Of a stretch of DNA of 64,000 bases, positions 1 to 64,000 are shown one piece after another. This stretch comes from an uncultured Clostridia bacterium. GTDB lineage: Bacteria > Bacillota > Clostridia > TANB77 > CAG-508. The stretch covers positions 45,467 through 109,466 of the forward strand of contig CANRGT010000002.1 in the NCBI GenBank assembly GCA_947630185.1, given 5' to 3'. How positions within the stretch are numbered: the stretch's first letter is position 1; the number at the start of each line of letters is the position of its first letter. The notes under the pieces were generated by a model. The model did not search any database and was not told where the DNA came from. It worked only from the letters and a program-made list of their open reading frames with translations. The translations under genes and the position numbers were made by a program.

Positions 1-1143
1 AATGTAGAAAAAATTAAAAAAGGTGAGTATGGAAAGAAATATAATGCAGATGGTGGAGCAGTAATTGTAATGGATGTAAATACCGGAGAAGTCCTAGCAT
101 TAGCAAGCTACCCAGACTATGAGCCAGAATTATACATTACAGGAATTACTGAAGAAAAGTTAGAAGAATATAATAAAGGAAGTAACTTATATAATAGAGC
201 AATTACAGGGTCATATGCACCTGGATCAATATTTAAAATGGTAGTAGCAACAGCTGCATTAGAAACAAAAACAGTTACAGAAAATGAAACAGTAAATGAC
301 ATAGGAAAATACCCTAGAGGCTATCATCCAGCATGTTGGTATTATACACAATATGGATATGGACATGGACATTTAAATATAAAGCAAGCAATTCAAAAAT
401 CTTGTAATTATTTTTTCTATGAAATGGGATATAGAATGGGAATTTCACCAGTAATAAAATATGCAAAAATTTATGGATTAGGTTCAAAAACAGGAATAGA
501 ACTATATGGAGAAGGAAACGGAATAGTAGATTTAGAAGAATATTGTAAAAAACAAACTGGACAAGACTGGCAATTTGGTGATACACTATCTGCTGTAATA
601 GGGCAAAGCTACAATGAATACACACCTATTCAAATAGCAAAATATATAAGTATGATAGCAAATGGTGGAAAAGAAGTAGATGTTACTTTAATAAAATCAA
701 TTACAGATATTGATGGAAATGAAATAAATAAACAAGAAATTACAGAAAAAATAGATAAAGAATTAGGAAATGAAACTACAAAAAAATTGACAGATTTAGA
801 TATTAATAAAAATACATTAGAAATTGTAAGAAAAGGAATGAAAGGTGTTACTAGTGAAAGTGGAGGAACTGCATATTATATTTTCTCAGATTTAGGAATT
901 GATATTGCTGGAAAAACTGGTTCAGCAGAAACAAGTACAAAAGGAAGAGTAAATGGATGGTTTGCTGGATTTGCTCCATATGATAATCCAGAAATTGCAG
1001 TAGTAGTATTGATAGAAAATGCAGGAGCAGGAGGAAATGTAGCACCTGTTGCAAAAGAAATTATAAAATCATACTTTGGAACAGATGCAAAGAATGTAAA
1101 AGAAGATACAACAGCGATTCCAAGCACAGGAGAAACAAGATAA
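1..1143 (+). CDS. mrdA: Class B penicillin-binding protein (PBP2-type transpeptidase), C-terminal part; the 5' end lies outside the window
   Basis: Frame 1 is open from nt 1 (NVEKIKKGEYGKKYNADGGAVIVMDV...), so the ORF-track Met at 70 is internal. The transpeptidase motifs are present: SxxK (GSIFK), SxN (KSCNYF) and KTG (AGKTGSAE). The gene lies directly upstream of minC. The symbol is assigned from family and context only; a spoVD/ftsI-type paralog is not excluded. Confidence 0.85.
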   Translation, partial: NVEKIKKGEYGKKYNADGGAVIVMDVNTGEVLALASYPDYEPELYITGITEEKLEEYNKGSNLYNRAITGSYAPGSIFKMVVATAALETKTVTENETVNDIGKYPRGYHPACWYYTQYGYGHGHLNIKQAIQKSCNYFFYEMGYRMGISPVIKYAKIYGLGSKTGIELYGEGNGIVDLEEYCKKQTGQDWQFGDTLSAVIGQSYNEYTPIQIAKYISMIANGGKEVDVTLIKSITDIDGNEINKQEITEKIDKELGNETTKKLTDLDINKNTLEIVRKGMKGVTSESGGTAYYIFSDLGIDIAGKTGSAETSTKGRVNGWFAGFAPYDNPEIAVVVLIENAGAGGNVAPVAKEIIKSYFGTDAKNVKEDTTAIPSTGETR

Positions 1144-1220
1144 ATATTAAAAAAGAAAGGGTATATTTATAAAAACCATTATTTTTAATAGGTATTATAA
1201 ATATATTATAAGGGAAAAAA

Positions 1221-1832
1221 ATGAAAAATTGTATTAGTGTCCAAACCAAAAAAGATCAAGTAATAATCAATGTAGATGAAAAAGGGGAACAAAAGGAAAT
1301 TTTGCAAGAACTAAAGAAAAAAGTATCAGAATTAAAAAAATTATATAAAGAAGATAAAACTCCTATTTTAGTAACAGGTAAGGTTTTTAAGAATAAAGAA
1401 ATGGAGCAAATTCAAGAAGTTATTCAAGGAATAATTTCTGTTGAAGTAAATTTTGATACACCAAAAATATTGGGATTACATGGAATTAAGAAAACCTTTA
1501 GTAAAGAAATTGCAACATCTGAAACAAAATTTCATAGAGGTTCTTTAAGGTCAGGGCAAAAAATAGAATTTGAAGGAAGCTTAGTGGTTCTAGGTGATGT
1601 TAATGCTGGGGCAGAAGTACTAGCAGGAGAAAATATCGTAGTATTAGGAATTCTAAGAGGTATAGCACATGCAGGAGCAAAAGGAAATAAAGAAGCAATT
1701 ATTGCAGCAGCATCAATAGAATCAGTACAAATTCGTATTGCAAGTATAATAAAAGAAATAGAAAAAGATGAATTAGAAGAAATAAAAACGTGTGCATATG
1801 TAAATGACGAAGATAAAATAATATTAGAATAA
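1221..1832 (+). CDS. minC: Septum site-determining protein MinC
   Basis: The 203-aa product has the C-terminal MinC beta-helix signature GSLVVLGDVNAGAEVLAGENIVVLGILRGIAHAGAKGNKEAIIAA. It follows the PBP gene, as in mre/min clusters. Confidence 0.85.
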   Translation: MKNCISVQTKKDQVIINVDEKGEQKEILQELKKKVSELKKLYKEDKTPILVTGKVFKNKEMEQIQEVIQGIISVEVNFDTPKILGLHGIKKTFSKEIATSETKFHRGSLRSGQKIEFEGSLVVLGDVNAGAEVLAGENIVVLGILRGIAHAGAKGNKEAIIAAASIESVQIRIASIIKEIEKDELEEIKTCAYVNDEDKIILE

Positions 1833-1951
1833 TTAATCTAAAGGTTTACATATTATTATAAACATGTATTATGTTAAAAAAGTATATAATGCAAAAAATA
1901 CTTTATACATCAATCTATCTGCTTAAAACTACATAATAAAGCAAGAATAGA

Positions 1952-2260
1952 CTATGTAAGAAGCAACAAAACTAAAGCAAACATTAGATAGTTATCTTTA
2001 ATATCTTCTTTGTATAAAAAGAAAATAAGGCAAATTAAAAGAATATCATCATAATACAATTTTAATCCAAAAATTTCAAAAAAAGAATTATCTTCATTAG
2101 AAGATTTTTCGTTCAAAATTCTCTCCTTTTTTTGTTGAGATTCAGAAGGAGAGACTTTTTTTGATTCTGACATACCGTTTACATAACTAGACTTATAATT
2201 ACGATAAGGATAATAATTTTTCGAATGAGGAAAATTAAAAAAAGGATAATTATATATCAT
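1952..2260 (-). CDS. Hypothetical small protein with a C-terminal hydrophobic segment
   Basis: The ORF track starts at a GTG (2275) that lies inside the RBS-like AGGTGGTGA. The ATG at 2260 sits 9 nt downstream of that RBS and is the likelier start. The product has a Y/N/S-rich N-terminus followed by FEIFGLKLYYDDILLICLIFFLY...ALVLLLLT. I recognise no family. Confidence 0.5.
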   Translation of the reverse strand: MIYNYPFFNFPHSKNYYPYRNYKSSYVNGMSESKKVSPSESQQKKERILNEKSSNEDNSFFEIFGLKLYYDDILLICLIFFLYKEDIKDNYLMFALVLLLLT

Positions 2261-2678
2261 TTTTCTTTTCACCACCTGAAGTATTCATCATTTCAAATAT
2301 TTTTCCTATGCGAAATAATTTTATATATTCATCAACTTTATTTTTTCTACTTTCTCTTAGATATGGCTTTAAAGATCTAAGCAAATTAGACCTTGGATCA
2401 GACTGATTTTGATTCATATTATCCATTATAGATTTCATTTTAAGAATAGTATTTATATCAAAATCAGGCATTTCTGAAGAATTTTGGTTCATATTATCTT
2501 GGCTAGAAGAATTTTTTGAGAAGTTATTTGCAGTATTATTAGAGGTGTTATTTGAAACATCATTAAAAGTATTTTTAGAAGAAAATTGTTCAAGCATATT
2601 TTTCAAATCATCAGGTATTTGATTATTTTTTATCATATTATTAACTTTTTGCATAATATCAGAAATATCTTCACTCAT
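2250..2678 (-). CDS. Hypothetical Asn/Ser-rich low-complexity protein
   Basis: The track start at 2696 is TTG, and the first ATG is at 2678 (MSEDISDIMQKV...). The centre is N/S-rich and the C-terminus is conserved-looking and basic (LLRSLKPYLRESRKNKVDEYIKLFRIGKIFEMM). The start is ambiguous and no strong SD is present. Confidence 0.5.
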   Translation of the reverse strand: MSEDISDIMQKVNNMIKNNQIPDDLKNMLEQFSSKNTFNDVSNNTSNNTANNFSKNSSSQDNMNQNSSEMPDFDINTILKMKSIMDNMNQNQSDPRSNLLRSLKPYLRESRKNKVDEYIKLFRIGKIFEMMNTSGGEKKNDI

Positions 2679-2704
2679 TATTTTATGATAACTCAATATA
2701 AAAT

Positions 2705-2920
2705 TTAAGAGTTATTTCTCCTTCCATTAAAAGTTTGGCCATTATTATTATTGTAATTCTTATTATAGCTACCATTGTTGTTATTGTTATAATTGCTATT
2801 GTTACTATTATTATTTAGCATTTTGCTAATTTGGTTTAAACCTTCTTCAACTTGCTTTTTATCCATTTGAGAAAGCATATTCATAAGTTTTGCAACATCA
2901 ATATCTTTAGGAATATCCAT
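2705..2920 (-). CDS. Hypothetical Asn-rich small protein
   Basis: An AAAGGAG RBS lies 10 nt upstream of the ATG at 2920 (MDIPKDIDVAKLMNMLSQMDKKQ...). The longer track ORF starting at 2962 lacks an RBS. The C-terminal half is poly-Asn-like (NNNSNNSNYNNNNNGSYNKNYNNNNG). It is the first gene of a three-gene minus-strand unit. Confidence 0.5.
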   Translation of the reverse strand: MDIPKDIDVAKLMNMLSQMDKKQVEEGLNQISKMLNNNSNNSNYNNNNNGSYNKNYNNNNGQTFNGRRNNS

Positions 2921-3245
2921 AAAAAAGTTGCTCCTTTCAAAATTAATCAAAAATTTAAACAATAGTATAAAACTTCATTTATCTATATTTGCATATTATT
3001 TATACTTATTATCCTTCGATTTATCTATATTTATATATATTCAATTCTTAAAAAAATGTTACTAAAAGATAAAATAATTTAGCAAATGAAGATTACAATA
3101 TAAATATTATGTAAACAAACAAAACAAAAAAATTAGGTTTATGACAAAAATTGCTAAATTGTTACAAAAATTTAATATTTCTAGACAAAAAACACTATCC
3201 GTAAACACAAATAATATTTTTAATCTCAATTAGAAAAAATAACCA

Positions 3246-3273
3246 TTGAAAAAATAAATAAATGTGGTAAATT
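3246..3273 (+). promoter_or_regulatory. Putative sigma-A-type promoter of the A1-B1 cassette
   Basis: TTGAAA (3246-3251), a 16-nt spacer, then TGgTAAATT (extended -10-like, 3265-3273). It lies inside an ~80-nt block that is conserved upstream of A2 (14576-14653). Confidence 0.4.
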
Positions 3274-3319
3274 GATATTATAGAACAATTATGTTCATAA
3301 GAAGATTTAGGAGGTTACT

Positions 3320-6300
3320 ATGAGACTTAAGAAAAAAATTATATCAATAATCATGTTAGTAATATTACTTAGTGGCAACTTGTTAAATGTAGGTTCACAA
3401 GTAATAGCGTTATCAAGTACATTACCTGTACAAAATAGTAAAACAAATAGCTCTAATGTAGAATTTAATAGTTACTTAGAGGGTGGAGATCATGAGAAAA
3501 CACTTGATACATCAACAGGTGGTAATTTATACATTAAAGTAAATGTAAAAGAAAGTGGCTATTTAAGAAATGGAATAGTAGAACTAGAAAATCAAAATTT
3601 TGAAGTAGATAGTAGCCAAATAGAATCTAACTATATACAAAAAATAGAAAATGAAAAAATCTATTTGGAACAAATAAAAAGTGGCGAGGAAGTTTTAATA
3701 AGCTTACCAATCACTTTTAAAAAGGATGTTCAAATAGATAATGATTATTTTTCAAAAGATACAAGAATATATTTTAGTGGAAACTATATAAATGGAAATG
3801 GCGACGAGAAAAAAGTAGAAAAAACAATAACAAACAGAATAAAATGGCAAGCTAATCCAGAAATAGAAATAGAAGGAGAAGTGTCTAAATATATACCATA
3901 TCATAAAGATAATGAATATGGAGTTATGGTACAAAGTAAAATAACAACAGGAATAAAAGAAAATAAATTACCAATAGCAAAAACAAAATTACAAATAGAA
4001 GTACCAGAAATAAAACTTCCAAATACAGATGAAGAAGCACAAAATCAATTATCAGAAGAAATGTTAGTAGGAGAGCCAACGGAAGAATTTGAAAGTAAAA
4101 AACCAGAAAGGATAAGTGTTATTTCAAATTCCTTAAAAGCAACGAAAGGAAACTCAAGTGAAAATATATTTGGAAAAGAAAATTATACTTATAATAAAGA
4201 AGAAGGAAAAATAGTAATAGAAGTAAGTAATAGTGTTGCAGAAGGAAAAATAGCTTGGGGAGAAGGAAAAGACGAATACATAGTAACCTTTATATATGAA
4301 GGAAAAGAAGTATATGATTATATACAAGAGCAAATTAAAGAAGCAAAAGCAGGAAAATTATCAGAAGAAGAAATAAAGCAAGGAAAAACAAATGAGCAAG
4401 CAATAACAGGAGAAATAAAAGTAGGAGTAGAATTAGAAACTTATAACCCAGAAGAAGCTACAATAGGAATAGAAGGAGTAATTAACTATAGTATAGAAGA
4501 GGAAAAAGGAAACATAACAGAATTTAATGCAATAGCTAATGAAAAACTAAGTAAAGCATACATGTATGCAAATTATAGCAAGAAAGAAAATAAACAAGAA
4601 ACAGAATATAATGTAATATATAAAACAGACATATATGATACAAAATTAAATAAAAATATAGAATATGAGATAAAAAATGACAAAATAGAATATCAAAATG
4701 AAAAATACTTAAGTGGAAACAATACATATATAAAACAAATAAGAATATCAGAAGAAAACTTCAAAAAAATCCTAGGTGAAGAAGGAAAAATAGAAGTAAC
4801 CAAAAATGATGGAACAGTTATAGCAATAATAAAAAGTGAGCAAATAAATAGCCAGCAAGTAAATAATGAGCAAGACGAATTAGAAGAAGAGACAGAAAAT
4901 GTAAAAACAAGTTATTTAGATAATCAAACAAAAGATTATGTTTTAGATATAGTAGAAGAAAAAGCTTCAGAATTAAAAATAAAAACATCAGATTTAATAT
5001 CAGAAGGAACTATGAAATTAGAAATAACAAAAGCATTTAAAGGAAATGCAGAATACACAAAAGAACAAATGAAGCAAATAACAAAAATAGAAACAGAAGC
5101 TATAGCAAGAACAGATACAAACGAAAAAGTTTTAAGTAAGGAAATACAATTAGAAGAATTAACAAATAAAGCAGAGATAAGTATAGCACCAGAAAGTTTA
5201 TCAACAGTAGTAGTAAATAAAAATGTAGAGATAAGAGCAATATTAGATACATCAAATATAAATAATGCATTATATAAAAACCCTACATTAAAAATAAAAT
5301 TCCCATCATATGTAGACAATATAAAAATTAACAATAAAGATATTTTAATGAGTAATGGATTAAAAATAAAAAATGCAAATGTAGAAGTGGAAAATGGTCA
5401 ATCTGTAATTAATGTGACATTAGAAGGTGAACAAACAGACTATACACTAGATGCAGAATATATAGGAACAATCATATTATTAGATACAGATATAACAGTA
5501 AAAACATTAACACCATCAAATGAAAATAAGATAGAAATGATTTACATAAATGGAAATGACGTTGTAAAAGAAAAACAAGGAAAAGTAGAAACAAAAGTAA
5601 GTTTCGTAGCACCAACTGGAGTAGTATCAGCTAATGCAATAGCAAATTATGCTGAAAACAGTAAAGAAGTAATGTCAATATCAGATAAAACAGAAGAAAT
5701 ACAAATAGAAACATATAGTGATAAAAAAGTAGCAACAGTAACAGGAACAGTAGTAAATAATTATGGAAATAAAATAACAGACTTAAAAATATTGGGAAGA
5801 TTACCATCAAAGGATAATAGAAAAATAGATTCAGAAGAAGAAATAGGTTCAACCTTTGATGCAGTAATAAATTCAGAAATAAAAGTAACAGGTTTAGAAA
5901 ATTATAAAGTATATTATTCAAATAAAGTAGATGCAAATTCAAACTTAGAAGATGCAGAAAATGGATGGACAGAAAAATTTAGCAAAGAAGCAAAATCATA
6001 CATGATATTAGCAGATGAAGGCTATGAAATGAATGAACAAGAAGTAATAACCTTTAGCTATGATATAGAAGTACCAGCAAACTTAAGTTATAACAATAGT
6101 AGCTATGAGATGTATAAAGTATATTATACAAATACATCAGAAGTAGGAAGCTTAGAAGAAACAAAAGAATCACCAGTAATAGCATTAACAACTGGTGAAG
6201 GACCAGAATTAGATGTAAAACTAGAATCTACAGCAGATGTAATAAGAGAAGGACAAACAGTAAGAATGGAAGTAACTGTAACAAATACAGGAGATATGGC

Positions 6301-8530
6301 AGTTACAAATGCAAAATTAAATATTCCAAAACCAGAAGAAGCTAAATTATTAGATTATGAAATACCTTATGCATTTAATGAAGAAAGTTTAGAAAACAAA
6401 GAAATAGAATTAGGAACAATAAAACCAAAAGAAGAAGTAAAAATTACTTATTACTTAAGGATTGATCCACAAGTAAAAAGAATAGAAATCTATGAAGCTG
6501 AAAATGGCAAAAAATATATTAGAAATGAAGATGGAATATTAGAAGAATTTGATGGCGAGGTACCAGAACCAGAATTTACTACTCAAGTTACAGTCAAAGT
6601 AGATGAAATAGAAAAAGCAATTCCATCTAATGAGTATAAAAATGTTATAAAGGAAGGCACAATGAGCTTAGAACTAATAGGATGTGGTCAAGAAAGTGTT
6701 CCATTCTTAGTTGGAAGAGAATTAGAGTTTAAACTTTTTATATCAAAAATAGATGCTGATGCTGACTTAAGTAATGTAGTAGTAACAATACCATTACTTG
6801 ATAATATTACTTATAAAGAAGCATATATAATAACAAATGATAATCAAGATGGAATTAGAGATGGAATTACATATGATAAAGGTACTCACTCACTAAAAGT
6901 AAACATTAGTAATTTAAATTTTGATAAACAAATCATACATATAAAAGCAATAGCAAAAGATTTTAAAGGATTAACTTCTACTATGGCAGTAGCACAAGTA
7001 GAAGGAGGAGAAGAACATTATTCTAATTTAATTAGATATGAAGCACAATCTGCAAAAGTAAGAGTATCAGAGCTTAAAGCAACACCAAAATATGTAAAAG
7101 AAAGAGAAAAAATTACATATGAGTTTGATTTAATAAATGAAGGTTTAAGTTCAGTAGGAAATATTAGCATAGTAGATAAGCTACCAGATGATTTAATGTT
7201 TGTAGAAGCATCATATACATTTAATAATGGAAAGAATACAAGTAAAATTAGCAAAGCAACAGATAATACTGTAAAAATAGACATCAATACCTTGCAAGCA
7301 GGAGAAACTATGACAATTAAAATTATTGCAAAAGCAAAAGCTCTAGCAAATAAAAATGATAAACAAATAAGAAATAGTGCAGAAATATCATCAATATATT
7401 TCGACACAATTAAGACAAATACAGTAACAAATACAATTGAATATAATGAAGAAATACACCAAAAACCAGGTACAGGAGGTACTACAACTGAAACTAGATA
7501 TAAAATAACGGGAACAGCATGGTTAGATGAAAATAAAGATGGAAAACGTGATGAAACAGAAAAAGTATTAGATAACATACCAGTTATATTATTAAATAAA
7601 TTTAATAATACAATAGTAACAGATGTAGATACACAATTACAAAAAAGAGTCACAACATCAAATAATGGTACCTATGAATTTGGCAATCTTTTACAAGGAG
7701 AATATTTAGTAATATTCTTATATGATGCATCAAGTTATAGCTTAACAACATATAAAGCACAAGGAGTAGATGAAGGATTAAATTCAGATGCAATAGATAT
7801 AAATGTAGCCTTTGAAGGAGAAAAGAAAATAGCAGGTATTACAGATGTAATAAAAATAACAAATGCAAACATAAGAGATATAGATATAGGGTTATATGCA
7901 TCAGAAAAATTTGATTTAAGATTAGATAAATATATAAGTAAAATAACATTAACAACACCAACAATAGGAACAAGGGTAACAACATATGATAATACCCAAT
8001 TAGCAAAAGTAGAAGTTTTAGCTAAAAATGTAAACAAGAGTAACATAATAGTTGAATATAAAATTAAAGTAACAAATGAAGGAAAAATAGCAGGATATGC
8101 AAAGAAATTAGTAGACTATTTGCCAGAAGATGCAATGTTCATGTCAGAAGTAAATAATGATTGGTATTTATCAAACAATAGACGAGATGTATATAATACA
8201 AGCCTTGAAAATACAATAATAAATCCAGGCGAAAGTAAAGAAGTAACCTTAGTATTAAGCTTTAATATAACAGATAAAAACATAGGAAACATTGTAAATA
8301 ATAATGCAGAAATATATGAAAGTTATAATGAAGAAGGAAAAGAAGATTTAGATTCTATAGCAGGAAATAATAATTCACAAGAAGATGATATATCAAAAGC
8401 AGACATTATACTATCTGTAGTAACTGGTAAGTTAGTAGTAGGCTCAATTTTAATAGTAGTTATATTAGCAATACTAATATTTGGAATATATGAAATAAAA
8501 AAACAAGTATTAAAAAATAAAATAAATTAG
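3320..8530 (+). CDS. Large surface protein, A-type copy 1 (1736 aa), containing DUF11-like and SdrD-B-like repeat modules
   Basis: GGAGG RBS. An N-terminal signal peptide (KKKIISIIMLVILLSGNLLNVGSQVIALSS) is followed by an N-terminal module (SNVEFNSYLEGG...GYLRNGIVELENQNF) shared with A2 and the giant protein. It also has a DUF11-like motif (GQTVRMEVTVTNTGDMAVTNAKL) and an SdrD-B-like module (GTAWLDENKDGKRDETEK...NGTYEFGNLLQGEYLV). The C-terminus is SVVTG plus a TM helix plus a basic tail (YEIKKQVLKNKIN). Confidence 0.9.
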   Translation: MRLKKKIISIIMLVILLSGNLLNVGSQVIALSSTLPVQNSKTNSSNVEFNSYLEGGDHEKTLDTSTGGNLYIKVNVKESGYLRNGIVELENQNFEVDSSQIESNYIQKIENEKIYLEQIKSGEEVLISLPITFKKDVQIDNDYFSKDTRIYFSGNYINGNGDEKKVEKTITNRIKWQANPEIEIEGEVSKYIPYHKDNEYGVMVQSKITTGIKENKLPIAKTKLQIEVPEIKLPNTDEEAQNQLSEEMLVGEPTEEFESKKPERISVISNSLKATKGNSSENIFGKENYTYNKEEGKIVIEVSNSVAEGKIAWGEGKDEYIVTFIYEGKEVYDYIQEQIKEAKAGKLSEEEIKQGKTNEQAITGEIKVGVELETYNPEEATIGIEGVINYSIEEEKGNITEFNAIANEKLSKAYMYANYSKKENKQETEYNVIYKTDIYDTKLNKNIEYEIKNDKIEYQNEKYLSGNNTYIKQIRISEENFKKILGEEGKIEVTKNDGTVIAIIKSEQINSQQVNNEQDELEEETENVKTSYLDNQTKDYVLDIVEEKASELKIKTSDLISEGTMKLEITKAFKGNAEYTKEQMKQITKIETEAIARTDTNEKVLSKEIQLEELTNKAEISIAPESLSTVVVNKNVEIRAILDTSNINNALYKNPTLKIKFPSYVDNIKINNKDILMSNGLKIKNANVEVENGQSVINVTLEGEQTDYTLDAEYIGTIILLDTDITVKTLTPSNENKIEMIYINGNDVVKEKQGKVETKVSFVAPTGVVSANAIANYAENSKEVMSISDKTEEIQIETYSDKKVATVTGTVVNNYGNKITDLKILGRLPSKDNRKIDSEEEIGSTFDAVINSEIKVTGLENYKVYYSNKVDANSNLEDAENGWTEKFSKEAKSYMILADEGYEMNEQEVITFSYDIEVPANLSYNNSSYEMYKVYYTNTSEVGSLEETKESPVIALTTGEGPELDVKLESTADVIREGQTVRMEVTVTNTGDMAVTNAKLNIPKPEEAKLLDYEIPYAFNEESLENKEIELGTIKPKEEVKITYYLRIDPQVKRIEIYEAENGKKYIRNEDGILEEFDGEVPEPEFTTQVTVKVDEIEKAIPSNEYKNVIKEGTMSLELIGCGQESVPFLVGRELEFKLFISKIDADADLSNVVVTIPLLDNITYKEAYIITNDNQDGIRDGITYDKGTHSLKVNISNLNFDKQIIHIKAIAKDFKGLTSTMAVAQVEGGEEHYSNLIRYEAQSAKVRVSELKATPKYVKEREKITYEFDLINEGLSSVGNISIVDKLPDDLMFVEASYTFNNGKNTSKISKATDNTVKIDINTLQAGETMTIKIIAKAKALANKNDKQIRNSAEISSIYFDTIKTNTVTNTIEYNEEIHQKPGTGGTTTETRYKITGTAWLDENKDGKRDETEKVLDNIPVILLNKFNNTIVTDVDTQLQKRVTTSNNGTYEFGNLLQGEYLVIFLYDASSYSLTTYKAQGVDEGLNSDAIDINVAFEGEKKIAGITDVIKITNANIRDIDIGLYASEKFDLRLDKYISKITLTTPTIGTRVTTYDNTQLAKVEVLAKNVNKSNIIVEYKIKVTNEGKIAGYAKKLVDYLPEDAMFMSEVNNDWYLSNNRRDVYNTSLENTIINPGESKEVTLVLSFNITDKNIGNIVNNNAEIYESYNEEGKEDLDSIAGNNNSQEDDISKADIILSVVTGKLVVGSILIVVILAILIFGIYEIKKQVLKNKIN
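5488..6337 (+). repeat. A1 copy of the ~850-nt near-identical tract shared with A2 (partner 16714..17563)
   Basis: The two tracts align without indels at a constant offset of 11226 nt. I count about 16 substitutions, and 5802-6262 is identical to 17028-17488. Confidence 0.9.
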
Positions 8531-8550
8531 TAAGAAAGGAGGAAACTAAT

Positions 8551-11500
8551 ATGATAAGAAAGAAAATGAAAAAAGTATTAAGATTCATCTTATTAATGAG
8601 TATAATAAATTTGCTCATAGTAGGTATATTCCAAAAAAGTACTGTTTCTGTAGCGGTTGTAGATGCAGGAATAATGACAATAAGCAATGGTACTACAGAT
8701 GGTAGTTTTACAATAGAACCTAGTGAATTAGCAGATAAAAGAATGTCAGAAAAGGGTCCAGATGATATAGATTGGAAAACCTTGCCTGATGATTATGACG
8801 AAAGTAAAGGTGGATTACAAGTAAGTACTTCAGAAACTACATATAAATATACAGATGAAAATGGTACAGAACATAATTATTTAGTATGCGATACATTAAA
8901 GACAGAAGATGGAAAAGCCGTAGCGCCAATGATAGGTGATAATCCAGTTTATTGTATTGACCCAGGAGGCCATGTAAGTACAAGTAAAATTAATGGTGAC
9001 TTAACCATGGCAAAATATAAAGAGTTACAAGCAAAATATAGTGAAAATGATGGCATAGTAGAAAAAAATGACTGTATATACGAAGATGGTCATCTTGACG
9101 GTTGTGGTAGCACAACTACAGAAACGACACCGATATATTATGAAGAAGAAGGTACATATCCACTATCTGCTGAAGAAGCATTTATAGTTTCAGCAGATGG
9201 AGGAGAATGGAGTTTGGATAAAAATAGAGCACTTTGGAATATACAACAAAGAGAAGCAGAAGCAAATGGTAAGTCATTTCCAACAGATTATAATGGAAAA
9301 GGAGAAAGTACATTATCTCAGCCTGCAGCCGAATATGCAGAATTTTATGACCGTGTATTGAATGAAGGAGGTCTATCTCCACAAGACTCTACAGGAGGTG
9401 TTGCATTATTACAACCAAATTACGATACACAAACGTATACGGCAGGACCATTTAGTATTGATTATAATGATGCTTGTACTGAATTAGGAAATGGAGGAAT
9501 ATCTAGTATAAATATTATAGGGTTTACTACAGATGGCCAGAGAGTGGGGTTAGGAGAAGCTCTTGACAGTAGTGGTAATAAATTTGATTACTATAAACCA
9601 GATGAAAATGGTGAAGATAAAGATGGAATGAACTGTCCTAAATCAGGTGATGGATTCTTTACAAGTTTTAGTAATCCAAATGATGGAAGTAGAGATAGTT
9701 ATATTTCAACTATTTCTGTAGAAGTAACCTTTCAATATATGTTAGCTTTTGGGCAAGAAACAAAATATAAAGGACATCAATGGAAAATTGATTATAAAGT
9801 GGGTGATGAAGGAGAGCACAGCTGTGAGCAAACATCATCAAGAACAAAGACATTAGAAGAATGGCAAGAAGAAAACCCAGATAAAGATTCAAGCGAATAT
9901 AAGTATGATGAAACAGTTGACGAAACAGTAACAGTTACAGATCAATCTTGTGTAAAAAGAGCTACATGTAGTGATTGTGCTCTTGACCCAGGAATACAAG
10001 AAATATCAATAAAAAAGGCAGAAAGATTTTATTATACTGAAACTATAGTATTACAGATAGATGTTCCAACACCAGGAGATGATGATAACACAGATGATGA
10101 TAACGATGATGACGATATAACACCAACCCCAACAGGAAGAATAACAGAAAGAACAACAGGAACACCAACCCCAACAGGAAGAATAACAGGAAGAACAACA
10201 GGAACACCAACCCCAACAGGAAGAACAACAGGAACACCAACACCAACAGGGAAAACAACAGGAACGCCAACAGGGACACCAACGCCAACAGGGAAAACAA
10301 CAGGAACACCAACACCAACAGGAGGAACAACTGACGACGATAATGACGACGATGATGATGATGACGATATAACACCGACACCAACACCAACACCAACGCC
10401 TACACCACCAGGAGAGGTAGTTAATCCACCTAGCCTTTTCATAAATTTAGGTGGAAAAGTATGGGAAGATACAGTAGAAGGAAATAAAGAAACTGTTTCA
10501 AACGGATTATTGGATTCAGGTGATAAACCGCTAAAAAATGTAAAGGTAACCTTGTATACATCAGATGGACAGTTAGCTAAAGTATATCAAGGAAAAAATA
10601 CTAAAAATGTATACTCACATATTAATCCAACGTATACGGATGCAGATGGTACTTATTTATTTAAGTATATAGATCCAATGAAAAAATATTATGTAACTTT
10701 TGAATACAATGGACAAGTATATATCCCAACAGATTATCTAAAACAAGATACGAATGGTAACAGTAATTGGACCATAAATTCAAAAGCAACAGAAAACTTA
10801 GATGGTACAGATATTTATGGTAACTCCGATGGAAATGGAAGAAATCAATATGATGAACGTTTTGCCTCAATTGGTTCATATCCTAACAATTATGTAACTA
10901 ATAATTCATTAGGATATTTAAGTGCAAATACAGATGGTAAAATATATAATAAAACCTTTAGTAAATTAGAATTGATGGGAATTACTTTAGGAACAGATGG
11001 AAAATATTATTATAATCCAAATAATCAATTAATAGATTATGAAGATTTAGGATATGATGCGGTTGATTCACAAGGAAATCAAGCTCCTAAAAAGGATGAA
11101 AATGGAAAAGCAGTAAAAGATGGTATAATTTCAACAAAAGTTAGAGAATATATTGAAAAAAACAAGGCTTTCCCAGATATGAAAACAGTTTATAATGACA
11201 TAATCCAATCAAGTAATGACCCAAATATAAAAGAAAAATTACAATTTATAGAAGATTGTAAAATAACATCATACACTAAATCACAATCTGCAGTAAAAGG
11301 ACAATGGGATTTATATCCAACAATCAATAAATTCAGTATAAATGATAGAATTATTGAAGATGGTGAAGGTGGAGGAACATTTACGGATGAAGATGGAAAC
11401 GAATATAACTTAAAGCTAAAAGAAAATATGGATTATGAATCATGGAAGGAATTTGTTGAAAAACAAGGCTCATATTGGAATGGTCAAGATGGAATGATAG

Positions 11501-14364
11501 GGCAAGATATATATGAAGTTGTTTATCCAAACAATTATTATATTAATCTAGGTTTAGTAAGAAGACCTGAAGCAGATATATCACTTACAAAAGACGTATT
11601 TAAAGCAGCCTTAACAATAAATGGACAATCACAAGTTTACGATTATGACGATAGAGGAGATACAGAAGATACAGAAGATTACCAATATCCATATTGGGAT
11701 ATCGGTGCAAGGGTTTCTGATTATGAAAAATACTATAATAGTATATATGAAAGATCAGTATACCCATCTGATGCAAACTCAAATTTAGGCAATAATGATA
11801 ATGCAAACAAGAGATTAGACATTTATGTTACATATAAAATAGCAGTTAGAAACTCTTCACAAAGTATGCAAGCACAAATAGATGAAATTGTAGATTACTA
11901 TGATGCAGACTATGAAAGTTTAGTTCCGGAAATGTCATGGGTAATGTATAGGGGACAAAGCAAGGACAACGTAGAAAATAGAAAAATGATAAATGTTTCA
12001 GATGAAGAATATTTAAAAATAATAGATGGTAAAAATATTTCATATGCTAACGAGGGATATTCAGCTGATAATCCAAAATATAAACCATTATATATTGGAG
12101 AAAATTATTCTCCTAATGAAGGAAATTATCTAAATAATACGAGATGGGATTTAACAATAGATGGTGAAACATATAAAGCAACACATATAAATGGTTTGAA
12201 AGATCGAAAATTACAAACTGGTGAAAGTGGATATGTCTTCTTAACTTTCAAACTAGGAAGAAATCAAAATAATAATAAACTATTATTAGATAATCAAATT
12301 ACTTCTAAACAAAACATAGCAGAAGTAAATGGTTATACTACATGGTATAATGATGGAGTTACATTACCAAATGGAATCACAAAAAATTCAAATAACCATG
12401 CAGGAATAATAGATAAGGATTCTACACCTGGTAACTTTGATAACAGTAAAATAAATAACGATAAATGGGAAAACAACATGGAAGACGATACAGATAGAGC
12501 AAAAGGAATTAAAATATATGAAGATTCAAATCTGGTAAGAAAAATAAGTGGTGTAGCGTGGGAAGATAAGAGAACATATTCACCAGAAGAAACAAATGCA
12601 CTTATAGGAAATGGTTTAAGAGAAGACGGTGAAGTAGGAGTAAATGGAATTACTGTAAATTTATATGAAGTAATTAATCGTATTACTAATGATACACCAG
12701 CTAGAAGATATGAAAATGGAGATTGGACTAGTGATCCAATAAAAACACATAGCGAAACAATAGATGGTGAAAATGTTGATGGATACTATAGCTTTGAAGG
12801 CTATATACCAGGAGATTATATAGTAAGGTTCACATATGGAGGAGAAGGTTGTGAAGATTATAATGGACAAGACTATAAATCAACAAGTTATCAAAGATAT
12901 CTTCATATTAACAACCGAGGAGAATATAAGCTTGATGAAATAGACCAAAATGCAACAACAGATATTAGTTCTAATGACATTAATGCTAATCATTATTTAG
13001 GCTATATATATCCAGAGCTTGATACTCAAAATGAATCAGCTGGATATGGTTACAGTATAGATAGGGCAGATAATTTTGTAGATAGTTCTGGTAAAAAATT
13101 AAACGTATCAGATGCAAAAGACCTTCTAGGAACAATTCAAGGTTATACATTATATGGACAAGGAAGAGCAAGATTTTATGAAGATAAATATACTAAGGAA
13201 ATAAAAAATTCTGTGGCAACATCACCTGAGTATTTATATCCAACAATGGTAGCAGAAACAGGTGTAATAAGAGCAGAAGTTGAATATAACAGAGAATTTA
13301 CAGAAGGCAATAATAGTGGAGAATATCACATAAGAGATTTAGACTTTGGATTAGAAGAAAGACCAAAAGCAGGATTAGAGTTAGACAAGAAAGTAAGTAA
13401 CGTAAAATTAACACTTTCAAATCAAACAGTACTATTTGATGCAACACAAAGTGTAGAAGATTTAATTTGGCAACCAAAACAAAGCTACAATATAAATAAC
13501 ATGAAAAATGAAACAACATATGATAAGGTAGGACCAACTGCATCTAATCCAGAAAGAGTATATAGTGATTACACAAGATACAACGACTTTAGACAAGCAG
13601 TATTAGACAGAGTTTACACAATGGCAACTGGAAATAAAGGATTAATTCAACTAACAATGGATGAAGAAATAATGCATGGTGCAACAATAGAAATAACCTA
13701 TGACATGACAGTTACAAATATAGGTGAAGAAGATTACAAGGATAATTATTTCTACTATCTAGGAAGGATAACAAACAAACATACAATTGTAGGTGGTGGA
13801 ATAGACGACACAGATACGATTGTAAAAACAACAGCAAATGAAGTAATAGACTATGTAGAAAACAACTTACAATATAGAGAAGCTAATAACAATACTGATT
13901 GGAGATGGAGAACAATTACTCAAGAAGATTCAAAACAATATATAGATAATACATTATATGAAGAAGCAATAAAAGGAAAATATAATACAATCCTTATGAC
14001 AACTGCATTAAATAAACCATTAATTCCATTAGGAAGTAGCGAAAATGAAAATGATAGTAAAGATAGAACTCAATTAATATTAACACAAACAATAACATCA
14101 CAAAACACAGCAGACGATTTATCATACAAGAATATGGCAGAAATAGTATCAATTTCAAATGATGTAGGAAGAAGAATGGCATTTTCAATACAAGGAGATC
14201 AAAATCCAAAATTAGCACCAGCAGAACCAGACGCAAGCAGAGCAGAAGATGTAACAATACTTCCACCATTTGGTGAACACTATGTATACATTGGACTTGC
14301 TATATTCATTATAACAATATTAGCTGTCAGTGTTGTAACTATAAAGAAAACAGTACTTAAATAA
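8551..14364 (+). CDS. Large surface protein, B-type copy 1 (1937 aa); putative thioester-domain-like adhesin with an acidic/Pro-Thr linker
   Basis: An AAAGGAGG RBS precedes the start, which is 20 nt after the A1 stop. It has a signal peptide and an N-terminal domain with VYCIDPGGH and KNRALW motifs. A poly-Asp plus TPTPTG tandem-repeat linker follows. Two SdrD-B-like modules are present (GGKVWEDT...TDADGTYLF...YYVTFEYNGQ; GVAWEDKR...GYYSFEGYIPGDYIVRFTY), plus a DUF11-like motif (GATIEITYDMTVTNIGEEDY). The C-terminus is LPPFG plus a TM helix plus KKTVLK. Confidence 0.9.
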   Translation: MIRKKMKKVLRFILLMSIINLLIVGIFQKSTVSVAVVDAGIMTISNGTTDGSFTIEPSELADKRMSEKGPDDIDWKTLPDDYDESKGGLQVSTSETTYKYTDENGTEHNYLVCDTLKTEDGKAVAPMIGDNPVYCIDPGGHVSTSKINGDLTMAKYKELQAKYSENDGIVEKNDCIYEDGHLDGCGSTTTETTPIYYEEEGTYPLSAEEAFIVSADGGEWSLDKNRALWNIQQREAEANGKSFPTDYNGKGESTLSQPAAEYAEFYDRVLNEGGLSPQDSTGGVALLQPNYDTQTYTAGPFSIDYNDACTELGNGGISSINIIGFTTDGQRVGLGEALDSSGNKFDYYKPDENGEDKDGMNCPKSGDGFFTSFSNPNDGSRDSYISTISVEVTFQYMLAFGQETKYKGHQWKIDYKVGDEGEHSCEQTSSRTKTLEEWQEENPDKDSSEYKYDETVDETVTVTDQSCVKRATCSDCALDPGIQEISIKKAERFYYTETIVLQIDVPTPGDDDNTDDDNDDDDITPTPTGRITERTTGTPTPTGRITGRTTGTPTPTGRTTGTPTPTGKTTGTPTGTPTPTGKTTGTPTPTGGTTDDDNDDDDDDDDITPTPTPTPTPTPPGEVVNPPSLFINLGGKVWEDTVEGNKETVSNGLLDSGDKPLKNVKVTLYTSDGQLAKVYQGKNTKNVYSHINPTYTDADGTYLFKYIDPMKKYYVTFEYNGQVYIPTDYLKQDTNGNSNWTINSKATENLDGTDIYGNSDGNGRNQYDERFASIGSYPNNYVTNNSLGYLSANTDGKIYNKTFSKLELMGITLGTDGKYYYNPNNQLIDYEDLGYDAVDSQGNQAPKKDENGKAVKDGIISTKVREYIEKNKAFPDMKTVYNDIIQSSNDPNIKEKLQFIEDCKITSYTKSQSAVKGQWDLYPTINKFSINDRIIEDGEGGGTFTDEDGNEYNLKLKENMDYESWKEFVEKQGSYWNGQDGMIGQDIYEVVYPNNYYINLGLVRRPEADISLTKDVFKAALTINGQSQVYDYDDRGDTEDTEDYQYPYWDIGARVSDYEKYYNSIYERSVYPSDANSNLGNNDNANKRLDIYVTYKIAVRNSSQSMQAQIDEIVDYYDADYESLVPEMSWVMYRGQSKDNVENRKMINVSDEEYLKIIDGKNISYANEGYSADNPKYKPLYIGENYSPNEGNYLNNTRWDLTIDGETYKATHINGLKDRKLQTGESGYVFLTFKLGRNQNNNKLLLDNQITSKQNIAEVNGYTTWYNDGVTLPNGITKNSNNHAGIIDKDSTPGNFDNSKINNDKWENNMEDDTDRAKGIKIYEDSNLVRKISGVAWEDKRTYSPEETNALIGNGLREDGEVGVNGITVNLYEVINRITNDTPARRYENGDWTSDPIKTHSETIDGENVDGYYSFEGYIPGDYIVRFTYGGEGCEDYNGQDYKSTSYQRYLHINNRGEYKLDEIDQNATTDISSNDINANHYLGYIYPELDTQNESAGYGYSIDRADNFVDSSGKKLNVSDAKDLLGTIQGYTLYGQGRARFYEDKYTKEIKNSVATSPEYLYPTMVAETGVIRAEVEYNREFTEGNNSGEYHIRDLDFGLEERPKAGLELDKKVSNVKLTLSNQTVLFDATQSVEDLIWQPKQSYNINNMKNETTYDKVGPTASNPERVYSDYTRYNDFRQAVLDRVYTMATGNKGLIQLTMDEEIMHGATIEITYDMTVTNIGEEDYKDNYFYYLGRITNKHTIVGGGIDDTDTIVKTTANEVIDYVENNLQYREANNNTDWRWRTITQEDSKQYIDNTLYEEAIKGKYNTILMTTALNKPLIPLGSSENENDSKDRTQLILTQTITSQNTADDLSYKNMAEIVSISNDVGRRMAFSIQGDQNPKLAPAEPDASRAEDVTILPPFGEHYVYIGLAIFIITILAVSVVTIKKTVLK
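10078..10410 (+). repeat. In-frame coding low-complexity region and tandem repeats in B1: GAT/GAC (Asp) tracts flanking imperfect 30-42-nt TPTPTG(R/K)(ITxR)TT units, then a (TP)n run
   Basis: Read directly: PGDDDNTDDDNDDDDI TPTPTGRITERTTG TPTPTGRITGRTTG TPTPTGRTTG TPTPTGKTTG TPTG TPTPTGKTTG TPTPTGGTT DDDNDDDDDDDDI TPTPTPTPTPTPP. Confidence 0.9.
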
Positions 14365-14374
14365 TAAAGTAAAA

Positions 14375-14406
14375 AAGAGATGATTTAAATATCATCTCTT
14401 TTTTTG
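14375..14406 (+). terminator. Rho-independent terminator after B1
   Basis: A perfect 10-bp stem, AAGAGATGAT (14375-14384) with ATCATCTCTT (14391-14400), has a 6-nt loop and runs into a T-tract ending at 14406. Confidence 0.8.
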
Positions 14407-14578
14407 CTATAAATATTTAATTATATTTGTAAATAATAACATTTTCAAATATTAGAATTATTAATATAAAGATTATAAAATTATAAAAAAATGCAATATA
14501 AACTTAATATATTGACATAAATATATGATTTCTGTAAACAAAATTTACATTTTTTGTATATTTCTAGGCGAAAAAGCA

Positions 14579-14606
14579 TTGAAAAATGAAAAAAATGTGA
14601 TATAAT
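14579..14606 (+). promoter_or_regulatory. Putative sigma-A-type promoter of the A2-B2 cassette
   Basis: TTGAAA (14579-14584), a 16-nt spacer, then an extended -10 TGaTATAAT (14598-14606). It is positionally equivalent to the A1 element. Confidence 0.5.
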
Positions 14607-14653
14607 TGATATTATAGAATAATTATGTCTAAAAATAAATTTAGGAGGTTACT

Positions 14654-17600
14654 ATGAAAATGAGAAGAAAAATACTAGCAACTATTATGCTAATAATATT
14701 ACTTAGTGGTAATTTGTTAAATGTAGGGTCACAAGTAATTGCATTAGCAAGTACATTACCTACGCAAAATAGTAAAACAAATAATTCTAATGTAGAATTT
14801 AATAGTTACTTAGAAGAAGGAGAATCACATGACAAAACCTTTGAAGTATCAAAGGGAGGAAAATTATACATAAACCTTAAAGTAAAAGAAAATGGCTATT
14901 TAAAAGATGGAGTAATAGAATTCCAAAACAGCAACTTCAATCTAGATAGTAGCCAAATAGAATCTGAATATATACAAAAAATAGAAAATGGAAAAATCTA
15001 TTTAGAGCAAATGCAAAGTGGAGAAGAATGTGTAATAGAATTACCAATAGAATTTGCAAAAAGCGAAAAAATAGACAGCGACTATTTCTCAAAAGAAGTC
15101 AAAACATTGTTTACAGCAGATTACATAAATGGAAATGGAAATGAGAAAAAAATACAAAAAGAAGTAGTAAATAAAATAGGCTGGCAAGTTGAATCAGAAA
15201 TAGAAATAGAAGGAAAATTAAATAAATATTTACCATACCATATCGGAGAAGAATATGGTGTTATTTTTCAGAGCAAAATTGACTTAGGAATAAAAGATAA
15301 CAAGGCACCAATAGCAAAAACAAACTTAGAAGTAGAAGTACCAACAATAAATAACCAAGAAGCAGAAAGAGTAAGTGTAGTATTAAATTCAAATAAAGAA
15401 GATGAAGTAGAAGAAAAAAATATTACAACCTACAATTATGAAAAAGAAAATCAAAAAGTAATGATAGAAACAGTAAGAGAAAAAGACGAAGAAGGAAAAA
15501 TAGATTGGGAAGAAGGAAAAGACGAATATATAGTAACAAGCGTATATACAGGAGAAGAAGTATATAATTATGTAAATAATAAATTAAAAGAAGCAGAAGC
15601 AGGAAAATTAACAGAAGAAGAAATAAAAGAAGGACAAGTAAATGATAAAGCAATAACAGGAAACATTTTAGCAACAGCAAATATAGAAACATATGATGGA
15701 AAAAGTAGCACAGTTGAAATAGGAAGAAAAGGATCATATGTAGTAGAAGGACCAATAGGAAAAATAACAGATATAAATGTAGAAAGTCCAAAAGAAATAA
15801 GCAAAGGATATTTATATGCAAACTATGATAAGGAAGAAAATAAACAAGAAACAATATATGACATAACCTATATAACACCAATATATGATAAAGTATTAAA
15901 TAGTAGTATAGAATATCAAATAAACAATGACAAAGTAGAATATGAAGGAGAATTATATTCAGCAGAAAACAATATATATGTAAAACAAATAAAAATATCT
16001 AAAACAAACTTTATAAAACTTTTAGGAGATAGCGGATCAATAAAAGTAAGTAAAAAAGATGGAACAGTTATAGGAATTATCGTAAGTGATGAAACAAGAG
16101 CAGTAATAAATAACCTACCAGAAGATGCTTTAATGAATACTTTTGATGATGAAAATGGAAGTTATGTATTAAATATAGAAAAACAAAAATTAAGTGAATT
16201 ACTAATAGAAACTTCAACTCCAAAATCAGAAGGTAGATTAGTTGTAACATTAACAAAAGCATTTTCAGCAGATAACAATTACACAAAAGACCAAATGAAA
16301 GAATTAACTAAAATACAAACAGAAGTTATAGAAAGAACAGGTATAGATTCAAAAACAATAACAAGTGATATAAAATTAACAGAAGTAACAAATAAAGCAG
16401 AGATAAACATAAATCCAGAAAGTTTATCAACAGTAATAGTAAATAAAGATGTAGGAATAAGAGCAGTATTAGATACATCAAGTATAAATTATGCATTATA
16501 CAAAAATCCAACATTAAAAATAAGATTTCCATCATATATAAGTGATGTAAAATTAAATAGTAAAAATATTTTAATGAATAATGGATTAAAAATAAAAAGT
16601 GTTAATGTAGAAAAAGAAGATGGTGTACCTGTAATTAATATTATATTAGAAGGAACACAATCAGACTATACACTAGATGCAGAATATAAAGGAACTATTA
16701 TATTATTAAATGCAGATATAACAGTAAAAACATTAACACCATCAAATGAAAATAAGATAGAAATGATTTACATAAATGAAAATGATGTTGTAAAAGAAAA
16801 ACAAGGAAAAGTAGAAACAAAAGTAAATTTTGTAGCACCAACTGGAGTTGTGTCTGCAAATGCAATAGCAAATTATGCTGAAAACAGTAAAGAAGTAATG
16901 TCAATATCAGATAAAACAGAAGAAGTACAAATAGAAACATATAGTGATAAAAAAGTAGCAACAGTAACAGGAACAGTAGTAAATAATTATGGTAACAAAA
17001 TAACAGACTTAAAAATATTAGGAAGACTACCATCAAAGGATAATAGAAAAATAGATTCAGAAGAAGAAATAGGTTCAACCTTTGATGCAGTAATAAATTC
17101 AGAAATAAAAGTAACAGGTTTAGAAAATTATAAAGTATATTATTCAAATAAAGTAGATGCAAATTCAAACTTAGAAGATGCAGAAAATGGATGGACAGAA
17201 AAATTTAGCAAAGAAGCAAAATCATACATGATATTAGCAGATGAAGGCTATGAAATGAATGAACAAGAAGTAATAACCTTTAGCTATGATATAGAAGTAC
17301 CAGCAAACTTAAGTTATAACAATAGTAGCTATGAGATGTATAAAGTATATTATACAAATACATCAGAAGTAGGAAGCTTAGAAGAAACAAAAGAATCACC
17401 AGTAATAGCATTAACAACTGGTGAAGGACCAGAATTAGATGTAAAACTAGAATCTACAGCAGATGTAATAAGAGAAGGACAAACAGTAAAAATGAATGTA
17501 ACTGTAACAAATACAGGAGATATGGCAGTTACAAATGCAAAATTAAATATTCCAAAACCAGAATATGCAAAATTTTCAGTTTATACATATAATATGGGAT

Positions 17601-19771
17601 TTTCTGAGCAGGTAGCTGATGAAAAAACAATTGATATAGGAACAATAAAACCAGGCGAAACTATAACAAAAAGCTATTATATTAAAATAGATAATTCAAT
17701 TCCAAGTCCAAAAACTTATAAAGATAGTGATGGAAACATATATATAGATGACGAAGATGGAACAGTTAAAAAACTAGAAGATGGTAAATTACCAGAAACT
17801 GAATTTACAAGCAAAGTTACTATCATCGGAGACCAAATGCAAAATGGTATTCCTTCAAATGAATATAAAAATACAATAAAAGATGGAGAAATAAAATTAC
17901 AATTAATAGGAAGCATTGAAGATAGTACACCACTATTAAAAGGACAAGAAACAAAATATAGAGTTAATATAAGTTATATAGGAAGCGAAAGTGAATTAAA
18001 AGATATAACAGTAAATATTCCATTATTACCAGGAACTAATTATAAAGAAGCAACATTAGAACAAGAAAATGGGGTAACAAGTAGAAATACTATTAGTTAT
18101 GATAAGAATACACATACATTACAAGTAAAAATAGACACTCTAACTACTACAGAGCAAGTAATACGTATAACATTAGAAGGAAAAGAGTTTGACGGAGTAA
18201 GTTCTATGAGAGCAATTGCAAAAAGTGCTGAAGGAGAAGAACATTATTCAAATACTTTAGAGTATGAATCAGCAAAAGTAAAACTAGAGATATCTGAACT
18301 TACAACAACACCAAGATATGTAAAAGAAGGAGAAACAATTACATATAAATTTGACATCAAAAATATAGGAGACATAATTGCAGAAAATATTAAGATAGAA
18401 GATGTTATACCTGATGAATTTTTATTTACAGAATTATCTTATACAACTGATTCAGGTGTACAACATATTACTAATATAAGTAATAATACAGCTAGAACTG
18501 TTATTTCACAACTACCTGTTGGAGCAAGTGCAAGCATAACAATTATTGTAAGAGCAAAAGTATTAAATGGAGAAGAAGACAAGCAAGTTAAAAATACAGT
18601 AAAAGTTTCAGCTCAATATTTTGAAGAAGTACAAACAAACACAGTAACAAACACAATAGAATATAATGAAGAATTACATAAAGAACCATCATCAAACCCA
18701 AATCAAGGTGGAACAACTACATCACCAACAACACCTAAATATAAAATAGCAGGAACTGCATGGTTAGATGAAAATAAAGATGGAAAACGTGATAACACAG
18801 AAAAACTTTTAAGTAACATACAAGTTGTATTATTAAATAAAGTAAATAATATGGTTGTAAACGATATAAATACAAACGAACCAAAAAGAACTACAACATC
18901 AAATAATGGAACATATGAATTTGCAAATATTATGCCAGGTGAATATTTAGTACTATTCTTATATGATGCATCAAGCTACAGTTTAACTAAATATAAAACA
19001 GAAGGCATAGATGAAGGATTAAATTCAGATGTAATAGATATAAATACTGTATTTGATGGAGAAAAGAGAGTTGCAGGTATTACAAACATAGTAAAAATTA
19101 CAGATTCAAATGTAAGAGATATCGATATAGGTTTATATGTAGCAGAAAAATTTGATTTAAGACTAGATAAATATGTAAGTAAAATAACATTAACAACTCC
19201 AACAATAGGAACAAGAGTAACACCATATAATGATGAAAAATTAGCAAAAGTAGAAATATTAGGAAACAACGTAAACAAGAGTAACATAATAGTAGAATAC
19301 AAAATAAAAGTAACAAATGAAGGAAAAATACCAGGATATGCGAGAAAATTAATAGATTACTTACCAGAAGATGCAATGTTTATGTCAGAAGTAAATAGTG
19401 ATTGGTATTTAGCAAGCAACAATCAAGATGTATTTAACACAAGCTTAGCAAATACAATAATAAATCCTGGAGAAAGCAAAGAAGTAACATTAGTATTAAG
19501 CTTTAATATAACAGATAAGAACATAGGAAATATTATAAACAATAATGCAGAAATATATGAAAGCTATAATGAAGAAGGAAGAGAAGATTTAGATTCATTA
19601 GCAGGAAATAATATATCACAAGAAGATGATATATCAAAAGCAGACATTGTGTTATCAGTAGTAACTGGTAAATTAGTAGTAGGATCAATCTTAATAGTAG
19701 TAATATTAGCAGTATTAGCATTCGGAGTATATGAAATAAAAAGACGAGTATTAACAAAGAAAGTAAACTAA
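14654..19771 (+). CDS. Large surface protein, A-type copy 2 (1705 aa), paralog of 3320..8530
   Basis: It has the same RBS context (ttaggaggttactATG), a near-identical signal peptide and N-terminal module, the same DUF11-like and SdrD-B-like modules, and the same C-terminal SVVTG plus TM plus basic tail. The central ~850 nt are ~98% identical to A1. Confidence 0.9.
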   Translation: MKMRRKILATIMLIILLSGNLLNVGSQVIALASTLPTQNSKTNNSNVEFNSYLEEGESHDKTFEVSKGGKLYINLKVKENGYLKDGVIEFQNSNFNLDSSQIESEYIQKIENGKIYLEQMQSGEECVIELPIEFAKSEKIDSDYFSKEVKTLFTADYINGNGNEKKIQKEVVNKIGWQVESEIEIEGKLNKYLPYHIGEEYGVIFQSKIDLGIKDNKAPIAKTNLEVEVPTINNQEAERVSVVLNSNKEDEVEEKNITTYNYEKENQKVMIETVREKDEEGKIDWEEGKDEYIVTSVYTGEEVYNYVNNKLKEAEAGKLTEEEIKEGQVNDKAITGNILATANIETYDGKSSTVEIGRKGSYVVEGPIGKITDINVESPKEISKGYLYANYDKEENKQETIYDITYITPIYDKVLNSSIEYQINNDKVEYEGELYSAENNIYVKQIKISKTNFIKLLGDSGSIKVSKKDGTVIGIIVSDETRAVINNLPEDALMNTFDDENGSYVLNIEKQKLSELLIETSTPKSEGRLVVTLTKAFSADNNYTKDQMKELTKIQTEVIERTGIDSKTITSDIKLTEVTNKAEININPESLSTVIVNKDVGIRAVLDTSSINYALYKNPTLKIRFPSYISDVKLNSKNILMNNGLKIKSVNVEKEDGVPVINIILEGTQSDYTLDAEYKGTIILLNADITVKTLTPSNENKIEMIYINENDVVKEKQGKVETKVNFVAPTGVVSANAIANYAENSKEVMSISDKTEEVQIETYSDKKVATVTGTVVNNYGNKITDLKILGRLPSKDNRKIDSEEEIGSTFDAVINSEIKVTGLENYKVYYSNKVDANSNLEDAENGWTEKFSKEAKSYMILADEGYEMNEQEVITFSYDIEVPANLSYNNSSYEMYKVYYTNTSEVGSLEETKESPVIALTTGEGPELDVKLESTADVIREGQTVKMNVTVTNTGDMAVTNAKLNIPKPEYAKFSVYTYNMGFSEQVADEKTIDIGTIKPGETITKSYYIKIDNSIPSPKTYKDSDGNIYIDDEDGTVKKLEDGKLPETEFTSKVTIIGDQMQNGIPSNEYKNTIKDGEIKLQLIGSIEDSTPLLKGQETKYRVNISYIGSESELKDITVNIPLLPGTNYKEATLEQENGVTSRNTISYDKNTHTLQVKIDTLTTTEQVIRITLEGKEFDGVSSMRAIAKSAEGEEHYSNTLEYESAKVKLEISELTTTPRYVKEGETITYKFDIKNIGDIIAENIKIEDVIPDEFLFTELSYTTDSGVQHITNISNNTARTVISQLPVGASASITIIVRAKVLNGEEDKQVKNTVKVSAQYFEEVQTNTVTNTIEYNEELHKEPSSNPNQGGTTTSPTTPKYKIAGTAWLDENKDGKRDNTEKLLSNIQVVLLNKVNNMVVNDINTNEPKRTTTSNNGTYEFANIMPGEYLVLFLYDASSYSLTKYKTEGIDEGLNSDVIDINTVFDGEKRVAGITNIVKITDSNVRDIDIGLYVAEKFDLRLDKYVSKITLTTPTIGTRVTPYNDEKLAKVEILGNNVNKSNIIVEYKIKVTNEGKIPGYARKLIDYLPEDAMFMSEVNSDWYLASNNQDVFNTSLANTIINPGESKEVTLVLSFNITDKNIGNIINNNAEIYESYNEEGREDLDSLAGNNISQEDDISKADIVLSVVTGKLVVGSILIVVILAVLAFGVYEIKRRVLTKKVN
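16714..17563 (+). repeat. A2 copy of the ~850-nt near-identical tract shared with A1 (partner 5488..6337)
   Basis: Same evidence as for 5488..6337. Confidence 0.9.
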
Positions 19772-19792
19772 AAGGAGAGGAGGAAAAATAAA

Positions 19793-22700
19793 ATGCGAAC
19801 TAAAAAGATGAAACAAATCTTTAGAGTAAGTATACTAATGATAATGGTAACATTAATTATAGTAGGAATATTACAATTAACAATTGATAGAATAAAAGCT
19901 GTTACCGATCCTGATGTAGAAATTGTACCAAATGAAGATGAATATGGCGTAGAAATAGTACCAGATGGTGCAGGTACATTAGTATCTGGCGACCCATATT
20001 CAAAGTTTAATGTTCCAGCAGGTGCAAAAGACTTACCATGTTTAGAATTAGGACCAGGTGATTTAGCTCCTCTAATTGAAGGTTACGAAGTTTATTGTAT
20101 AGAGCCAAAACAAGGACATGTAACACCAGGATTAAGAACTAGAAAATCTGGTGGAGGATATTTTACAAAAACTGAATTACAAGGTTTAGCATCACAGTTT
20201 AAAGAATCAAAATGTACTACAAATACAAAACTACCAGAATATGGACATGCTAAAATAACATGGAAAGAAATCTCACAAACACCTTGGTATAATACCAATA
20301 CAGGTGAGACTGACTATTATAACACAGTAGAAAAAGTAGAATTAGTAGAGCATACTAAAGTAACAATGCCATCAAAAATAGTAACACCACCATTATTCTC
20401 TACAAAAGAAGTAATACAATTAAGTCCAGCTATGGCATATATAGTATCTTCTGATCCAAAAGGACAATGGACAGAAGAAAAACAATATGCAATCTGGAAT
20501 TTAAGAGGAAAACAAGTATTTAATGAAGCAACAGGTGATTATGAAAGTGCAGATGGAAGCGCAATTGTAGGTACAGGAACAGAAGAATATCCTAACCCTG
20601 AAGTAGGAGGTGCTGCAGATGGACTTACAAACGAAGCACTTCGTTATGCAGAATATCATAATAAAGTAGAAGCAAATGGTGGATTAAATCCACAAAACAC
20701 ATCATCAGGAGTTTTCCCTAGAGTTGATATGGCAACAGGAAATTATACCTTTGGACCATTTAGTATGACCTATGTTGATGATGGAACAGCTTTTGATGGA
20801 GGAAAATCTTTTGCAGGAATTACAGAAATGTATGTTATGGGATATAACTCATTTGGAGCTTGTATAGGACAACTTCCAATTTCAAGTATTATGCTTGGAG
20901 ATGGTGCAACAGGAGGATATGGAGGAGGAAGCTCTTTACAATTCTTCACTCCATCAGGAAGTGAACTAGTAGATACTAATAAACAAGTATATCCAAAATC
21001 AGGACAACAGTTTTTCGTAACAATAAGTAACCCAAATGTTGGAAAAACTTCAGAAGAACAATGTGTAACATCTATTTCTGTAAAAGTAAAATTTCAATAT
21101 ATGTTAGCATCTGGTGAAGCAGCAATATTAGAAGGTAAACAATATACAGCTACACTAACTGCTAATGAAAAAGTACACGAGCATACTGGAGATTGCTATG
21201 ATGGAACTACAAAGCATACCAAAACAGTTGAAGACACAGATAATTGGATAGACGAATATTGGGAAAGAACTGATGAATATGGCACTACAATAACAACAAC
21301 TACAAAGCCAGATCCAAATGATGGATATAACTGGACTCATGTTGCAGGACATTATGGAACAAAAGTTGTTGATGAAACAGCTTATGGATGTAAAATAGAT
21401 GTTTCAATTAGTTCAACAGATCAACAAGAAGTAATGATACCAGATGCAAACAGATTACTTTATGAACAAGAATTAGACTTATATGCATCAATTCCAACAC
21501 CACCAGGAGATGATGATGATGATACACCACCACCTCCACCACCAGGAGATGATGATAATGACGACGATGATGATGATGATGAAAAATTAGTATTTGATTA
21601 TTTTGACTTTTCATTTAACTTAGGTGGAAATGTATGGGAGGATGCTGGAGTAGGAAAAGAAGGTTTACAAGATGGACGTAATACAACTGATATTCCAGGT
21701 TCTGAAGATATAAGTCTTAAAAATATAAAAGTAACACTATATTTTGCAGATACTAATGAATTAGCTTGGCCAATAAATACAAGTAGAAAAACAGCTTCAA
21801 ATATGTATGCATATATAAACCCAACATATACAGACGAAAATGGTAAATATGAATTTAGAGGCTTAGACCCAATGAGAAAATATTACGTTAAATTCGAATA
21901 TGATGGACAAATATATATGCCAACTGAGTATTTAACAAATATAGATGTAGATGGAAGTATGAATAAAGACAAACCTAATTATTATAATATAGAAGATATG
22001 ATTAATAATGGCTTGTATAATACAGATGCATGGCAAAGAACTTCAAAAGCAACAGAAAAAAATAGTGAAAAAACTATATACGATAATAGATTTGGAACAA
22101 TTGGTTCATACCCAGAAAACTATGTAACAACTAATTCCTTAGGCTTGCTTCAAGGTACATATAACACAACCTTTAGTAGATTAGATTTAATGGGTTATAC
22201 TTTAGGAACAGATGGAAAATATTATTACGATAGATCAAAACAACTATTAGATGGATATCTATATGATGAACAAGGAATAGAAACTAATCAATATCAAGAA
22301 GGTATAGTAACTGAAGCAATTAAACAGTTTATTATGGGAGATGGAATTACACCAGGAAGCTATAGATACCCTAATGATCAAGAATTAAGAAATATATATC
22401 TAAGAATAGTAAATGGTAATGTAGAAACTGCTAAGAAATTACAATTTATTGAAGATTGTAAAATGTCAGCTTATACTAAACCACAAAGTAGTGAAGATAT
22501 TAGTACATATGATAACTATTTGACTTTAAACCAATTTACTAATAACTTAGATTCAGAAGAACATTCTACATATGTTAAACAAGTTCTACAACCAGATGGA
22601 ACATATAAAGAGGTAGAAGTTACTATTAACATTTATCATTATACATTACTTGATGGTGGAGCAAATTATATAAACTTAGGTTTAGTAAGAAGATCACAAA

Positions 22701-25420
22701 ACGACTTATCACTTACAAAAGATGTATATAAAGCAGCATTAACAATAAATGGACAAACACAAACATATACATATAATGGTGATGACGAAGATGATGAAAG
22801 ATATTGGGAAATTAGTGCAAGAATTTCAGATTATGCAGCATACTATTCACCTACATATAATAGAGAATTATACCCAGCAGATACTAAGGTGGATTTAGAA
22901 AATACACAAGGTAAGAGATTAGATGTATATGTTACATACAAATTATCAATTAGAAATACAGCATCATTACTAGCACAAGTAGATGAAGTAGTAGATTACT
23001 ATGATGAAGATTATGTATTTATGCCTAATATGTCATGGGTAATGTACAAAGGAGAACAAGATGATAGAAGAATAAATAATGTTAGTGATAAAGAATACTT
23101 AAAAATTATAGAAGGACAAAGCTTAGACGGAGCAAACGAACTTTATAGACAAGAAAGTTATGCAACAAATAATGATAAGTATAAACCAGTACAATCAAGT
23201 GATACTGGAATGTATTCAGAAAATACAAGATATAATGATGAACTAAGAAACTTAGGATATAAGACAATTTATATCAATGGGTTAAAAGACAATAAGTTAT
23301 CAACAGGAGGAACAGGATATATCTACTTAACATTTAAATTAGGAAGAGCTTCAGATTATAGCCTACTTCTAGATAACGATGAAAATAGTTCAAAGAAAAA
23401 TATTGCAGAAGTAAATGGATACTCAACATGGTACAATAATGGACAAGTATTACCAAATGGAATTACAAAATCTTCAAATGACCATGCTGGTATAATAGAT
23501 AAGGATTCTAACCCAGGTAACTTTAATGATGCTACATTAAGAGCAATACAATCAACACCACAAGGACAACAAATTTATGAGCATAATTTTGAAGACGATA
23601 CAGATAGAGCAAAAGGAATAAGAATATATGCAGATAGTAGCTTAACAAGAAAAATAGAAGGTATAACATGGGAAGACAAGAGAACATATTCACCAAGTGA
23701 TACAAATGCACTTATAGGAAACGGCTTAAGAGAAGATGGTGAAGTAGGAGTAGAAGGCGTACAAGTAACTTTGCATGAGGTAACTAAAACACCTGATGGA
23801 AAAGTAACAGTAGATCCAAATGTGGCAAAAATATATAATAAAGATACAGGAAACTTTGTAGATGCAATCACAACTACAGCTTCAGATGGAACATATAATT
23901 TTGAAGGATATATACCAGGAGATTATATAGTAAGATTCACATATAATGGAAAAACATATAATGCACAAGACTATAAATCAACAAGTTATCAAATGGATTT
24001 ATCTACAGGAGCAAAAATAGACCAAAATGGAAGAACAGATATTAGTGGTGACGATGTACCAGGATATGTAGGATATACAGATTTAAACGGACAAAATGAA
24101 TCAGCTAAATATGGCTATGATATTGCTAAAGCAGATGAATTTGGATTAAGAGTATCAGATGCAAAAGACATTTGGAGCATAAGAGAAGGAGTAAATAATA
24201 AATACTCACATAGTGTAACAAATGCTATGGCAGAAGAACAAGCATATGGCAAAAATGTAGACGGAACTGTTAAATATGAAGAAATGATAGCAGAAACAGG
24301 TGTAATAAGAGTAGAAGTAGAGTATAACAGAGAGTTTTCAGTAGGAAGCAATAAAGAAAGCAACAATTCAGACGACATGAAATATGCTAATGGAAATGAA
24401 TATAATGGAAACTATGTAATACAAGACTTAGACTTCGGCTTAGAAGAAAGACCAAAAGCAGGATTAGAATTAGACAAGAAAGTAAGCAATGTAAAAGTAA
24501 CACTTGCAGATAGAACAGTATTATTTGATGCAACACAAAGTGTAGAAGATTTAATCTGGCAACCAAAAGAAAGCTACAATATAAATGATATGAAAAACAA
24601 TACAGAATATGATACAGTAGGACCAAATGCATCTAATCCAGAAAGAGTATATAGTGATTACACAAGATACAATGACTTTAGACAAGCAGTATTAGAGAGG
24701 GTAGCAACAATGGTAAATAGCAATAAAGGTTTAATCCAAGTAACAATGGACGAAGAAATAATGCATGGTGCAACAATAGAAATAACCTATGACATGACAG
24801 TTACAAATATAGGTGAAGAAGACTACAATGAAACATCATTCTACTATATAGGAAAAGTAGCTGATAAAGATAATATTGTAAAAACATCAGCAGACTTAAC
24901 TTTAGACTATGTACCAAATAATTTGAAATTTATAAAAGATCAAAATGCAACATGGAATTGGAACACAATTACTCAATCAGATATTAGTGCAAATGGATAT
25001 GTAAATGCAAAGTTGCAAGAAGAAAAAATAAACGGAAAATATAATACAATTCTTACTACAGATGCATTAAAGAAAGATTTAGTTCCAGTAGGAAGCGGAA
25101 ATGTAAATAGTAGCGTAGCAAATACAAAACTAATATTAACACAAACAATAACATCAGAAAACATATCAGATGATTTATCATATGATAACATTGCAGAAAT
25201 AGTATCAATTTCAAATACAGTAGGTAGAAGAATGGCATACTCAATACAAGGAAATCAAGACCCAACAGCAGAACCAGCAGAACCAGATGCAAGTAAAGCA
25301 GAAAATGTAGTTATTTTACCACCATTTGGTACACACTACCTATACATTGGATTAGGCATAGTAATAGTAGCAATAGTAGCAGTAAGTGCAATTGTTATTA
25401 AGAAAAGAATATTAAAATAA
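19793..25420 (+). CDS. Large surface protein, B-type copy 2 (1875 aa), paralog of 8551..14364; putative Cys-Gln thioester-domain adhesin
   Basis: An AGGAGAGGAGG RBS precedes the start, which is 21 nt after the A2 stop. It has a signal peptide and an N-terminal domain with EVYCIEPKQGH and EEKQYAIWNL motifs. The linker is short (PPGDDDDDTPPPPPPGDDDNDDDDDDDE). The SdrD-B-like and DUF11-like modules are collinear with B1. The C-terminus is LPPFG plus a TM helix plus KKRILK. Confidence 0.9.
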   Translation: MRTKKMKQIFRVSILMIMVTLIIVGILQLTIDRIKAVTDPDVEIVPNEDEYGVEIVPDGAGTLVSGDPYSKFNVPAGAKDLPCLELGPGDLAPLIEGYEVYCIEPKQGHVTPGLRTRKSGGGYFTKTELQGLASQFKESKCTTNTKLPEYGHAKITWKEISQTPWYNTNTGETDYYNTVEKVELVEHTKVTMPSKIVTPPLFSTKEVIQLSPAMAYIVSSDPKGQWTEEKQYAIWNLRGKQVFNEATGDYESADGSAIVGTGTEEYPNPEVGGAADGLTNEALRYAEYHNKVEANGGLNPQNTSSGVFPRVDMATGNYTFGPFSMTYVDDGTAFDGGKSFAGITEMYVMGYNSFGACIGQLPISSIMLGDGATGGYGGGSSLQFFTPSGSELVDTNKQVYPKSGQQFFVTISNPNVGKTSEEQCVTSISVKVKFQYMLASGEAAILEGKQYTATLTANEKVHEHTGDCYDGTTKHTKTVEDTDNWIDEYWERTDEYGTTITTTTKPDPNDGYNWTHVAGHYGTKVVDETAYGCKIDVSISSTDQQEVMIPDANRLLYEQELDLYASIPTPPGDDDDDTPPPPPPGDDDNDDDDDDDEKLVFDYFDFSFNLGGNVWEDAGVGKEGLQDGRNTTDIPGSEDISLKNIKVTLYFADTNELAWPINTSRKTASNMYAYINPTYTDENGKYEFRGLDPMRKYYVKFEYDGQIYMPTEYLTNIDVDGSMNKDKPNYYNIEDMINNGLYNTDAWQRTSKATEKNSEKTIYDNRFGTIGSYPENYVTTNSLGLLQGTYNTTFSRLDLMGYTLGTDGKYYYDRSKQLLDGYLYDEQGIETNQYQEGIVTEAIKQFIMGDGITPGSYRYPNDQELRNIYLRIVNGNVETAKKLQFIEDCKMSAYTKPQSSEDISTYDNYLTLNQFTNNLDSEEHSTYVKQVLQPDGTYKEVEVTINIYHYTLLDGGANYINLGLVRRSQNDLSLTKDVYKAALTINGQTQTYTYNGDDEDDERYWEISARISDYAAYYSPTYNRELYPADTKVDLENTQGKRLDVYVTYKLSIRNTASLLAQVDEVVDYYDEDYVFMPNMSWVMYKGEQDDRRINNVSDKEYLKIIEGQSLDGANELYRQESYATNNDKYKPVQSSDTGMYSENTRYNDELRNLGYKTIYINGLKDNKLSTGGTGYIYLTFKLGRASDYSLLLDNDENSSKKNIAEVNGYSTWYNNGQVLPNGITKSSNDHAGIIDKDSNPGNFNDATLRAIQSTPQGQQIYEHNFEDDTDRAKGIRIYADSSLTRKIEGITWEDKRTYSPSDTNALIGNGLREDGEVGVEGVQVTLHEVTKTPDGKVTVDPNVAKIYNKDTGNFVDAITTTASDGTYNFEGYIPGDYIVRFTYNGKTYNAQDYKSTSYQMDLSTGAKIDQNGRTDISGDDVPGYVGYTDLNGQNESAKYGYDIAKADEFGLRVSDAKDIWSIREGVNNKYSHSVTNAMAEEQAYGKNVDGTVKYEEMIAETGVIRVEVEYNREFSVGSNKESNNSDDMKYANGNEYNGNYVIQDLDFGLEERPKAGLELDKKVSNVKVTLADRTVLFDATQSVEDLIWQPKESYNINDMKNNTEYDTVGPNASNPERVYSDYTRYNDFRQAVLERVATMVNSNKGLIQVTMDEEIMHGATIEITYDMTVTNIGEEDYNETSFYYIGKVADKDNIVKTSADLTLDYVPNNLKFIKDQNATWNWNTITQSDISANGYVNAKLQEEKINGKYNTILTTDALKKDLVPVGSGNVNSSVANTKLILTQTITSENISDDLSYDNIAEIVSISNTVGRRMAYSIQGNQDPTAEPAEPDASKAENVVILPPFGTHYLYIGLGIVIVAIVAVSAIVIKKRILK

Positions 25421-25435
25421 TACGACATAATTAAT

Positions 25436-25494
25436 AAAAAGAAGATTGTTCAATTTTGAGTAAAATCAAAATTTTAAAACAATCTTCTTTTTTT
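25436..25494 (+). terminator. Rho-independent terminator after B2
   Basis: A perfect 15-bp outer stem, AAAAAGAAGATTGTT (25436-25450) with AACAATCTTCTTTTT (25478-25492), encloses an inner 8-bp stem (AATTTTGA/TCAAAATT). A T-run follows. Confidence 0.75.
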
Positions 25495-25739
25495 ATTATG
25501 GATAAAATAAAAAATTTATATTTGGAAATAATTAATTTAAAAATAAACTAACAAAAAGCTTGTATTTTTAGACATTTTAAGATAGAATATAAAAAAATAA
25601 ATAAGAAAAAAATAAAAAGAACACGTAAGATGACAATTAAGAAAGAAAACTTTTTTAATTTGAGTATTCAAAACGACAAAAATTTTAAATAGCTTGTACT
25701 AAAATAAAAGCAAATTAAAAAAGTAGGGGTGATTTTAAA

Positions 25740-28268
25740 GTGTTTCAAAATATACAAAGAGAAAATAATAATGACCAAGAATATGAAAATTATTCAAATG
25801 AAAATATCAATTCAAATGGTTTAAATTCAGATGATTTAGAATATGAAAATAAAGCGAAAAAAATATTAACAAAATTATTTTCTATACAAAACATAGCATT
25901 ATATTTTATAGCATTTATGGTTTCAATGGTAGGCTTTAGAAGTGAAAATATTATATTAAACATGAGCCCATTTGCAATTAGCTTCATATCAGCAATGGTA
26001 GCAAACCGTAAAACAATAGGAATTACATATCTGTTTACATTACTAGGTACATTTATAGCATTTGGACCTAATAGTTTGTTAATATATTTTTTAAGTAGTT
26101 TATTATTCTTTGTTTTAATTCTTATAAAACAACCAAAAGAAGAAGAAAACACAAATGAACAAAAAAGAGTAGGCTTGCACTTAAGTATAGCAGTTTTTGC
26201 AGTGCAAGTTATTCCTATGTTTTTTAGAACATTTTATTTGTATGATTTATTAGTAAGCATAATGCTTACAATTAGTAGTTTTGTATTTTATAAAATCTTT
26301 TCAAATTCTCTTTTAATGATAAGTGAATTCAAAACCAAAAAAGCATTTTCAATAGAAGAAGTAATGGGCACAAGTCTTCTTCTTGCAATAGTAAGTATGG
26401 CATTTGGAAATTTAAGAATTTTTGGATACAGTATATGCCATATTATAAGCATTTTATTAGTTCTAATTTTAGGTTGGAAAAATGGAATGTTAGTAGGGGC
26501 AACAGGTGGAGTTACAATAGGTGTAGCACTTGGAATAATAGGAAATAACGACCCAATACTTATTGCAGCATATGCACTTTCAGGAATGATAGCAGGTTTG
26601 TTTTATAAACTTGGTAGAATAGGGGTAGTAGTAGGTTTTATTTTAGGAAATGTCATTTTAAATTATGTATCGAATGGAAATACAGCACCAATAATTTTAG
26701 TACAAGAAATTTTAATAGCATCACTTGGACTTCTTGCAGTACCAAAAAGATTTGAAATTAACATACAAGATATATATAAGAAAAATCAAAGGTTACTTCC
26801 AGAAACCATAGGAAGAGTTATAACAGAAAACAAAGACACTATTTTTAAATTAAACAGTATGTCAGAAACTATAAGTGATTTAGCAAAAAGTTATGAAGAA
26901 GCAGCAAGCACAATATTAGATGAAAAGGACTTAAAAGAACAAGAGCTATCAAACGAGCAAGTATTTAAAGAAGAACTAGAAGGCAATTTATTAGAACTAG
27001 AAAATAATATTCTATATGATGAAATAACTGATAGTGAAAACGGAATTATAGATGATGTGTTTGCACATTTACTAGAACAAGAAGTAGTTACAGAAAAAGA
27101 ATTAGTAAGAATATTTGAAAAACATAATCAATACATTATAGGCTTTGAAGAAAAAAATGAGCAAGTATTAGAAGATGTTTCAAAAATGATAAAGGCAATA
27201 AATTCAGCATATAGAATTAGCAAGGTAAACTTCATTTGGAAAAGAAAAATAGAAGAAAACAAAAAGAGTGTATCATCACAATTAGACGGTGTATCAAAAG
27301 CAATTTCATCAATGGCAGAAGAAATGAAGGAGGAGGAAAAAAATCCATTTGAAACAGAGGAAAAAGAAATAAGAAGCCTATTAGAACAAAAAGAAATAAC
27401 AATAGAAAGTATGAAAATAAAGAAAAGTGCTTCGGGCAGATATTATGTAGAAGTGTATACTAAGCTATGTGATGACATAGAAGGCAATAAATGCAACATA
27501 AAAAAGATTGCCAAGATATTAGAAAAAGTATTAAAAGATAAATTCATCATACAATCTCAAGAATGTGGATTAAGAGAGCAAAAGCAAGGATGTAAATTTA
27601 GCTATTATTCACAGGATAAATTTAAATTGCAAGTTGGTGTAGCAGTAGCGGTAAAAAATGGCTCACCAGTTTCGGGAGATAGTCATGTTGAAACAAGACT
27701 AGAAGATGGAAAATACCTAATTGCAATAAGTGACGGAATGGGCTCAGGGCCTGAAGCAATGAAAAGCAGTAAAATAGCAATAAAAATGCTAGAAAGATTG
27801 CTAAAAGCAGGGTTTGATAAAGAAGTATCACTAAATTTAATAAATGCTACATTAGTAGCAAACACAAAAGAAGATATGTATGCAACATTGGACATGCAAA
27901 TATTAGATTTATATGCGGGAAACATGGAATTTATTAAAAACAGTGCATGCCCAACATTTATAAAAAGAAACAAAGAAGTACAATTATTAAAAGCTTTAAC
28001 CTTGCCAACTGGAATATTAGAAAATACAGACTTAATTGTATATGATTACGACCTACAAGCAGGCGACATTTTAGTAATGTGTAGTGATGGAATTATAGAT
28101 GCAAACACAGAATACATAAATAAAGAGCTTTGGGTAAAATATTTGCTAGAAGATATACAAACAGACGACGCACAACAAATAGCTAACATGATTTTGAATG
28201 AAGCAATTGATAGTGAGTTTGGAATGCAAAAAGATGACATGACAATAATTGTTGCGAAAATTGCCTAA
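25740..28268 (+). CDS. spoIIE: Stage II sporulation protein E (membrane-bound PP2C phosphatase)
   Basis: A GTG start lies 8 nt after AGGGGTGA. The 842-aa product has about 10 N-terminal TM segments and a C-terminal PP2C domain (SGDSHVETRLEDGKYLIAISDGMGSGPEA ... GDILVMCSDGIIDA ... DDMTIIVAKI). Confidence 0.9.
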   Translation: MFQNIQRENNNDQEYENYSNENINSNGLNSDDLEYENKAKKILTKLFSIQNIALYFIAFMVSMVGFRSENIILNMSPFAISFISAMVANRKTIGITYLFTLLGTFIAFGPNSLLIYFLSSLLFFVLILIKQPKEEENTNEQKRVGLHLSIAVFAVQVIPMFFRTFYLYDLLVSIMLTISSFVFYKIFSNSLLMISEFKTKKAFSIEEVMGTSLLLAIVSMAFGNLRIFGYSICHIISILLVLILGWKNGMLVGATGGVTIGVALGIIGNNDPILIAAYALSGMIAGLFYKLGRIGVVVGFILGNVILNYVSNGNTAPIILVQEILIASLGLLAVPKRFEINIQDIYKKNQRLLPETIGRVITENKDTIFKLNSMSETISDLAKSYEEAASTILDEKDLKEQELSNEQVFKEELEGNLLELENNILYDEITDSENGIIDDVFAHLLEQEVVTEKELVRIFEKHNQYIIGFEEKNEQVLEDVSKMIKAINSAYRISKVNFIWKRKIEENKKSVSSQLDGVSKAISSMAEEMKEEEKNPFETEEKEIRSLLEQKEITIESMKIKKSASGRYYVEVYTKLCDDIEGNKCNIKKIAKILEKVLKDKFIIQSQECGLREQKQGCKFSYYSQDKFKLQVGVAVAVKNGSPVSGDSHVETRLEDGKYLIAISDGMGSGPEAMKSSKIAIKMLERLLKAGFDKEVSLNLINATLVANTKEDMYATLDMQILDLYAGNMEFIKNSACPTFIKRNKEVQLLKALTLPTGILENTDLIVYDYDLQAGDILVMCSDGIIDANTEYINKELWVKYLLEDIQTDDAQQIANMILNEAIDSEFGMQKDDMTIIVAKIA

Positions 28269-28363
28269 AATTCTTGTAATTTAATATATAAATATGATAT
28301 AGTATAATTATAAAATAGGCTATACTATATTTAGCTTTCAACCTATTTGGAGGTAGTATAAAA

Positions 28364-29890
28364 ATGAGTAGAGGAAAAAGATATGGAATAGAAGGACGAA
28401 GATTAAACATGAAGAAAGTAATAGCAGTTTTAATAGCTTTAGCAGTAATTATTATAACAATAATAGGCATTGTAAAAATGTTTAGTAGAAGTACTGTAAC
28501 ATCAAGTAAAACAGTTCCAAATCAATACTTTGCAGTATATACAAATGGTAAGTGGGGAGTTATAAACTCAAAAGGCGAAATTGTAATAAAAGCAGATTAT
28601 GAAGAAGCAATTATAATTCCAGATAATAGTAAAGATGTATTTCTATGTGTTTATGGTGTAAACTATAACGATGGAACATATCGTACAGAAGTATTAAACA
28701 GTGAAGGTAAAGAATTCATTACAGGTTATGATGCAGTATTACCATTAGAAAATTATGATTCTAACAATAACTTATGGTATGAAAAAGACGTACTATTAGT
28801 AAAAAAAGATGATAAATATGGACTTATAGATTTCAAAGGAAAAGAACTTTTAAAATGTGAATATGATTCTATAGAAACTTTAAAAGGAATAACAAATAGT
28901 TATTTAGCAAAAAAAGACGGAAAAGTAGGATTAATAGACAATATTGGTGCAGTTGTAATAGATACTGAATACACTGATATTAAGCCAGTTTCTACTAAAG
29001 CAGAAGATGGCTACATTGTAACAGATGATAATAAAAAAATGGGTGTGGTAAAACGTAACAATTCAGTAGTAGTAGAATTAAAATATGATGATATTAAGCA
29101 AATATGTGCTGATGATAAATATGTAGTAAAAGAAGGAAGCAACTGGCAAATAATAGATAAAGAAGGAAATACTTATTTACAGAATAAATTTGATGAAGTA
29201 ATTAACATGCAATCAAATGGAATTACAATAAAAAAAGATAATAAATATGGGGTAATTGATTTAGATACAGCAGAAGAAAAAATACCAGTTAAATATCAAG
29301 ATATGAGTTATGCATTTGATAATAACTATATTTACAAAGAAAATAATTTATATGGAGTTATGAATATTTCAGGAGAAACTGTTCTAAATCCTGAATATGA
29401 AACACTTATATATAGATCAGAAGCGGGATTCTTAGAAGGAAGCAAAAAGGGCAGTTTTGAAACAGAATTTATAGGAACAGATTTTGAGGTAAAACAAACA
29501 GGAATTTTATCAGAACTAAATGTAACAAATGGATATATGAAAATAAGAACAAATGGCGAATACAAATACTATAATTTCAAATTTGAAGAAAAAACCAATA
29601 TCGAATTATTAACAACAAATACATTATTCTTAGCAAAAAAAGATGGAAAATATGGTTATGTAAACAATGATGGCGTTGTTGTAGTAAACTACATTTATGA
29701 TGATGCACAAGAGCAAAATGAATTTGGCTATGCAAGTGTAAAGAAAAACGGAATGTGGGGTTGCATAAATTCTAAAGGAGAAGAAGTAATTACACCAGCA
29801 TATGGCTTAGAGAATAATTCTATAATTGAATTTATAGGAAAATGGCACAGAGGAGAAGATTTAAACTTAAATTATTATACAGACAAATAA
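28364..29890 (+). CDS. Membrane-anchored WG-repeat (KWG-type) protein
   Basis: GGAGG RBS. An N-terminal TM anchor is followed by many ~35-40-aa repeats of the form GKWGVINSKGEIVIKADYEE / DKYGLIDFKGKELLKCEYDSI / GKVGLIDNIGAVVIDTEYTDI / GKYGYVNNDGVVVVNYIYDD / GMWGCINSKGEEVITPAY. Confidence 0.8.
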   Translation: MSRGKRYGIEGRRLNMKKVIAVLIALAVIIITIIGIVKMFSRSTVTSSKTVPNQYFAVYTNGKWGVINSKGEIVIKADYEEAIIIPDNSKDVFLCVYGVNYNDGTYRTEVLNSEGKEFITGYDAVLPLENYDSNNNLWYEKDVLLVKKDDKYGLIDFKGKELLKCEYDSIETLKGITNSYLAKKDGKVGLIDNIGAVVIDTEYTDIKPVSTKAEDGYIVTDDNKKMGVVKRNNSVVVELKYDDIKQICADDKYVVKEGSNWQIIDKEGNTYLQNKFDEVINMQSNGITIKKDNKYGVIDLDTAEEKIPVKYQDMSYAFDNNYIYKENNLYGVMNISGETVLNPEYETLIYRSEAGFLEGSKKGSFETEFIGTDFEVKQTGILSELNVTNGYMKIRTNGEYKYYNFKFEEKTNIELLTTNTLFLAKKDGKYGYVNNDGVVVVNYIYDDAQEQNEFGYASVKKNGMWGCINSKGEEVITPAYGLENNSIIEFIGKWHRGEDLNLNYYTDK

Positions 29891-29984
29891 ACATTAAGAT
29901 AAACATAAAGTATATTAAGATAAATAAAAAATACTAAATAAAAAATAAATCTTCTTAAAATAAATTAAAAAACGAGGAAGTAAA

Positions 29985-31211
29985 ATGGAACTAAAGACAA
30001 AATATCAATATACATATTTTATTTATCCATACTTAGTGGAAAAAAAAGACTATGTAAATTATCTACATAGATTATTAAGAAAACCTGAATGTAGTTTAAA
30101 ATTGTTTGATGGAAAAAAGGATGTTGAGATAGATTCATACTTTTTGCCAGAAATAAAGAACAAAATGTTTTGGTCGTTATATTTAAGCAAAGAAGGCCTA
30201 AAAGACTATAATTCATTAGATAATAAAATGAAAGCTACAATTTTAAGTAAGAAGGAAGCATGTTTTTTTGAGTATAATATCAAAGAGGACATACCAGCAA
30301 AAATTGGAGAAGGTGGAGGAATTTTCTTTGATATTACCAAAATTGAAATCATATGTTTTTGTACTGGCTTATGTTTTTTACTAGTAAAGACAGCATTAAA
30401 TGAAGGTGCAAACTTTTCAGATGTTCTAAACTTTAATTACAAATTTAGAGATATTCAATCAAAAATACTACAGCCAAAAGAATACGATAATATAAAAATA
30501 CAAACAACAAAATTTAAAAATATGCAAACATTTTCAAGCTTTATAGAAAATATAGCAGGTTCTAATTTGAAAGCAAAAAAAGTAAATTTAGATACAAATC
30601 GTCTAATTACATATAGTTATACTTGCCTAGATGCAAATAGCTGGAACGAAACCACAGATATTAAAATTATAGAAAAAGAATTTGAAAAATATTATCATAT
30701 AAAACCAGCAGGAGAGCAAACAACAGATGTAAAAATAGATAATAATAATGTTTATCAAGAAAAATATGCTTACTATGGCTTTTCTAATAATAGTACAGTT
30801 TTATTTACTTCAGCTAGTAATATCAAAAACTATACAAGCCTTCTTTTTAAATATGAAAATGAACAACTATATCATTTTATATATCATTTATATCAGAAAA
30901 TATATTTGAAACAATTAAATTATGAGTTTTCACAAACAAATAATTTTAAAAATATACAACAAGAATTTATAAACTTTTCGAAAAAGAATTGGACTTATGA
31001 AGTAACAAATAATGATTTAGGCTTAATACTAGAAAAATATTATAAAGGGGCCCAAAATTTAGAAGAAACCTTTAGCAAATTAAAAAACGAATATGACTTA
31101 TTATATAAAGAATATAATATAGAAAAAACTAATAAACATAATAAATGGATTGTGGCAGTTATAATAGTTGTTGTAATTATAAACTTAATAAATATGATTA
31201 TTAAGAAATAA
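29985..31211 (+). CDS. Hypothetical protein, 408 aa, with a single C-terminal TM helix
   Basis: It is a long ORF with a GAGGAAG RBS. I recognise no family motif. The C-terminus reads KHNKWIVAVIIVVVIINLINMIIKK and is preceded by a coiled-coil-like K/E/N-rich segment. Confidence 0.6.
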   Translation: MELKTKYQYTYFIYPYLVEKKDYVNYLHRLLRKPECSLKLFDGKKDVEIDSYFLPEIKNKMFWSLYLSKEGLKDYNSLDNKMKATILSKKEACFFEYNIKEDIPAKIGEGGGIFFDITKIEIICFCTGLCFLLVKTALNEGANFSDVLNFNYKFRDIQSKILQPKEYDNIKIQTTKFKNMQTFSSFIENIAGSNLKAKKVNLDTNRLITYSYTCLDANSWNETTDIKIIEKEFEKYYHIKPAGEQTTDVKIDNNNVYQEKYAYYGFSNNSTVLFTSASNIKNYTSLLFKYENEQLYHFIYHLYQKIYLKQLNYEFSQTNNFKNIQQEFINFSKKNWTYEVTNNDLGLILEKYYKGAQNLEETFSKLKNEYDLLYKEYNIEKTNKHNKWIVAVIIVVVIINLINMIIKK

Positions 31212-31271
31212 ATATGAATGTTAAGAAATAAATTTTAAATAAAGCGATTATAATAAAAATAGGAGAAAGTA

Positions 31272-31643
31272 ATGAAAATACAAACAGGAGTAGACATTAT
31301 AGAAGTAAAAAGAATACAAGAAGCAATAGAAAAAGGAGGAGAAAAATTCTTAAACAGAGTTTATACTCCAGAAGAAATAGAATACTGCAGTAATACAGGC
31401 AAAATGGAATATCAACATTATGCAGTACGCTTTGCTGCAAAAGAAGCCATATATAAAGCAATATCAAATAAAATAGACAGTGAAGACGATATTTTTAACA
31501 AAATAGAAGTAAAAAAAGATAAAAATGGTAAGCCAATTGCAAATTTAAGTAGACTTAATATAAAAGGTATTATAGATATGGACTTAAGCTTATCGCATTT
31601 AAAAGAATATGCAGTAGCAAGTTTTACAATTTTATTTGAATAA
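31272..31643 (+). CDS. acpS: Holo-[acyl-carrier-protein] synthase (4'-phosphopantetheinyl transferase)
   Basis: The 123-aa product has GVDIIEVKRI at the N-terminus, a FAAKEAIYKA motif and an LSLSH...A.A tail typical of AcpS. Confidence 0.85.
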   Translation: MKIQTGVDIIEVKRIQEAIEKGGEKFLNRVYTPEEIEYCSNTGKMEYQHYAVRFAAKEAIYKAISNKIDSEDDIFNKIEVKKDKNGKPIANLSRLNIKGIIDMDLSLSHLKEYAVASFTILFE

Positions 31644-31688
31644 GATAATATTTGAAGATAATATGAACAATATAATAAGCATATAGTG

Positions 31689-31745
31689 TGAACAATATAA
31701 TTTCCATACTACTACATAAAATTATATTGTTCATTAAATTTATTT
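31689..31745 (+). terminator. Probable terminator after acpS
   Basis: A perfect 15-bp stem, TGAACAATATAATTT (31689-31703) with AAATTATATTGTTCA (31719-31733), has a 15-nt loop. The 3' flank is T-rich but interrupted. Confidence 0.5.
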
Positions 31746-31765
31746 AAATAAAGAAAAGAGGAAAA

Positions 31766-32689
31766 ATGGAATTATTTGATTCACATGCACATTATAATGA
31801 TGAAAAATTTGATGAAGATAGGGAAGAAATTTTAAAGCAAATATATGAAAGCGGAGTTACAAAATTAGTATGTGTGGGCTATGATGTAGAAAGCTCAAAA
31901 AAAGCAGTAGAAATAGCAAGTAACCATGATTTTGTTTATGCTACAGTAGGAATCCATCCAAGCGACATTCCTGGAGGCTCAGATTATAAAGAGAAAAATA
32001 ATATTGGGTTACAAATAAATATACAAGAAGCAAAAGAAATAAAAAACGAAGAAGAAATAAATCCCGAAACCAAAACACTACAAAGCAAAATAAATTTTGA
32101 ATCAGAGCTAAATGAACAATTAGAACAAATAGAAAAACTAGCTAAAAACCAAAAAGTAGTAGCAATAGGAGAAATAGGATTAGACTATCATTGGGATAAA
32201 GAAAATAAAGAAGACCAAAAATTAGCCTTTAAAAAACAAATAGAACTTGCAAATAAATTGGATTTACCAATAGTAATTCATACAAGAGATGCAATTTATG
32301 ACACAATAGAAATTTTAAAGCAGGAGAAACTTTCTAATAATATTTCAGATAATGTTTCAGATAATAAAGGTGTTCTTCACTGTTGCCCACTAAATATAGA
32401 TTTAGTTAGAGAAGGGCTAAAATTAGGCTTTTACATTTCATTTGCAGGAGTTATCACATTTAAAAATGCTAAAAATGTAGAAGAAGTAGTAAATATGGTT
32501 CCATTAGATAGAATGTTAATTGAAACAGATAGCCCATACTTATCACCAGAACCACATAGATGTACAAGGAACGATTCACGTAATGTAAAATATATAGCTG
32601 AAAAAATAGCACAAATTAGAAATATACCAGTAGAAGAAGTAGCAAAAATAACCTATGAAAATGCGAAGAGATTATTTAAAATTAGTTAA
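31766..32689 (+). CDS. tatD: TatD-family metal-dependent hydrolase/DNase
   Basis: Motifs present are LFDSHAHY, GIHP, AIGEIGLDYHW, PIVIHTRDA and ETDSPYLSPEPHR. At 307 aa it is longer than typical (~255 aa) because of E/K/N-rich insertions. Confidence 0.85.
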   Translation: MELFDSHAHYNDEKFDEDREEILKQIYESGVTKLVCVGYDVESSKKAVEIASNHDFVYATVGIHPSDIPGGSDYKEKNNIGLQINIQEAKEIKNEEEINPETKTLQSKINFESELNEQLEQIEKLAKNQKVVAIGEIGLDYHWDKENKEDQKLAFKKQIELANKLDLPIVIHTRDAIYDTIEILKQEKLSNNISDNVSDNKGVLHCCPLNIDLVREGLKLGFYISFAGVITFKNAKNVEEVVNMVPLDRMLIETDSPYLSPEPHRCTRNDSRNVKYIAEKIAQIRNIPVEEVAKITYENAKRLFKIS

Positions 32690-32749
32690 TAACTTGCTTA
32701 CAAAAAGTCGAATACTAAAAATCGGAAAACATAGATTATTAAAAATTAG

Positions 32750-32797
32750 AAAAAACATATCCAAATTTATTTTTAAGTAAATTGGATATGCTTTTTT
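32750..32797. terminator. Bidirectional terminator between the convergent tatD and htpX genes
   Basis: The stem pairs CATATCCAA(A)TTT (32756-32768) with AAATTGGATATG (32779-32790), giving 12 bp with one bulge. It is flanked by an A-run upstream and a T6 run downstream. Confidence 0.65.
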
Positions 32798-32814
32798 ACT
32801 AAAAAATATAAATG

Positions 32815-33717
32815 CTATTTTAAATTCTTTAATGCTTCAATTCTATCTTCTGTGGAAGGATGAGTAGACCAAATGCTACTTGTTCTTTTTCTTTTACCAT
32901 CAGCATTTTTCTTAAATGGACTAATAATATACATATGAGCAGTAGAATTATTAGCAGTTTTAAGTTCATTGTTATCTGCTTCTAACTTTTCAAGAGCAGA
33001 TATTAAACCATCTGGATTTCTAGTAAATTCTACAGCAGTAGCATCTGCTAAATACTCTCTTTTTCTGGAAATTGCAAGCTTCATTAACTGACCAAATAAA
33101 GGTGCAAAGATTAGGGCAATCAAACCTAAAAGCATTAAAATAGGATTTGCATTATCATTATCACGGCTTCTACCTCTACCACCATAAAGAAACATTCTAG
33201 AAACTAAATCAGAAAGCATAACAACAAGTCCAACCATAACAGTAACAATAGCAGATAAGCGAATATCATAATTTTTTATATGAGAAAGTTCATGAGCTAC
33301 AACACCTTCTAATTCATAATAATTTAGCTTCTCTAACAAACCAGTAGTAACGCAAACAACAGCATTTTCAGGGTTACGACCAGTCGCAAAAGCATTTGGC
33401 TGAGCATCTTCAACTATATATAATCTAGGTTTTGAAGTAAGACCAGAAGAAACCATCAAGCCATCAAGAATATTTACTAATTGCTTATTTTCTTCAGGTG
33501 TAGCAGGACGAGCATTATTTAATGACAATATAATTTTATCACTATAATAATAAGAACTCCATGCCGAAATTATTGAAACTGCTAAAGCAATTACAATAGA
33601 AACAGCACCTAAATCAAAAGCCATACAAATGTAATAAACAATTAAAGTGATAACTAAAATGAAAATGCTAATAATAATTCCTGTTTTTATTTTATTTCTT
33701 CTAATATCTTCATACAT
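32815..33717 (-). CDS. htpX: M48-family zinc metalloprotease HtpX
   Basis: The 300-aa product has N-terminal TM helices, the HEXXH motif in VVAHELSHIKNYD, further TM helices, and a C-terminal STHPSTEDRI motif. Confidence 0.9.
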   Translation of the reverse strand: MYEDIRRNKIKTGIIISIFILVITLIVYYICMAFDLGAVSIVIALAVSIISAWSSYYYSDKIILSLNNARPATPEENKQLVNILDGLMVSSGLTSKPRLYIVEDAQPNAFATGRNPENAVVCVTTGLLEKLNYYELEGVVAHELSHIKNYDIRLSAIVTVMVGLVVMLSDLVSRMFLYGGRGRSRDNDNANPILMLLGLIALIFAPLFGQLMKLAISRKREYLADATAVEFTRNPDGLISALEKLEADNNELKTANNSTAHMYIISPFKKNADGKRKRTSSIWSTHPSTEDRIEALKNLK

Positions 33718-33788
33718 TTTTAATTAAAATCCACCTTTAAAATAAATTTTTAAGCTAAATTTAATTTTAAATTTAGCTTAAATACAAC

Positions 33789-34352
33789 TTAATTAAAATT
33801 TACTTTTACATTTTTTCTAGCCTCATCACTATCGGCTTCAAATAAGGTTTCAGCTTGGAAATGAAACATAGAAGCAATAATATTAGATGGGAAAAGCTCT
33901 ATTTTTGTATTATATCTTGTTACGCTATCATTATAGAATTGTCTAGAATAAGAAATTTTATTTTCTGTATTTCTTAATTCTTCTTGTAACTCAGAAAAGT
34001 TTTGGCTAGCTTTTAAATCAGGATAATTTTCTGAAACTGCCATAATAGTTTTTAAAGCACCAGATAATTGATTATCTAGTTCAGCTTTTTCTTTTACTGT
34101 TTGAGCATTTGCCCAAGATGTACGAAGCTCTGTAACTTTTGTTAAAACATCGCTTTCATGAGCCATGTAACCCTTTACAGTTTCTACTAAATTAGGAATT
34201 AAATCAAATCTTCTTTGTAATTGAACATCAATTTGACTCCAAGCATTTTTTACACGTTGCCTTAGAGTTACTAAGCTATTGTATACACCAATAATAGCAA
34301 TAACTAATACTACAACAATTGCTAAAATAATCCATAACCACATAAAATTCAC
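33789..34352 (-). CDS. lemA: LemA-family protein
   Basis: An N-terminal TM helix is followed by the LemA signature [29 protein letters not shown]. The gene is immediately upstream of htpX, which is a common pairing. Confidence 0.85.
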
Positions 34353-34707
34353 TCCTTTTAATTTATTTTCTACTATAATATCATATTATAAAAATAAATA
34401 CAATAGTATAAAAAAACGCAATTTACTAATATTTTTATATAAAATAAAAGAAAAAATATCTAAAATTTTTAAAGGTTGTCATATTTTTGTACAAGCTTGA
34501 ATATAATTATAGTATATACACATAAATTAAAAAAATTCCTAAATAAAAATGAAACAAAACTATATTAACCTACATATATAATAAAAATGCTTTTATTTTA
34601 AGGTAATAAAAAAATAAAAAATTATAACTTAAGGTATATGAAGCAAAATTACATAATAAAAGCTTGAAAGCTAAATGGACAAACAGTTACAAATGATGCG
34701 ATAAAAT

Positions 34708-34736
34708 TTGACATTATTTTTCAAAAATGGTATAAT
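34708..34736 (+). promoter_or_regulatory. Near-consensus sigma-A promoter for 34771..35775
   Basis: TTGACA (34708-34713), a 17-nt spacer, then TGgTATAAT (34728-34736). It lies ~35 nt upstream of the AAAGGAGG RBS. Confidence 0.7.
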
Positions 34737-34770
34737 ATAGGTGTTGTTTTAAAGGAGGAACAAATTTACT

Positions 34771-35775
34771 ATGAAAAATGATGATAAAGCATCTATATCG
34801 CTGAAGAAAATCATTTGTATTAGTATATTATTTATTTTTATAATGACAGTAGTAGTATCTGCTACAAATGTAAAAATAAATAATGTAAAAATAGTTCTTG
34901 CAAGTGGGTATGAAATGAACGTACTATCTGGCAAGAAAAAAGTATCAGAGATACTTGATGAAAATCATATAATTTTATTAGAAGATGAAAAGGTAACTCC
35001 AGATTTAGAATCTGAATTATCTGATAATAATACAATAAAAATTACTAAAAAAATAGATGAAGAAATTGCTCTTCCAGAAGTAATTGAAAATTCTTCAGAA
35101 GTAAATGTAGAGCAAATTTTAGCAAGCTATGATGATATAGTAGAAAAAATCGTTGTTGAAAAGGTTAAAATACCTTATGAAACCATTACAAAAAATGTAG
35201 CCTCAGGTTCAGGTGCAAAACAAGATAAAATAGTACAATATGGTGTAGATGGTTTAAAAGAAGTTACTTATAAAGTAAAATATCAAAATGAAAAAGAAAT
35301 AGAAAAGAAAGAAATTTCATCAAAAATAATTCGTAAACCAGTTGATAAAATTGTTGAAGTTAGAAATAAACAACAAGTTATATCAAGAGGTGGGGTTGCA
35401 ACAAGGTATGCTGGAAAATGGAGTTATACAGATGCTGAGCTTGACTTAATATGTGCTATAACAGCACAAGAATGTTCATCAAGTTATGAAGGAGCATTAG
35501 CTGTTATTACATGTGCATGTAACAGAGCAGAAAGTTCAAGATGGAAACATAACGGAACAGACCCATTAAGCCAATACAAAGCAAAAAATCAATTCTGTTA
35601 TTCAATAGATAATTATTGGAGAAGAAGATTAAATGGAAACTATCCAGATCGTGTTAAACAAGCAGTTATAGATGCATTAAACGGAAAAAGAAACCACAAT
35701 TATTTATCATTTAGAGCAGCAGGTTATGCAAATGGCGTTAATATAGGTGGAAACGTATATTTTAATGCAATGTAA
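34771..35775 (+). CDS. Secreted cell-wall hydrolase: DUF348-like plus G5 domain plus SleB-type (Hydrolase_2-like) catalytic domain
   Basis: It has an N-terminal TM/signal anchor and a DUF348-like segment (VKIVLASGYEMNVLSGKKKVSEILDENHIIL). The G5-like segment reads KIPYETITKNVASGSGAKQDKIVQYGVDGLKEVTYKVKYQNEKEI...VDKIVEV. The C-terminal SleB-like segment reads ELDLICAITAQECSSSYEGALAVITCACNR. Confidence 0.75.
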   Translation: MKNDDKASISLKKIICISILFIFIMTVVVSATNVKINNVKIVLASGYEMNVLSGKKKVSEILDENHIILLEDEKVTPDLESELSDNNTIKITKKIDEEIALPEVIENSSEVNVEQILASYDDIVEKIVVEKVKIPYETITKNVASGSGAKQDKIVQYGVDGLKEVTYKVKYQNEKEIEKKEISSKIIRKPVDKIVEVRNKQQVISRGGVATRYAGKWSYTDAELDLICAITAQECSSSYEGALAVITCACNRAESSRWKHNGTDPLSQYKAKNQFCYSIDNYWRRRLNGNYPDRVKQAVIDALNGKRNHNYLSFRAAGYANGVNIGGNVYFNAM

Positions 35776-35799
35776 AAAATTAAAATATAATTAAAAATG

Positions 35800-35832
35800 A
35801 AATTGGTTAGAAATATCTAGCCAATTTTTTTC
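35800..35832 (+). terminator. Rho-independent terminator after the G5/SleB-like gene
   Basis: The stem pairs AAATTGGTTAG (35800-35810) with CTAGCCAATTT (35817-35827), giving 11 bp including one G-U pair. The loop is 6 nt and a T-run follows. Confidence 0.7.
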
Positions 35833-35895
35833 TATTATACTGTAATACAACAAAATGAACATTAATTATAGAAACTTGTAAACTTAATAAACTAA

Positions 35896-35924
35896 TTGAA
35901 AATCATAAAAATATATGTTATATT
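35896..35924 (+). promoter_or_regulatory. Putative sigma-A promoter for xth
   Basis: TTGAAA (35896-35901), a 17-nt spacer, then TGtTATATT (35916-35924). Confidence 0.5.
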
Positions 35925-35955
35925 AATAACTGAAAAAATATGGTAGGAGAAGAAT

Positions 35956-36723
35956 ATGAAATTAATATCATGGAATGTAAATGGCTTAAGAGCAGTTATA
36001 AATAAAGGCTTTAAAGAATTTTTTGAGAACATAGATGCAGACATATTTTGCATTCAAGAAACGAAAATGCAGGAAGAGCAAATAGATATAGAAATACAAA
36101 ATATTTTTAAAAACTATAATTCATATTGGAATAGTGCTGTAAAAAAAGGTTATTCAGGAACAGCAGTATTTACAAAGAAAAATCCACTAAAAGTAACATA
36201 TGGAATAGGAAAAGAAGAACATGATCAAGAAGGAAGAGTAATAACCTTAGAGTTTGACAAGTTTTTCTTAGTAAATTGCTATACACCAAATTCAAAAAGA
36301 GAATTAGAAAGATTAAACTACAGAATGGTTTGGGAAGATGAAATGAGAAATTACTTATTGGAATTAGATAAAATTAAACCAGTAATTTATTGTGGAGACT
36401 TCAATGTAGCACATGAAGAAATAGACTTAAAAAATCCAAAAACAAATCACCAAAGTGCAGGCTTTACAGATGAAGAAAGAAATAAAATGACCGAGCTTTT
36501 AAATTCAGGTTTTACAGATAGTTTTAGATATTTATATCCAGAAAAAGAAAATGCTTATACTTGGTGGTCATATATGTTCCATGCAAGAGAGAAAAATGTA
36601 GGCTGGAGAATAGATTATTTTATAGTATCAAAATCAATTGAGAATAAAATTGAAGAAAGTAATATTTATGATAATGTAATGGGAAGTGATCATTGCCCAG
36701 TTGGATTAGTTTGCAAGCTATAA
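35956..36723 (+). CDS. xth: Exodeoxyribonuclease III (AP endonuclease, ExoIII/ExoA family)
   Basis: The 255-aa product begins MKLISWNVNGLRA and carries the FCIQETK, GDFNVAH and C-terminal GSDHCPV motifs. Confidence 0.9.
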   Translation: MKLISWNVNGLRAVINKGFKEFFENIDADIFCIQETKMQEEQIDIEIQNIFKNYNSYWNSAVKKGYSGTAVFTKKNPLKVTYGIGKEEHDQEGRVITLEFDKFFLVNCYTPNSKRELERLNYRMVWEDEMRNYLLELDKIKPVIYCGDFNVAHEEIDLKNPKTNHQSAGFTDEERNKMTELLNSGFTDSFRYLYPEKENAYTWWSYMFHAREKNVGWRIDYFIVSKSIENKIEESNIYDNVMGSDHCPVGLVCKL

Positions 36724-36863
36724 AGCGACTTATTATAATAATATAAATATAAAGTAAGAGTTATTATAAAATTACATAATTAAAAAAGGATAAAATGCAT
36801 TATAAAAGAATATGAAAAAGGAAAGGAGCAAGTAATACGTCTTAAAATGTATTACAAAAAATT

Positions 36864-37982
36864 ATGAGAGAACAAAAAAGATTAAGTAAATGGTTATATT
36901 GGTTCATCTTAGGGGTTGCAATTATTGCAGTATATAAACTACTTGATAATTTAGGCCCAATTACAAATTTCTTAAATGGATTATTAAATATTTTGATGCC
37001 ATTTGTAATGGGCTTGCTAATAGCGTATTTATTTTATATACCATGTAGAGCAGTAGAAAGAAAGTACAAAAAAGTAAAATTTCTATCAAAAAGAGCAAGA
37101 GGATTATCAATTGTTACAGTATATATAATTGCAATTTTAATAGTTGTACTTGCTTTAACCTTTGTTATACCAAATATAGTAAAAAGTATAGCAGACTTTG
37201 TAGCAAACTTTGGAGATTACTATAATAGCACATTGGAAAAAATACAAAACTTGCCAGAGGACTCTATTTGGAAAAGTGATGCAATAATGGGAATCATTCA
37301 AAATCTTAGCCAAATTGATTTAAAAGAATATTTAAACATTGAAAAACTTATGCAGTATGCACAAGGTGCAATTAGTGCAGTAAGTGGAATATTTAATATA
37401 TTTGTTTCGTTTATTGTTTCAGTATATTTATTAGCAGAAAGAAGGCAAATACTACAATTCTTAAAAAGACTAGCAGGAGCAATATTTCCTAAAGGAACCT
37501 ATGAAATGGTAAGTAGATATTTTAACAAATCAAATGAAGTATTTTTTAAATATATATCAGGTCAAGTATTAGATGCAATTATAGTAGGAATTTTAACATC
37601 AGTAGCAATGTCAATTTTAGGGGTGAAATATGCTATTCTATTAGGTTTCACTATAGGATTATTTAACTTAATACCATACTTTGGAGCAATAATAGCAGTA
37701 ATAATTGCAATTATAGTAACACTATTTACAGGAGGTTTAGGTCAAGCTATTCTAATGGCAATAGTTGTAATTATATTACAGCAAATTGACGCAAACATTA
37801 TAAATCCAAAAATTATAGGAAATTCACTATCAATTAGTCCACTTCTAGTAATATTTGCAGTAACAGTTGGAGGGGCATATTTCGGAGTACTTGGAATGTT
37901 TCTTTCAGTTCCAGTAGGTACAGTAATAAAACTTTTAATAGAAGAGTATATAGAATATAAGGAAAAAAAGGAGATACTATGA
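36864..37982 (+). CDS. AI-2E family transporter (PerM/UPF0118-type permease)
   Basis: The 372-aa polytopic membrane protein has a layout typical of the family, including ...NLIPYFGAIIAVIIAIIVTLF... and IINPKIIGNSLSISPLLVIFAV. Confidence 0.75.
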   Translation: MREQKRLSKWLYWFILGVAIIAVYKLLDNLGPITNFLNGLLNILMPFVMGLLIAYLFYIPCRAVERKYKKVKFLSKRARGLSIVTVYIIAILIVVLALTFVIPNIVKSIADFVANFGDYYNSTLEKIQNLPEDSIWKSDAIMGIIQNLSQIDLKEYLNIEKLMQYAQGAISAVSGIFNIFVSFIVSVYLLAERRQILQFLKRLAGAIFPKGTYEMVSRYFNKSNEVFFKYISGQVLDAIIVGILTSVAMSILGVKYAILLGFTIGLFNLIPYFGAIIAVIIAIIVTLFTGGLGQAILMAIVVIILQQIDANIINPKIIGNSLSISPLLVIFAVTVGGAYFGVLGMFLSVPVGTVIKLLIEEYIEYKEKKEIL

Positions 37983-38146
37983 AAAAAAACGTAATAAAAA
38001 TAAGTATATTGGTCTTAATTTTAATTTCAGTATTAATAGGACGGATATTTTTTATTAAAAGAAAATTACATATACATGATAAAATGGTGGGGAACATTAA
38101 TCTTAGTAGGACTTATATTTTTCCCAACATTTTCTATAGTGTTTAA
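37979..38146 (+). CDS. Possible 55-aa small membrane protein (below the ORF-track cutoff)
   Basis: Its ATG overlaps the TGA stop of the AI-2E gene (ATGA coupling). The product is MKKNVIKISILVLILISVLIGRIFFIKRKLHIHDK..., one TM helix plus a basic stretch. Its 3' 70 nt overlap the start of 38076..40391 in another frame. There is no independent support. Confidence 0.3.
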   Translation: MKKNVIKISILVLILISVLIGRIFFIKRKLHIHDKMVGNINLSRTYIFPNIFYSV

Positions 38147-40391
38147 AAAATTTGATGATAGAGGTTGGATGTTTTCAAAAATATTAGGGGTTGGCATTTC
38201 AGGCTTGATATTATGGAACTTATCATACCTAAAAATATTAAAATTTAATTCAATAAATAGTTATATAATACTAGGTAGTATAGCATTTATAAACCTAATA
38301 GTATTAATAGTAAGATTAATAGCAAACAGAAAGAAAGTAAAAGGAAGAATTGCTAATGATAAAAAGGCCAATGTAAAAATAACTAATGAAAAAATACAAA
38401 ACGAAAAAGTAGCTAACCAAAAAAAGAATAGCGTAAGCTATATACTTATAAACATACTAATAATAGAAATAATATTTTTGATGGCATTCACAATATGGGT
38501 ATATATTAGAAGCTTTGTTCCAATCTTAAATAAATATACTGAACATTTTATGAATTATGGATTCATAAATAAAATAATGAATTCAGACTATTTGCCAATA
38601 GAAGATATATGGTTATCAGGAAACAATATAAATTATTATTACTTTGGCCAATATATAACAGCATTCTTAAATAAGATATCAACAACTCATGTAGAAGAAA
38701 GTTACAACTTAATGATTGCACTACTTGCAGCATGCTTATTTACATTAGCATATTCAATAGGTAAAAATCTAGGAAAAAATTTGATAAAAGATGATACAAG
38801 AAAAATTGTAAAATCTATTCCAATAATTATAGCAATATTAGCAGGGCTTTCAACTTGTTTAGGTGGAACAACATATTATCCAATATATAGATGGATATTA
38901 CAAGACAAAGATTATTTCTATGCAGATCCTTGTTATTATATAGGATATAGGCCAGATGTACCAGACAAAACGATTACTGCATTTCCATCATATATGAACT
39001 TAGAAGGAGATTTACATGCACATTATGTTGACACCATTTTTTCACTTACAATGCTTGCATTACTATTACAATATATGCTTTCTGAAAATGAAAAAGGTAT
39101 AGATAATGTTGAAAAATTAGAAAATAATAAAAATCAAGAGGACTCAAAAAATTCAAAAGGCGATACAAAGTTAAAATTTTCAAAAGATAATAAGAAAATC
39201 AAAATAAAAGGTGGATGGAAAGAATTTTTTAATCTAAACATAATTCTAATGGGAGTTTTGCTAGCAATTCAGAAAATGACAAACTATTGGGATTTTCCAA
39301 TATATTTAGTAATAATAGGTGCAGTAGTAACAGTTAAAAATTTTATTAAATATAAAAAATTCAAGCAAAAAATTCTTGTAACTCTTGCACAATTAGTACA
39401 AGTTGTTGTAATAGAAGAACTATTATCCTTAACATTTTCAATGCACTTATATATTAGTGCAACACAAGTACATTTTACCAATATTATGTCACCAACATAT
39501 AAATTAGCTGTCTTATGGGGACTACCAATCATATGTATTGTAGTAGACATAATTATACTTTTATATAAATACTTTAAAGAAAAAAAAGGAAGTATATTTG
39601 ATTATATAAATAGAATGAATCTATCAGATATATATATAATAATAATAGGTGTTTGTGCAATAGGATTAGTACTATTACCTGAAATAATATATCTAAAAGA
39701 TATATATGGTGACGAATATAAAAGAGCAAATACAATGTTTAAACTTACATTTAATGCAATAACTCTATTTCACATTTCTACGAGCTACATATTAATAAAG
39801 CATATATATGAAAAAGCATCAATAATAAAAAAGATAATTACAGTAATAATTTTAATAGTATTTTCAACTACAATTTGCTATGGAACAGATGCAATTAGTT
39901 ATGTAACTAATGGCTTAAAGAGTGAAACAATGGATATTAGAAATGTTGAAGATGATATTAAGGAAAATCTTCCAGATGATTATGAAGCAATCCAATGGAT
40001 AAAAGAAAACATAGATAGAGATGCAATAATTCTTCAAAAAACTGATGGAAGTTATACATTATCTACAAGAATATCTACCTTTACAGCAAATCCAACGGTA
40101 TTAGGCTGGCATGGACATGAATGGATTTGGAGAGCAAAACCAGATTATAGTGTACCTGATGAGGTAGATAACAGATGGAATGATATTTATCAAATATATA
40201 CATCGCAAGACGAAAATCATGTAAAATTTTTAATAGAAAAATATAATATTTCATATGTTTATATTGGAAATGTAGAATATAGTGATTATACAGATACTGA
40301 TTTTAGTGTATTGCTAAATTTAGGTGATATAGTATACAAGAATGATGAAAATTATGTAATGTCACCAGTTTATATTGTAAAATGTAAATGA
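38076..40391 (+). CDS. Large polytopic membrane protein, DUF2298/YYY-domain-like
   Basis: The N-terminus WWGTLILVGLIFFPTFSIVFKKFDDRGWMFSKILGVGISGLILWN and the NINYYYFGQY motif resemble the DUF2298 (Chlor_Arch_YYY) family. It has many TM helices and a soluble C-terminal domain. The assignment is from memory of the family signature, not a search. Confidence 0.6.
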   Translation: MIKWWGTLILVGLIFFPTFSIVFKKFDDRGWMFSKILGVGISGLILWNLSYLKILKFNSINSYIILGSIAFINLIVLIVRLIANRKKVKGRIANDKKANVKITNEKIQNEKVANQKKNSVSYILINILIIEIIFLMAFTIWVYIRSFVPILNKYTEHFMNYGFINKIMNSDYLPIEDIWLSGNNINYYYFGQYITAFLNKISTTHVEESYNLMIALLAACLFTLAYSIGKNLGKNLIKDDTRKIVKSIPIIIAILAGLSTCLGGTTYYPIYRWILQDKDYFYADPCYYIGYRPDVPDKTITAFPSYMNLEGDLHAHYVDTIFSLTMLALLLQYMLSENEKGIDNVEKLENNKNQEDSKNSKGDTKLKFSKDNKKIKIKGGWKEFFNLNIILMGVLLAIQKMTNYWDFPIYLVIIGAVVTVKNFIKYKKFKQKILVTLAQLVQVVVIEELLSLTFSMHLYISATQVHFTNIMSPTYKLAVLWGLPIICIVVDIIILLYKYFKEKKGSIFDYINRMNLSDIYIIIIGVCAIGLVLLPEIIYLKDIYGDEYKRANTMFKLTFNAITLFHISTSYILIKHIYEKASIIKKIITVIILIVFSTTICYGTDAISYVTNGLKSETMDIRNVEDDIKENLPDDYEAIQWIKENIDRDAIILQKTDGSYTLSTRISTFTANPTVLGWHGHEWIWRAKPDYSVPDEVDNRWNDIYQIYTSQDENHVKFLIEKYNISYVYIGNVEYSDYTDTDFSVLLNLGDIVYKNDENYVMSPVYIVKCK

Positions 40392-40392
40392 G

Positions 40393-40423
40393 ACAATGTG
40401 ACTTAGGTTTTTGTCTTAAGAAA
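40393..40423 (+). repeat. Copy 1 of a ~31-nt direct repeat (partner 43660..43690)
   Basis: The sequence is acaatgtgacttaggtttttgtcttaagaaa, starting 2 nt after the stop at 40391. About 27 of 32 aligned positions match copy 2. Confidence 0.8.
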
Positions 40424-40820
40424 TTTTATAAATAAGAAAATGAAAATTAGGTTTTTTAATTAAACAATTTTAAATATATAAATGACTTTTACTAAAAACA
40501 AAAGAACAATACAATTTTTAGCTACTCATGTAATACTTTTTAAAGTTTAAAAAAGTTTATTACAATAGAGCCACAAAAATATATTGTTCTTTTTTATTTT
40601 TTAAAGAAGTTTTGTAGCAATTTTATTACTTAAGAAAAACTTAATAATTTCATATCTTTTTTCTTAAGAAATATCTATTATAATACTGTTAAATAAAAAT
40701 TTACATTGAAAAGAAAAACTTGCAAAATTATGTTATAATAAGAAAAACAAAAACAATTTATAAAAATAAGAAAGGAGTATATGATTATTTAAGTTATTAA
40801 ATACATCATATAAGATTGGT

Positions 40821-41537
40821 ATGTACAATATTTTAGTAGTAGATGATGATAAAGAAATAGTAAACGCAATTGAAATTTATTTAAGTAAAGAAGGGTATAA
40901 TATTTTAAAAGCATACAATGGACTAGAAGCATTACAGATATTAGAAAAAAATAAAGATATACATCTAATTATACTAGACATAATGATGCCAAAACTAGAC
41001 GGAATAAGTACAGCTAATATAATACGAAAAGATAAAGCAATACCAATAATTATGTTATCTGCTAAATCGGAAGATTATGATAAAATCGCAGGTCTTAACA
41101 ATGGTGCAGACGACTATGTTACAAAGCCATTTAATCCATTAGAGCTAATAGCAAGAGTAAACTCCCAAATACGAAGATACACTTCGCTTGGCTCGATTGC
41201 AAGTCAAGAACAAATTGAAGATGAAAACCTATACACTTCAGGAGACTTGATAATAAATGATAATACAAAACAAGTTATTGTAGAAGGAAAAGAAGTAAAG
41301 TTAACTCCAACAGAATATAACATACTAAAATTTTTAACAAAAAATAAAGGAATAGTATATTCAATAGAACAAATATATGAAAACGTATGGGAAGAAGAAA
41401 GTTATTCAGCAGAGAATATAATAGCAGTTCACATAAGACATATTAGAGAAAAAATAGAAATCAATCCACGAGAACCAAAATACTTAAAAGTAATATGGGG
41501 AATAGGCTATAAAATTGAAAACTTGAATAAAAGCTAA
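40821..41537 (+). CDS. OmpR/PhoB-family response regulator
   Basis: The receiver domain carries VVDDD, ILDIMMPKLDG and the conserved Lys in the receiver (YVTKPF). The C-terminal winged-helix domain carries LTPTEYNILKFL and YLKVIWGIGYK. Confidence 0.9.
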   Translation: MYNILVVDDDKEIVNAIEIYLSKEGYNILKAYNGLEALQILEKNKDIHLIILDIMMPKLDGISTANIIRKDKAIPIIMLSAKSEDYDKIAGLNNGADDYVTKPFNPLELIARVNSQIRRYTSLGSIASQEQIEDENLYTSGDLIINDNTKQVIVEGKEVKLTPTEYNILKFLTKNKGIVYSIEQIYENVWEEESYSAENIIAVHIRHIREKIEINPREPKYLKVIWGIGYKIENLNKS

Positions 41538-41666
41538 ATAGATGAGAATTAGATGAATAGTAAAAAGTAATAAAATTAAGAAGCAAAACAAATAATAAAA
41601 AAGTAAAAACAAACAATAGTAAGAAATTAATAACTTAATAAAGAATCTAAAAGGAGGAAAAGGACA

Positions 41667-43658
41667 ATGCATAATAAAAAGATTTGTACGGCTAGAATAG
41701 TAAAAAACATAGAATATTTTTTTGTACCAATATTCTTTACCATATTTATATTATGTATACTGTCACTAATAACAGTAGAGCAAAATATACAATTGAAAAG
41801 TACTGATAATTATTATGAAAGCTATATATTTACAAGTGAATATTTAAAAAATGTAGGATCAAATAATTATTATATAAGAAATTACGAACTAGATTCTACT
41901 AAAGATAAAAATTCTGAAAACATAATATATAATTGGGATAGAAATTCAAACCTTATTTATTTAATTATTAATAAAAAGACAGGCACAGCATATACTAGTG
42001 TGCAAAAAACAACATATACTGACACAATAGATGAAATAAAAACATACATTGGAAAGAATAAGATATATTGGAATTATGTAAATGAAAAAATAGATACAAG
42101 TGCAGAAGCATTAAAAGAAGAAAATATATATTACGATAGTGATTTTGAAACAATAAAATATAATAAAGAAAATGTAGATATATATAGTGCTATAATAGAT
42201 GAAATGCCATACAATGATTCAATAGTATTTACTAAAATAGCCTTTCAAGTATGCAAGTATTTCTATAACTACTCAATAATTTTATTACCATTATCAATGA
42301 TAGCATTAATTTTAGCAATAATTGCAATAATTAATGGAATTGGAAAAACGGCAAAATATGAAGAAATACATTTAACATGGTTTGACAAATGGAAATTAGA
42401 GATAGTAACAGCTATAATATTATTTATAATTATGTTATCTACTATGGCACTTATAATGTGTTTTGATGTATTAGATAGCATATTAAGATGGCCAATTGGA
42501 ATTATTGGAATAATAACAAGTCTAATACTTATATATTTAATGTCAATATTATTATTAGAAACAATAGTAAAGAGAATTAAAACACACACTTTAATAAAAT
42601 CTAGCCTAATATATGCTATATTTCATCAAATAGCAGAATTAGGAAGAAATAGAAAAATCACCACAAAATTAGTATTATTCTATGGAGGTTTTTGCTTAGC
42701 AGGATTTATTTGCACAGTTGGAATTATGAATTCATATAGTGATCAAAGTGCATTCTTTTGGATAATTATGTTAATAATACTCGCAATTACAACCTTCTAT
42801 TTATTATTTAAAAAATTAAAAGAATTTGAAAAAATAAAAGAAGCACTTAAAAAAATATATGAAGGAAATACAGAAGTATACATAAACCCAAATGAGACAA
42901 ATGGGGATTTAAAACAAGTGGCAGTATACATTAATGATATAGCAGGAGGCCTATCAAATGCCATACAAGAGAGCTTAAAAAGTGAAAGATTAAAAACAGA
43001 GTTAATCACAAATGTATCACATGATATAAAAACACCACTAACCTCCATAATAAATTATGTAGACTTATTAAAAAAGGAAAAAATGCCAAATGAAAAAGCA
43101 CAAGAATATTTAATGGTATTAGAAAATAAATCACAAAGGCTAAAAAAACTAACAGAGGATTTAGTAGAAGCTTCAAAAGCATCTTCAGGAAATATAAAAT
43201 TAAATATGGAAAAATTAAATGTAATAGAGCTTGTAAAACAAATATCAGGCGAGTTCGAAGATAAATTCAAAGAAAAAGGACTAACAGAAATAATAACAGT
43301 TCCAGAAGAAGCAGTATATATAGAAGCAGACGGAAGATATATGTATAGAGTATTAGAAAACATATATGGAAATGTATCTAAGTATGCATTAGAAAATACA
43401 AGGGTATATGTAGATGTAATAAAAGTAAAAGAAAATGTTATTATACAAATGAAAAATGTATCTAAAGATAAGCTAAATATCAGTGCAGATGAACTAATGC
43501 AAAGATTTGTTAGAGGAGAGGCATCAAGAAATACCGAAGGAAGCGGACTTGGACTTTCAATAGCAACTAGCCTTACAGAACTTCAAGGTGGAAAATTTCA
43601 AATATACTTAGATGGAGACTTATTTAAAGTAACTATTGAATTTAAAATTAAAGTTTAA
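41667..43658 (+). CDS. Sensor histidine kinase with a large N-terminal extracytoplasmic domain and multiple TM helices
   Basis: A GGAGGAAAAGGA RBS is present. The H-box is SHDIKTPLTSIINY. There is a conserved Asn region (N-box) (NIYGNVSKYA) and a G-box (GSGLGLSIA). One TM helix is followed by ~170 aa of predicted external domain and then about 5 more TM helices. Confidence 0.9.
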   Translation: MHNKKICTARIVKNIEYFFVPIFFTIFILCILSLITVEQNIQLKSTDNYYESYIFTSEYLKNVGSNNYYIRNYELDSTKDKNSENIIYNWDRNSNLIYLIINKKTGTAYTSVQKTTYTDTIDEIKTYIGKNKIYWNYVNEKIDTSAEALKEENIYYDSDFETIKYNKENVDIYSAIIDEMPYNDSIVFTKIAFQVCKYFYNYSIILLPLSMIALILAIIAIINGIGKTAKYEEIHLTWFDKWKLEIVTAIILFIIMLSTMALIMCFDVLDSILRWPIGIIGIITSLILIYLMSILLLETIVKRIKTHTLIKSSLIYAIFHQIAELGRNRKITTKLVLFYGGFCLAGFICTVGIMNSYSDQSAFFWIIMLIILAITTFYLLFKKLKEFEKIKEALKKIYEGNTEVYINPNETNGDLKQVAVYINDIAGGLSNAIQESLKSERLKTELITNVSHDIKTPLTSIINYVDLLKKEKMPNEKAQEYLMVLENKSQRLKKLTEDLVEASKASSGNIKLNMEKLNVIELVKQISGEFEDKFKEKGLTEIITVPEEAVYIEADGRYMYRVLENIYGNVSKYALENTRVYVDVIKVKENVIIQMKNVSKDKLNISADELMQRFVRGEASRNTEGSGLGLSIATSLTELQGGKFQIYLDGDLFKVTIEFKIKV

Positions 43659-43659
43659 A

Positions 43660-43710
43660 ACAATGGGACGGGGTTTTTGTCTTAAAGAAAACTCCGTCCC
43701 ATTGTCTTAT
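43660..43710 (+). terminator. GC-rich hairpin after the histidine kinase gene; its left arm is copy 2 of the direct repeat
   Basis: ACAATGGGACGG (43660-43671) pairs perfectly with CCGTCCCATTGT (43694-43705), and two further pairs extend the stem. The downstream U-tract is poor (cttatatat). Confidence 0.5.
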
Positions 43711-43881
43711 ATATAATTCAATTATTACAAAATAAAACTTACGGAAATGCAAATAATGCAAAATAAAGGCTAAAAACTAGTCAAAATATGACAAAAATGT
43801 AAATAATTTTTAATAATAACCAAAAATAAATAATCCGTAAAGAAAGCTGGTAAATGGTGCAATTTACCAGCTTTCATACTG

Positions 43882-43910
43882 TTTACAAGCTCTTCACAAG
43901 AATCTATAAT
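43882..43910 (+). promoter_or_regulatory. Putative sigma-A promoter of the giant surface-protein gene
   Basis: TTTACA (43882-43887), a 17-nt spacer, then TATAAT (43905-43910). It lies ~75 nt upstream of the ATG at 43986. Confidence 0.55.
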
Positions 43911-43985
43911 TATATATATAAACATAAACTTTAAAACTATGTTTTATATTATTTTTATTGTTTTTTGTATGGAGGTAAACTACAC

Positions 43986-46900
43986 ATGAACGAAAACCCA
44001 AACCAAAATGAAAATTTAAACGAAAAGGAGAAGATTCCTGAAACAATTTCACCAAAGGCTAAGAAGAAAAAAGTTAGAGAAAAAGCGAAAATTATTAAAG
44101 CTAAACGTAAAGCTCAAGCTGAAGCAAATAACAACAAAGCTGAAAAGCAAGCTAAAAGCTTAAAGCAAAAGCTACTAGTAGGAGCAAGTGTACTCGCAAC
44201 AGCGATAGTACTTGTAATAGCCTTAATAGGAAGCTATAACCAAATAAAGCCTCAAGAAATGGGTGAAATTGCAAGGTCAATGACATATGATAAAGTTAAT
44301 CCAGGAGATGAAAACGTACCAGAAACTAGCGGTAACGTTAAGTTTGATGCGTTCTTTTTGCGTGACTTGACTGGCGACGGAGAAGCCGAGAGCATAAGAG
44401 GAACATGCAAAGAAATTGGAGAAGAATCTACTTTATACATGAACCTTGAAGTACAAAACAAGGGATATTTAGAAAATGGTGTAATAACTATTGAAGCAGA
44501 AAATTTTTACCTTCAAACATCAATACCAAAAGATGAAGAAGTACAAGAAAGTGCAATAGGAAATGATATAAAAGAAATAAAACTAAATAAAATAGACACA
44601 GGCAATGAAAAATTACTTACAGGAATGGTTCATTCAGGAGACTATTCACATTCAAGTACAAAAGCATCAGCAATAGGAAACGATATTACAAAATACAGTA
44701 AAAAAGGAAAAGTAACATTAACTGGAAAATATAAACAAGATGAACAAGACGAAGGTGTGGAAATTAAAAAAGAGGTACAATTTTATGTAGATTGGCATGG
44801 AACAGTAAAAGCAGAGATGCCATCATATTTAGCAGGTACACCAAATTTAGATAAAGAACAGGACATAAAAACAGCAATCAATAAAGATAATAAAACATTT
44901 ACAGTAAACCACATAATAGGAATGCAAGAAGTAAATAATTTATTAAATATAAAAACAGCCTATATAGAAACAGAAATACCACTATTAAATGGATATGAAC
45001 CAAATACAGTAAGAGTAACGGGAAGTAATGTAGTATTTACTTATGACCCAAGCACAGGAGTATTAAAAGCACACAAAGATGTAGTTTTAGATGACAGTAA
45101 AGTAATAACCGAACAGGCATATGATGGAATATATACAGTAGATAACAATAATTATAGATATAACAAATTTAATATAGAAATAGTATACCCATTAGAAGCA
45201 TACGAAAAAATAGGTTCAGACATAATTGAACATAAAATAACAGTTAAAGGATATTATGAAGGATATAATAACGAGAATAGCGAATTTTATAATCCATATA
45301 GATCAAATAAAGTAAATGGTACATTCACATTAAGAATAAAGAATCCAAACGTAACATCGGAGCATTTTGATGTAACAGTTGGAAAATATGCATGTGAACC
45401 AAGTGTAAGATATATAGTATCAAAAGAAAAACCATTAAGAATATATAATGGTTTATCAGAAAAAGAAGATAATGATATATACACAGTAAGATGGGAAGGC
45501 TATACAGGTTCAAACGGTGCAGATAAAACAATTATAATGAAGGAAACCAAGAATGATGAAGAACAATCAGATGAGTTCGTAAAAGCAGATAAACAAAATG
45601 AAAGCATGGAAAATGTAACATCTAACATAGGAATATACTTCTCAAATGCAAATAATACATTAGGTGAAGATGGAGAAATTAAAGTATATGATGATGAATT
45701 AAATGAATTACTTATAACCTTTAATAAATATAATTGGAATAAATATAGTGAAAGTAATCCATATACTTATGATAGGCCTGTAAAACATATAAGAATAGAA
45801 ACAAGTAAAGCAAAAGCAAATTCATCATTATACGTATACAACATAAAGAAATTAGATAATGAATATATTACTACAAATTATACCCAAGAAGAATTTGATG
45901 CATTGAAAGAAATAAAATCAACCTTAAATGGATATTTAGATGATATCCATATAAATGAAGATACACATAGTGCAAACTATGAAACACCATATACAATAGC
46001 AGAAATAGCTTTAAGTAAAAATACATTATCAACACAAGAAACAGAAAATAACTTTGAGATAACATTAAAGGCAGAAGCAAATACAGCATTTAACCAAGAA
46101 TTATGGCAAAATGGAGCATTTTTATTAAAACTACCAAATATAGTAAATGTAGAAATAAATGGAGTAAGAAGCACAAATCAAGATGTAAGAATAGTAAGCT
46201 GTGAGAAATATAAAGAAGGAGAAAACTATTACATAAAAATAAATACAGAAAATGATACTCCTACAACATTTGATTTAATAATATATTGTAACATAACACC
46301 AGACCCAAGAATAATAGCAAAAACAGAAGAAATAGAACTACAATATAGCAATAAAAATGCAGTAGTATATTGGAACGAAGTGCAAGATACAAACGATTTA
46401 AATGGAAACTTAGATAAAGAAGAAAAAATAGGAAAAGCAACGAAAAGTTTAAAATTAGAATCACCAGATTCACTACTTACAAGTGAAACAATAACAGAAT
46501 ATGATAATAACGAAAGTATAACAATAGCACCACAAGTAGCAAGTATAGAAAAAACACAAAATTCAGCCCAAATAAATATACAATTAATAAACAATTGTAG
46601 TAACCAAGTAAGCAAAGTATCAATATTAGGAAGAATTCCTTATGTAGAAAATAAAAATGTAATAACTAATGAAGAATTAGGCTCTGAATTTAATGTACAA
46701 ATGCAAGAAAAAATAGAACTACAAGATAATTTAAAATCAATTGCAAAAGTATATTATAGTGAAAATGCAGAAGCAACAAAGGATGTAAATGGAGAAGGCA
46801 ACAACTGGAAAGATAATCCAGAGGATTTTACTAATATAAAAAGTTATTTAATAGATTTTGAAGATAATATAATAGATAAAAATGCAAATTATGAAATAAG

Positions 46901-49900
46901 CTATAAAGTAACAATACCAAATGATGTAAGCTATAATCAAGTATCATATAGCCATCATGCAGTATATTTTAATGTAAACAGCACAGAAGGAAGCTATACA
47001 ACTCAAATACAGCCAAACAAAGTAGGTTTAAGGATAGTAAAACAATATGACCTAGAATTATTAAAAAATCAAAAAGAAAAAGAAAGTGCAGTAGCAGGAG
47101 CAACATATTATATAAAAGAAGAAAATGCAAAAGAAGGAAAAACTAGAGTAACAGATGAAAGTGGAACATTAACCTTAAAGGATTTATATGTAGATAGAAC
47201 ATATGTAATAAACGAGATAAAAAATCCAGACAATTATGAACTAAATACAGAAGAAATTAAGTTTAGAGTAACAGAAGAAAATGGACTACTAAAACTAGCA
47301 GATGAGCCAGCAGTAGATGAAAATGCGGGTTCAATAGAACTAATACAACCAGTAGAAGGCCAAAAATATAAAGTACAAATAAAAGTAGAAGATGAAGTAA
47401 AAGCAAATTTAAAAATAGTAAAAACACAAAAAGAAAGCCAAGAGACAAAAATAAAAGGAGTACGTTTCAAAATAACAGGAAATAATTTCGAAAACGGAAA
47501 GAACATAACAACAAACGAAAACGGAGAAGCTTTATTTACAGGATTAAGCATAGGACAAGAGTATACCCTAGAAGAAATAAAGGCAGATGGGTATTATTTA
47601 GGTGGCCAAATAAAAGTTACAATCAACAAAGATGGAGAAGGCAATTATACCGCGAGTGTAACAGAAGAGAATAATCAAAAAACAGTAAGTAGCACATCAT
47701 CACAAGAAGAAAATAATATACCAACAGTAACACTTAACATAGAAAATGAAAAAATACCAGAGTATAAGTTAATAATAAATAAAGTAGCAAAAGGAGAAGG
47801 CAATACACCACTAAAAGAAGCAAAATTTAGATTATTTAAAGGAACAGAAAAAATAGGAGACTATGAAACAGATGCACAAGGAAGCATAACAATTCCAAAC
47901 TTATGCAAATTAGATCAAACATATACATTAAAAGAAATATTAGCTCCAAAAGGATATGCAAAAGTAAAAGATATAACCTTCTATGTAACAAGAAATGAAG
48001 AAGGTTCATTAACCATGGAAATAAAAGATGGTAAAGTAAAAGAAAAAGTATTAGATGATGCAAATAATACAGTAACAATAACAATAGAAGACAGTCCAAC
48101 ATTTAAACTAATAAAGAAAGATGGAGAATCGGATGCAGTACTACCAGGAACAAAATTTGCAATATACAATGTAGATGATGGATCAGCACAACTAGCACTA
48201 GACAGTAAGTACAACATATTGGGTGAAAAGGAAGTAATAAATGGAAAAACATATTATACATTAACAACAAATGATGAAGGAGAAATAGAAGCTGACTTAG
48301 GAGAAGGTTTATACAAAGCAGTAGAGCTTAAAGCAAATGACGATAAATACGATATAACTAACAAAGAGTATTACTTTGGAATAGGAGCCTCAAGAGAAAC
48401 AGAAGATATGCCAGTAACGACATTTGCAACGAGTTTTAGTGGAGCTTATGATGATGAAATAACTTCAGTATTAGCAACAAGTGATGGAGGGTATATAGTA
48501 GGAGGATATTGTAGTAATGACATTAATTATTTAAATGGACTATTAATAAAGTACAATGTCAATAATGAAGAGGAATGGAAAAATAGTATAGGACTATATT
48601 ATGGTGATGAAAAAGTAACCTCAATATCAGCAACAAGTGATGGAGGATATATAGTGGGGGGAAGTTTCTCAGGTACATTAAGTGTAGGGGATTATATATT
48701 ACATGGCAATAGCTCTCTTTATTCAGATGGACTATTAATAAAGTACAATGCTAATAATGAGGTAGAATGGGCAATGAATTTTGGAGGATATTACAAGGAT
48801 ATGGTAACTTCAGTATTAGCAACAAGTGATGGAGGATATATAGTAGGAGGATATTTCAGTGGTAGTATAACAGTAGGAGATTATGTATTAAGTAATGAAT
48901 CATCATATAATTCTGATGGACTATTAATAAAGTACAATGCTAATAATGAAGTGGAATGGGCAACGAGTTTTGGTCGAAGTAGAGATGACCAAATAACCTC
49001 AATATCAGAAACAAGTGATGGAGGGTATATAGTAGGAGGATATTTCAGTGGTAGTATAACAGTAGGAGATTATGTATTAAATACTGGATCATTATATAAT
49101 TTTGATGGATTAGTAATCAAGTATAAAGCAAATGGAGAAGTAGAATGGGCAACGAATTTTGGTCAAAGTAATGATGACAAAATAACTTCAGTATTAGCAA
49201 CAAGTGATGGAGGGTATATAGTAGGAGGATATTTCAGTGGTAGTATAACAGTAGGAGATTATGTATTAAATACTAAATCATCATATAATTCTGATGGACT
49301 ATTAATAAAGTACAATGCTAATAATAAAGTAGAATGGGCAACGAGTTTTGGTGGAAGTAGAGATGACCAAATAACCTCAATATCAGAAACAAGTGATGGA
49401 GGATATATAGTAGGAGGATGTTTCCAAGGAAAAAGTATACTAATAGGAAATTATAAAGTAAATAATAACGGTTCAGAGATTTATAAAGAAGGACTACTAA
49501 TCAAATATAAACCAAATACAAATTTAAATAATCCGGATAAATATGTAGTAGACTGGGCAAAGTCAATAGGAGGAGCAGTAGATGACTCTATTAACTTAGC
49601 AGTAGAACTACAAGATGGAACAATATTAGCAGGAGGATCTTTCAAAAGTACAACAGTAGAAACAGATGATGAAAAATTAACAAATAATAGTAAATCAACT
49701 TCATATTCAGATGGAATGCTATTAAAAGTGGCTAAAATGACAAATGTACCAGAAGTTGAAGAATTAAAAGTTGACAACAGTATAAAAGAGTTTAAGATAA
49801 CAACATATGTAGAGGAAATAAATGGAGAAAAAGGTGGAAGCATATCAGAAGGAGAAATAGTAAAGTATGGTAATAGCAGTACTTCAGAAATAAAAATGAT

Positions 49901-52900
49901 ACCTAAAAATGATTATGAAATAATAAAGGTAACAATAAATGGAGTAGAACAAAGCTTTACACCAGATCAAGATGGAAGTTATACATTAGGTAAATTTGAC
50001 GATGTAAAAGAAAATAAACATGTAGTAGTAACATATGCAAAGAAATCAAATAAAATAGTTATTAAAAAAGTAGATAGTAAAACTGAAAGTCCTATGGGAG
50101 GAATAAAATTCAAGATAGACCAGATAAATGAAGGTGAAGTGGATGAGAGCACTCTATACCATACAACAGTAGAAACAAATAAAGAGGGAAAAATAGTAAC
50201 AGAACTACCATATGGAAAATACAGTATAACAGAGGTAAATACCCCAGAAGGATATGTTAAGTTTGAAAATTCAATAGTTATAGAATTTAAAGAGGATAGT
50301 AAAACTGTAGTAAATGGCACAGAAAATGCAAAATATAATAATAATGATAAAGAATACATAATATCAAATACTCCTTTGTCAAAAGTAACAGTACACCATT
50401 ACTTAAGAGATGAAAATGGAAAAACTGAGGTAGCACCAGATGATTTCTTATATGGTAAAGAAGGAGAACAATATATTACAAGACTACACTTAGATTTAGA
50501 AAAATATGAACCAGAAAAAAATGAAGATGGAACATATAATGTTCCAAAAGGTGCAAGTGGAAATTATGAAGAAGCAGATAAAGAAGTAACATATTATTAT
50601 GTAGAAAGAAAAATACCACTAACAGTACACCATTATATAAAAGGAACTCAAAATTCAGTATTATTATCAGATGGCAGTTTAGCAAAAGATAATATACAAT
50701 ATGGAAAACAAGGTGAAGCATACAAAACAGAAGCTTTAAAGCCAAAAGAATTAGCACAACAATATAAATTGGTAGAAACTCCAGCAAACAGTCAGGGAAT
50801 ATATACAGGAAGTGAAATCGTAGTAACATACTATTATGATTTTATTAGTAGCGCATTTACAATTACAAACGTTGATGAAAATGACAATCCAATGGGAGGA
50901 GTAGAATTTTTATTAGTAAATAAAAAGAACGGAGAAACAAAACATTTAATTACTGATGATAAAGGAACAGCTACTGTAGAAGTAGCAATCGGAGATTATA
51001 CATTAACCCAATTAAAAACTTTAGAAGGTTATAAACTAAGTGAAAAGCAGTGGGATATAAACATCAAGATGGGTGAAGATAATGCAATTACTATTAAAAA
51101 TGAGCAAATACATGAATTTGATCTTGAAATTTTAAAACTTAATGCAGAAACAAAGAAAGAAATGGAAGGCATAAGATTTGCACTAAAACATGATATTATA
51201 GTGCAAAATAAACAAACAGGCGAAATATATAAAAATGAAATAATAGAAAACTATATAACAGATGAAAATGGTACAATTATATTAAACGGCTTAGAAAGTG
51301 AAAAAGTATATACATTAGTAGAAAAAACAAGAGGATATATATCAAGTTTACAAGAAATTCAATTTATCATTCATTATAAATATGGTACATATCAAATAGA
51401 AATACTAAAAGGCAGTTCAGAAGATATAGAAGTCTATAATAACAATGTATTTATTAAAATATATAATACTTATGATTTAAAAATAACAAAACAAAATGAA
51501 AATGGGGAACTACTTCCTGATGCAAAATTTGTTATTACAGATATGAATGGTAATATAGTATTAGATGGAGACAACAATCCAGTAGGAAATTTGGAATTAA
51601 TTAATGGAAAACCATTAGCAGTATTAACAACAGATGCAAATGGAGAAATAACAGAAAATTTATTGCCTGGAACATACATATTAACAGAAGTACAAGCTCC
51701 AGATGGATATATATTACCAGAAAAAATGGAAGACAGACAAAATATAATTGAAATTTCCGGAATTGGGGATGGAAGTTTTTACGTAGAAAAGGAAAGTGTA
51801 AAAATATATGAAGATACAACATTCAATGAGTTATTATCTATGTTAGAAATGCAAAATATTGAAATTATTGATAGACATCCAACTAATGATAAAGGCTATA
51901 TTATAGCTGGATGTTTAACAGAGAATGCTAACATAGATGGTTACTATACAGAATCTGGAGAATCAATTAATTTGACAATAGAGGGAGAAGAAGAAAGAGG
52001 AATTAATTTTATAATAACTCCAAATAACAAGATAAAGAGTGTTTTATGTATAGAAAATTCAAGTGAAAATAGTTATAGCAATATTGAAAAAACAATTAGA
52101 ACAAATGATAATAAATATATAAGCATAGGACATTATGCAGGAAAAATATATATTCCAGCTAATTATACTAAAGAAGGAAAAGAAATTAGCTTAGAAACAT
52201 CAGAAGAAATGGCATGGTTTATAATACAATATGATGAAAATGGAAAAGTAGAATCCTTTAATAATGTAGCTGATATTATTAATCAAATAGAAAGCTATGA
52301 TTTAAGAATAATTGATAATGGATCAGAAATAGTATTAGAATGTTATTTCGATGATGAAAGCTGTACCATTCCAGCAGAACAAACCGTAGACTCGAAGGAG
52401 ATTGTTTTAAATAATATAAGTGGTGAAATTTATATTAATATAAATAGTGAAGGTAAAGTTATTAATGCTTATACATTTAAGTACTTAGAAGATATGGGCT
52501 TTGAAATTAATAGTGTAACACCTATGCCTTCAAAAGGGGTAATTGTAACTGGGGGTGCATACAATAATATTATATTTGATAAAAATCAAACAACATCAGG
52601 TAAAGAAATTACTTTGTATGATGGATTAGCTATTATAAAATACAATGCAGAAGGAAAAGTAGAATGGGCAAATAATATTGAATCAAATTATTTGTATTTT
52701 GACCTAATTAAAGAAGTTTCAAATTCATATTTGTGTGCTGTAAACTATGAAGGATATTTATATATTCCAGCAGAATATACTAAGTATGGAGATGAAATTT
52801 ATTTAGAAAGTCAGAATTATGAGCAAGTAGCCCTTATAAAATATGATGCAGAAGGAAAAGTAGAGTGGGCGATTAATAATGATGAAGGCAGTCAAGAACG

Positions 52901-55900
52901 TTATGGAGGAAGCTATTTATATCTAGATATTGGAAAAACAGATAATGGGTATTGTATTATTCTAGATGGGTATGAAGAACCTGGACCAGTGTTACTTGAT
53001 GCAGAAACATATAGTAGGTATTCATACGAACCACCAATGCTTATTAATTATGTAGAAAAAGAAAATAAAATACCTACAGAGCAAGTTGTAAAAAATATAG
53101 AAAATGAAAGCATTCATTATTTTGACTTAGAAATTACAAAACTTGACAGCGATACTAAAGAAACAATTGAAGGGGTAGACTTTTCAATAGAATATACTGA
53201 TAAAAATTTAGAGTTAAAAATACTTCCTCCACCACTTCCTGAAGAACAAGCATTAAATAACGATTATGAAGATTATGGATATCCTGAAAGTTTCATGAAT
53301 GGAATGTTATCTGATCATGTAAATACCTATGAAAGAAAGATAAAAGAAAAACGTACAACTGATGAAAGTGGTAAAATAATATTACAGAATTTAGAAAATG
53401 AAAGAGTATATACTCTTGTAGAAAAATCAAATACAAAAGGTTACATAAATAATAAACAAGAAATTCGATTTGCTGTACATTATAAAAATGGAGAATACAG
53501 CGTAGAAGTATTAAAAGGCAATGCAGATGATATAATAATTGAAGGCAATAAAATAAAAATTAATATATACAATGATCCTAATTTTAAATTAATAAAGCAA
53601 AATAAAGTAGGAAAGTTGCTTGCTGGTTCTAAATTCACTATTACAAATAACGAAGGAGAAGAAGTAAAAGATGGAAATGGTAATCTAATAGGGGTAATAG
53701 AAGAAATAAATGGCGAACCTTTAAGAGTAATAACAACGAAAGAAGATGGTACAATAAAAGAAAATCTATTACCTGGAACCTATATTTTAACTGAGGTACA
53801 AGCTCCAAAAGGATATAAATTACCAGAAGATCCAGAAGCAAGAAAACATACAATTGAAATCGCAGAAACAGGTAATATAGAAGTAAAAGATGTAATAGAA
53901 CCTAACATAAATAATTTAGAAGAAATATTTAAAGATGAAAAAATATATGCATCTTCAAAAAATATAAATGAGGATGGAAGCTTTATTATATCAGGTGGTT
54001 TAAATGAAAATGTTAAAATCGATGAAATTTATACAGAATCAGGAGAACCAATTGAATTAAATAAGTCAGAAGGAATGTGTGATGCAATTAATATAATAGC
54101 TAATGCAGAAGGAAAGATAAAACATATAATTCAAATTAATGGTATTGGCTCTAATAGTGCTAGTACAACTATTACTTCAATAAAAACAAAAGAAAATAAA
54201 TACATAGTTTTAGGAATGTATACTGGAACTATTGAAATACCAAAAGAAAAGACAGTAGATAATCAAGAAAGAACCTTAACAACTGAAGAATATGAAGATA
54301 CTTTTATGGCTATATATAATGAAGAAGGAAAGCTAGAACAAATAAATAGCATTGTAAACATATCTCCACTACTATTATATGGAGAATCTTCAGTTACCTT
54401 ACAACAAAATGATACAAATACAATGATAACAATTGATTATGTAGATGAATATGAATTTATTATTCCAAAAGATAAAACTGCAGATTCAAAACAAATTGAA
54501 TTATATTATATTTATGGACCTGTGGTTATAAATTTAAATGAAGATGGAAAAGTAATTTCTGCATTTATTAATCCAGAAATATCTATTCCTTATGAAGTTC
54601 AAGTAGGATATGGTATTATTACTAAAGATGGAGGAGTACTAATTGGAGGCTACATTAATGATACCTTTGAATTTGATGGTAGCGAAACTGCAAATGGAGA
54701 AAATATTGTAGTAGATAACTATGATGATGGTATTCTAATAAAATATGATGCAGATGGAAAAGTAGAATGGGCAAAAATGTTAGGAGCAGAACAAGGTGGA
54801 TATGGCTTTGTAAGTGAAGTTACAGAAGGATATATTGGAGTAGCATATTATCAGGGAAATGTAATAATACCAAAGCAAGACACACAAAGTGGAAATGAAA
54901 TAGTAGTAGAAGCTCAAACAGATAGCAATAATTGTATGTTAATAAAATATAATGAAGATGGAGAAGTAGAATGGGCAAAAAGGATAGACGATATAGATCT
55001 AAATTCAGAGGAAGGAAATTATTACTTTAATATACAAGAAACTAAAGAAGGATTTTCATTAATAGTAGAAAAACAAGAAAATGAAATAAGCACATATAAA
55101 ATCATAAACTATAAAGAAAATGATAATAATAGCAAAGAAATAGTATTAACAATAGATAACGAAGGAAATCCAACTAAAGTAGTAGTACATCATTATATCG
55201 AAGGAACAAATCAAAGGGTACCATCAAATGAGGATGGACAAGTAGTGCAAGATGAAGAAAAAACAGGCTTTGTAGGAGACATTTATACTACAGAAGCTTC
55301 ACCAAATATTAACCAATATTTTGAATTTGCTTCAAATGGTGAAACTGAAGCAACTGGTGAAATGACAGAAGAACAAAAGGAAGTAATCTATTATTATAGA
55401 TTAAAGAATGTTCAAGTAGAACAGAATGAATTAAGTAAAACAGCTACAAGCAAGATAATAAGAGAAAATCAAGAAATAGATTATACAATAACATATCACG
55501 GAAAAGTAACAGAATATATAGGAAATGCAAAAGTAACGATAGTAGATACTCTTCCATACAAAATAGATGAAAGCAGTAAAGAGAAAATAGAAGGCTTAGA
55601 AAATTGGACATATTCAGAAGAAGATGGAATACCAACTCTTACATATGAAAAAACTATAGAAAATATTAATGGAACAGAAGAAATAGATATAGAAGAACAA
55701 CTAGAATTGGTATTTGTTGAAGTAAACTATGGATTAAAGACAATAGAAAACAAAGCAAAAGCAACATTATATTTAGAAACAGCAAAATCAACTCATGAAA
55801 CAGAAGAGGCAATAGCACAAACAGAAATAGAAATAACAAAAGATATAACAGTTACTAAGAAATGGAATCATGAAAACAATACTTATGAAATTCCAGATAA

Positions 55901-58514
55901 AGTAGAATTACAAATAAAGAAACATACAGAAGATGGAAATGAAGAAATAGTTGCAACTCATACTGTAACAAGAGAAGATAACTTACTACAAGAACCAAAA
56001 GCTTTAGAAAAAACAGAAGAAACTTGGCAATATACATTTACAGGTTTACCAAAATATAATGAAAAAGGAGAAGAAATAGAGTATTTCATCGGAGAAAATG
56101 AAGAAGCGGATGAATTAAAATATTATAGTGCTTCTATTGATCAAAATCAAAATACAATAACAAATACATATAATGGACCAATAATAAGCAGTAATAAGAA
56201 AGTAACAACTCAATATGGAGAAAATTATGTATTAGAAGGAGAAATAGTAACATATACAATTACAGTAACAAATGCTGGAGAGGAAGAAAAAGAAGTAAAA
56301 GTACAAGACAATATTCCAGCTGGAACAACATTTGTAGAAGGTTCAATTCAAGTAAATGGAGAAAGTATGTATACATCTGGAGGAGAAGAAATAGACCTAA
56401 GGACATATAATGCTAAGAACCTAAGTGAAGGAATAATGGTAACAGTACCAGCCAAATCATTAAATACAGAAAATGGACAAATAACTTTAAGCTTTAAAGT
56501 AAGTATAAACCAATTAGAAGAAGACATATTTACAAAGAGAATAACTAATACAGCAAAAGTAGATGAAAAAGATACAAATGAAGTAGAAGTATTAGTAAAT
56601 AAAACGAAGGTAACATATAAGAAGACAAGTGAGCCAGAGACAGGAAGCAAAGTAGTAGCAGGAGATATAATAACATATAGAATAGAGGCACAAAATACAG
56701 GAACAGCACCAGCAAACATTAAGATATCAGACACAGTACCAAAAGGAACAACATATGTAGAAGATAGCATAAATATAATACAAGAATTAATAGCATATGT
56801 AAAAATATATACAATAGAGGAATTGAATGAAGGAATAAGCTTAAGACTTCAAAACGGGGAGAAGGTAGTAGTAGAGTTTAAGGTAAAAGTAAATGAGTAC
56901 CTAAAGAATGGAACAACAATAAGGAACGTAGCAGAGATAAATGGAATACCAACAAATGAAACAGAGCACATAGTAGAAGCATCGAACTTAGAGATAGAAA
57001 GTTCTATTACAAAGAGTGGTACAGAAAGCATAGCAAGTTCAAAACAAGAAGTAAATTATTATATAGAATATCATGCAGTAGTAAAAGACTACATAGGAGA
57101 ATCAACATTAACAGTAACAGATACATTACCATATAAAATAGATGAAGAGAAATCAGAATTAAATGGTGGAAAATATGATGATAATTTACAAACAATAACA
57201 TGGATAGAAGACTTAGGAACTATCAACACAGTAGAAAACGGGGAAAAACAAATAGACTTTGAAAAAGACATAAAAGTAGTATTCAAAAACCTAGATGCAA
57301 GTCAACATAAAATGACAAACTATGTAAAAGGAAGAATAGAATTTGCAGAAAATGATACAAAGGACGAAGTAGAAGATAGTCATATAACAAATATAGACAT
57401 ACCAGCAAAAGTAGTAGTAAGATACTTAGAGAAAGAAACAGGAGAAGTACTATTACCAGAGAAGATAATAGAAGGTTATGTAGGAGATCCGTATGAAACA
57501 ACAAGAGAAACTATAGAAAATTATAGAGCAGCAGAGCCAGAACCAGAAAATAGCCAAGGTAAGATGGAAGAAAATGATAATGATGAAGAAAATACAATTT
57601 ATGTAACCTACTATTATGAGAAGATACCAAGTGGAAAGATAACAGTAAAATATGTAGATATGGACACAGGAGAAGAAATAACCTATGAGGAGCAAAGAGA
57701 AGACGGAAATAGTGAAAGAAAGACATATAGAGAAGAAATGCAAGGATATGTAGGAGAAAAATATGTAACAGAGCAAAAAGAAATACCATACTACAAATAC
57801 TTAGAAGACTTAAAACCAACAAATGGAGAAGGATACTATACAGAAGATGATGATACAGTAATGTACTATTACAGAAAATTAGAATTCAATATATCAGTAG
57901 AAAAGAACATAGTAGGAGCAAGTATAAATGGAGAGCCAATGAGCATAAGAAATAATAAGCTAATAAAGATGGAAGTAGTAGCATCAAAAGCATTAACAAC
58001 GAAAGTAGAGATAGAATATGAAGTAATAGTAAAAAATACAGGAGAGTTAAAAGGTAAGGCAAAAGTAGAAGAGAACATACCAGAGGGCTTAAAAGTATCA
58101 AGTAAGAATCCAGAGTATTGGAAACAAGAAAATGGAAAACTAACAAAAGAAGTAGAGCTAGAAGCAGGAGGAGAAGAGAAACTAGGAGTAGTACTAGAGT
58201 GGAAGAATGGAAACAGTAACTTTGGAGACATGAACAACATAGTAAGAGTAGTAAATGTAGAAAACCCAGCAAATTATTTAGAAACAACAGAAGAAGATAA
58301 CACATCAGAAGCAGAAGCAATAATAAGTGTAAAGACAGGAGCAAGTGAAAAATTATTAACAGTAATCTTAGGAACAATAGCAAGTTGCGGAGCATTAGTA
58401 CTACTATACGAATATGAAACCTATCAAAGAGAAAGAGGAGTAGCAATAAGACACGTGGTATTAGATGGACAAAATGTAGTAATAGTAAAGAAGAAACAAG
58501 GTAAAAAGGCATAA
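43986..58514 (+). CDS. Giant multi-domain surface protein (4842 aa from the ATG): an A-type N-terminal module fused to stalk, propeller, MucBP-like, Cna-B and DUF11-like modules
   Basis: The track start (43965) is TTG. GGAGG at 43971-43975 favours the ATG at 43986 (MNENPNQNEN...). The domain order is:
- A Lys-rich cytoplasmic N-terminus and a signal-anchor TM helix (LLVGASVLATAIVLVIALIGSY).
- An A-type module (GNVKFDAFFL...GYLENGVITIEAENF; ILGRIPYVENK...VYYSENAEA...NNW).
- SpaA/Cna-B-like prealbumin-fold domains (GATYYIKEE...DESGTLTLKDLYVDRTYVINEIKNPDNYEL).
- Seven propeller-type repeats.
- VHHY...YYY MucBP-like modules.
- A duplicated ~660-aa block.
- A Cna-B-like domain (ITVTKKWNHENNTYEIPDKVELQIKK...).
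- DUF11-like motifs (GEIVTYTITVTNAGEEEKEVKVQDNIPAGTTFVEGS; AGDIITYRIEAQNTGTAPANIKISDTVPKGTTYVEDS).
- A C-terminal SVKTG plus a TM helix plus a basic tail. Confidence 0.9.
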   Translation: MNENPNQNENLNEKEKIPETISPKAKKKKVREKAKIIKAKRKAQAEANNNKAEKQAKSLKQKLLVGASVLATAIVLVIALIGSYNQIKPQEMGEIARSMTYDKVNPGDENVPETSGNVKFDAFFLRDLTGDGEAESIRGTCKEIGEESTLYMNLEVQNKGYLENGVITIEAENFYLQTSIPKDEEVQESAIGNDIKEIKLNKIDTGNEKLLTGMVHSGDYSHSSTKASAIGNDITKYSKKGKVTLTGKYKQDEQDEGVEIKKEVQFYVDWHGTVKAEMPSYLAGTPNLDKEQDIKTAINKDNKTFTVNHIIGMQEVNNLLNIKTAYIETEIPLLNGYEPNTVRVTGSNVVFTYDPSTGVLKAHKDVVLDDSKVITEQAYDGIYTVDNNNYRYNKFNIEIVYPLEAYEKIGSDIIEHKITVKGYYEGYNNENSEFYNPYRSNKVNGTFTLRIKNPNVTSEHFDVTVGKYACEPSVRYIVSKEKPLRIYNGLSEKEDNDIYTVRWEGYTGSNGADKTIIMKETKNDEEQSDEFVKADKQNESMENVTSNIGIYFSNANNTLGEDGEIKVYDDELNELLITFNKYNWNKYSESNPYTYDRPVKHIRIETSKAKANSSLYVYNIKKLDNEYITTNYTQEEFDALKEIKSTLNGYLDDIHINEDTHSANYETPYTIAEIALSKNTLSTQETENNFEITLKAEANTAFNQELWQNGAFLLKLPNIVNVEINGVRSTNQDVRIVSCEKYKEGENYYIKINTENDTPTTFDLIIYCNITPDPRIIAKTEEIELQYSNKNAVVYWNEVQDTNDLNGNLDKEEKIGKATKSLKLESPDSLLTSETITEYDNNESITIAPQVASIEKTQNSAQINIQLINNCSNQVSKVSILGRIPYVENKNVITNEELGSEFNVQMQEKIELQDNLKSIAKVYYSENAEATKDVNGEGNNWKDNPEDFTNIKSYLIDFEDNIIDKNANYEISYKVTIPNDVSYNQVSYSHHAVYFNVNSTEGSYTTQIQPNKVGLRIVKQYDLELLKNQKEKESAVAGATYYIKEENAKEGKTRVTDESGTLTLKDLYVDRTYVINEIKNPDNYELNTEEIKFRVTEENGLLKLADEPAVDENAGSIELIQPVEGQKYKVQIKVEDEVKANLKIVKTQKESQETKIKGVRFKITGNNFENGKNITTNENGEALFTGLSIGQEYTLEEIKADGYYLGGQIKVTINKDGEGNYTASVTEENNQKTVSSTSSQEENNIPTVTLNIENEKIPEYKLIINKVAKGEGNTPLKEAKFRLFKGTEKIGDYETDAQGSITIPNLCKLDQTYTLKEILAPKGYAKVKDITFYVTRNEEGSLTMEIKDGKVKEKVLDDANNTVTITIEDSPTFKLIKKDGESDAVLPGTKFAIYNVDDGSAQLALDSKYNILGEKEVINGKTYYTLTTNDEGEIEADLGEGLYKAVELKANDDKYDITNKEYYFGIGASRETEDMPVTTFATSFSGAYDDEITSVLATSDGGYIVGGYCSNDINYLNGLLIKYNVNNEEEWKNSIGLYYGDEKVTSISATSDGGYIVGGSFSGTLSVGDYILHGNSSLYSDGLLIKYNANNEVEWAMNFGGYYKDMVTSVLATSDGGYIVGGYFSGSITVGDYVLSNESSYNSDGLLIKYNANNEVEWATSFGRSRDDQITSISETSDGGYIVGGYFSGSITVGDYVLNTGSLYNFDGLVIKYKANGEVEWATNFGQSNDDKITSVLATSDGGYIVGGYFSGSITVGDYVLNTKSSYNSDGLLIKYNANNKVEWATSFGGSRDDQITSISETSDGGYIVGGCFQGKSILIGNYKVNNNGSEIYKEGLLIKYKPNTNLNNPDKYVVDWAKSIGGAVDDSINLAVELQDGTILAGGSFKSTTVETDDEKLTNNSKSTSYSDGMLLKVAKMTNVPEVEELKVDNSIKEFKITTYVEEINGEKGGSISEGEIVKYGNSSTSEIKMIPKNDYEIIKVTINGVEQSFTPDQDGSYTLGKFDDVKENKHVVVTYAKKSNKIVIKKVDSKTESPMGGIKFKIDQINEGEVDESTLYHTTVETNKEGKIVTELPYGKYSITEVNTPEGYVKFENSIVIEFKEDSKTVVNGTENAKYNNNDKEYIISNTPLSKVTVHHYLRDENGKTEVAPDDFLYGKEGEQYITRLHLDLEKYEPEKNEDGTYNVPKGASGNYEEADKEVTYYYVERKIPLTVHHYIKGTQNSVLLSDGSLAKDNIQYGKQGEAYKTEALKPKELAQQYKLVETPANSQGIYTGSEIVVTYYYDFISSAFTITNVDENDNPMGGVEFLLVNKKNGETKHLITDDKGTATVEVAIGDYTLTQLKTLEGYKLSEKQWDINIKMGEDNAITIKNEQIHEFDLEILKLNAETKKEMEGIRFALKHDIIVQNKQTGEIYKNEIIENYITDENGTIILNGLESEKVYTLVEKTRGYISSLQEIQFIIHYKYGTYQIEILKGSSEDIEVYNNNVFIKIYNTYDLKITKQNENGELLPDAKFVITDMNGNIVLDGDNNPVGNLELINGKPLAVLTTDANGEITENLLPGTYILTEVQAPDGYILPEKMEDRQNIIEISGIGDGSFYVEKESVKIYEDTTFNELLSMLEMQNIEIIDRHPTNDKGYIIAGCLTENANIDGYYTESGESINLTIEGEEERGINFIITPNNKIKSVLCIENSSENSYSNIEKTIRTNDNKYISIGHYAGKIYIPANYTKEGKEISLETSEEMAWFIIQYDENGKVESFNNVADIINQIESYDLRIIDNGSEIVLECYFDDESCTIPAEQTVDSKEIVLNNISGEIYININSEGKVINAYTFKYLEDMGFEINSVTPMPSKGVIVTGGAYNNIIFDKNQTTSGKEITLYDGLAIIKYNAEGKVEWANNIESNYLYFDLIKEVSNSYLCAVNYEGYLYIPAEYTKYGDEIYLESQNYEQVALIKYDAEGKVEWAINNDEGSQERYGGSYLYLDIGKTDNGYCIILDGYEEPGPVLLDAETYSRYSYEPPMLINYVEKENKIPTEQVVKNIENESIHYFDLEITKLDSDTKETIEGVDFSIEYTDKNLELKILPPPLPEEQALNNDYEDYGYPESFMNGMLSDHVNTYERKIKEKRTTDESGKIILQNLENERVYTLVEKSNTKGYINNKQEIRFAVHYKNGEYSVEVLKGNADDIIIEGNKIKINIYNDPNFKLIKQNKVGKLLAGSKFTITNNEGEEVKDGNGNLIGVIEEINGEPLRVITTKEDGTIKENLLPGTYILTEVQAPKGYKLPEDPEARKHTIEIAETGNIEVKDVIEPNINNLEEIFKDEKIYASSKNINEDGSFIISGGLNENVKIDEIYTESGEPIELNKSEGMCDAINIIANAEGKIKHIIQINGIGSNSASTTITSIKTKENKYIVLGMYTGTIEIPKEKTVDNQERTLTTEEYEDTFMAIYNEEGKLEQINSIVNISPLLLYGESSVTLQQNDTNTMITIDYVDEYEFIIPKDKTADSKQIELYYIYGPVVINLNEDGKVISAFINPEISIPYEVQVGYGIITKDGGVLIGGYINDTFEFDGSETANGENIVVDNYDDGILIKYDADGKVEWAKMLGAEQGGYGFVSEVTEGYIGVAYYQGNVIIPKQDTQSGNEIVVEAQTDSNNCMLIKYNEDGEVEWAKRIDDIDLNSEEGNYYFNIQETKEGFSLIVEKQENEISTYKIINYKENDNNSKEIVLTIDNEGNPTKVVVHHYIEGTNQRVPSNEDGQVVQDEEKTGFVGDIYTTEASPNINQYFEFASNGETEATGEMTEEQKEVIYYYRLKNVQVEQNELSKTATSKIIRENQEIDYTITYHGKVTEYIGNAKVTIVDTLPYKIDESSKEKIEGLENWTYSEEDGIPTLTYEKTIENINGTEEIDIEEQLELVFVEVNYGLKTIENKAKATLYLETAKSTHETEEAIAQTEIEITKDITVTKKWNHENNTYEIPDKVELQIKKHTEDGNEEIVATHTVTREDNLLQEPKALEKTEETWQYTFTGLPKYNEKGEEIEYFIGENEEADELKYYSASIDQNQNTITNTYNGPIISSNKKVTTQYGENYVLEGEIVTYTITVTNAGEEEKEVKVQDNIPAGTTFVEGSIQVNGESMYTSGGEEIDLRTYNAKNLSEGIMVTVPAKSLNTENGQITLSFKVSINQLEEDIFTKRITNTAKVDEKDTNEVEVLVNKTKVTYKKTSEPETGSKVVAGDIITYRIEAQNTGTAPANIKISDTVPKGTTYVEDSINIIQELIAYVKIYTIEELNEGISLRLQNGEKVVVEFKVKVNEYLKNGTTIRNVAEINGIPTNETEHIVEASNLEIESSITKSGTESIASSKQEVNYYIEYHAVVKDYIGESTLTVTDTLPYKIDEEKSELNGGKYDDNLQTITWIEDLGTINTVENGEKQIDFEKDIKVVFKNLDASQHKMTNYVKGRIEFAENDTKDEVEDSHITNIDIPAKVVVRYLEKETGEVLLPEKIIEGYVGDPYETTRETIENYRAAEPEPENSQGKMEENDNDEENTIYVTYYYEKIPSGKITVKYVDMDTGEEITYEEQREDGNSERKTYREEMQGYVGEKYVTEQKEIPYYKYLEDLKPTNGEGYYTEDDDTVMYYYRKLEFNISVEKNIVGASINGEPMSIRNNKLIKMEVVASKALTTKVEIEYEVIVKNTGELKGKAKVEENIPEGLKVSSKNPEYWKQENGKLTKEVELEAGGEEKLGVVLEWKNGNSNFGDMNNIVRVVNVENPANYLETTEEDNTSEAEAIISVKTGASEKLLTVILGTIASCGALVLLYEYETYQRERGVAIRHVVLDGQNVVIVKKKQGKKA
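48430..49735 (+). repeat. Seven tandem beta-propeller-type repeats (SBBP-like) inside the giant gene; three consecutive 189-nt units (48804..49370) are near-identical at the DNA level
   Basis: The repeat consensus is ITSV(L/S)(A/E)TSDGGYIVGGYFSGSITVGDYVLN..S.YNSDGLLIKYNANNEVEWATSFG.S.DD. Unit starts read at 48804, 48993, 49182 and 49371 give an exact 189-nt period. Confidence 0.85.
51111..55170 (+). repeat. Internal tandem duplication of a ~2-kb (~660-aa) block within the giant gene (about 51111-53110 and 53115-55170)
   Basis: The two blocks are collinear. Each starts H(E/Y)FDLEI(L/T)KL(N/D)..TKE..EG(I/V).F and contains YTLVEK..(K)GYI...QEI.F..HYK.G.Y..E.LKG. Each also has LLPGTYILTEVQAP.GY.LPE followed by a degenerate propeller region with (L/A)IKY(N/D)A(E/D)GKVEWA motifs. 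Confidence 0.8.
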
Positions 58515-58607
58515 AAGAAAAGCAAAAAGCAACGAAGTAAAAATCAAAAGAACAAAAGATAAAACAAAGTAAACAAAGGCTAAGAGCCTACAAAAAACAA
58601 TAAAAGT

Positions 58608-58641
58608 AAAAAAGTATTTCTGTAAGAAGAAATACTTTTTT
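58608..58641. terminator. Bidirectional rho-independent terminator between the giant gene and the convergent 58665..59153 gene
   Basis: A perfect 14-bp stem, AAAAAAGTATTTCT (58608-58621) with AGAAATACTTTTTT (58628-58641), has a 6-nt loop. The A-run and T-run are built into the arms. Confidence 0.8.
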
Positions 58642-58664
58642 ACTTATATATATACATGAAAAAA

Positions 58665-59153
58665 TTATGTATGTGAAAATATATATCCGATTCCGCCAAA
58701 TGAAATTGCTGTAATTGTAAGAACTATAATTCCAGCTGTAAGCACTCCTACAACAATTGGAGGAATTGCTTTCTTAGGTGGCAAATTTAAAAAGTTAGCA
58801 ATAAGTGAACCTACCCATGCTCCTGTACCAGGAAGCGGAATAGCAACAAACAAAAATAAACCCAAGGCAGTAAAATTTTGAAGCCTAGCATTATTTTCAA
58901 TATTCTTTGTTGCTTTTGCAGAAGCCCAATCTATGATTATTCTAAAAGGTTTCCACCTTCCAAAAAAATCAAATAAAGGACGAATATATTTAACAATAAA
59001 ATAAATAGGAACGATATTCCCTATAAAGCTACATATAAATGCTTCAAAATAAGATAGACCCATTCCAACACCTATTGGAATAGCACCTCTTAGCTCTATA
59101 ATAGGAACCATACCTACAAAAAACGTAATTAAATATTTTAATATAACTGGCAT
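58665..59153 (-). CDS. Small multidrug-export-like membrane protein (COG2426-type)
   Basis: The 162-aa product has 4 predicted TM segments. The N-terminal FFVGMVPIIELRGAIPIGVGMGL and the PLPGTGAWVGSLIA motif resemble the small multi-drug export family. The assignment is by recollection only. Confidence 0.6.
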   Translation of the reverse strand: MPVILKYLITFFVGMVPIIELRGAIPIGVGMGLSYFEAFICSFIGNIVPIYFIVKYIRPLFDFFGRWKPFRIIIDWASAKATKNIENNARLQNFTALGLFLFVAIPLPGTGAWVGSLIANFLNLPPKKAIPPIVVGVLTAGIIVLTITAISFGGIGYIFSHT

Positions 59154-59336
59154 AATTTTAATCCTTTTCTTTATTTTAATAATGTTATTATAGCAACTCT
59201 CTTTTTATTAGTCAATACAATTTTAAAGGTTAGATTATTTTATGCAAAAAATTAACTAGTTTTACAATTTTATAAATTGAAAAGTTAAATGCGATTATAT
59301 TGAGCAAAATTTTTACAAAAAAACCAAGCAAAACCA

Positions 59337-59366
59337 TTGACACAAGCTCTATGAATATGATATACT
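59337..59366 (+). promoter_or_regulatory. Putative sigma-A promoter upstream of rpoB
   Basis: TTGACA (59337-59342), an 18-nt spacer, then TGaTATACT (59358-59366). This would give a ~210-nt leader containing hairpins (AGGAATT/AATTCCT at 59436-59456; TTACGGAAATG/CATTTCGTAA at 59455-59500). Confidence 0.5.
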
Positions 59367-59583
59367 TATTGGGTAAATTTTAAAATAAACATAAAATACA
59401 CTTTAAATCTCGTTATGTTAATTTAAATAAAAAGAGGAATTGTTCTATAATTCCTTACGGAAATGGGATGTTTGGAGAGCAGGAACAAAACATTTCGTAA
59501 ACCAATTATAGAAACAAGAAGGACTTTTTATTTAATCATCATAAATATTTTTTTCTGCTTAATATTTATTAGGGGTGATTTTT

Positions 59584-62500
59584 TTGTTAAAAGAAATTAA
59601 ACACGAGAAATGTTCTCGCAAAACTTTTGCAAAAATCGGCGATTCAATCGAAATGCCAAACTTAATTCAAGTTCAGAAAGATTCCTACAATTGGTTCATA
59701 GAAGAAGGCTTAGGAGAAGTACTTGCAGATATTTCCCCAATTGTTGACTATTCTGGAAATCTTGTACTTGAATTCTTAGACTACTACATGGAAGAAAAAA
59801 CAAAATACACACTAGAAGAAGCTAAAGAGCGTGACGCAACTTATTCTACAAGATTACACGTTAAAGTAAGACTAATCAATCGTGAGACAGGAGAAATTAA
59901 AGAGCAAGAAATTTATCTTGGTGATTTCCCACTTATGACAGATAGTGGAACTTTCGTAATAAACGGTGCAGAAAGAGTTGTTGTTAGCCAGTTAGTTCGT
60001 TCACCAGGATGCTATTATGCACAAGACTTTGATAGCAAAACAGGTAGAAGAATTTACACCTCTACTGTTATGCCTATTCGTGGTGCATGGATAGAATATG
60101 AAACAGACGGAAATGATGTTTTCTACGCTAGAGTAGATAGAACAAGAAAAATTCCTGTTACAACATTATTAAGAGCATTAGGAATTACTACAGATGAAGA
60201 AATGATACAACTATTTGGAGAAGAAAACAAATTAGTAACAACAATCCAAAAAGACCCTATTAAAACTCAAGATGAAGCTTTAATTGAAATCTACAGAAAA
60301 TTAAGACCAGGTGAACTTCCAACAGCAGATGCTGCAAGAAACTTATTCAATGGTCTATTCTTCGATAAAAGAAGATATGACTTAGCAAAAGTTGGTAGAT
60401 ACAAATTCAACCAAAAATTAAACTTAGCAACAAGAATTACAGGTAGAATTGCATATAGCGACATTGTAGATGCAGAAACAGGCGAAGTATTAGTAGAAAA
60501 AGATGCTACAATTACAGAAGATGTAGCAATTAAAATTCAAGACCTAGGAATTAACATGGTAGATGTTAATGTTGATGGAAAACCAGTTAGAGTAATTGGT
60601 AATGCCACAGTTAACATCCATAGTGTTTTACCAAAAGTAGATTTAAGTGATTTACATATTAAGGAAATGGTAAACTACACAGTATTAAAATCAATAATTG
60701 ATACAACAAACAAAAAAGATTTACATGATGTAATTAAAGAGAGAATTGATGAGCTTATTCCAAAACATGTTACAACAGAAGATATTATAGCTTCTATCAG
60801 TTATTTATTAAACTTAGAGCATGGTTTAGGAAATGTAGATGATATTGACCATTTAGGAAATAGACGTATTCGTTGCGTTGGAGAATTACTTCAAAATCAA
60901 TTTAGAATTGGTTTAACAAGACTAGAAAGAGTCGTTCGTGAAAGAATGACAATTCAAGACTTAGACGTAGTTACTCCACAAACTTTAATTAACACAAAAC
61001 CAATAACATCTTCAATTAGAGAATTCTTTGGTAGTTCACAATTATCACAATTCATGGACCAAACAAACCCACTATCAGAGTTAACTCATAAAAGAAGAAT
61101 TTCAGCATTAGGACCTGGAGGACTTTCTCGTGAGAGAGCAGGCTTCGAAGTTCGTGATATTCACTATACACACTATGGAAGATTATGCCCAATAGAATCA
61201 CCAGAAGGACCAAACGTAGGACTTATTTCAGCACTTTCATCATTTGCTATTATAAACGAATATGGATTTATAGAAACACCATATAGAAAAGTAGACCACA
61301 AAACTGGTGTTGTAACAGATGAAGTAGTATATATGTCAGCAGACCAAGAAGATAAATACATAATCGCACAAGCATCTGAACCAGTAGATGAAAAAGGCAG
61401 ATTTATAAATGATAGAATTCGTGTACGTCACAGAGAAGAAATAACAATGGTAGACAAAAACCAAGTAGATTTCGTAGACGTATCACCAAAACAATTAGTA
61501 TCTGTAGCTGCAGCCATGATTCCATTCTTAGAGCATGATGACGCAAAACGTTCTCTAATGGGTGCAAACATGCAACGTCAAGCAGTGCCTTTGCTTATGC
61601 CAGAAGCGCCAATAGTAGGAACAGGTATTGAATATAGAGCAGCTAGAGATTCAGGAATCACAGTTATTGCTAAAAATGAAGGTATCGTAGAAAAAGTAAC
61701 TGGTGATGAAATTCAAATTAGAAATAAGAAAGATGAATTAGATGTATACCATTTAAGAAAGTTCAAAAGAACAAATGGTGGTACATGTATAAACCAAAGA
61801 CCAGTTGTAAGTGTTGGCGAAAAAGTAAAAGAAGGAGAACTAATTGCCGATGGTCCAGCTACTAAAAATGGAGAAATGGCATTAGGAAGAAACGTACTAA
61901 TCGCATTCACAACTTGGGAAGGTTATAACTATGAGGATGCTGTTTTAATTAGCGAAAGATTAGTTAAAGAAGATGTATACACATCTATTCATATTGAAGA
62001 ATACGACTGCGAATGTCGTGATACAAAATTAGGTCCAGAAGAAATCACACGTGATATTCCAAACGTAGGTGATGACAGCTTAAAAGACCTAGATGAAAAC
62101 GGAATTATAAGAATTGGTGCAGAAGTAAGACCTGGAGACATCCTAGTTGGTAAAGTTACACCAAAAGGAGAAACAGAACTTACTGCTGAAGAAAGATTAT
62201 TAAGAGCAATCTTTGGTGAAAAAGCTAGAGAAGTTAGAGATACATCACTTCGTGTACCACATGGTGAAGCAGGAACAATAGTAGATGTTAAGATATTTAC
62301 TAGAGACAATTCAGACGAATTAGCACCAGGAGTAAATCAAGTAATTCGTTGCTATATTGCAACAAAGAGAAAAATCTCTGTTGGTGATAAAATGTCTGGT
62401 CGTCATGGTAACAAAGGTGTTATTTCAAGAATATTACCAGAAGAAGATATGCCATTTATGCCAGATGGTACACCAGTAGATATCGTATTAAACCCATTAG

Positions 62501-63339
62501 GTGTTCCTTCACGTATGAACTTAGGTCAAGTTCTAGAAGTACACTTAGGTATGGCAGCAAGAGCACTTGGCTGGAAGGTAGCAACACCAGTATTTGATGG
62601 TGCAACAGACGACGAAATAAAAGAATTATTTAGAAAAGCAGGACTTAGCGAAGATGGAAAAACAATAGTATATGATGGTAGAACAGGAGAGCCTTTTGAC
62701 CACCCTATTACAGTTGGTGTAATGTACATGTTAAAACTACACCACTTAGTAGATGACAAGATACATGCTCGTTCAACTGGACCATATTCACTTGTTACAC
62801 AACAACCTCTTGGTGGTAAAGCACAATTCGGCGGACAACGTTTTGGTGAGATGGAGGTTTGGGCACTAGAAGCTTATGGTGCTGCATATACATTACAAGA
62901 AATGTTAACAGTAAAATCAGATGATATCGTAGGAAGAGTAAAAACTTACGAAGCAATAGTTAAAGGCGAAAATGTACCAGAGCCAGGCGTACCAGAAGGA
63001 TTTAAAGTACTTATAAAAGAGCTTCAATCTTTAGGACTAGATGTAAGACTTCTATCAGAAGATAACCAAGAGCTTGAGCTAAAAGAAAACATTGATGACG
63101 GAATTGACTTTAACAGTATAGAAGATGCTAAGAAAATAGATGAACAAGTTGTAGATGAGTCAGAATTAACAGATGGCTATACAGAAGAAGGGGAAGACAC
63201 AGATAGCTTAGATGATGACATGGAAGATGATGATAGCTTATTTGAAGATTTAGATGATGAAGAAATTCTTTTAGATGATACAGACTTAGGGGAAGATAAC
63301 CTTTTAAATGATCAAGATTTGCTTGATGATGGAGAATAG
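59584..63339 (+). CDS. rpoB: DNA-directed RNA polymerase subunit beta
   Basis: The homology is unambiguous ([35 protein letters not shown], the conserved RpoB segment (rifampicin-resistance cluster region) [69 protein letters not shown]). The track start is GTG at 59575. The in-frame TTG at 59584 is 8 nt after AGGGG (59571-59575) and is my preferred start; either is possible. The C-terminal tail is acidic. Confidence 0.95.
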
Positions 63340-63349
63340 GAGAAATTAG

Positions 63350-63790
63350 ATGAAGAAAAAAATTATTGTATTAGCATTATTAATATTAGTTGTAATTATT
63401 GTAATTACTGTTATATCAAGTGTAAATTCTGGAAAAGAATATTTTTACTATGAAGCCCTTTATGAAGACATGAGTTTGCCAGAGGGATTATATAATCATA
63501 GTACACCAAAAAATGAATATTATTCTGTTAAAAGTTCTGGAGAAGGTAGCGTAAATTCACAAGCTATAAAATTTAATAACGATGAATTTAAGGAATTAAA
63601 AGGACAAATTGATGAATTACAAGAAATGTTAGAAAGCATTAAGAGTGAAGGAAAACTTGTAGCATTATCATATGCAAAAATAAAAATTAACGGAAAAGAA
63701 TATGGTGTATATAGTAAGCCAGAATTTGACCAAAAATTAAATGAAATATTAAGTAAAATGGATCAGAAATTACAAGAAGGACAGGAATAA
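63350..63790 (+). CDS. Hypothetical membrane-anchored 146-aa protein immediately downstream of rpoB
   Basis: The ATG is 10 nt after the rpoB stop and is preceded by GGAGAA. It has an N-terminal TM helix (IIVLALLILVVIIVITVISSV) and a coiled-coil-like C-terminal half (KELKGQIDELQEMLESIK). I recognise no family. Confidence 0.6.
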   Translation: MKKKIIVLALLILVVIIVITVISSVNSGKEYFYYEALYEDMSLPEGLYNHSTPKNEYYSVKSSGEGSVNSQAIKFNNDEFKELKGQIDELQEMLESIKSEGKLVALSYAKIKINGKEYGVYSKPEFDQKLNEILSKMDQKLQEGQE

Positions 63791-64000
63791 AAATAGTTAA
63801 AAACTTAATACTTCTAAAAAAATAAAAAATTTAATAGCCTTCATAAATGCTTAAAATAGTTTCAAATAAAGAATTGTTCAGCGGTGTATACTATTTTAAA
63901 GTAAATTATGAAAAACCAAAGATGGCAAGGGAAAAAGCCATCAAAAAATATGATAAGAGCAAGAATAAAGCCTTTATCATAAGAAAATAAAATATAGGGG

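Follow-up and report, generated by a model that had tools for sequence, protein, structure and literature searches.

A paired operon for giant, predicted fibrillar surface proteins in the TANB77/CAG-508 lineage

Two genes for giant predicted surface proteins, A and B, lie side by side and are present twice in succession in the window (the whole 64-kb stretch of DNA that was analysed), and the question that this locus raises is whether their products work together in one surface structure or as independent adhesins. We conclude that the A-B operon is a lineage-wide, previously undescribed variant of the Gram-positive fibrillar adhesins. Matches place the carrier in the TANB77/CAG-508 group; TANB77 is an order of gut Clostridia, uncultured and with reduced genomes, for which a link to cancer-immunotherapy response has been drawn. 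Of its surface structures, one paper on TANB77 (PMC11680825) describes a Tad-type pilus cluster and no other. With the A-B operon a second conserved surface structure would be added, probably a highly expressed one, in the related species examined.

The A-B operon and its linkage across relatives

A1-B1 and A2-B2 are tandem copies of one two-gene operon (Table 1). The open reading frames confirm the original prediction of two consecutive units at 3320-14364 and 14654-25420, and the short A-to-B gap and the strong ribosome-binding site that it gave each B gene were both observed: the gaps are 20 nt in unit 1 and 21 nt in unit 2, with AAGGAGG upstream of B1 and GGAGAGGAGG upstream of B2. Full-length identity between A1 and A2 is 63%; between B1 and B2, identity is 50% in the stalk (residues 601-1937) and 27% in the head (the N-terminal ~440 aa). 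The conservation claimed for about 80 nt upstream of both A genes was likewise found, with identity in the alignment of the two upstream regions concentrated in the final ~85 columns before the ATG, and the strong hairpin terminators said to end each unit both fold strongly and run into U-runs. No Rfam RNA element was detected across the window, leaders included.

Among orthologous A genes, the -35 element TTGAAA is present in 75/77 and the -10 element TATAAT in 62/77, a match to the sigma-70 consensus at 11 of 12 positions is reached in 63/77, and the median distance between the -10 element and the start codon is 39 nt. Regions upstream of B genes match a promoter at background level only (8.5/12): one conserved strong promoter precedes A, and none precedes B. 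The operon would be transcribed from this strong housekeeping-type (sigma-A-like) promoter, and the quality of promoter and ribosome-binding site suggests high vegetative expression. Since the locus adjoins spoIIE, a sporulation-specific role could be envisioned; the vegetative type of the conserved promoter (TTGAAA/TATAAT) makes it unlikely.

At every one of the 76 loci from related species, a B homologue comes after an A homologue, with gaps that cluster at 14-25 nt (median about 18-19 nt) and a usual gene order, PBP-minC-A-B-spoIIE, that reflects conserved synteny. The B orthologues were taken from loci found through A homologues rather than by direct B search, because two word-indexed searches for B homologues failed: the first missed B itself, probably swamped by the low-complexity linker, and the second, with a trimmed-head profile, returned no matches. 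Six distant B-like proteins (L086, L088, L089, L090, L091 and the fusion P0126) likewise have an A-type gene in front of them or fused to them. Copy number is 1 to 3 units across relatives, and duplication has occurred independently at least 3-5 times, each time of the pair as a unit and never of one gene alone. The fixed pairing, retained through duplication, that the original prediction described is thus seen in all of these loci, and the constant adjacency of the homologues in related genomes is the reverse of A and B being usually unlinked.

One could nonetheless read A and B as independent adhesins that share an operon and are co-regulated for colonisation without contact, A binding a conserved ligand by way of its conserved tip and B variable ones. 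Tandem arrays of large adhesin genes, such as sdrC-sdrD-sdrE, are common in Gram-positive bacteria; A and B are each autonomous, with a signal peptide, a stalk and an anchor; and the A-type paralogue G stands without a B partner. However, the absolute A-then-B linkage at that spacing in 76 species and their distant relatives, together with repeated duplication of the pair and never of a single gene, is a tighter constraint than co-regulation by itself usually brings, and we regard independent action as possible but doubtful.

On balance we incline to the reading that each unit is one operon of two anchored fibrillar proteins that serve as the conserved surface-attachment apparatus of the clade; obligate pairing and the presence of two operon copies here make it look like the core apparatus for attachment. 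A and B would be Sec-secreted fibrillar surface proteins of about 1700-1900 residues, anchored C-terminally, and A may act as scaffold, co-receptor or docking partner of B. That the two join physically, whether in a co-assembled fibre or as stalk and covalent tip, is a plausible hypothesis.

Table 1. Coordinates of the two A-B units and of gene G in the window
Feature	Position	Strand	Detail
Unit 1 promoter	3246-3273	+	TTGAAA-16-TAAATT, TG before -10
A1 5' leader	3274-3319	+	short, consensus ribosome-binding site TTTAGGAGGTTACT
A1	3320-8530	+	1736 aa; ORF list, Pfam, tail scan
A1 signal peptide	3320-3415	+	
A1 conserved N-terminal module	about 3422-3919	+	
A1 CLIPPER/DUF11	7085-7426	+	Pfam
A1 SdrD_B	7508-7804	+	Pfam
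A1 SVVTG	8414-8428	+	then TM and IKKQVL tail
A1-B1 spacer	8531-8550	+	20 nt, holds B1 ribosome-binding site AAGGAGG
B1	8551-14364	+	1937 aa; ORF list, Pfam, motif and tail scans
B1 variable head	8668-10065	+	
B1 YCIDP (Cys135)	8950-8964	+	motif
B1 KNRALW	9220-9237	+	motif
B1 candidate Gln483 strand	9991-10011	+	pattern
B1 poly-Asp/Pro-Thr linker	10066-10425	+	
B1 SdrD_B	10444-10794	+	residues 632-748; Pfam 35.6 bits, above cutoff
B1 LPPFG	14260-14274	+	then TM and IKKTVL tail
Unit 1 intrinsic terminator	14368-14408	+	17-bp stem then U-run; -18.0 kcal/mol, z -7.1
Unit 2 promoter	14579-14606	+	TTGAAA-16-TATAAT, 11/12 consensus matches, TG before -10
A2	14654-19771	+	1705 aa; same architecture as A1
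A2 CLIPPER	18305-18646	+	Pfam
A2 SdrD_B	18746-19045	+	Pfam
A2 SVVTG	19655-19669	+	then TM and basic tail
B2	19793-25420	+	1875 aa; ORF list, Pfam, motif and tail scans
B2 head	19910-21493	+	
B2 YCIEP (Cys102)	20093-20107	+	motif
B2 KQYAIW	20480-20497	+	motif
B2 candidate Gln strand (Q544/545)	21419-21439	+	pattern
B2 acidic/Pro linker	21494-21592	+	
B2 SdrD_B	23717-23989	+	residues 1309-1399; Pfam 28.6 bits, just below cutoff 29.7
B2 LPPFG	25316-25330	+	then TM and IKKRIL tail
Unit 2 intrinsic terminator	25436-25492	+	long stem then U-run; -20.1 kcal/mol, z -5.4
G	43965/43986-58514	+	4849 aa, expanded third A-type paralogue, no B partner
G SVKTG	58326-58340	+	A-type tail, then TM

Architecture of proteins A and B

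Pfam and the tail scan agree with the description of A that we started from, namely a signal peptide, an N-terminal module, DUF11-like and SdrD-B-like modules, and SVVTG with a transmembrane (TM) segment. The order in A1 is signal peptide, N-terminal module, beta-sandwich rod, CLIPPER/DUF11, SdrD_B, a final CLIPPER-like domain and SVVTG; DUF11 and SdrD_B score 53.5 and 46.4 bits in A1 and 53.7 and 47.1 bits in A2 (cutoffs 24.6 and 29.7, respectively), and NCBIfam TIGR01451 matches both proteins. Fibrillar adhesins have CLIPPER and SdrD_B among the domains of their stalks (PMC12617251). In an AlphaFold2 model of A residues 28-1227 (mean pLDDT 87.3), nearly all of the structure is beta and no helical domain is present, and Foldseek matched this model solely to strings of beta-sandwich domains; the model is best explained by A being a rigid rod made up of at least ten Ig-like beta-sandwich domains. 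The CLIPPER (DUF11), SdrD_B and CLIPPER-like domains would lie nearest the cell, and the conserved module at the far tip. A sequence search with A1 against the PDB found nothing, and Pfam recognised no adhesive head in A.

The top Foldseek hits of A were alpha-2-macroglobulin-like, with low E-values but TM-scores of 0.08-0.15 and rmsd of 24-57 A. Because the TM-scores are ~0.1 and the rmsd large, we consider the match generic, a product of repeated beta-sandwiches; nor does the A model show the MG ring and helical thioester domain of the alpha-2-macroglobulin/complement thioester class.

The length of A homologues (about 1560-1770 aa) is unusually conserved, as is their sequence. Mean pairwise identity is 0.32-0.51 over A residues 1-1000, 0.17-0.28 in the B head and 0.30-0.53 in the B stalk; B is the variable component, with a fast-evolving head, and A the conserved one.

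B is predicted to carry its N-terminal head on a flexible acidic/Pro-Thr linker, followed by an SdrD_B-containing stalk. Most of the modules first proposed for B were recovered (YCI[DE]P, acidic linker, two SdrD-B-like modules, LPPFG with a TM segment), whereas the DUF11-like module lacks Pfam support. In B1 and in B2 Pfam finds a single SdrD_B, and the two positions do not correspond; because the two proteins are homologous at those positions, both have two such modules. The one sign of a DUF11-like module in B is 34% identity between its last ~100 aa and the A tail region.

Thioester-domain (TED) motifs are defined in the literature as [YFL]C-phi-zeta, TQxx-phi-W and phi-Q-zeta-phi-phi, and the Gln and Trp of the second are not essential for bond formation (PMC6194298). 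In the B head the first appears as YCIDP (B1 Cys135) or YCIEP (B2 Cys102), with the Cys present in 67/72 homologues and invariant across a 15-sequence trimmed alignment; the motif around it can be written YC[IV][EQD]P. The second appears as KQYAIW in B2, its Gln conserved in 59/72 homologues and its Trp in 66/72; B1 has KNRALW, with Asn at the Gln position of QxAxW, the only Asn in that alignment column. A candidate Gln segment, Q[QD]x-phi...R-x-phi, was found by pattern in 55/72 homologues, in a few of which its position is clearly not equivalent; it usually lies ~30-35 residues before the first SdrD_B, where that module could be located, and about 350-440 residues separate it from the Cys. 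The predicted order of three helices (the second with QxAxW) and then a beta-rich part is compatible with the TED fold, a beta-barrel and three-helix bundle that may or may not have a beta-sandwich insert, but is not diagnostic of it. The Cys/QxAxW/Gln pattern is best explained as a putative signature of thioester adhesin domains. Such domains capture their ligand covalently; the B head may capture a ligand, covalently or not, and its thioester-like motifs are the one reason to regard B as a possible covalent tip adhesin.

Profile searches recovered the DUF11 and SdrD_B families anticipated in A and SdrD_B in B, but the thioester domain anticipated in B went unmatched: neither TED profile (Pfam PF08341, NCBIfam TQXA) hit B1, B2 or 10 representative hits, none was among the matches listed for 58 B-orthologue heads, and profile searches of the PDB with B1 and with the B head found nothing. 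Compared by hhalign with 9 annotated class II thioester-domain proteins (an alignment built from annotated plasmid proteins of the pLS20 TIE family, Listeria and Carnobacterium), the B head gave <1% probability, with only the Cys motif aligned. P0136, a distant B relative, has a sub-threshold PF08341 match (E 0.0027, 18.6 bits against a cutoff of 22), and its head class matches the B head at 97% probability in hhalign. Structure prediction was similarly divided: the A rod is confident (pLDDT 87), but the model of B2 residues 40-480 (pLDDT 48, from only 12 sequences, in a construct that ends before the candidate Gln at ~545) is too poor, and Foldseek returned no match to it at E <= 0.001, the remaining matches being noise. 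The head could also be read as a Cys protease or transglutaminase, which we dropped because no His is conserved in it.

Alternatively, A and B might serve not as adhesins but as the cell's principal structural coat, an S-layer or sheath in which two abundant membrane-anchored proteins tile the surface; SlaA/SlaB and the high- and low-molecular-weight SlpA subunits are examples of two-protein S-layers. In all species examined the locus belongs to the core and is syntenic, its near-consensus promoter, consensus ribosome-binding site and strong terminators are as in very highly expressed genes, and Pfam recognises no adhesive domain in either protein. Yet long strings of Ig-like domains with a flexible linker are a fibrillar build rather than a compact lattice-forming unit, the hypervariable B head keeps a conserved, reactive-looking Cys/Gln signature, neither SLH or CWB2 wall-binding domains nor a lattice-forming domain were found in A or B by Pfam or NCBIfam, and the number of units varies from 1 to 3. 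We therefore hold a coat function to be highly improbable and retain the attachment apparatus as the preferred reading.

C-terminal tails and the anchoring route

The 84 A and 72 B tails examined conform to a tripartite C-terminal signal of motif, hydrophobic segment and basic tail. Before the membrane segment, A has [SG]xxTG, in the form [SG][ILV]xTG with no Pro, and B has [LTI]PP[FTY]G, with LPPFG in 46/70 tails and Thr before Gly in only about 11/70; after it, A and B have the motif IKKxVL in common. The combination of separate pre-membrane motifs and a common IKKxVL points to a common anchoring route, which may be a sortase encoded elsewhere or simple membrane retention. An NCBIfam scan of all four proteins gave no anchor model match to either tail type, and neither carries an LPXTG-like motif (Thr or Ala preceding the Gly that is cleaved) recognised by a curated anchor model. 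We know of no sortase cleavage context with Phe directly before Gly, as in LPPFG. Distant B relatives have TPPTG, LPPTG or IPPTG tails, and the ancestral B motif is, to judge from such tails, LPXTG-like.

That the window has no sortase, as originally noted, is upheld by Pfam scans and a catalytic-motif scan alike, and in about 1.9 Mb of flanking sequence, +/-10 kb around each of the 76 loci, no sortase catalytic motif was found either. As for a pilin-motif Lys, the Lys of a YPxSG motif in B is not conserved and K41 of A occurs in only 45/117 sequences. Neither a linked pilus sortase nor a conserved acceptor Lys of the YPK type was found.

These observations bear on a further possibility, a sortase-assembled two-component pilus in which B would be joined as the tip through PP[TF]G to a lysine of A, and A attached to the wall through xxxTG. 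The different sorting-type motifs of A and B and the LPXTG-like ancestral motif of B are in its favour. So are the acceptance of the non-LPXTG motifs SPKTG, PPKTG and NVQTG by Clostridioides difficile SrtB (PMC4155245) and the presence of thioester-domain tip adhesins such as Cpa in known sortase pili (PMC8092201). However, the window and the flanks lack a sortase, A and B lack a conserved pilin-motif lysine, most B tails have Phe rather than Thr before Gly, and IKKxVL is kept behind the membrane segment in both tails, which one would not expect of a segment cut away and discarded. Pilus islands normally carry their own sortase, and we consider assembly of this kind very unlikely.

Somewhat less remote, though still unlikely, is that A and B make up one covalently joined two-protein fibre by an undescribed route. 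In one version, B would be coupled to A at the latter's conserved distal module, either by the reactive Cys/Gln head or by an unlinked sortase-like enzyme that recognises xxxTG, LPPFG and the common IKKxVL tail. If true, such a fibre would be an appendage type of its own for the uncultured TANB77 order and an obvious candidate for its contact with host or partner microbes.

Relation to known systems and gene G

The layout of B, with signal peptide, a head with Cys, QxAxW and a candidate Gln, linker, stalk and anchor, is that of the TIE proteins (SfbI, CpTIE, BaTIE, TIEpLS20); VYCIDP of B is identical to the pLS20 motif, and the stalk consists of isopeptide-type Ig domains (SdrD_B). Unlike in TIE proteins, the head has no significant profile or structural match to a thioester domain and is much larger, the anchor motif is LPPFG instead of LPXTG, and B is always preceded by the partner gene A, which TIE proteins lack. 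Like the fibrillar adhesins with CLIPPER (DUF11) and SdrD_B domains, A and B are long and have a signal peptide, a CnaA/CnaB-like Ig stalk and a C-terminal anchor. Fibrillar adhesins are normally encoded by a single gene and vary in repeat number, whereas A and B are an obligatory pair at a core syntenic locus, and A lacks a recognisable adhesive head, its length and sequence being unusually well conserved.

Co-transcribed A and B, with their different sorting-type signals, also resemble sortase pili (Cpa/FctA), in which the thioester-like head of B could be a tip; the A-B locus differs in that a linked sortase, a conserved pilin-motif lysine and a small shaft pilin are all missing, in the giant size of both proteins and in the retention of a conserved cytoplasmic tail motif. 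S[VIL]xTG of A resembles the C. difficile SrtB substrate motifs NVQTG and SPKTG, and PPTG of the B type resembles PPKTG, but the A motif has no Pro and most B tails have Phe before Gly.

The operon is thus an obligatory gene pair for predicted giant fibrillar proteins with non-canonical anchoring signals, and the B heads, which vary strongly between species, would constitute a large Cys/Gln family missed by current thioester-domain models. A and B offer targets for studies of attachment to host or partner, for antibodies, for strain typing, and as handles for enrichment or cultivation.

The third A-type module that had been placed at the N-terminus of the giant gene at 43986 (G) is borne out by alignment, A 7-195 matching G 77-278 and A 618-944 matching G 679-1010. 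Because this A-type module heads a protein that has no B partner, it is not exclusively tied to B; the earlier interpretation is supported in part, as to the fixed pairing of A with B. The A-like N-terminal ~1000 aa of G are followed by 10 SpaA, 3 MucBP, Cna_B, DUF11 and DUF7927 domains.

Locus layout and promoter

The interval between minC and spoIIE in the window (G+C ~28%) contains four very large ORFs, A1, B1, A2 and B2, found at the positions where two tandem A-B units had been predicted, and the genes around them belong to ordinary Clostridia housekeeping and sporulation. As also described originally, the A-B spacers are 20 and 21 nt, each B gene has a strong ribosome-binding site, and each unit ends in a strong terminator made up of a stable hairpin plus U-run (-18 kcal/mol, z -7.1; -20.1 kcal/mol, z -5.4). 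A1 and A2 share 63% identity over their whole length; between B1 and B2 identity is 50% in the C-terminal two thirds and only 27% in the N-terminal ~440 residues. Likeness between A and B is limited to the SdrD_B-type segments and the last ~100 residues. Three small minus-strand ORFs occupy the 1.5 kb separating minC from the A1 promoter, and one distant related locus (L089) has two small minus-strand genes in the equivalent position.

Positions of the A-B units and other features in the window
Feature	Position (nt)	Remark
Penicillin-binding protein, minC		upstream of A1
Three small ORFs (107, 148 and 85 aa)	1952-2962	minus strand; Asn-, Gln- and Ser-rich
A1	3320-8530	same strand as B1, A2, B2
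B1	8551-14364	same strand as A1, A2, B2
A2	14654-19771	same strand as A1, B1, B2
B2	19793-25420	same strand as A1, B1, A2
B1 residues 224-229	9220-9237	KNRALW
B1 linker, residues 506-625	10066-10425
Tails with post-membrane motif	8414-8530, 14260-14364, 19655-19771, 25316-25420
spoIIE	25740-28268	directly downstream of the B2 unit
508-aa protein with WG-containing beta-propeller-type repeats (PF14903, E 2e-32)	28364-29890	just 3' of spoIIE; no relation to the A-B finding
771-aa DUF2298 multi-pass membrane protein	38076-40391	between the two adhesin regions
Response regulator	40821-41537	upstream of G
Histidine kinase	41667-43658	directly upstream of G
G	43965-58514	4849 aa
rpoB	59575

The conserved region noted upstream of both A genes was recovered, with most of the identity in the ~85 columns immediately 5' of the ATG. 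The elements there read TTGAAA-16-TAAATT and TTGAAA-16-TATAAT, and the second of them matches consensus at 11/12 positions. This likeness is not a mere by-product of duplication, because the promoter is conserved across 77 A genes: TTGAAA stands as the -35 element in 75 and TATAAT as the -10 element in 62, the consensus score reaches 11/12 in 63, the median distance from -10 to start codon is 39 nt, and the ribosome-binding site closely resembles TTTAGGAGGTTACT. Regions upstream of B genes gave background matches only (mean 8.5/12). The predicted A promoter is thus conserved, near-consensus and of vegetative type, which speaks for A and B being strongly and constitutively transcribed together, the level of expression being judged from the promoter. 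A sporulation-specific role, despite the spoIIE neighbour, is disfavoured by a promoter of this type.

Pairing of A and B across the lineage

Full-length homologues of protein A number more than 130 and vary very little in length (about 1560-1770 aa). None is informatively named: most are unnamed, a few go by 'hypothetical protein' or 'uncharacterized repeat protein', and the organisms given for these few are Clostridia metagenome-assembled genomes (MAGs). A search with an A profile, taking one genome per species, gave 76 loci from MAGs of human, rabbit, mouse and ruminant guts, including Clostridium sp. CAG:508, CAG:567 and CAG:273; CAG-508 ranks as a major family within TANB77, an uncultured order (PMC11680825). 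A B homologue follows the A homologue in all 76, across a gap that clusters at 14-25 nt (median ~18-19 nt), and the usual order is penicillin-binding protein ... A-B-spoIIE. Distant B-like proteins found by search are likewise paired with A-type genes: P0122 sits within an array B-A-B-A-B, an A-type gene precedes each of P0133, P0127 and P0135, and the upstream neighbour of P0136 terminates in ...ISISTG plus a transmembrane segment 18 nt ahead of the P0136 start. Because the pairing is kept in 76/76 loci and in these distant relatives, A and B are clearly not usually unlinked, and the fixed A+B pairing first read from this locus stands. P0126 (2299 aa) is either an A-B fusion or the product of a missed stop codon or frameshift; in it a short A-type part (...ISISTG, transmembrane segment, KK) passes directly into a B-type signal peptide and B-type body.

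A second A or A-B unit occurs in ~13 of the 76 loci, and by best-hit analysis the duplications are separate in several lineages: that of the window and L001 (paralogues 63% identical), a rabbit MAG group (42-50%, with separate orthologues for each copy), L076 (61%), L040 and L064. Absolute linkage, fixed order, tight spacing and duplication as a unit speak for a mutual dependence of A and B, and A may serve B as, for example, a scaffold, spacer, co-receptor or docking partner. That the two are instead independent adhesins sharing one operon is, given this linkage, unlikely.

Some relatives have three or more tandem units, among them L086 (1-22590), arranged B-A-B-A-B. In L090 (911-18201) the second B-type gene call, at 3046 aa and with additional SpaA domains and a Peptidase_M23 match, may represent either a genuine fusion or a gene call that ran on. 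A word-indexed protein search in effect does not see B-family proteins, B1 itself and close B orthologues being absent from its output; B orthologues nonetheless exist in species genomes, and the representative library contains a B2 orthologue, P0137 (74% identity).

The A rod and the B head

An AlphaFold2 model of A1 residues 28-1227 (54 homologues) has a mean pLDDT of 87.3 and is nearly all beta-strand. Its Foldseek matches were only multi-beta-sandwich proteins (complement C3/C5, alpha-2-macroglobulins, mastigonemes, integrin legs), and these are generic, since TM-scores were ~0.1. The remainder of A consists of a CLIPPER domain, SdrD_B and a final CLIPPER-like domain; Pfam puts DUF11, now named CLIPPER, and SdrD_B towards the C-terminal end of A1 and A2 alike, bearing out the modules assigned at first reading. 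CLIPPER, a CnaA-like isopeptide domain, is characteristic of the stalks of fibrillar adhesins (PMC12617251). By the confident all-beta model, the generic matches and the stalk-type domains, A is a long rod without a recognisable binding head. It is also conserved: residues 1-1000 have a mean pairwise identity of 0.32-0.51, which drops to 0.22-0.28 in the variable stretch 1000-1400 and reaches 0.48-0.57 near the anchor.

Protein B comprises a signal peptide, a head of ~450-530 residues, an acidic/Pro-Thr linker, a stalk of ~1300 residues with two SdrD_B-type modules, and a tail. Pfam reported one SdrD_B in each of B1 and B2, so that this part of the predicted module content stood, while the 'DUF11-like module' found no Pfam support. 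No part of the A-B locus evolves faster than the head (pairwise identity 0.17-0.28 vs 0.30-0.53 in the stalk), and exhaustive HMMER over 1.84 billion representative proteins returned only 38 relatives of it. A few of its positions persist: the Cys of YC[IV][EQD]P is kept in 67 of 72 homologues and, within KQxA[IL]W, the Gln in 59/72 and the Trp in 66/72, along with several aromatic, Gly and Pro positions; a Gln strand shortly before the first SdrD_B module was recognised by pattern in 55/72 and, in those with a located module, usually precedes it by ~30-35 residues. No conserved His was found in the B head homologues. B1 departs from nearly all other B heads in reading KNRALW, with the sole Asn of that column among 72 sequences; its closest orthologue, in L001, keeps the Gln. 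In the B1 linker, poly-Asp runs flank about eight TGTPTPTG(R/K)TT repeats and a (TP)n run, and this could be a region of glycosylation or length variation; the B2 linker has only short Asp/Pro.

The motifs kept in the B head are those by which thioester adhesin domains are defined ([YFL]C-phi-zeta, TQxx-phi-W and phi-Q-zeta-phi-phi; PMC6194298), and the motif at the essential Cys68 of the pLS20 adhesin is identical to VYCIDP of B1 (PMC8092201). However, the head matched neither the Pfam and NCBIfam thioester-domain models nor PDB, profiles included, and hhalign with nine aligned, annotated thioester-domain proteins (from plasmids) gave <1% probability; an AlphaFold2 model from only 12 usable sequences (pLDDT 48) is too poor to interpret. 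Homology links the B head (hhalign 97.2%, E 3e-11) to the shorter heads that distant B-like proteins carry, one of which has a sub-threshold Pfam match to the thioester domain (E 0.0027, 18.6 bits vs a cutoff of 22), and these heads are the sole, indirect bridge to that domain. Because the motifs agree but all statistical membership tests failed, we label the B head 'thioester-domain-like by motif, unconfirmed'; whether it forms a thioester is about evenly balanced.

The reading with the best support is a co-transcribed, probably abundant surface-fibre pair in which B would display a fast-diversifying and possibly covalent binding head on a flexible linker and A is a conserved rod bearing a conserved distal module, the two being anchored via related but distinct signals. 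A locus that is core and strongly promoted would suit an S-layer-like coat, but a fibrillar build and a hypervariable head make such a coat very improbable.

Anchoring signals and gene G

The predicted tails, SVVTG in A or LPPFG in B followed by a hydrophobic segment and a basic tail, were all found. In A the motif is [SGT][ILV]xTG, with TG invariant in a 26-sequence alignment and present in nearly every readable tail; it is reminiscent of the Clostridioides difficile SrtB substrates NVQTG and SPKTG (PMC4155245). The B motif is [LTI]PP[FTY]G (LPPFG in 46/70), becoming TPPTG or IPPTG in deeper branches and mostly xPPTG, an LPXTG-type motif, in distant relatives. Phe ahead of the Gly is not known as a context for sortase. 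An NCBIfam scan of the A and B tails matched no anchor model; no sortase is encoded in the window, as first noted, and none was found in the flanks of the 76 loci. The Phe, the unmatched anchor models and the lack of a nearby sortase weigh against canonical sortase anchoring. A two-component pilus built by sortase is quite unlikely, as both the sortase and a pilin lysine are missing and the motif contains Phe.

Ordinary sortase signals have merely a generic basic tail. It was unexpected that A and B, whose pre-membrane motifs differ, have a post-membrane motif in common: IKK[KRH]VL follows the membrane segment in 66/84 A tails and 48/72 B tails (L001-L076 and the window). Because this motif is shared, it suggests that the cytoplasmic tail of both proteins is recognised by a common factor, or retained.

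All recognisable building blocks, and the overall type (a Gram-positive fibrillar or thioester-isopeptide-ester-like adhesin), are already known. What is new is that two genes are obligatorily combined throughout the sampled lineage (76 species loci plus more distant relatives), that their paired anchoring signals are non-canonical and come with a common tail motif, and that the head family escapes the current models for thioester domains. The paper on TANB77 describes only a Tad-type pilus cluster and mentions neither sortases nor adhesins (PMC11680825). Were A and B to form one covalent appendage, the interest of the locus would rise sharply.

Gene G, which has no B partner, begins as predicted with a third A-type module, two N-terminal segments being collinear with A, and ends in SVKTG plus a transmembrane segment. 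It is a third, expanded A-type paralogue and shows that an A-type protein can exist alone. It has 10 SpaA and 3 MucBP domains and a long Lys-rich N-terminal extension ahead of its membrane segment; its counterpart of IKK[KRH]VL is IRHVVL, and a two-component system lies directly upstream.
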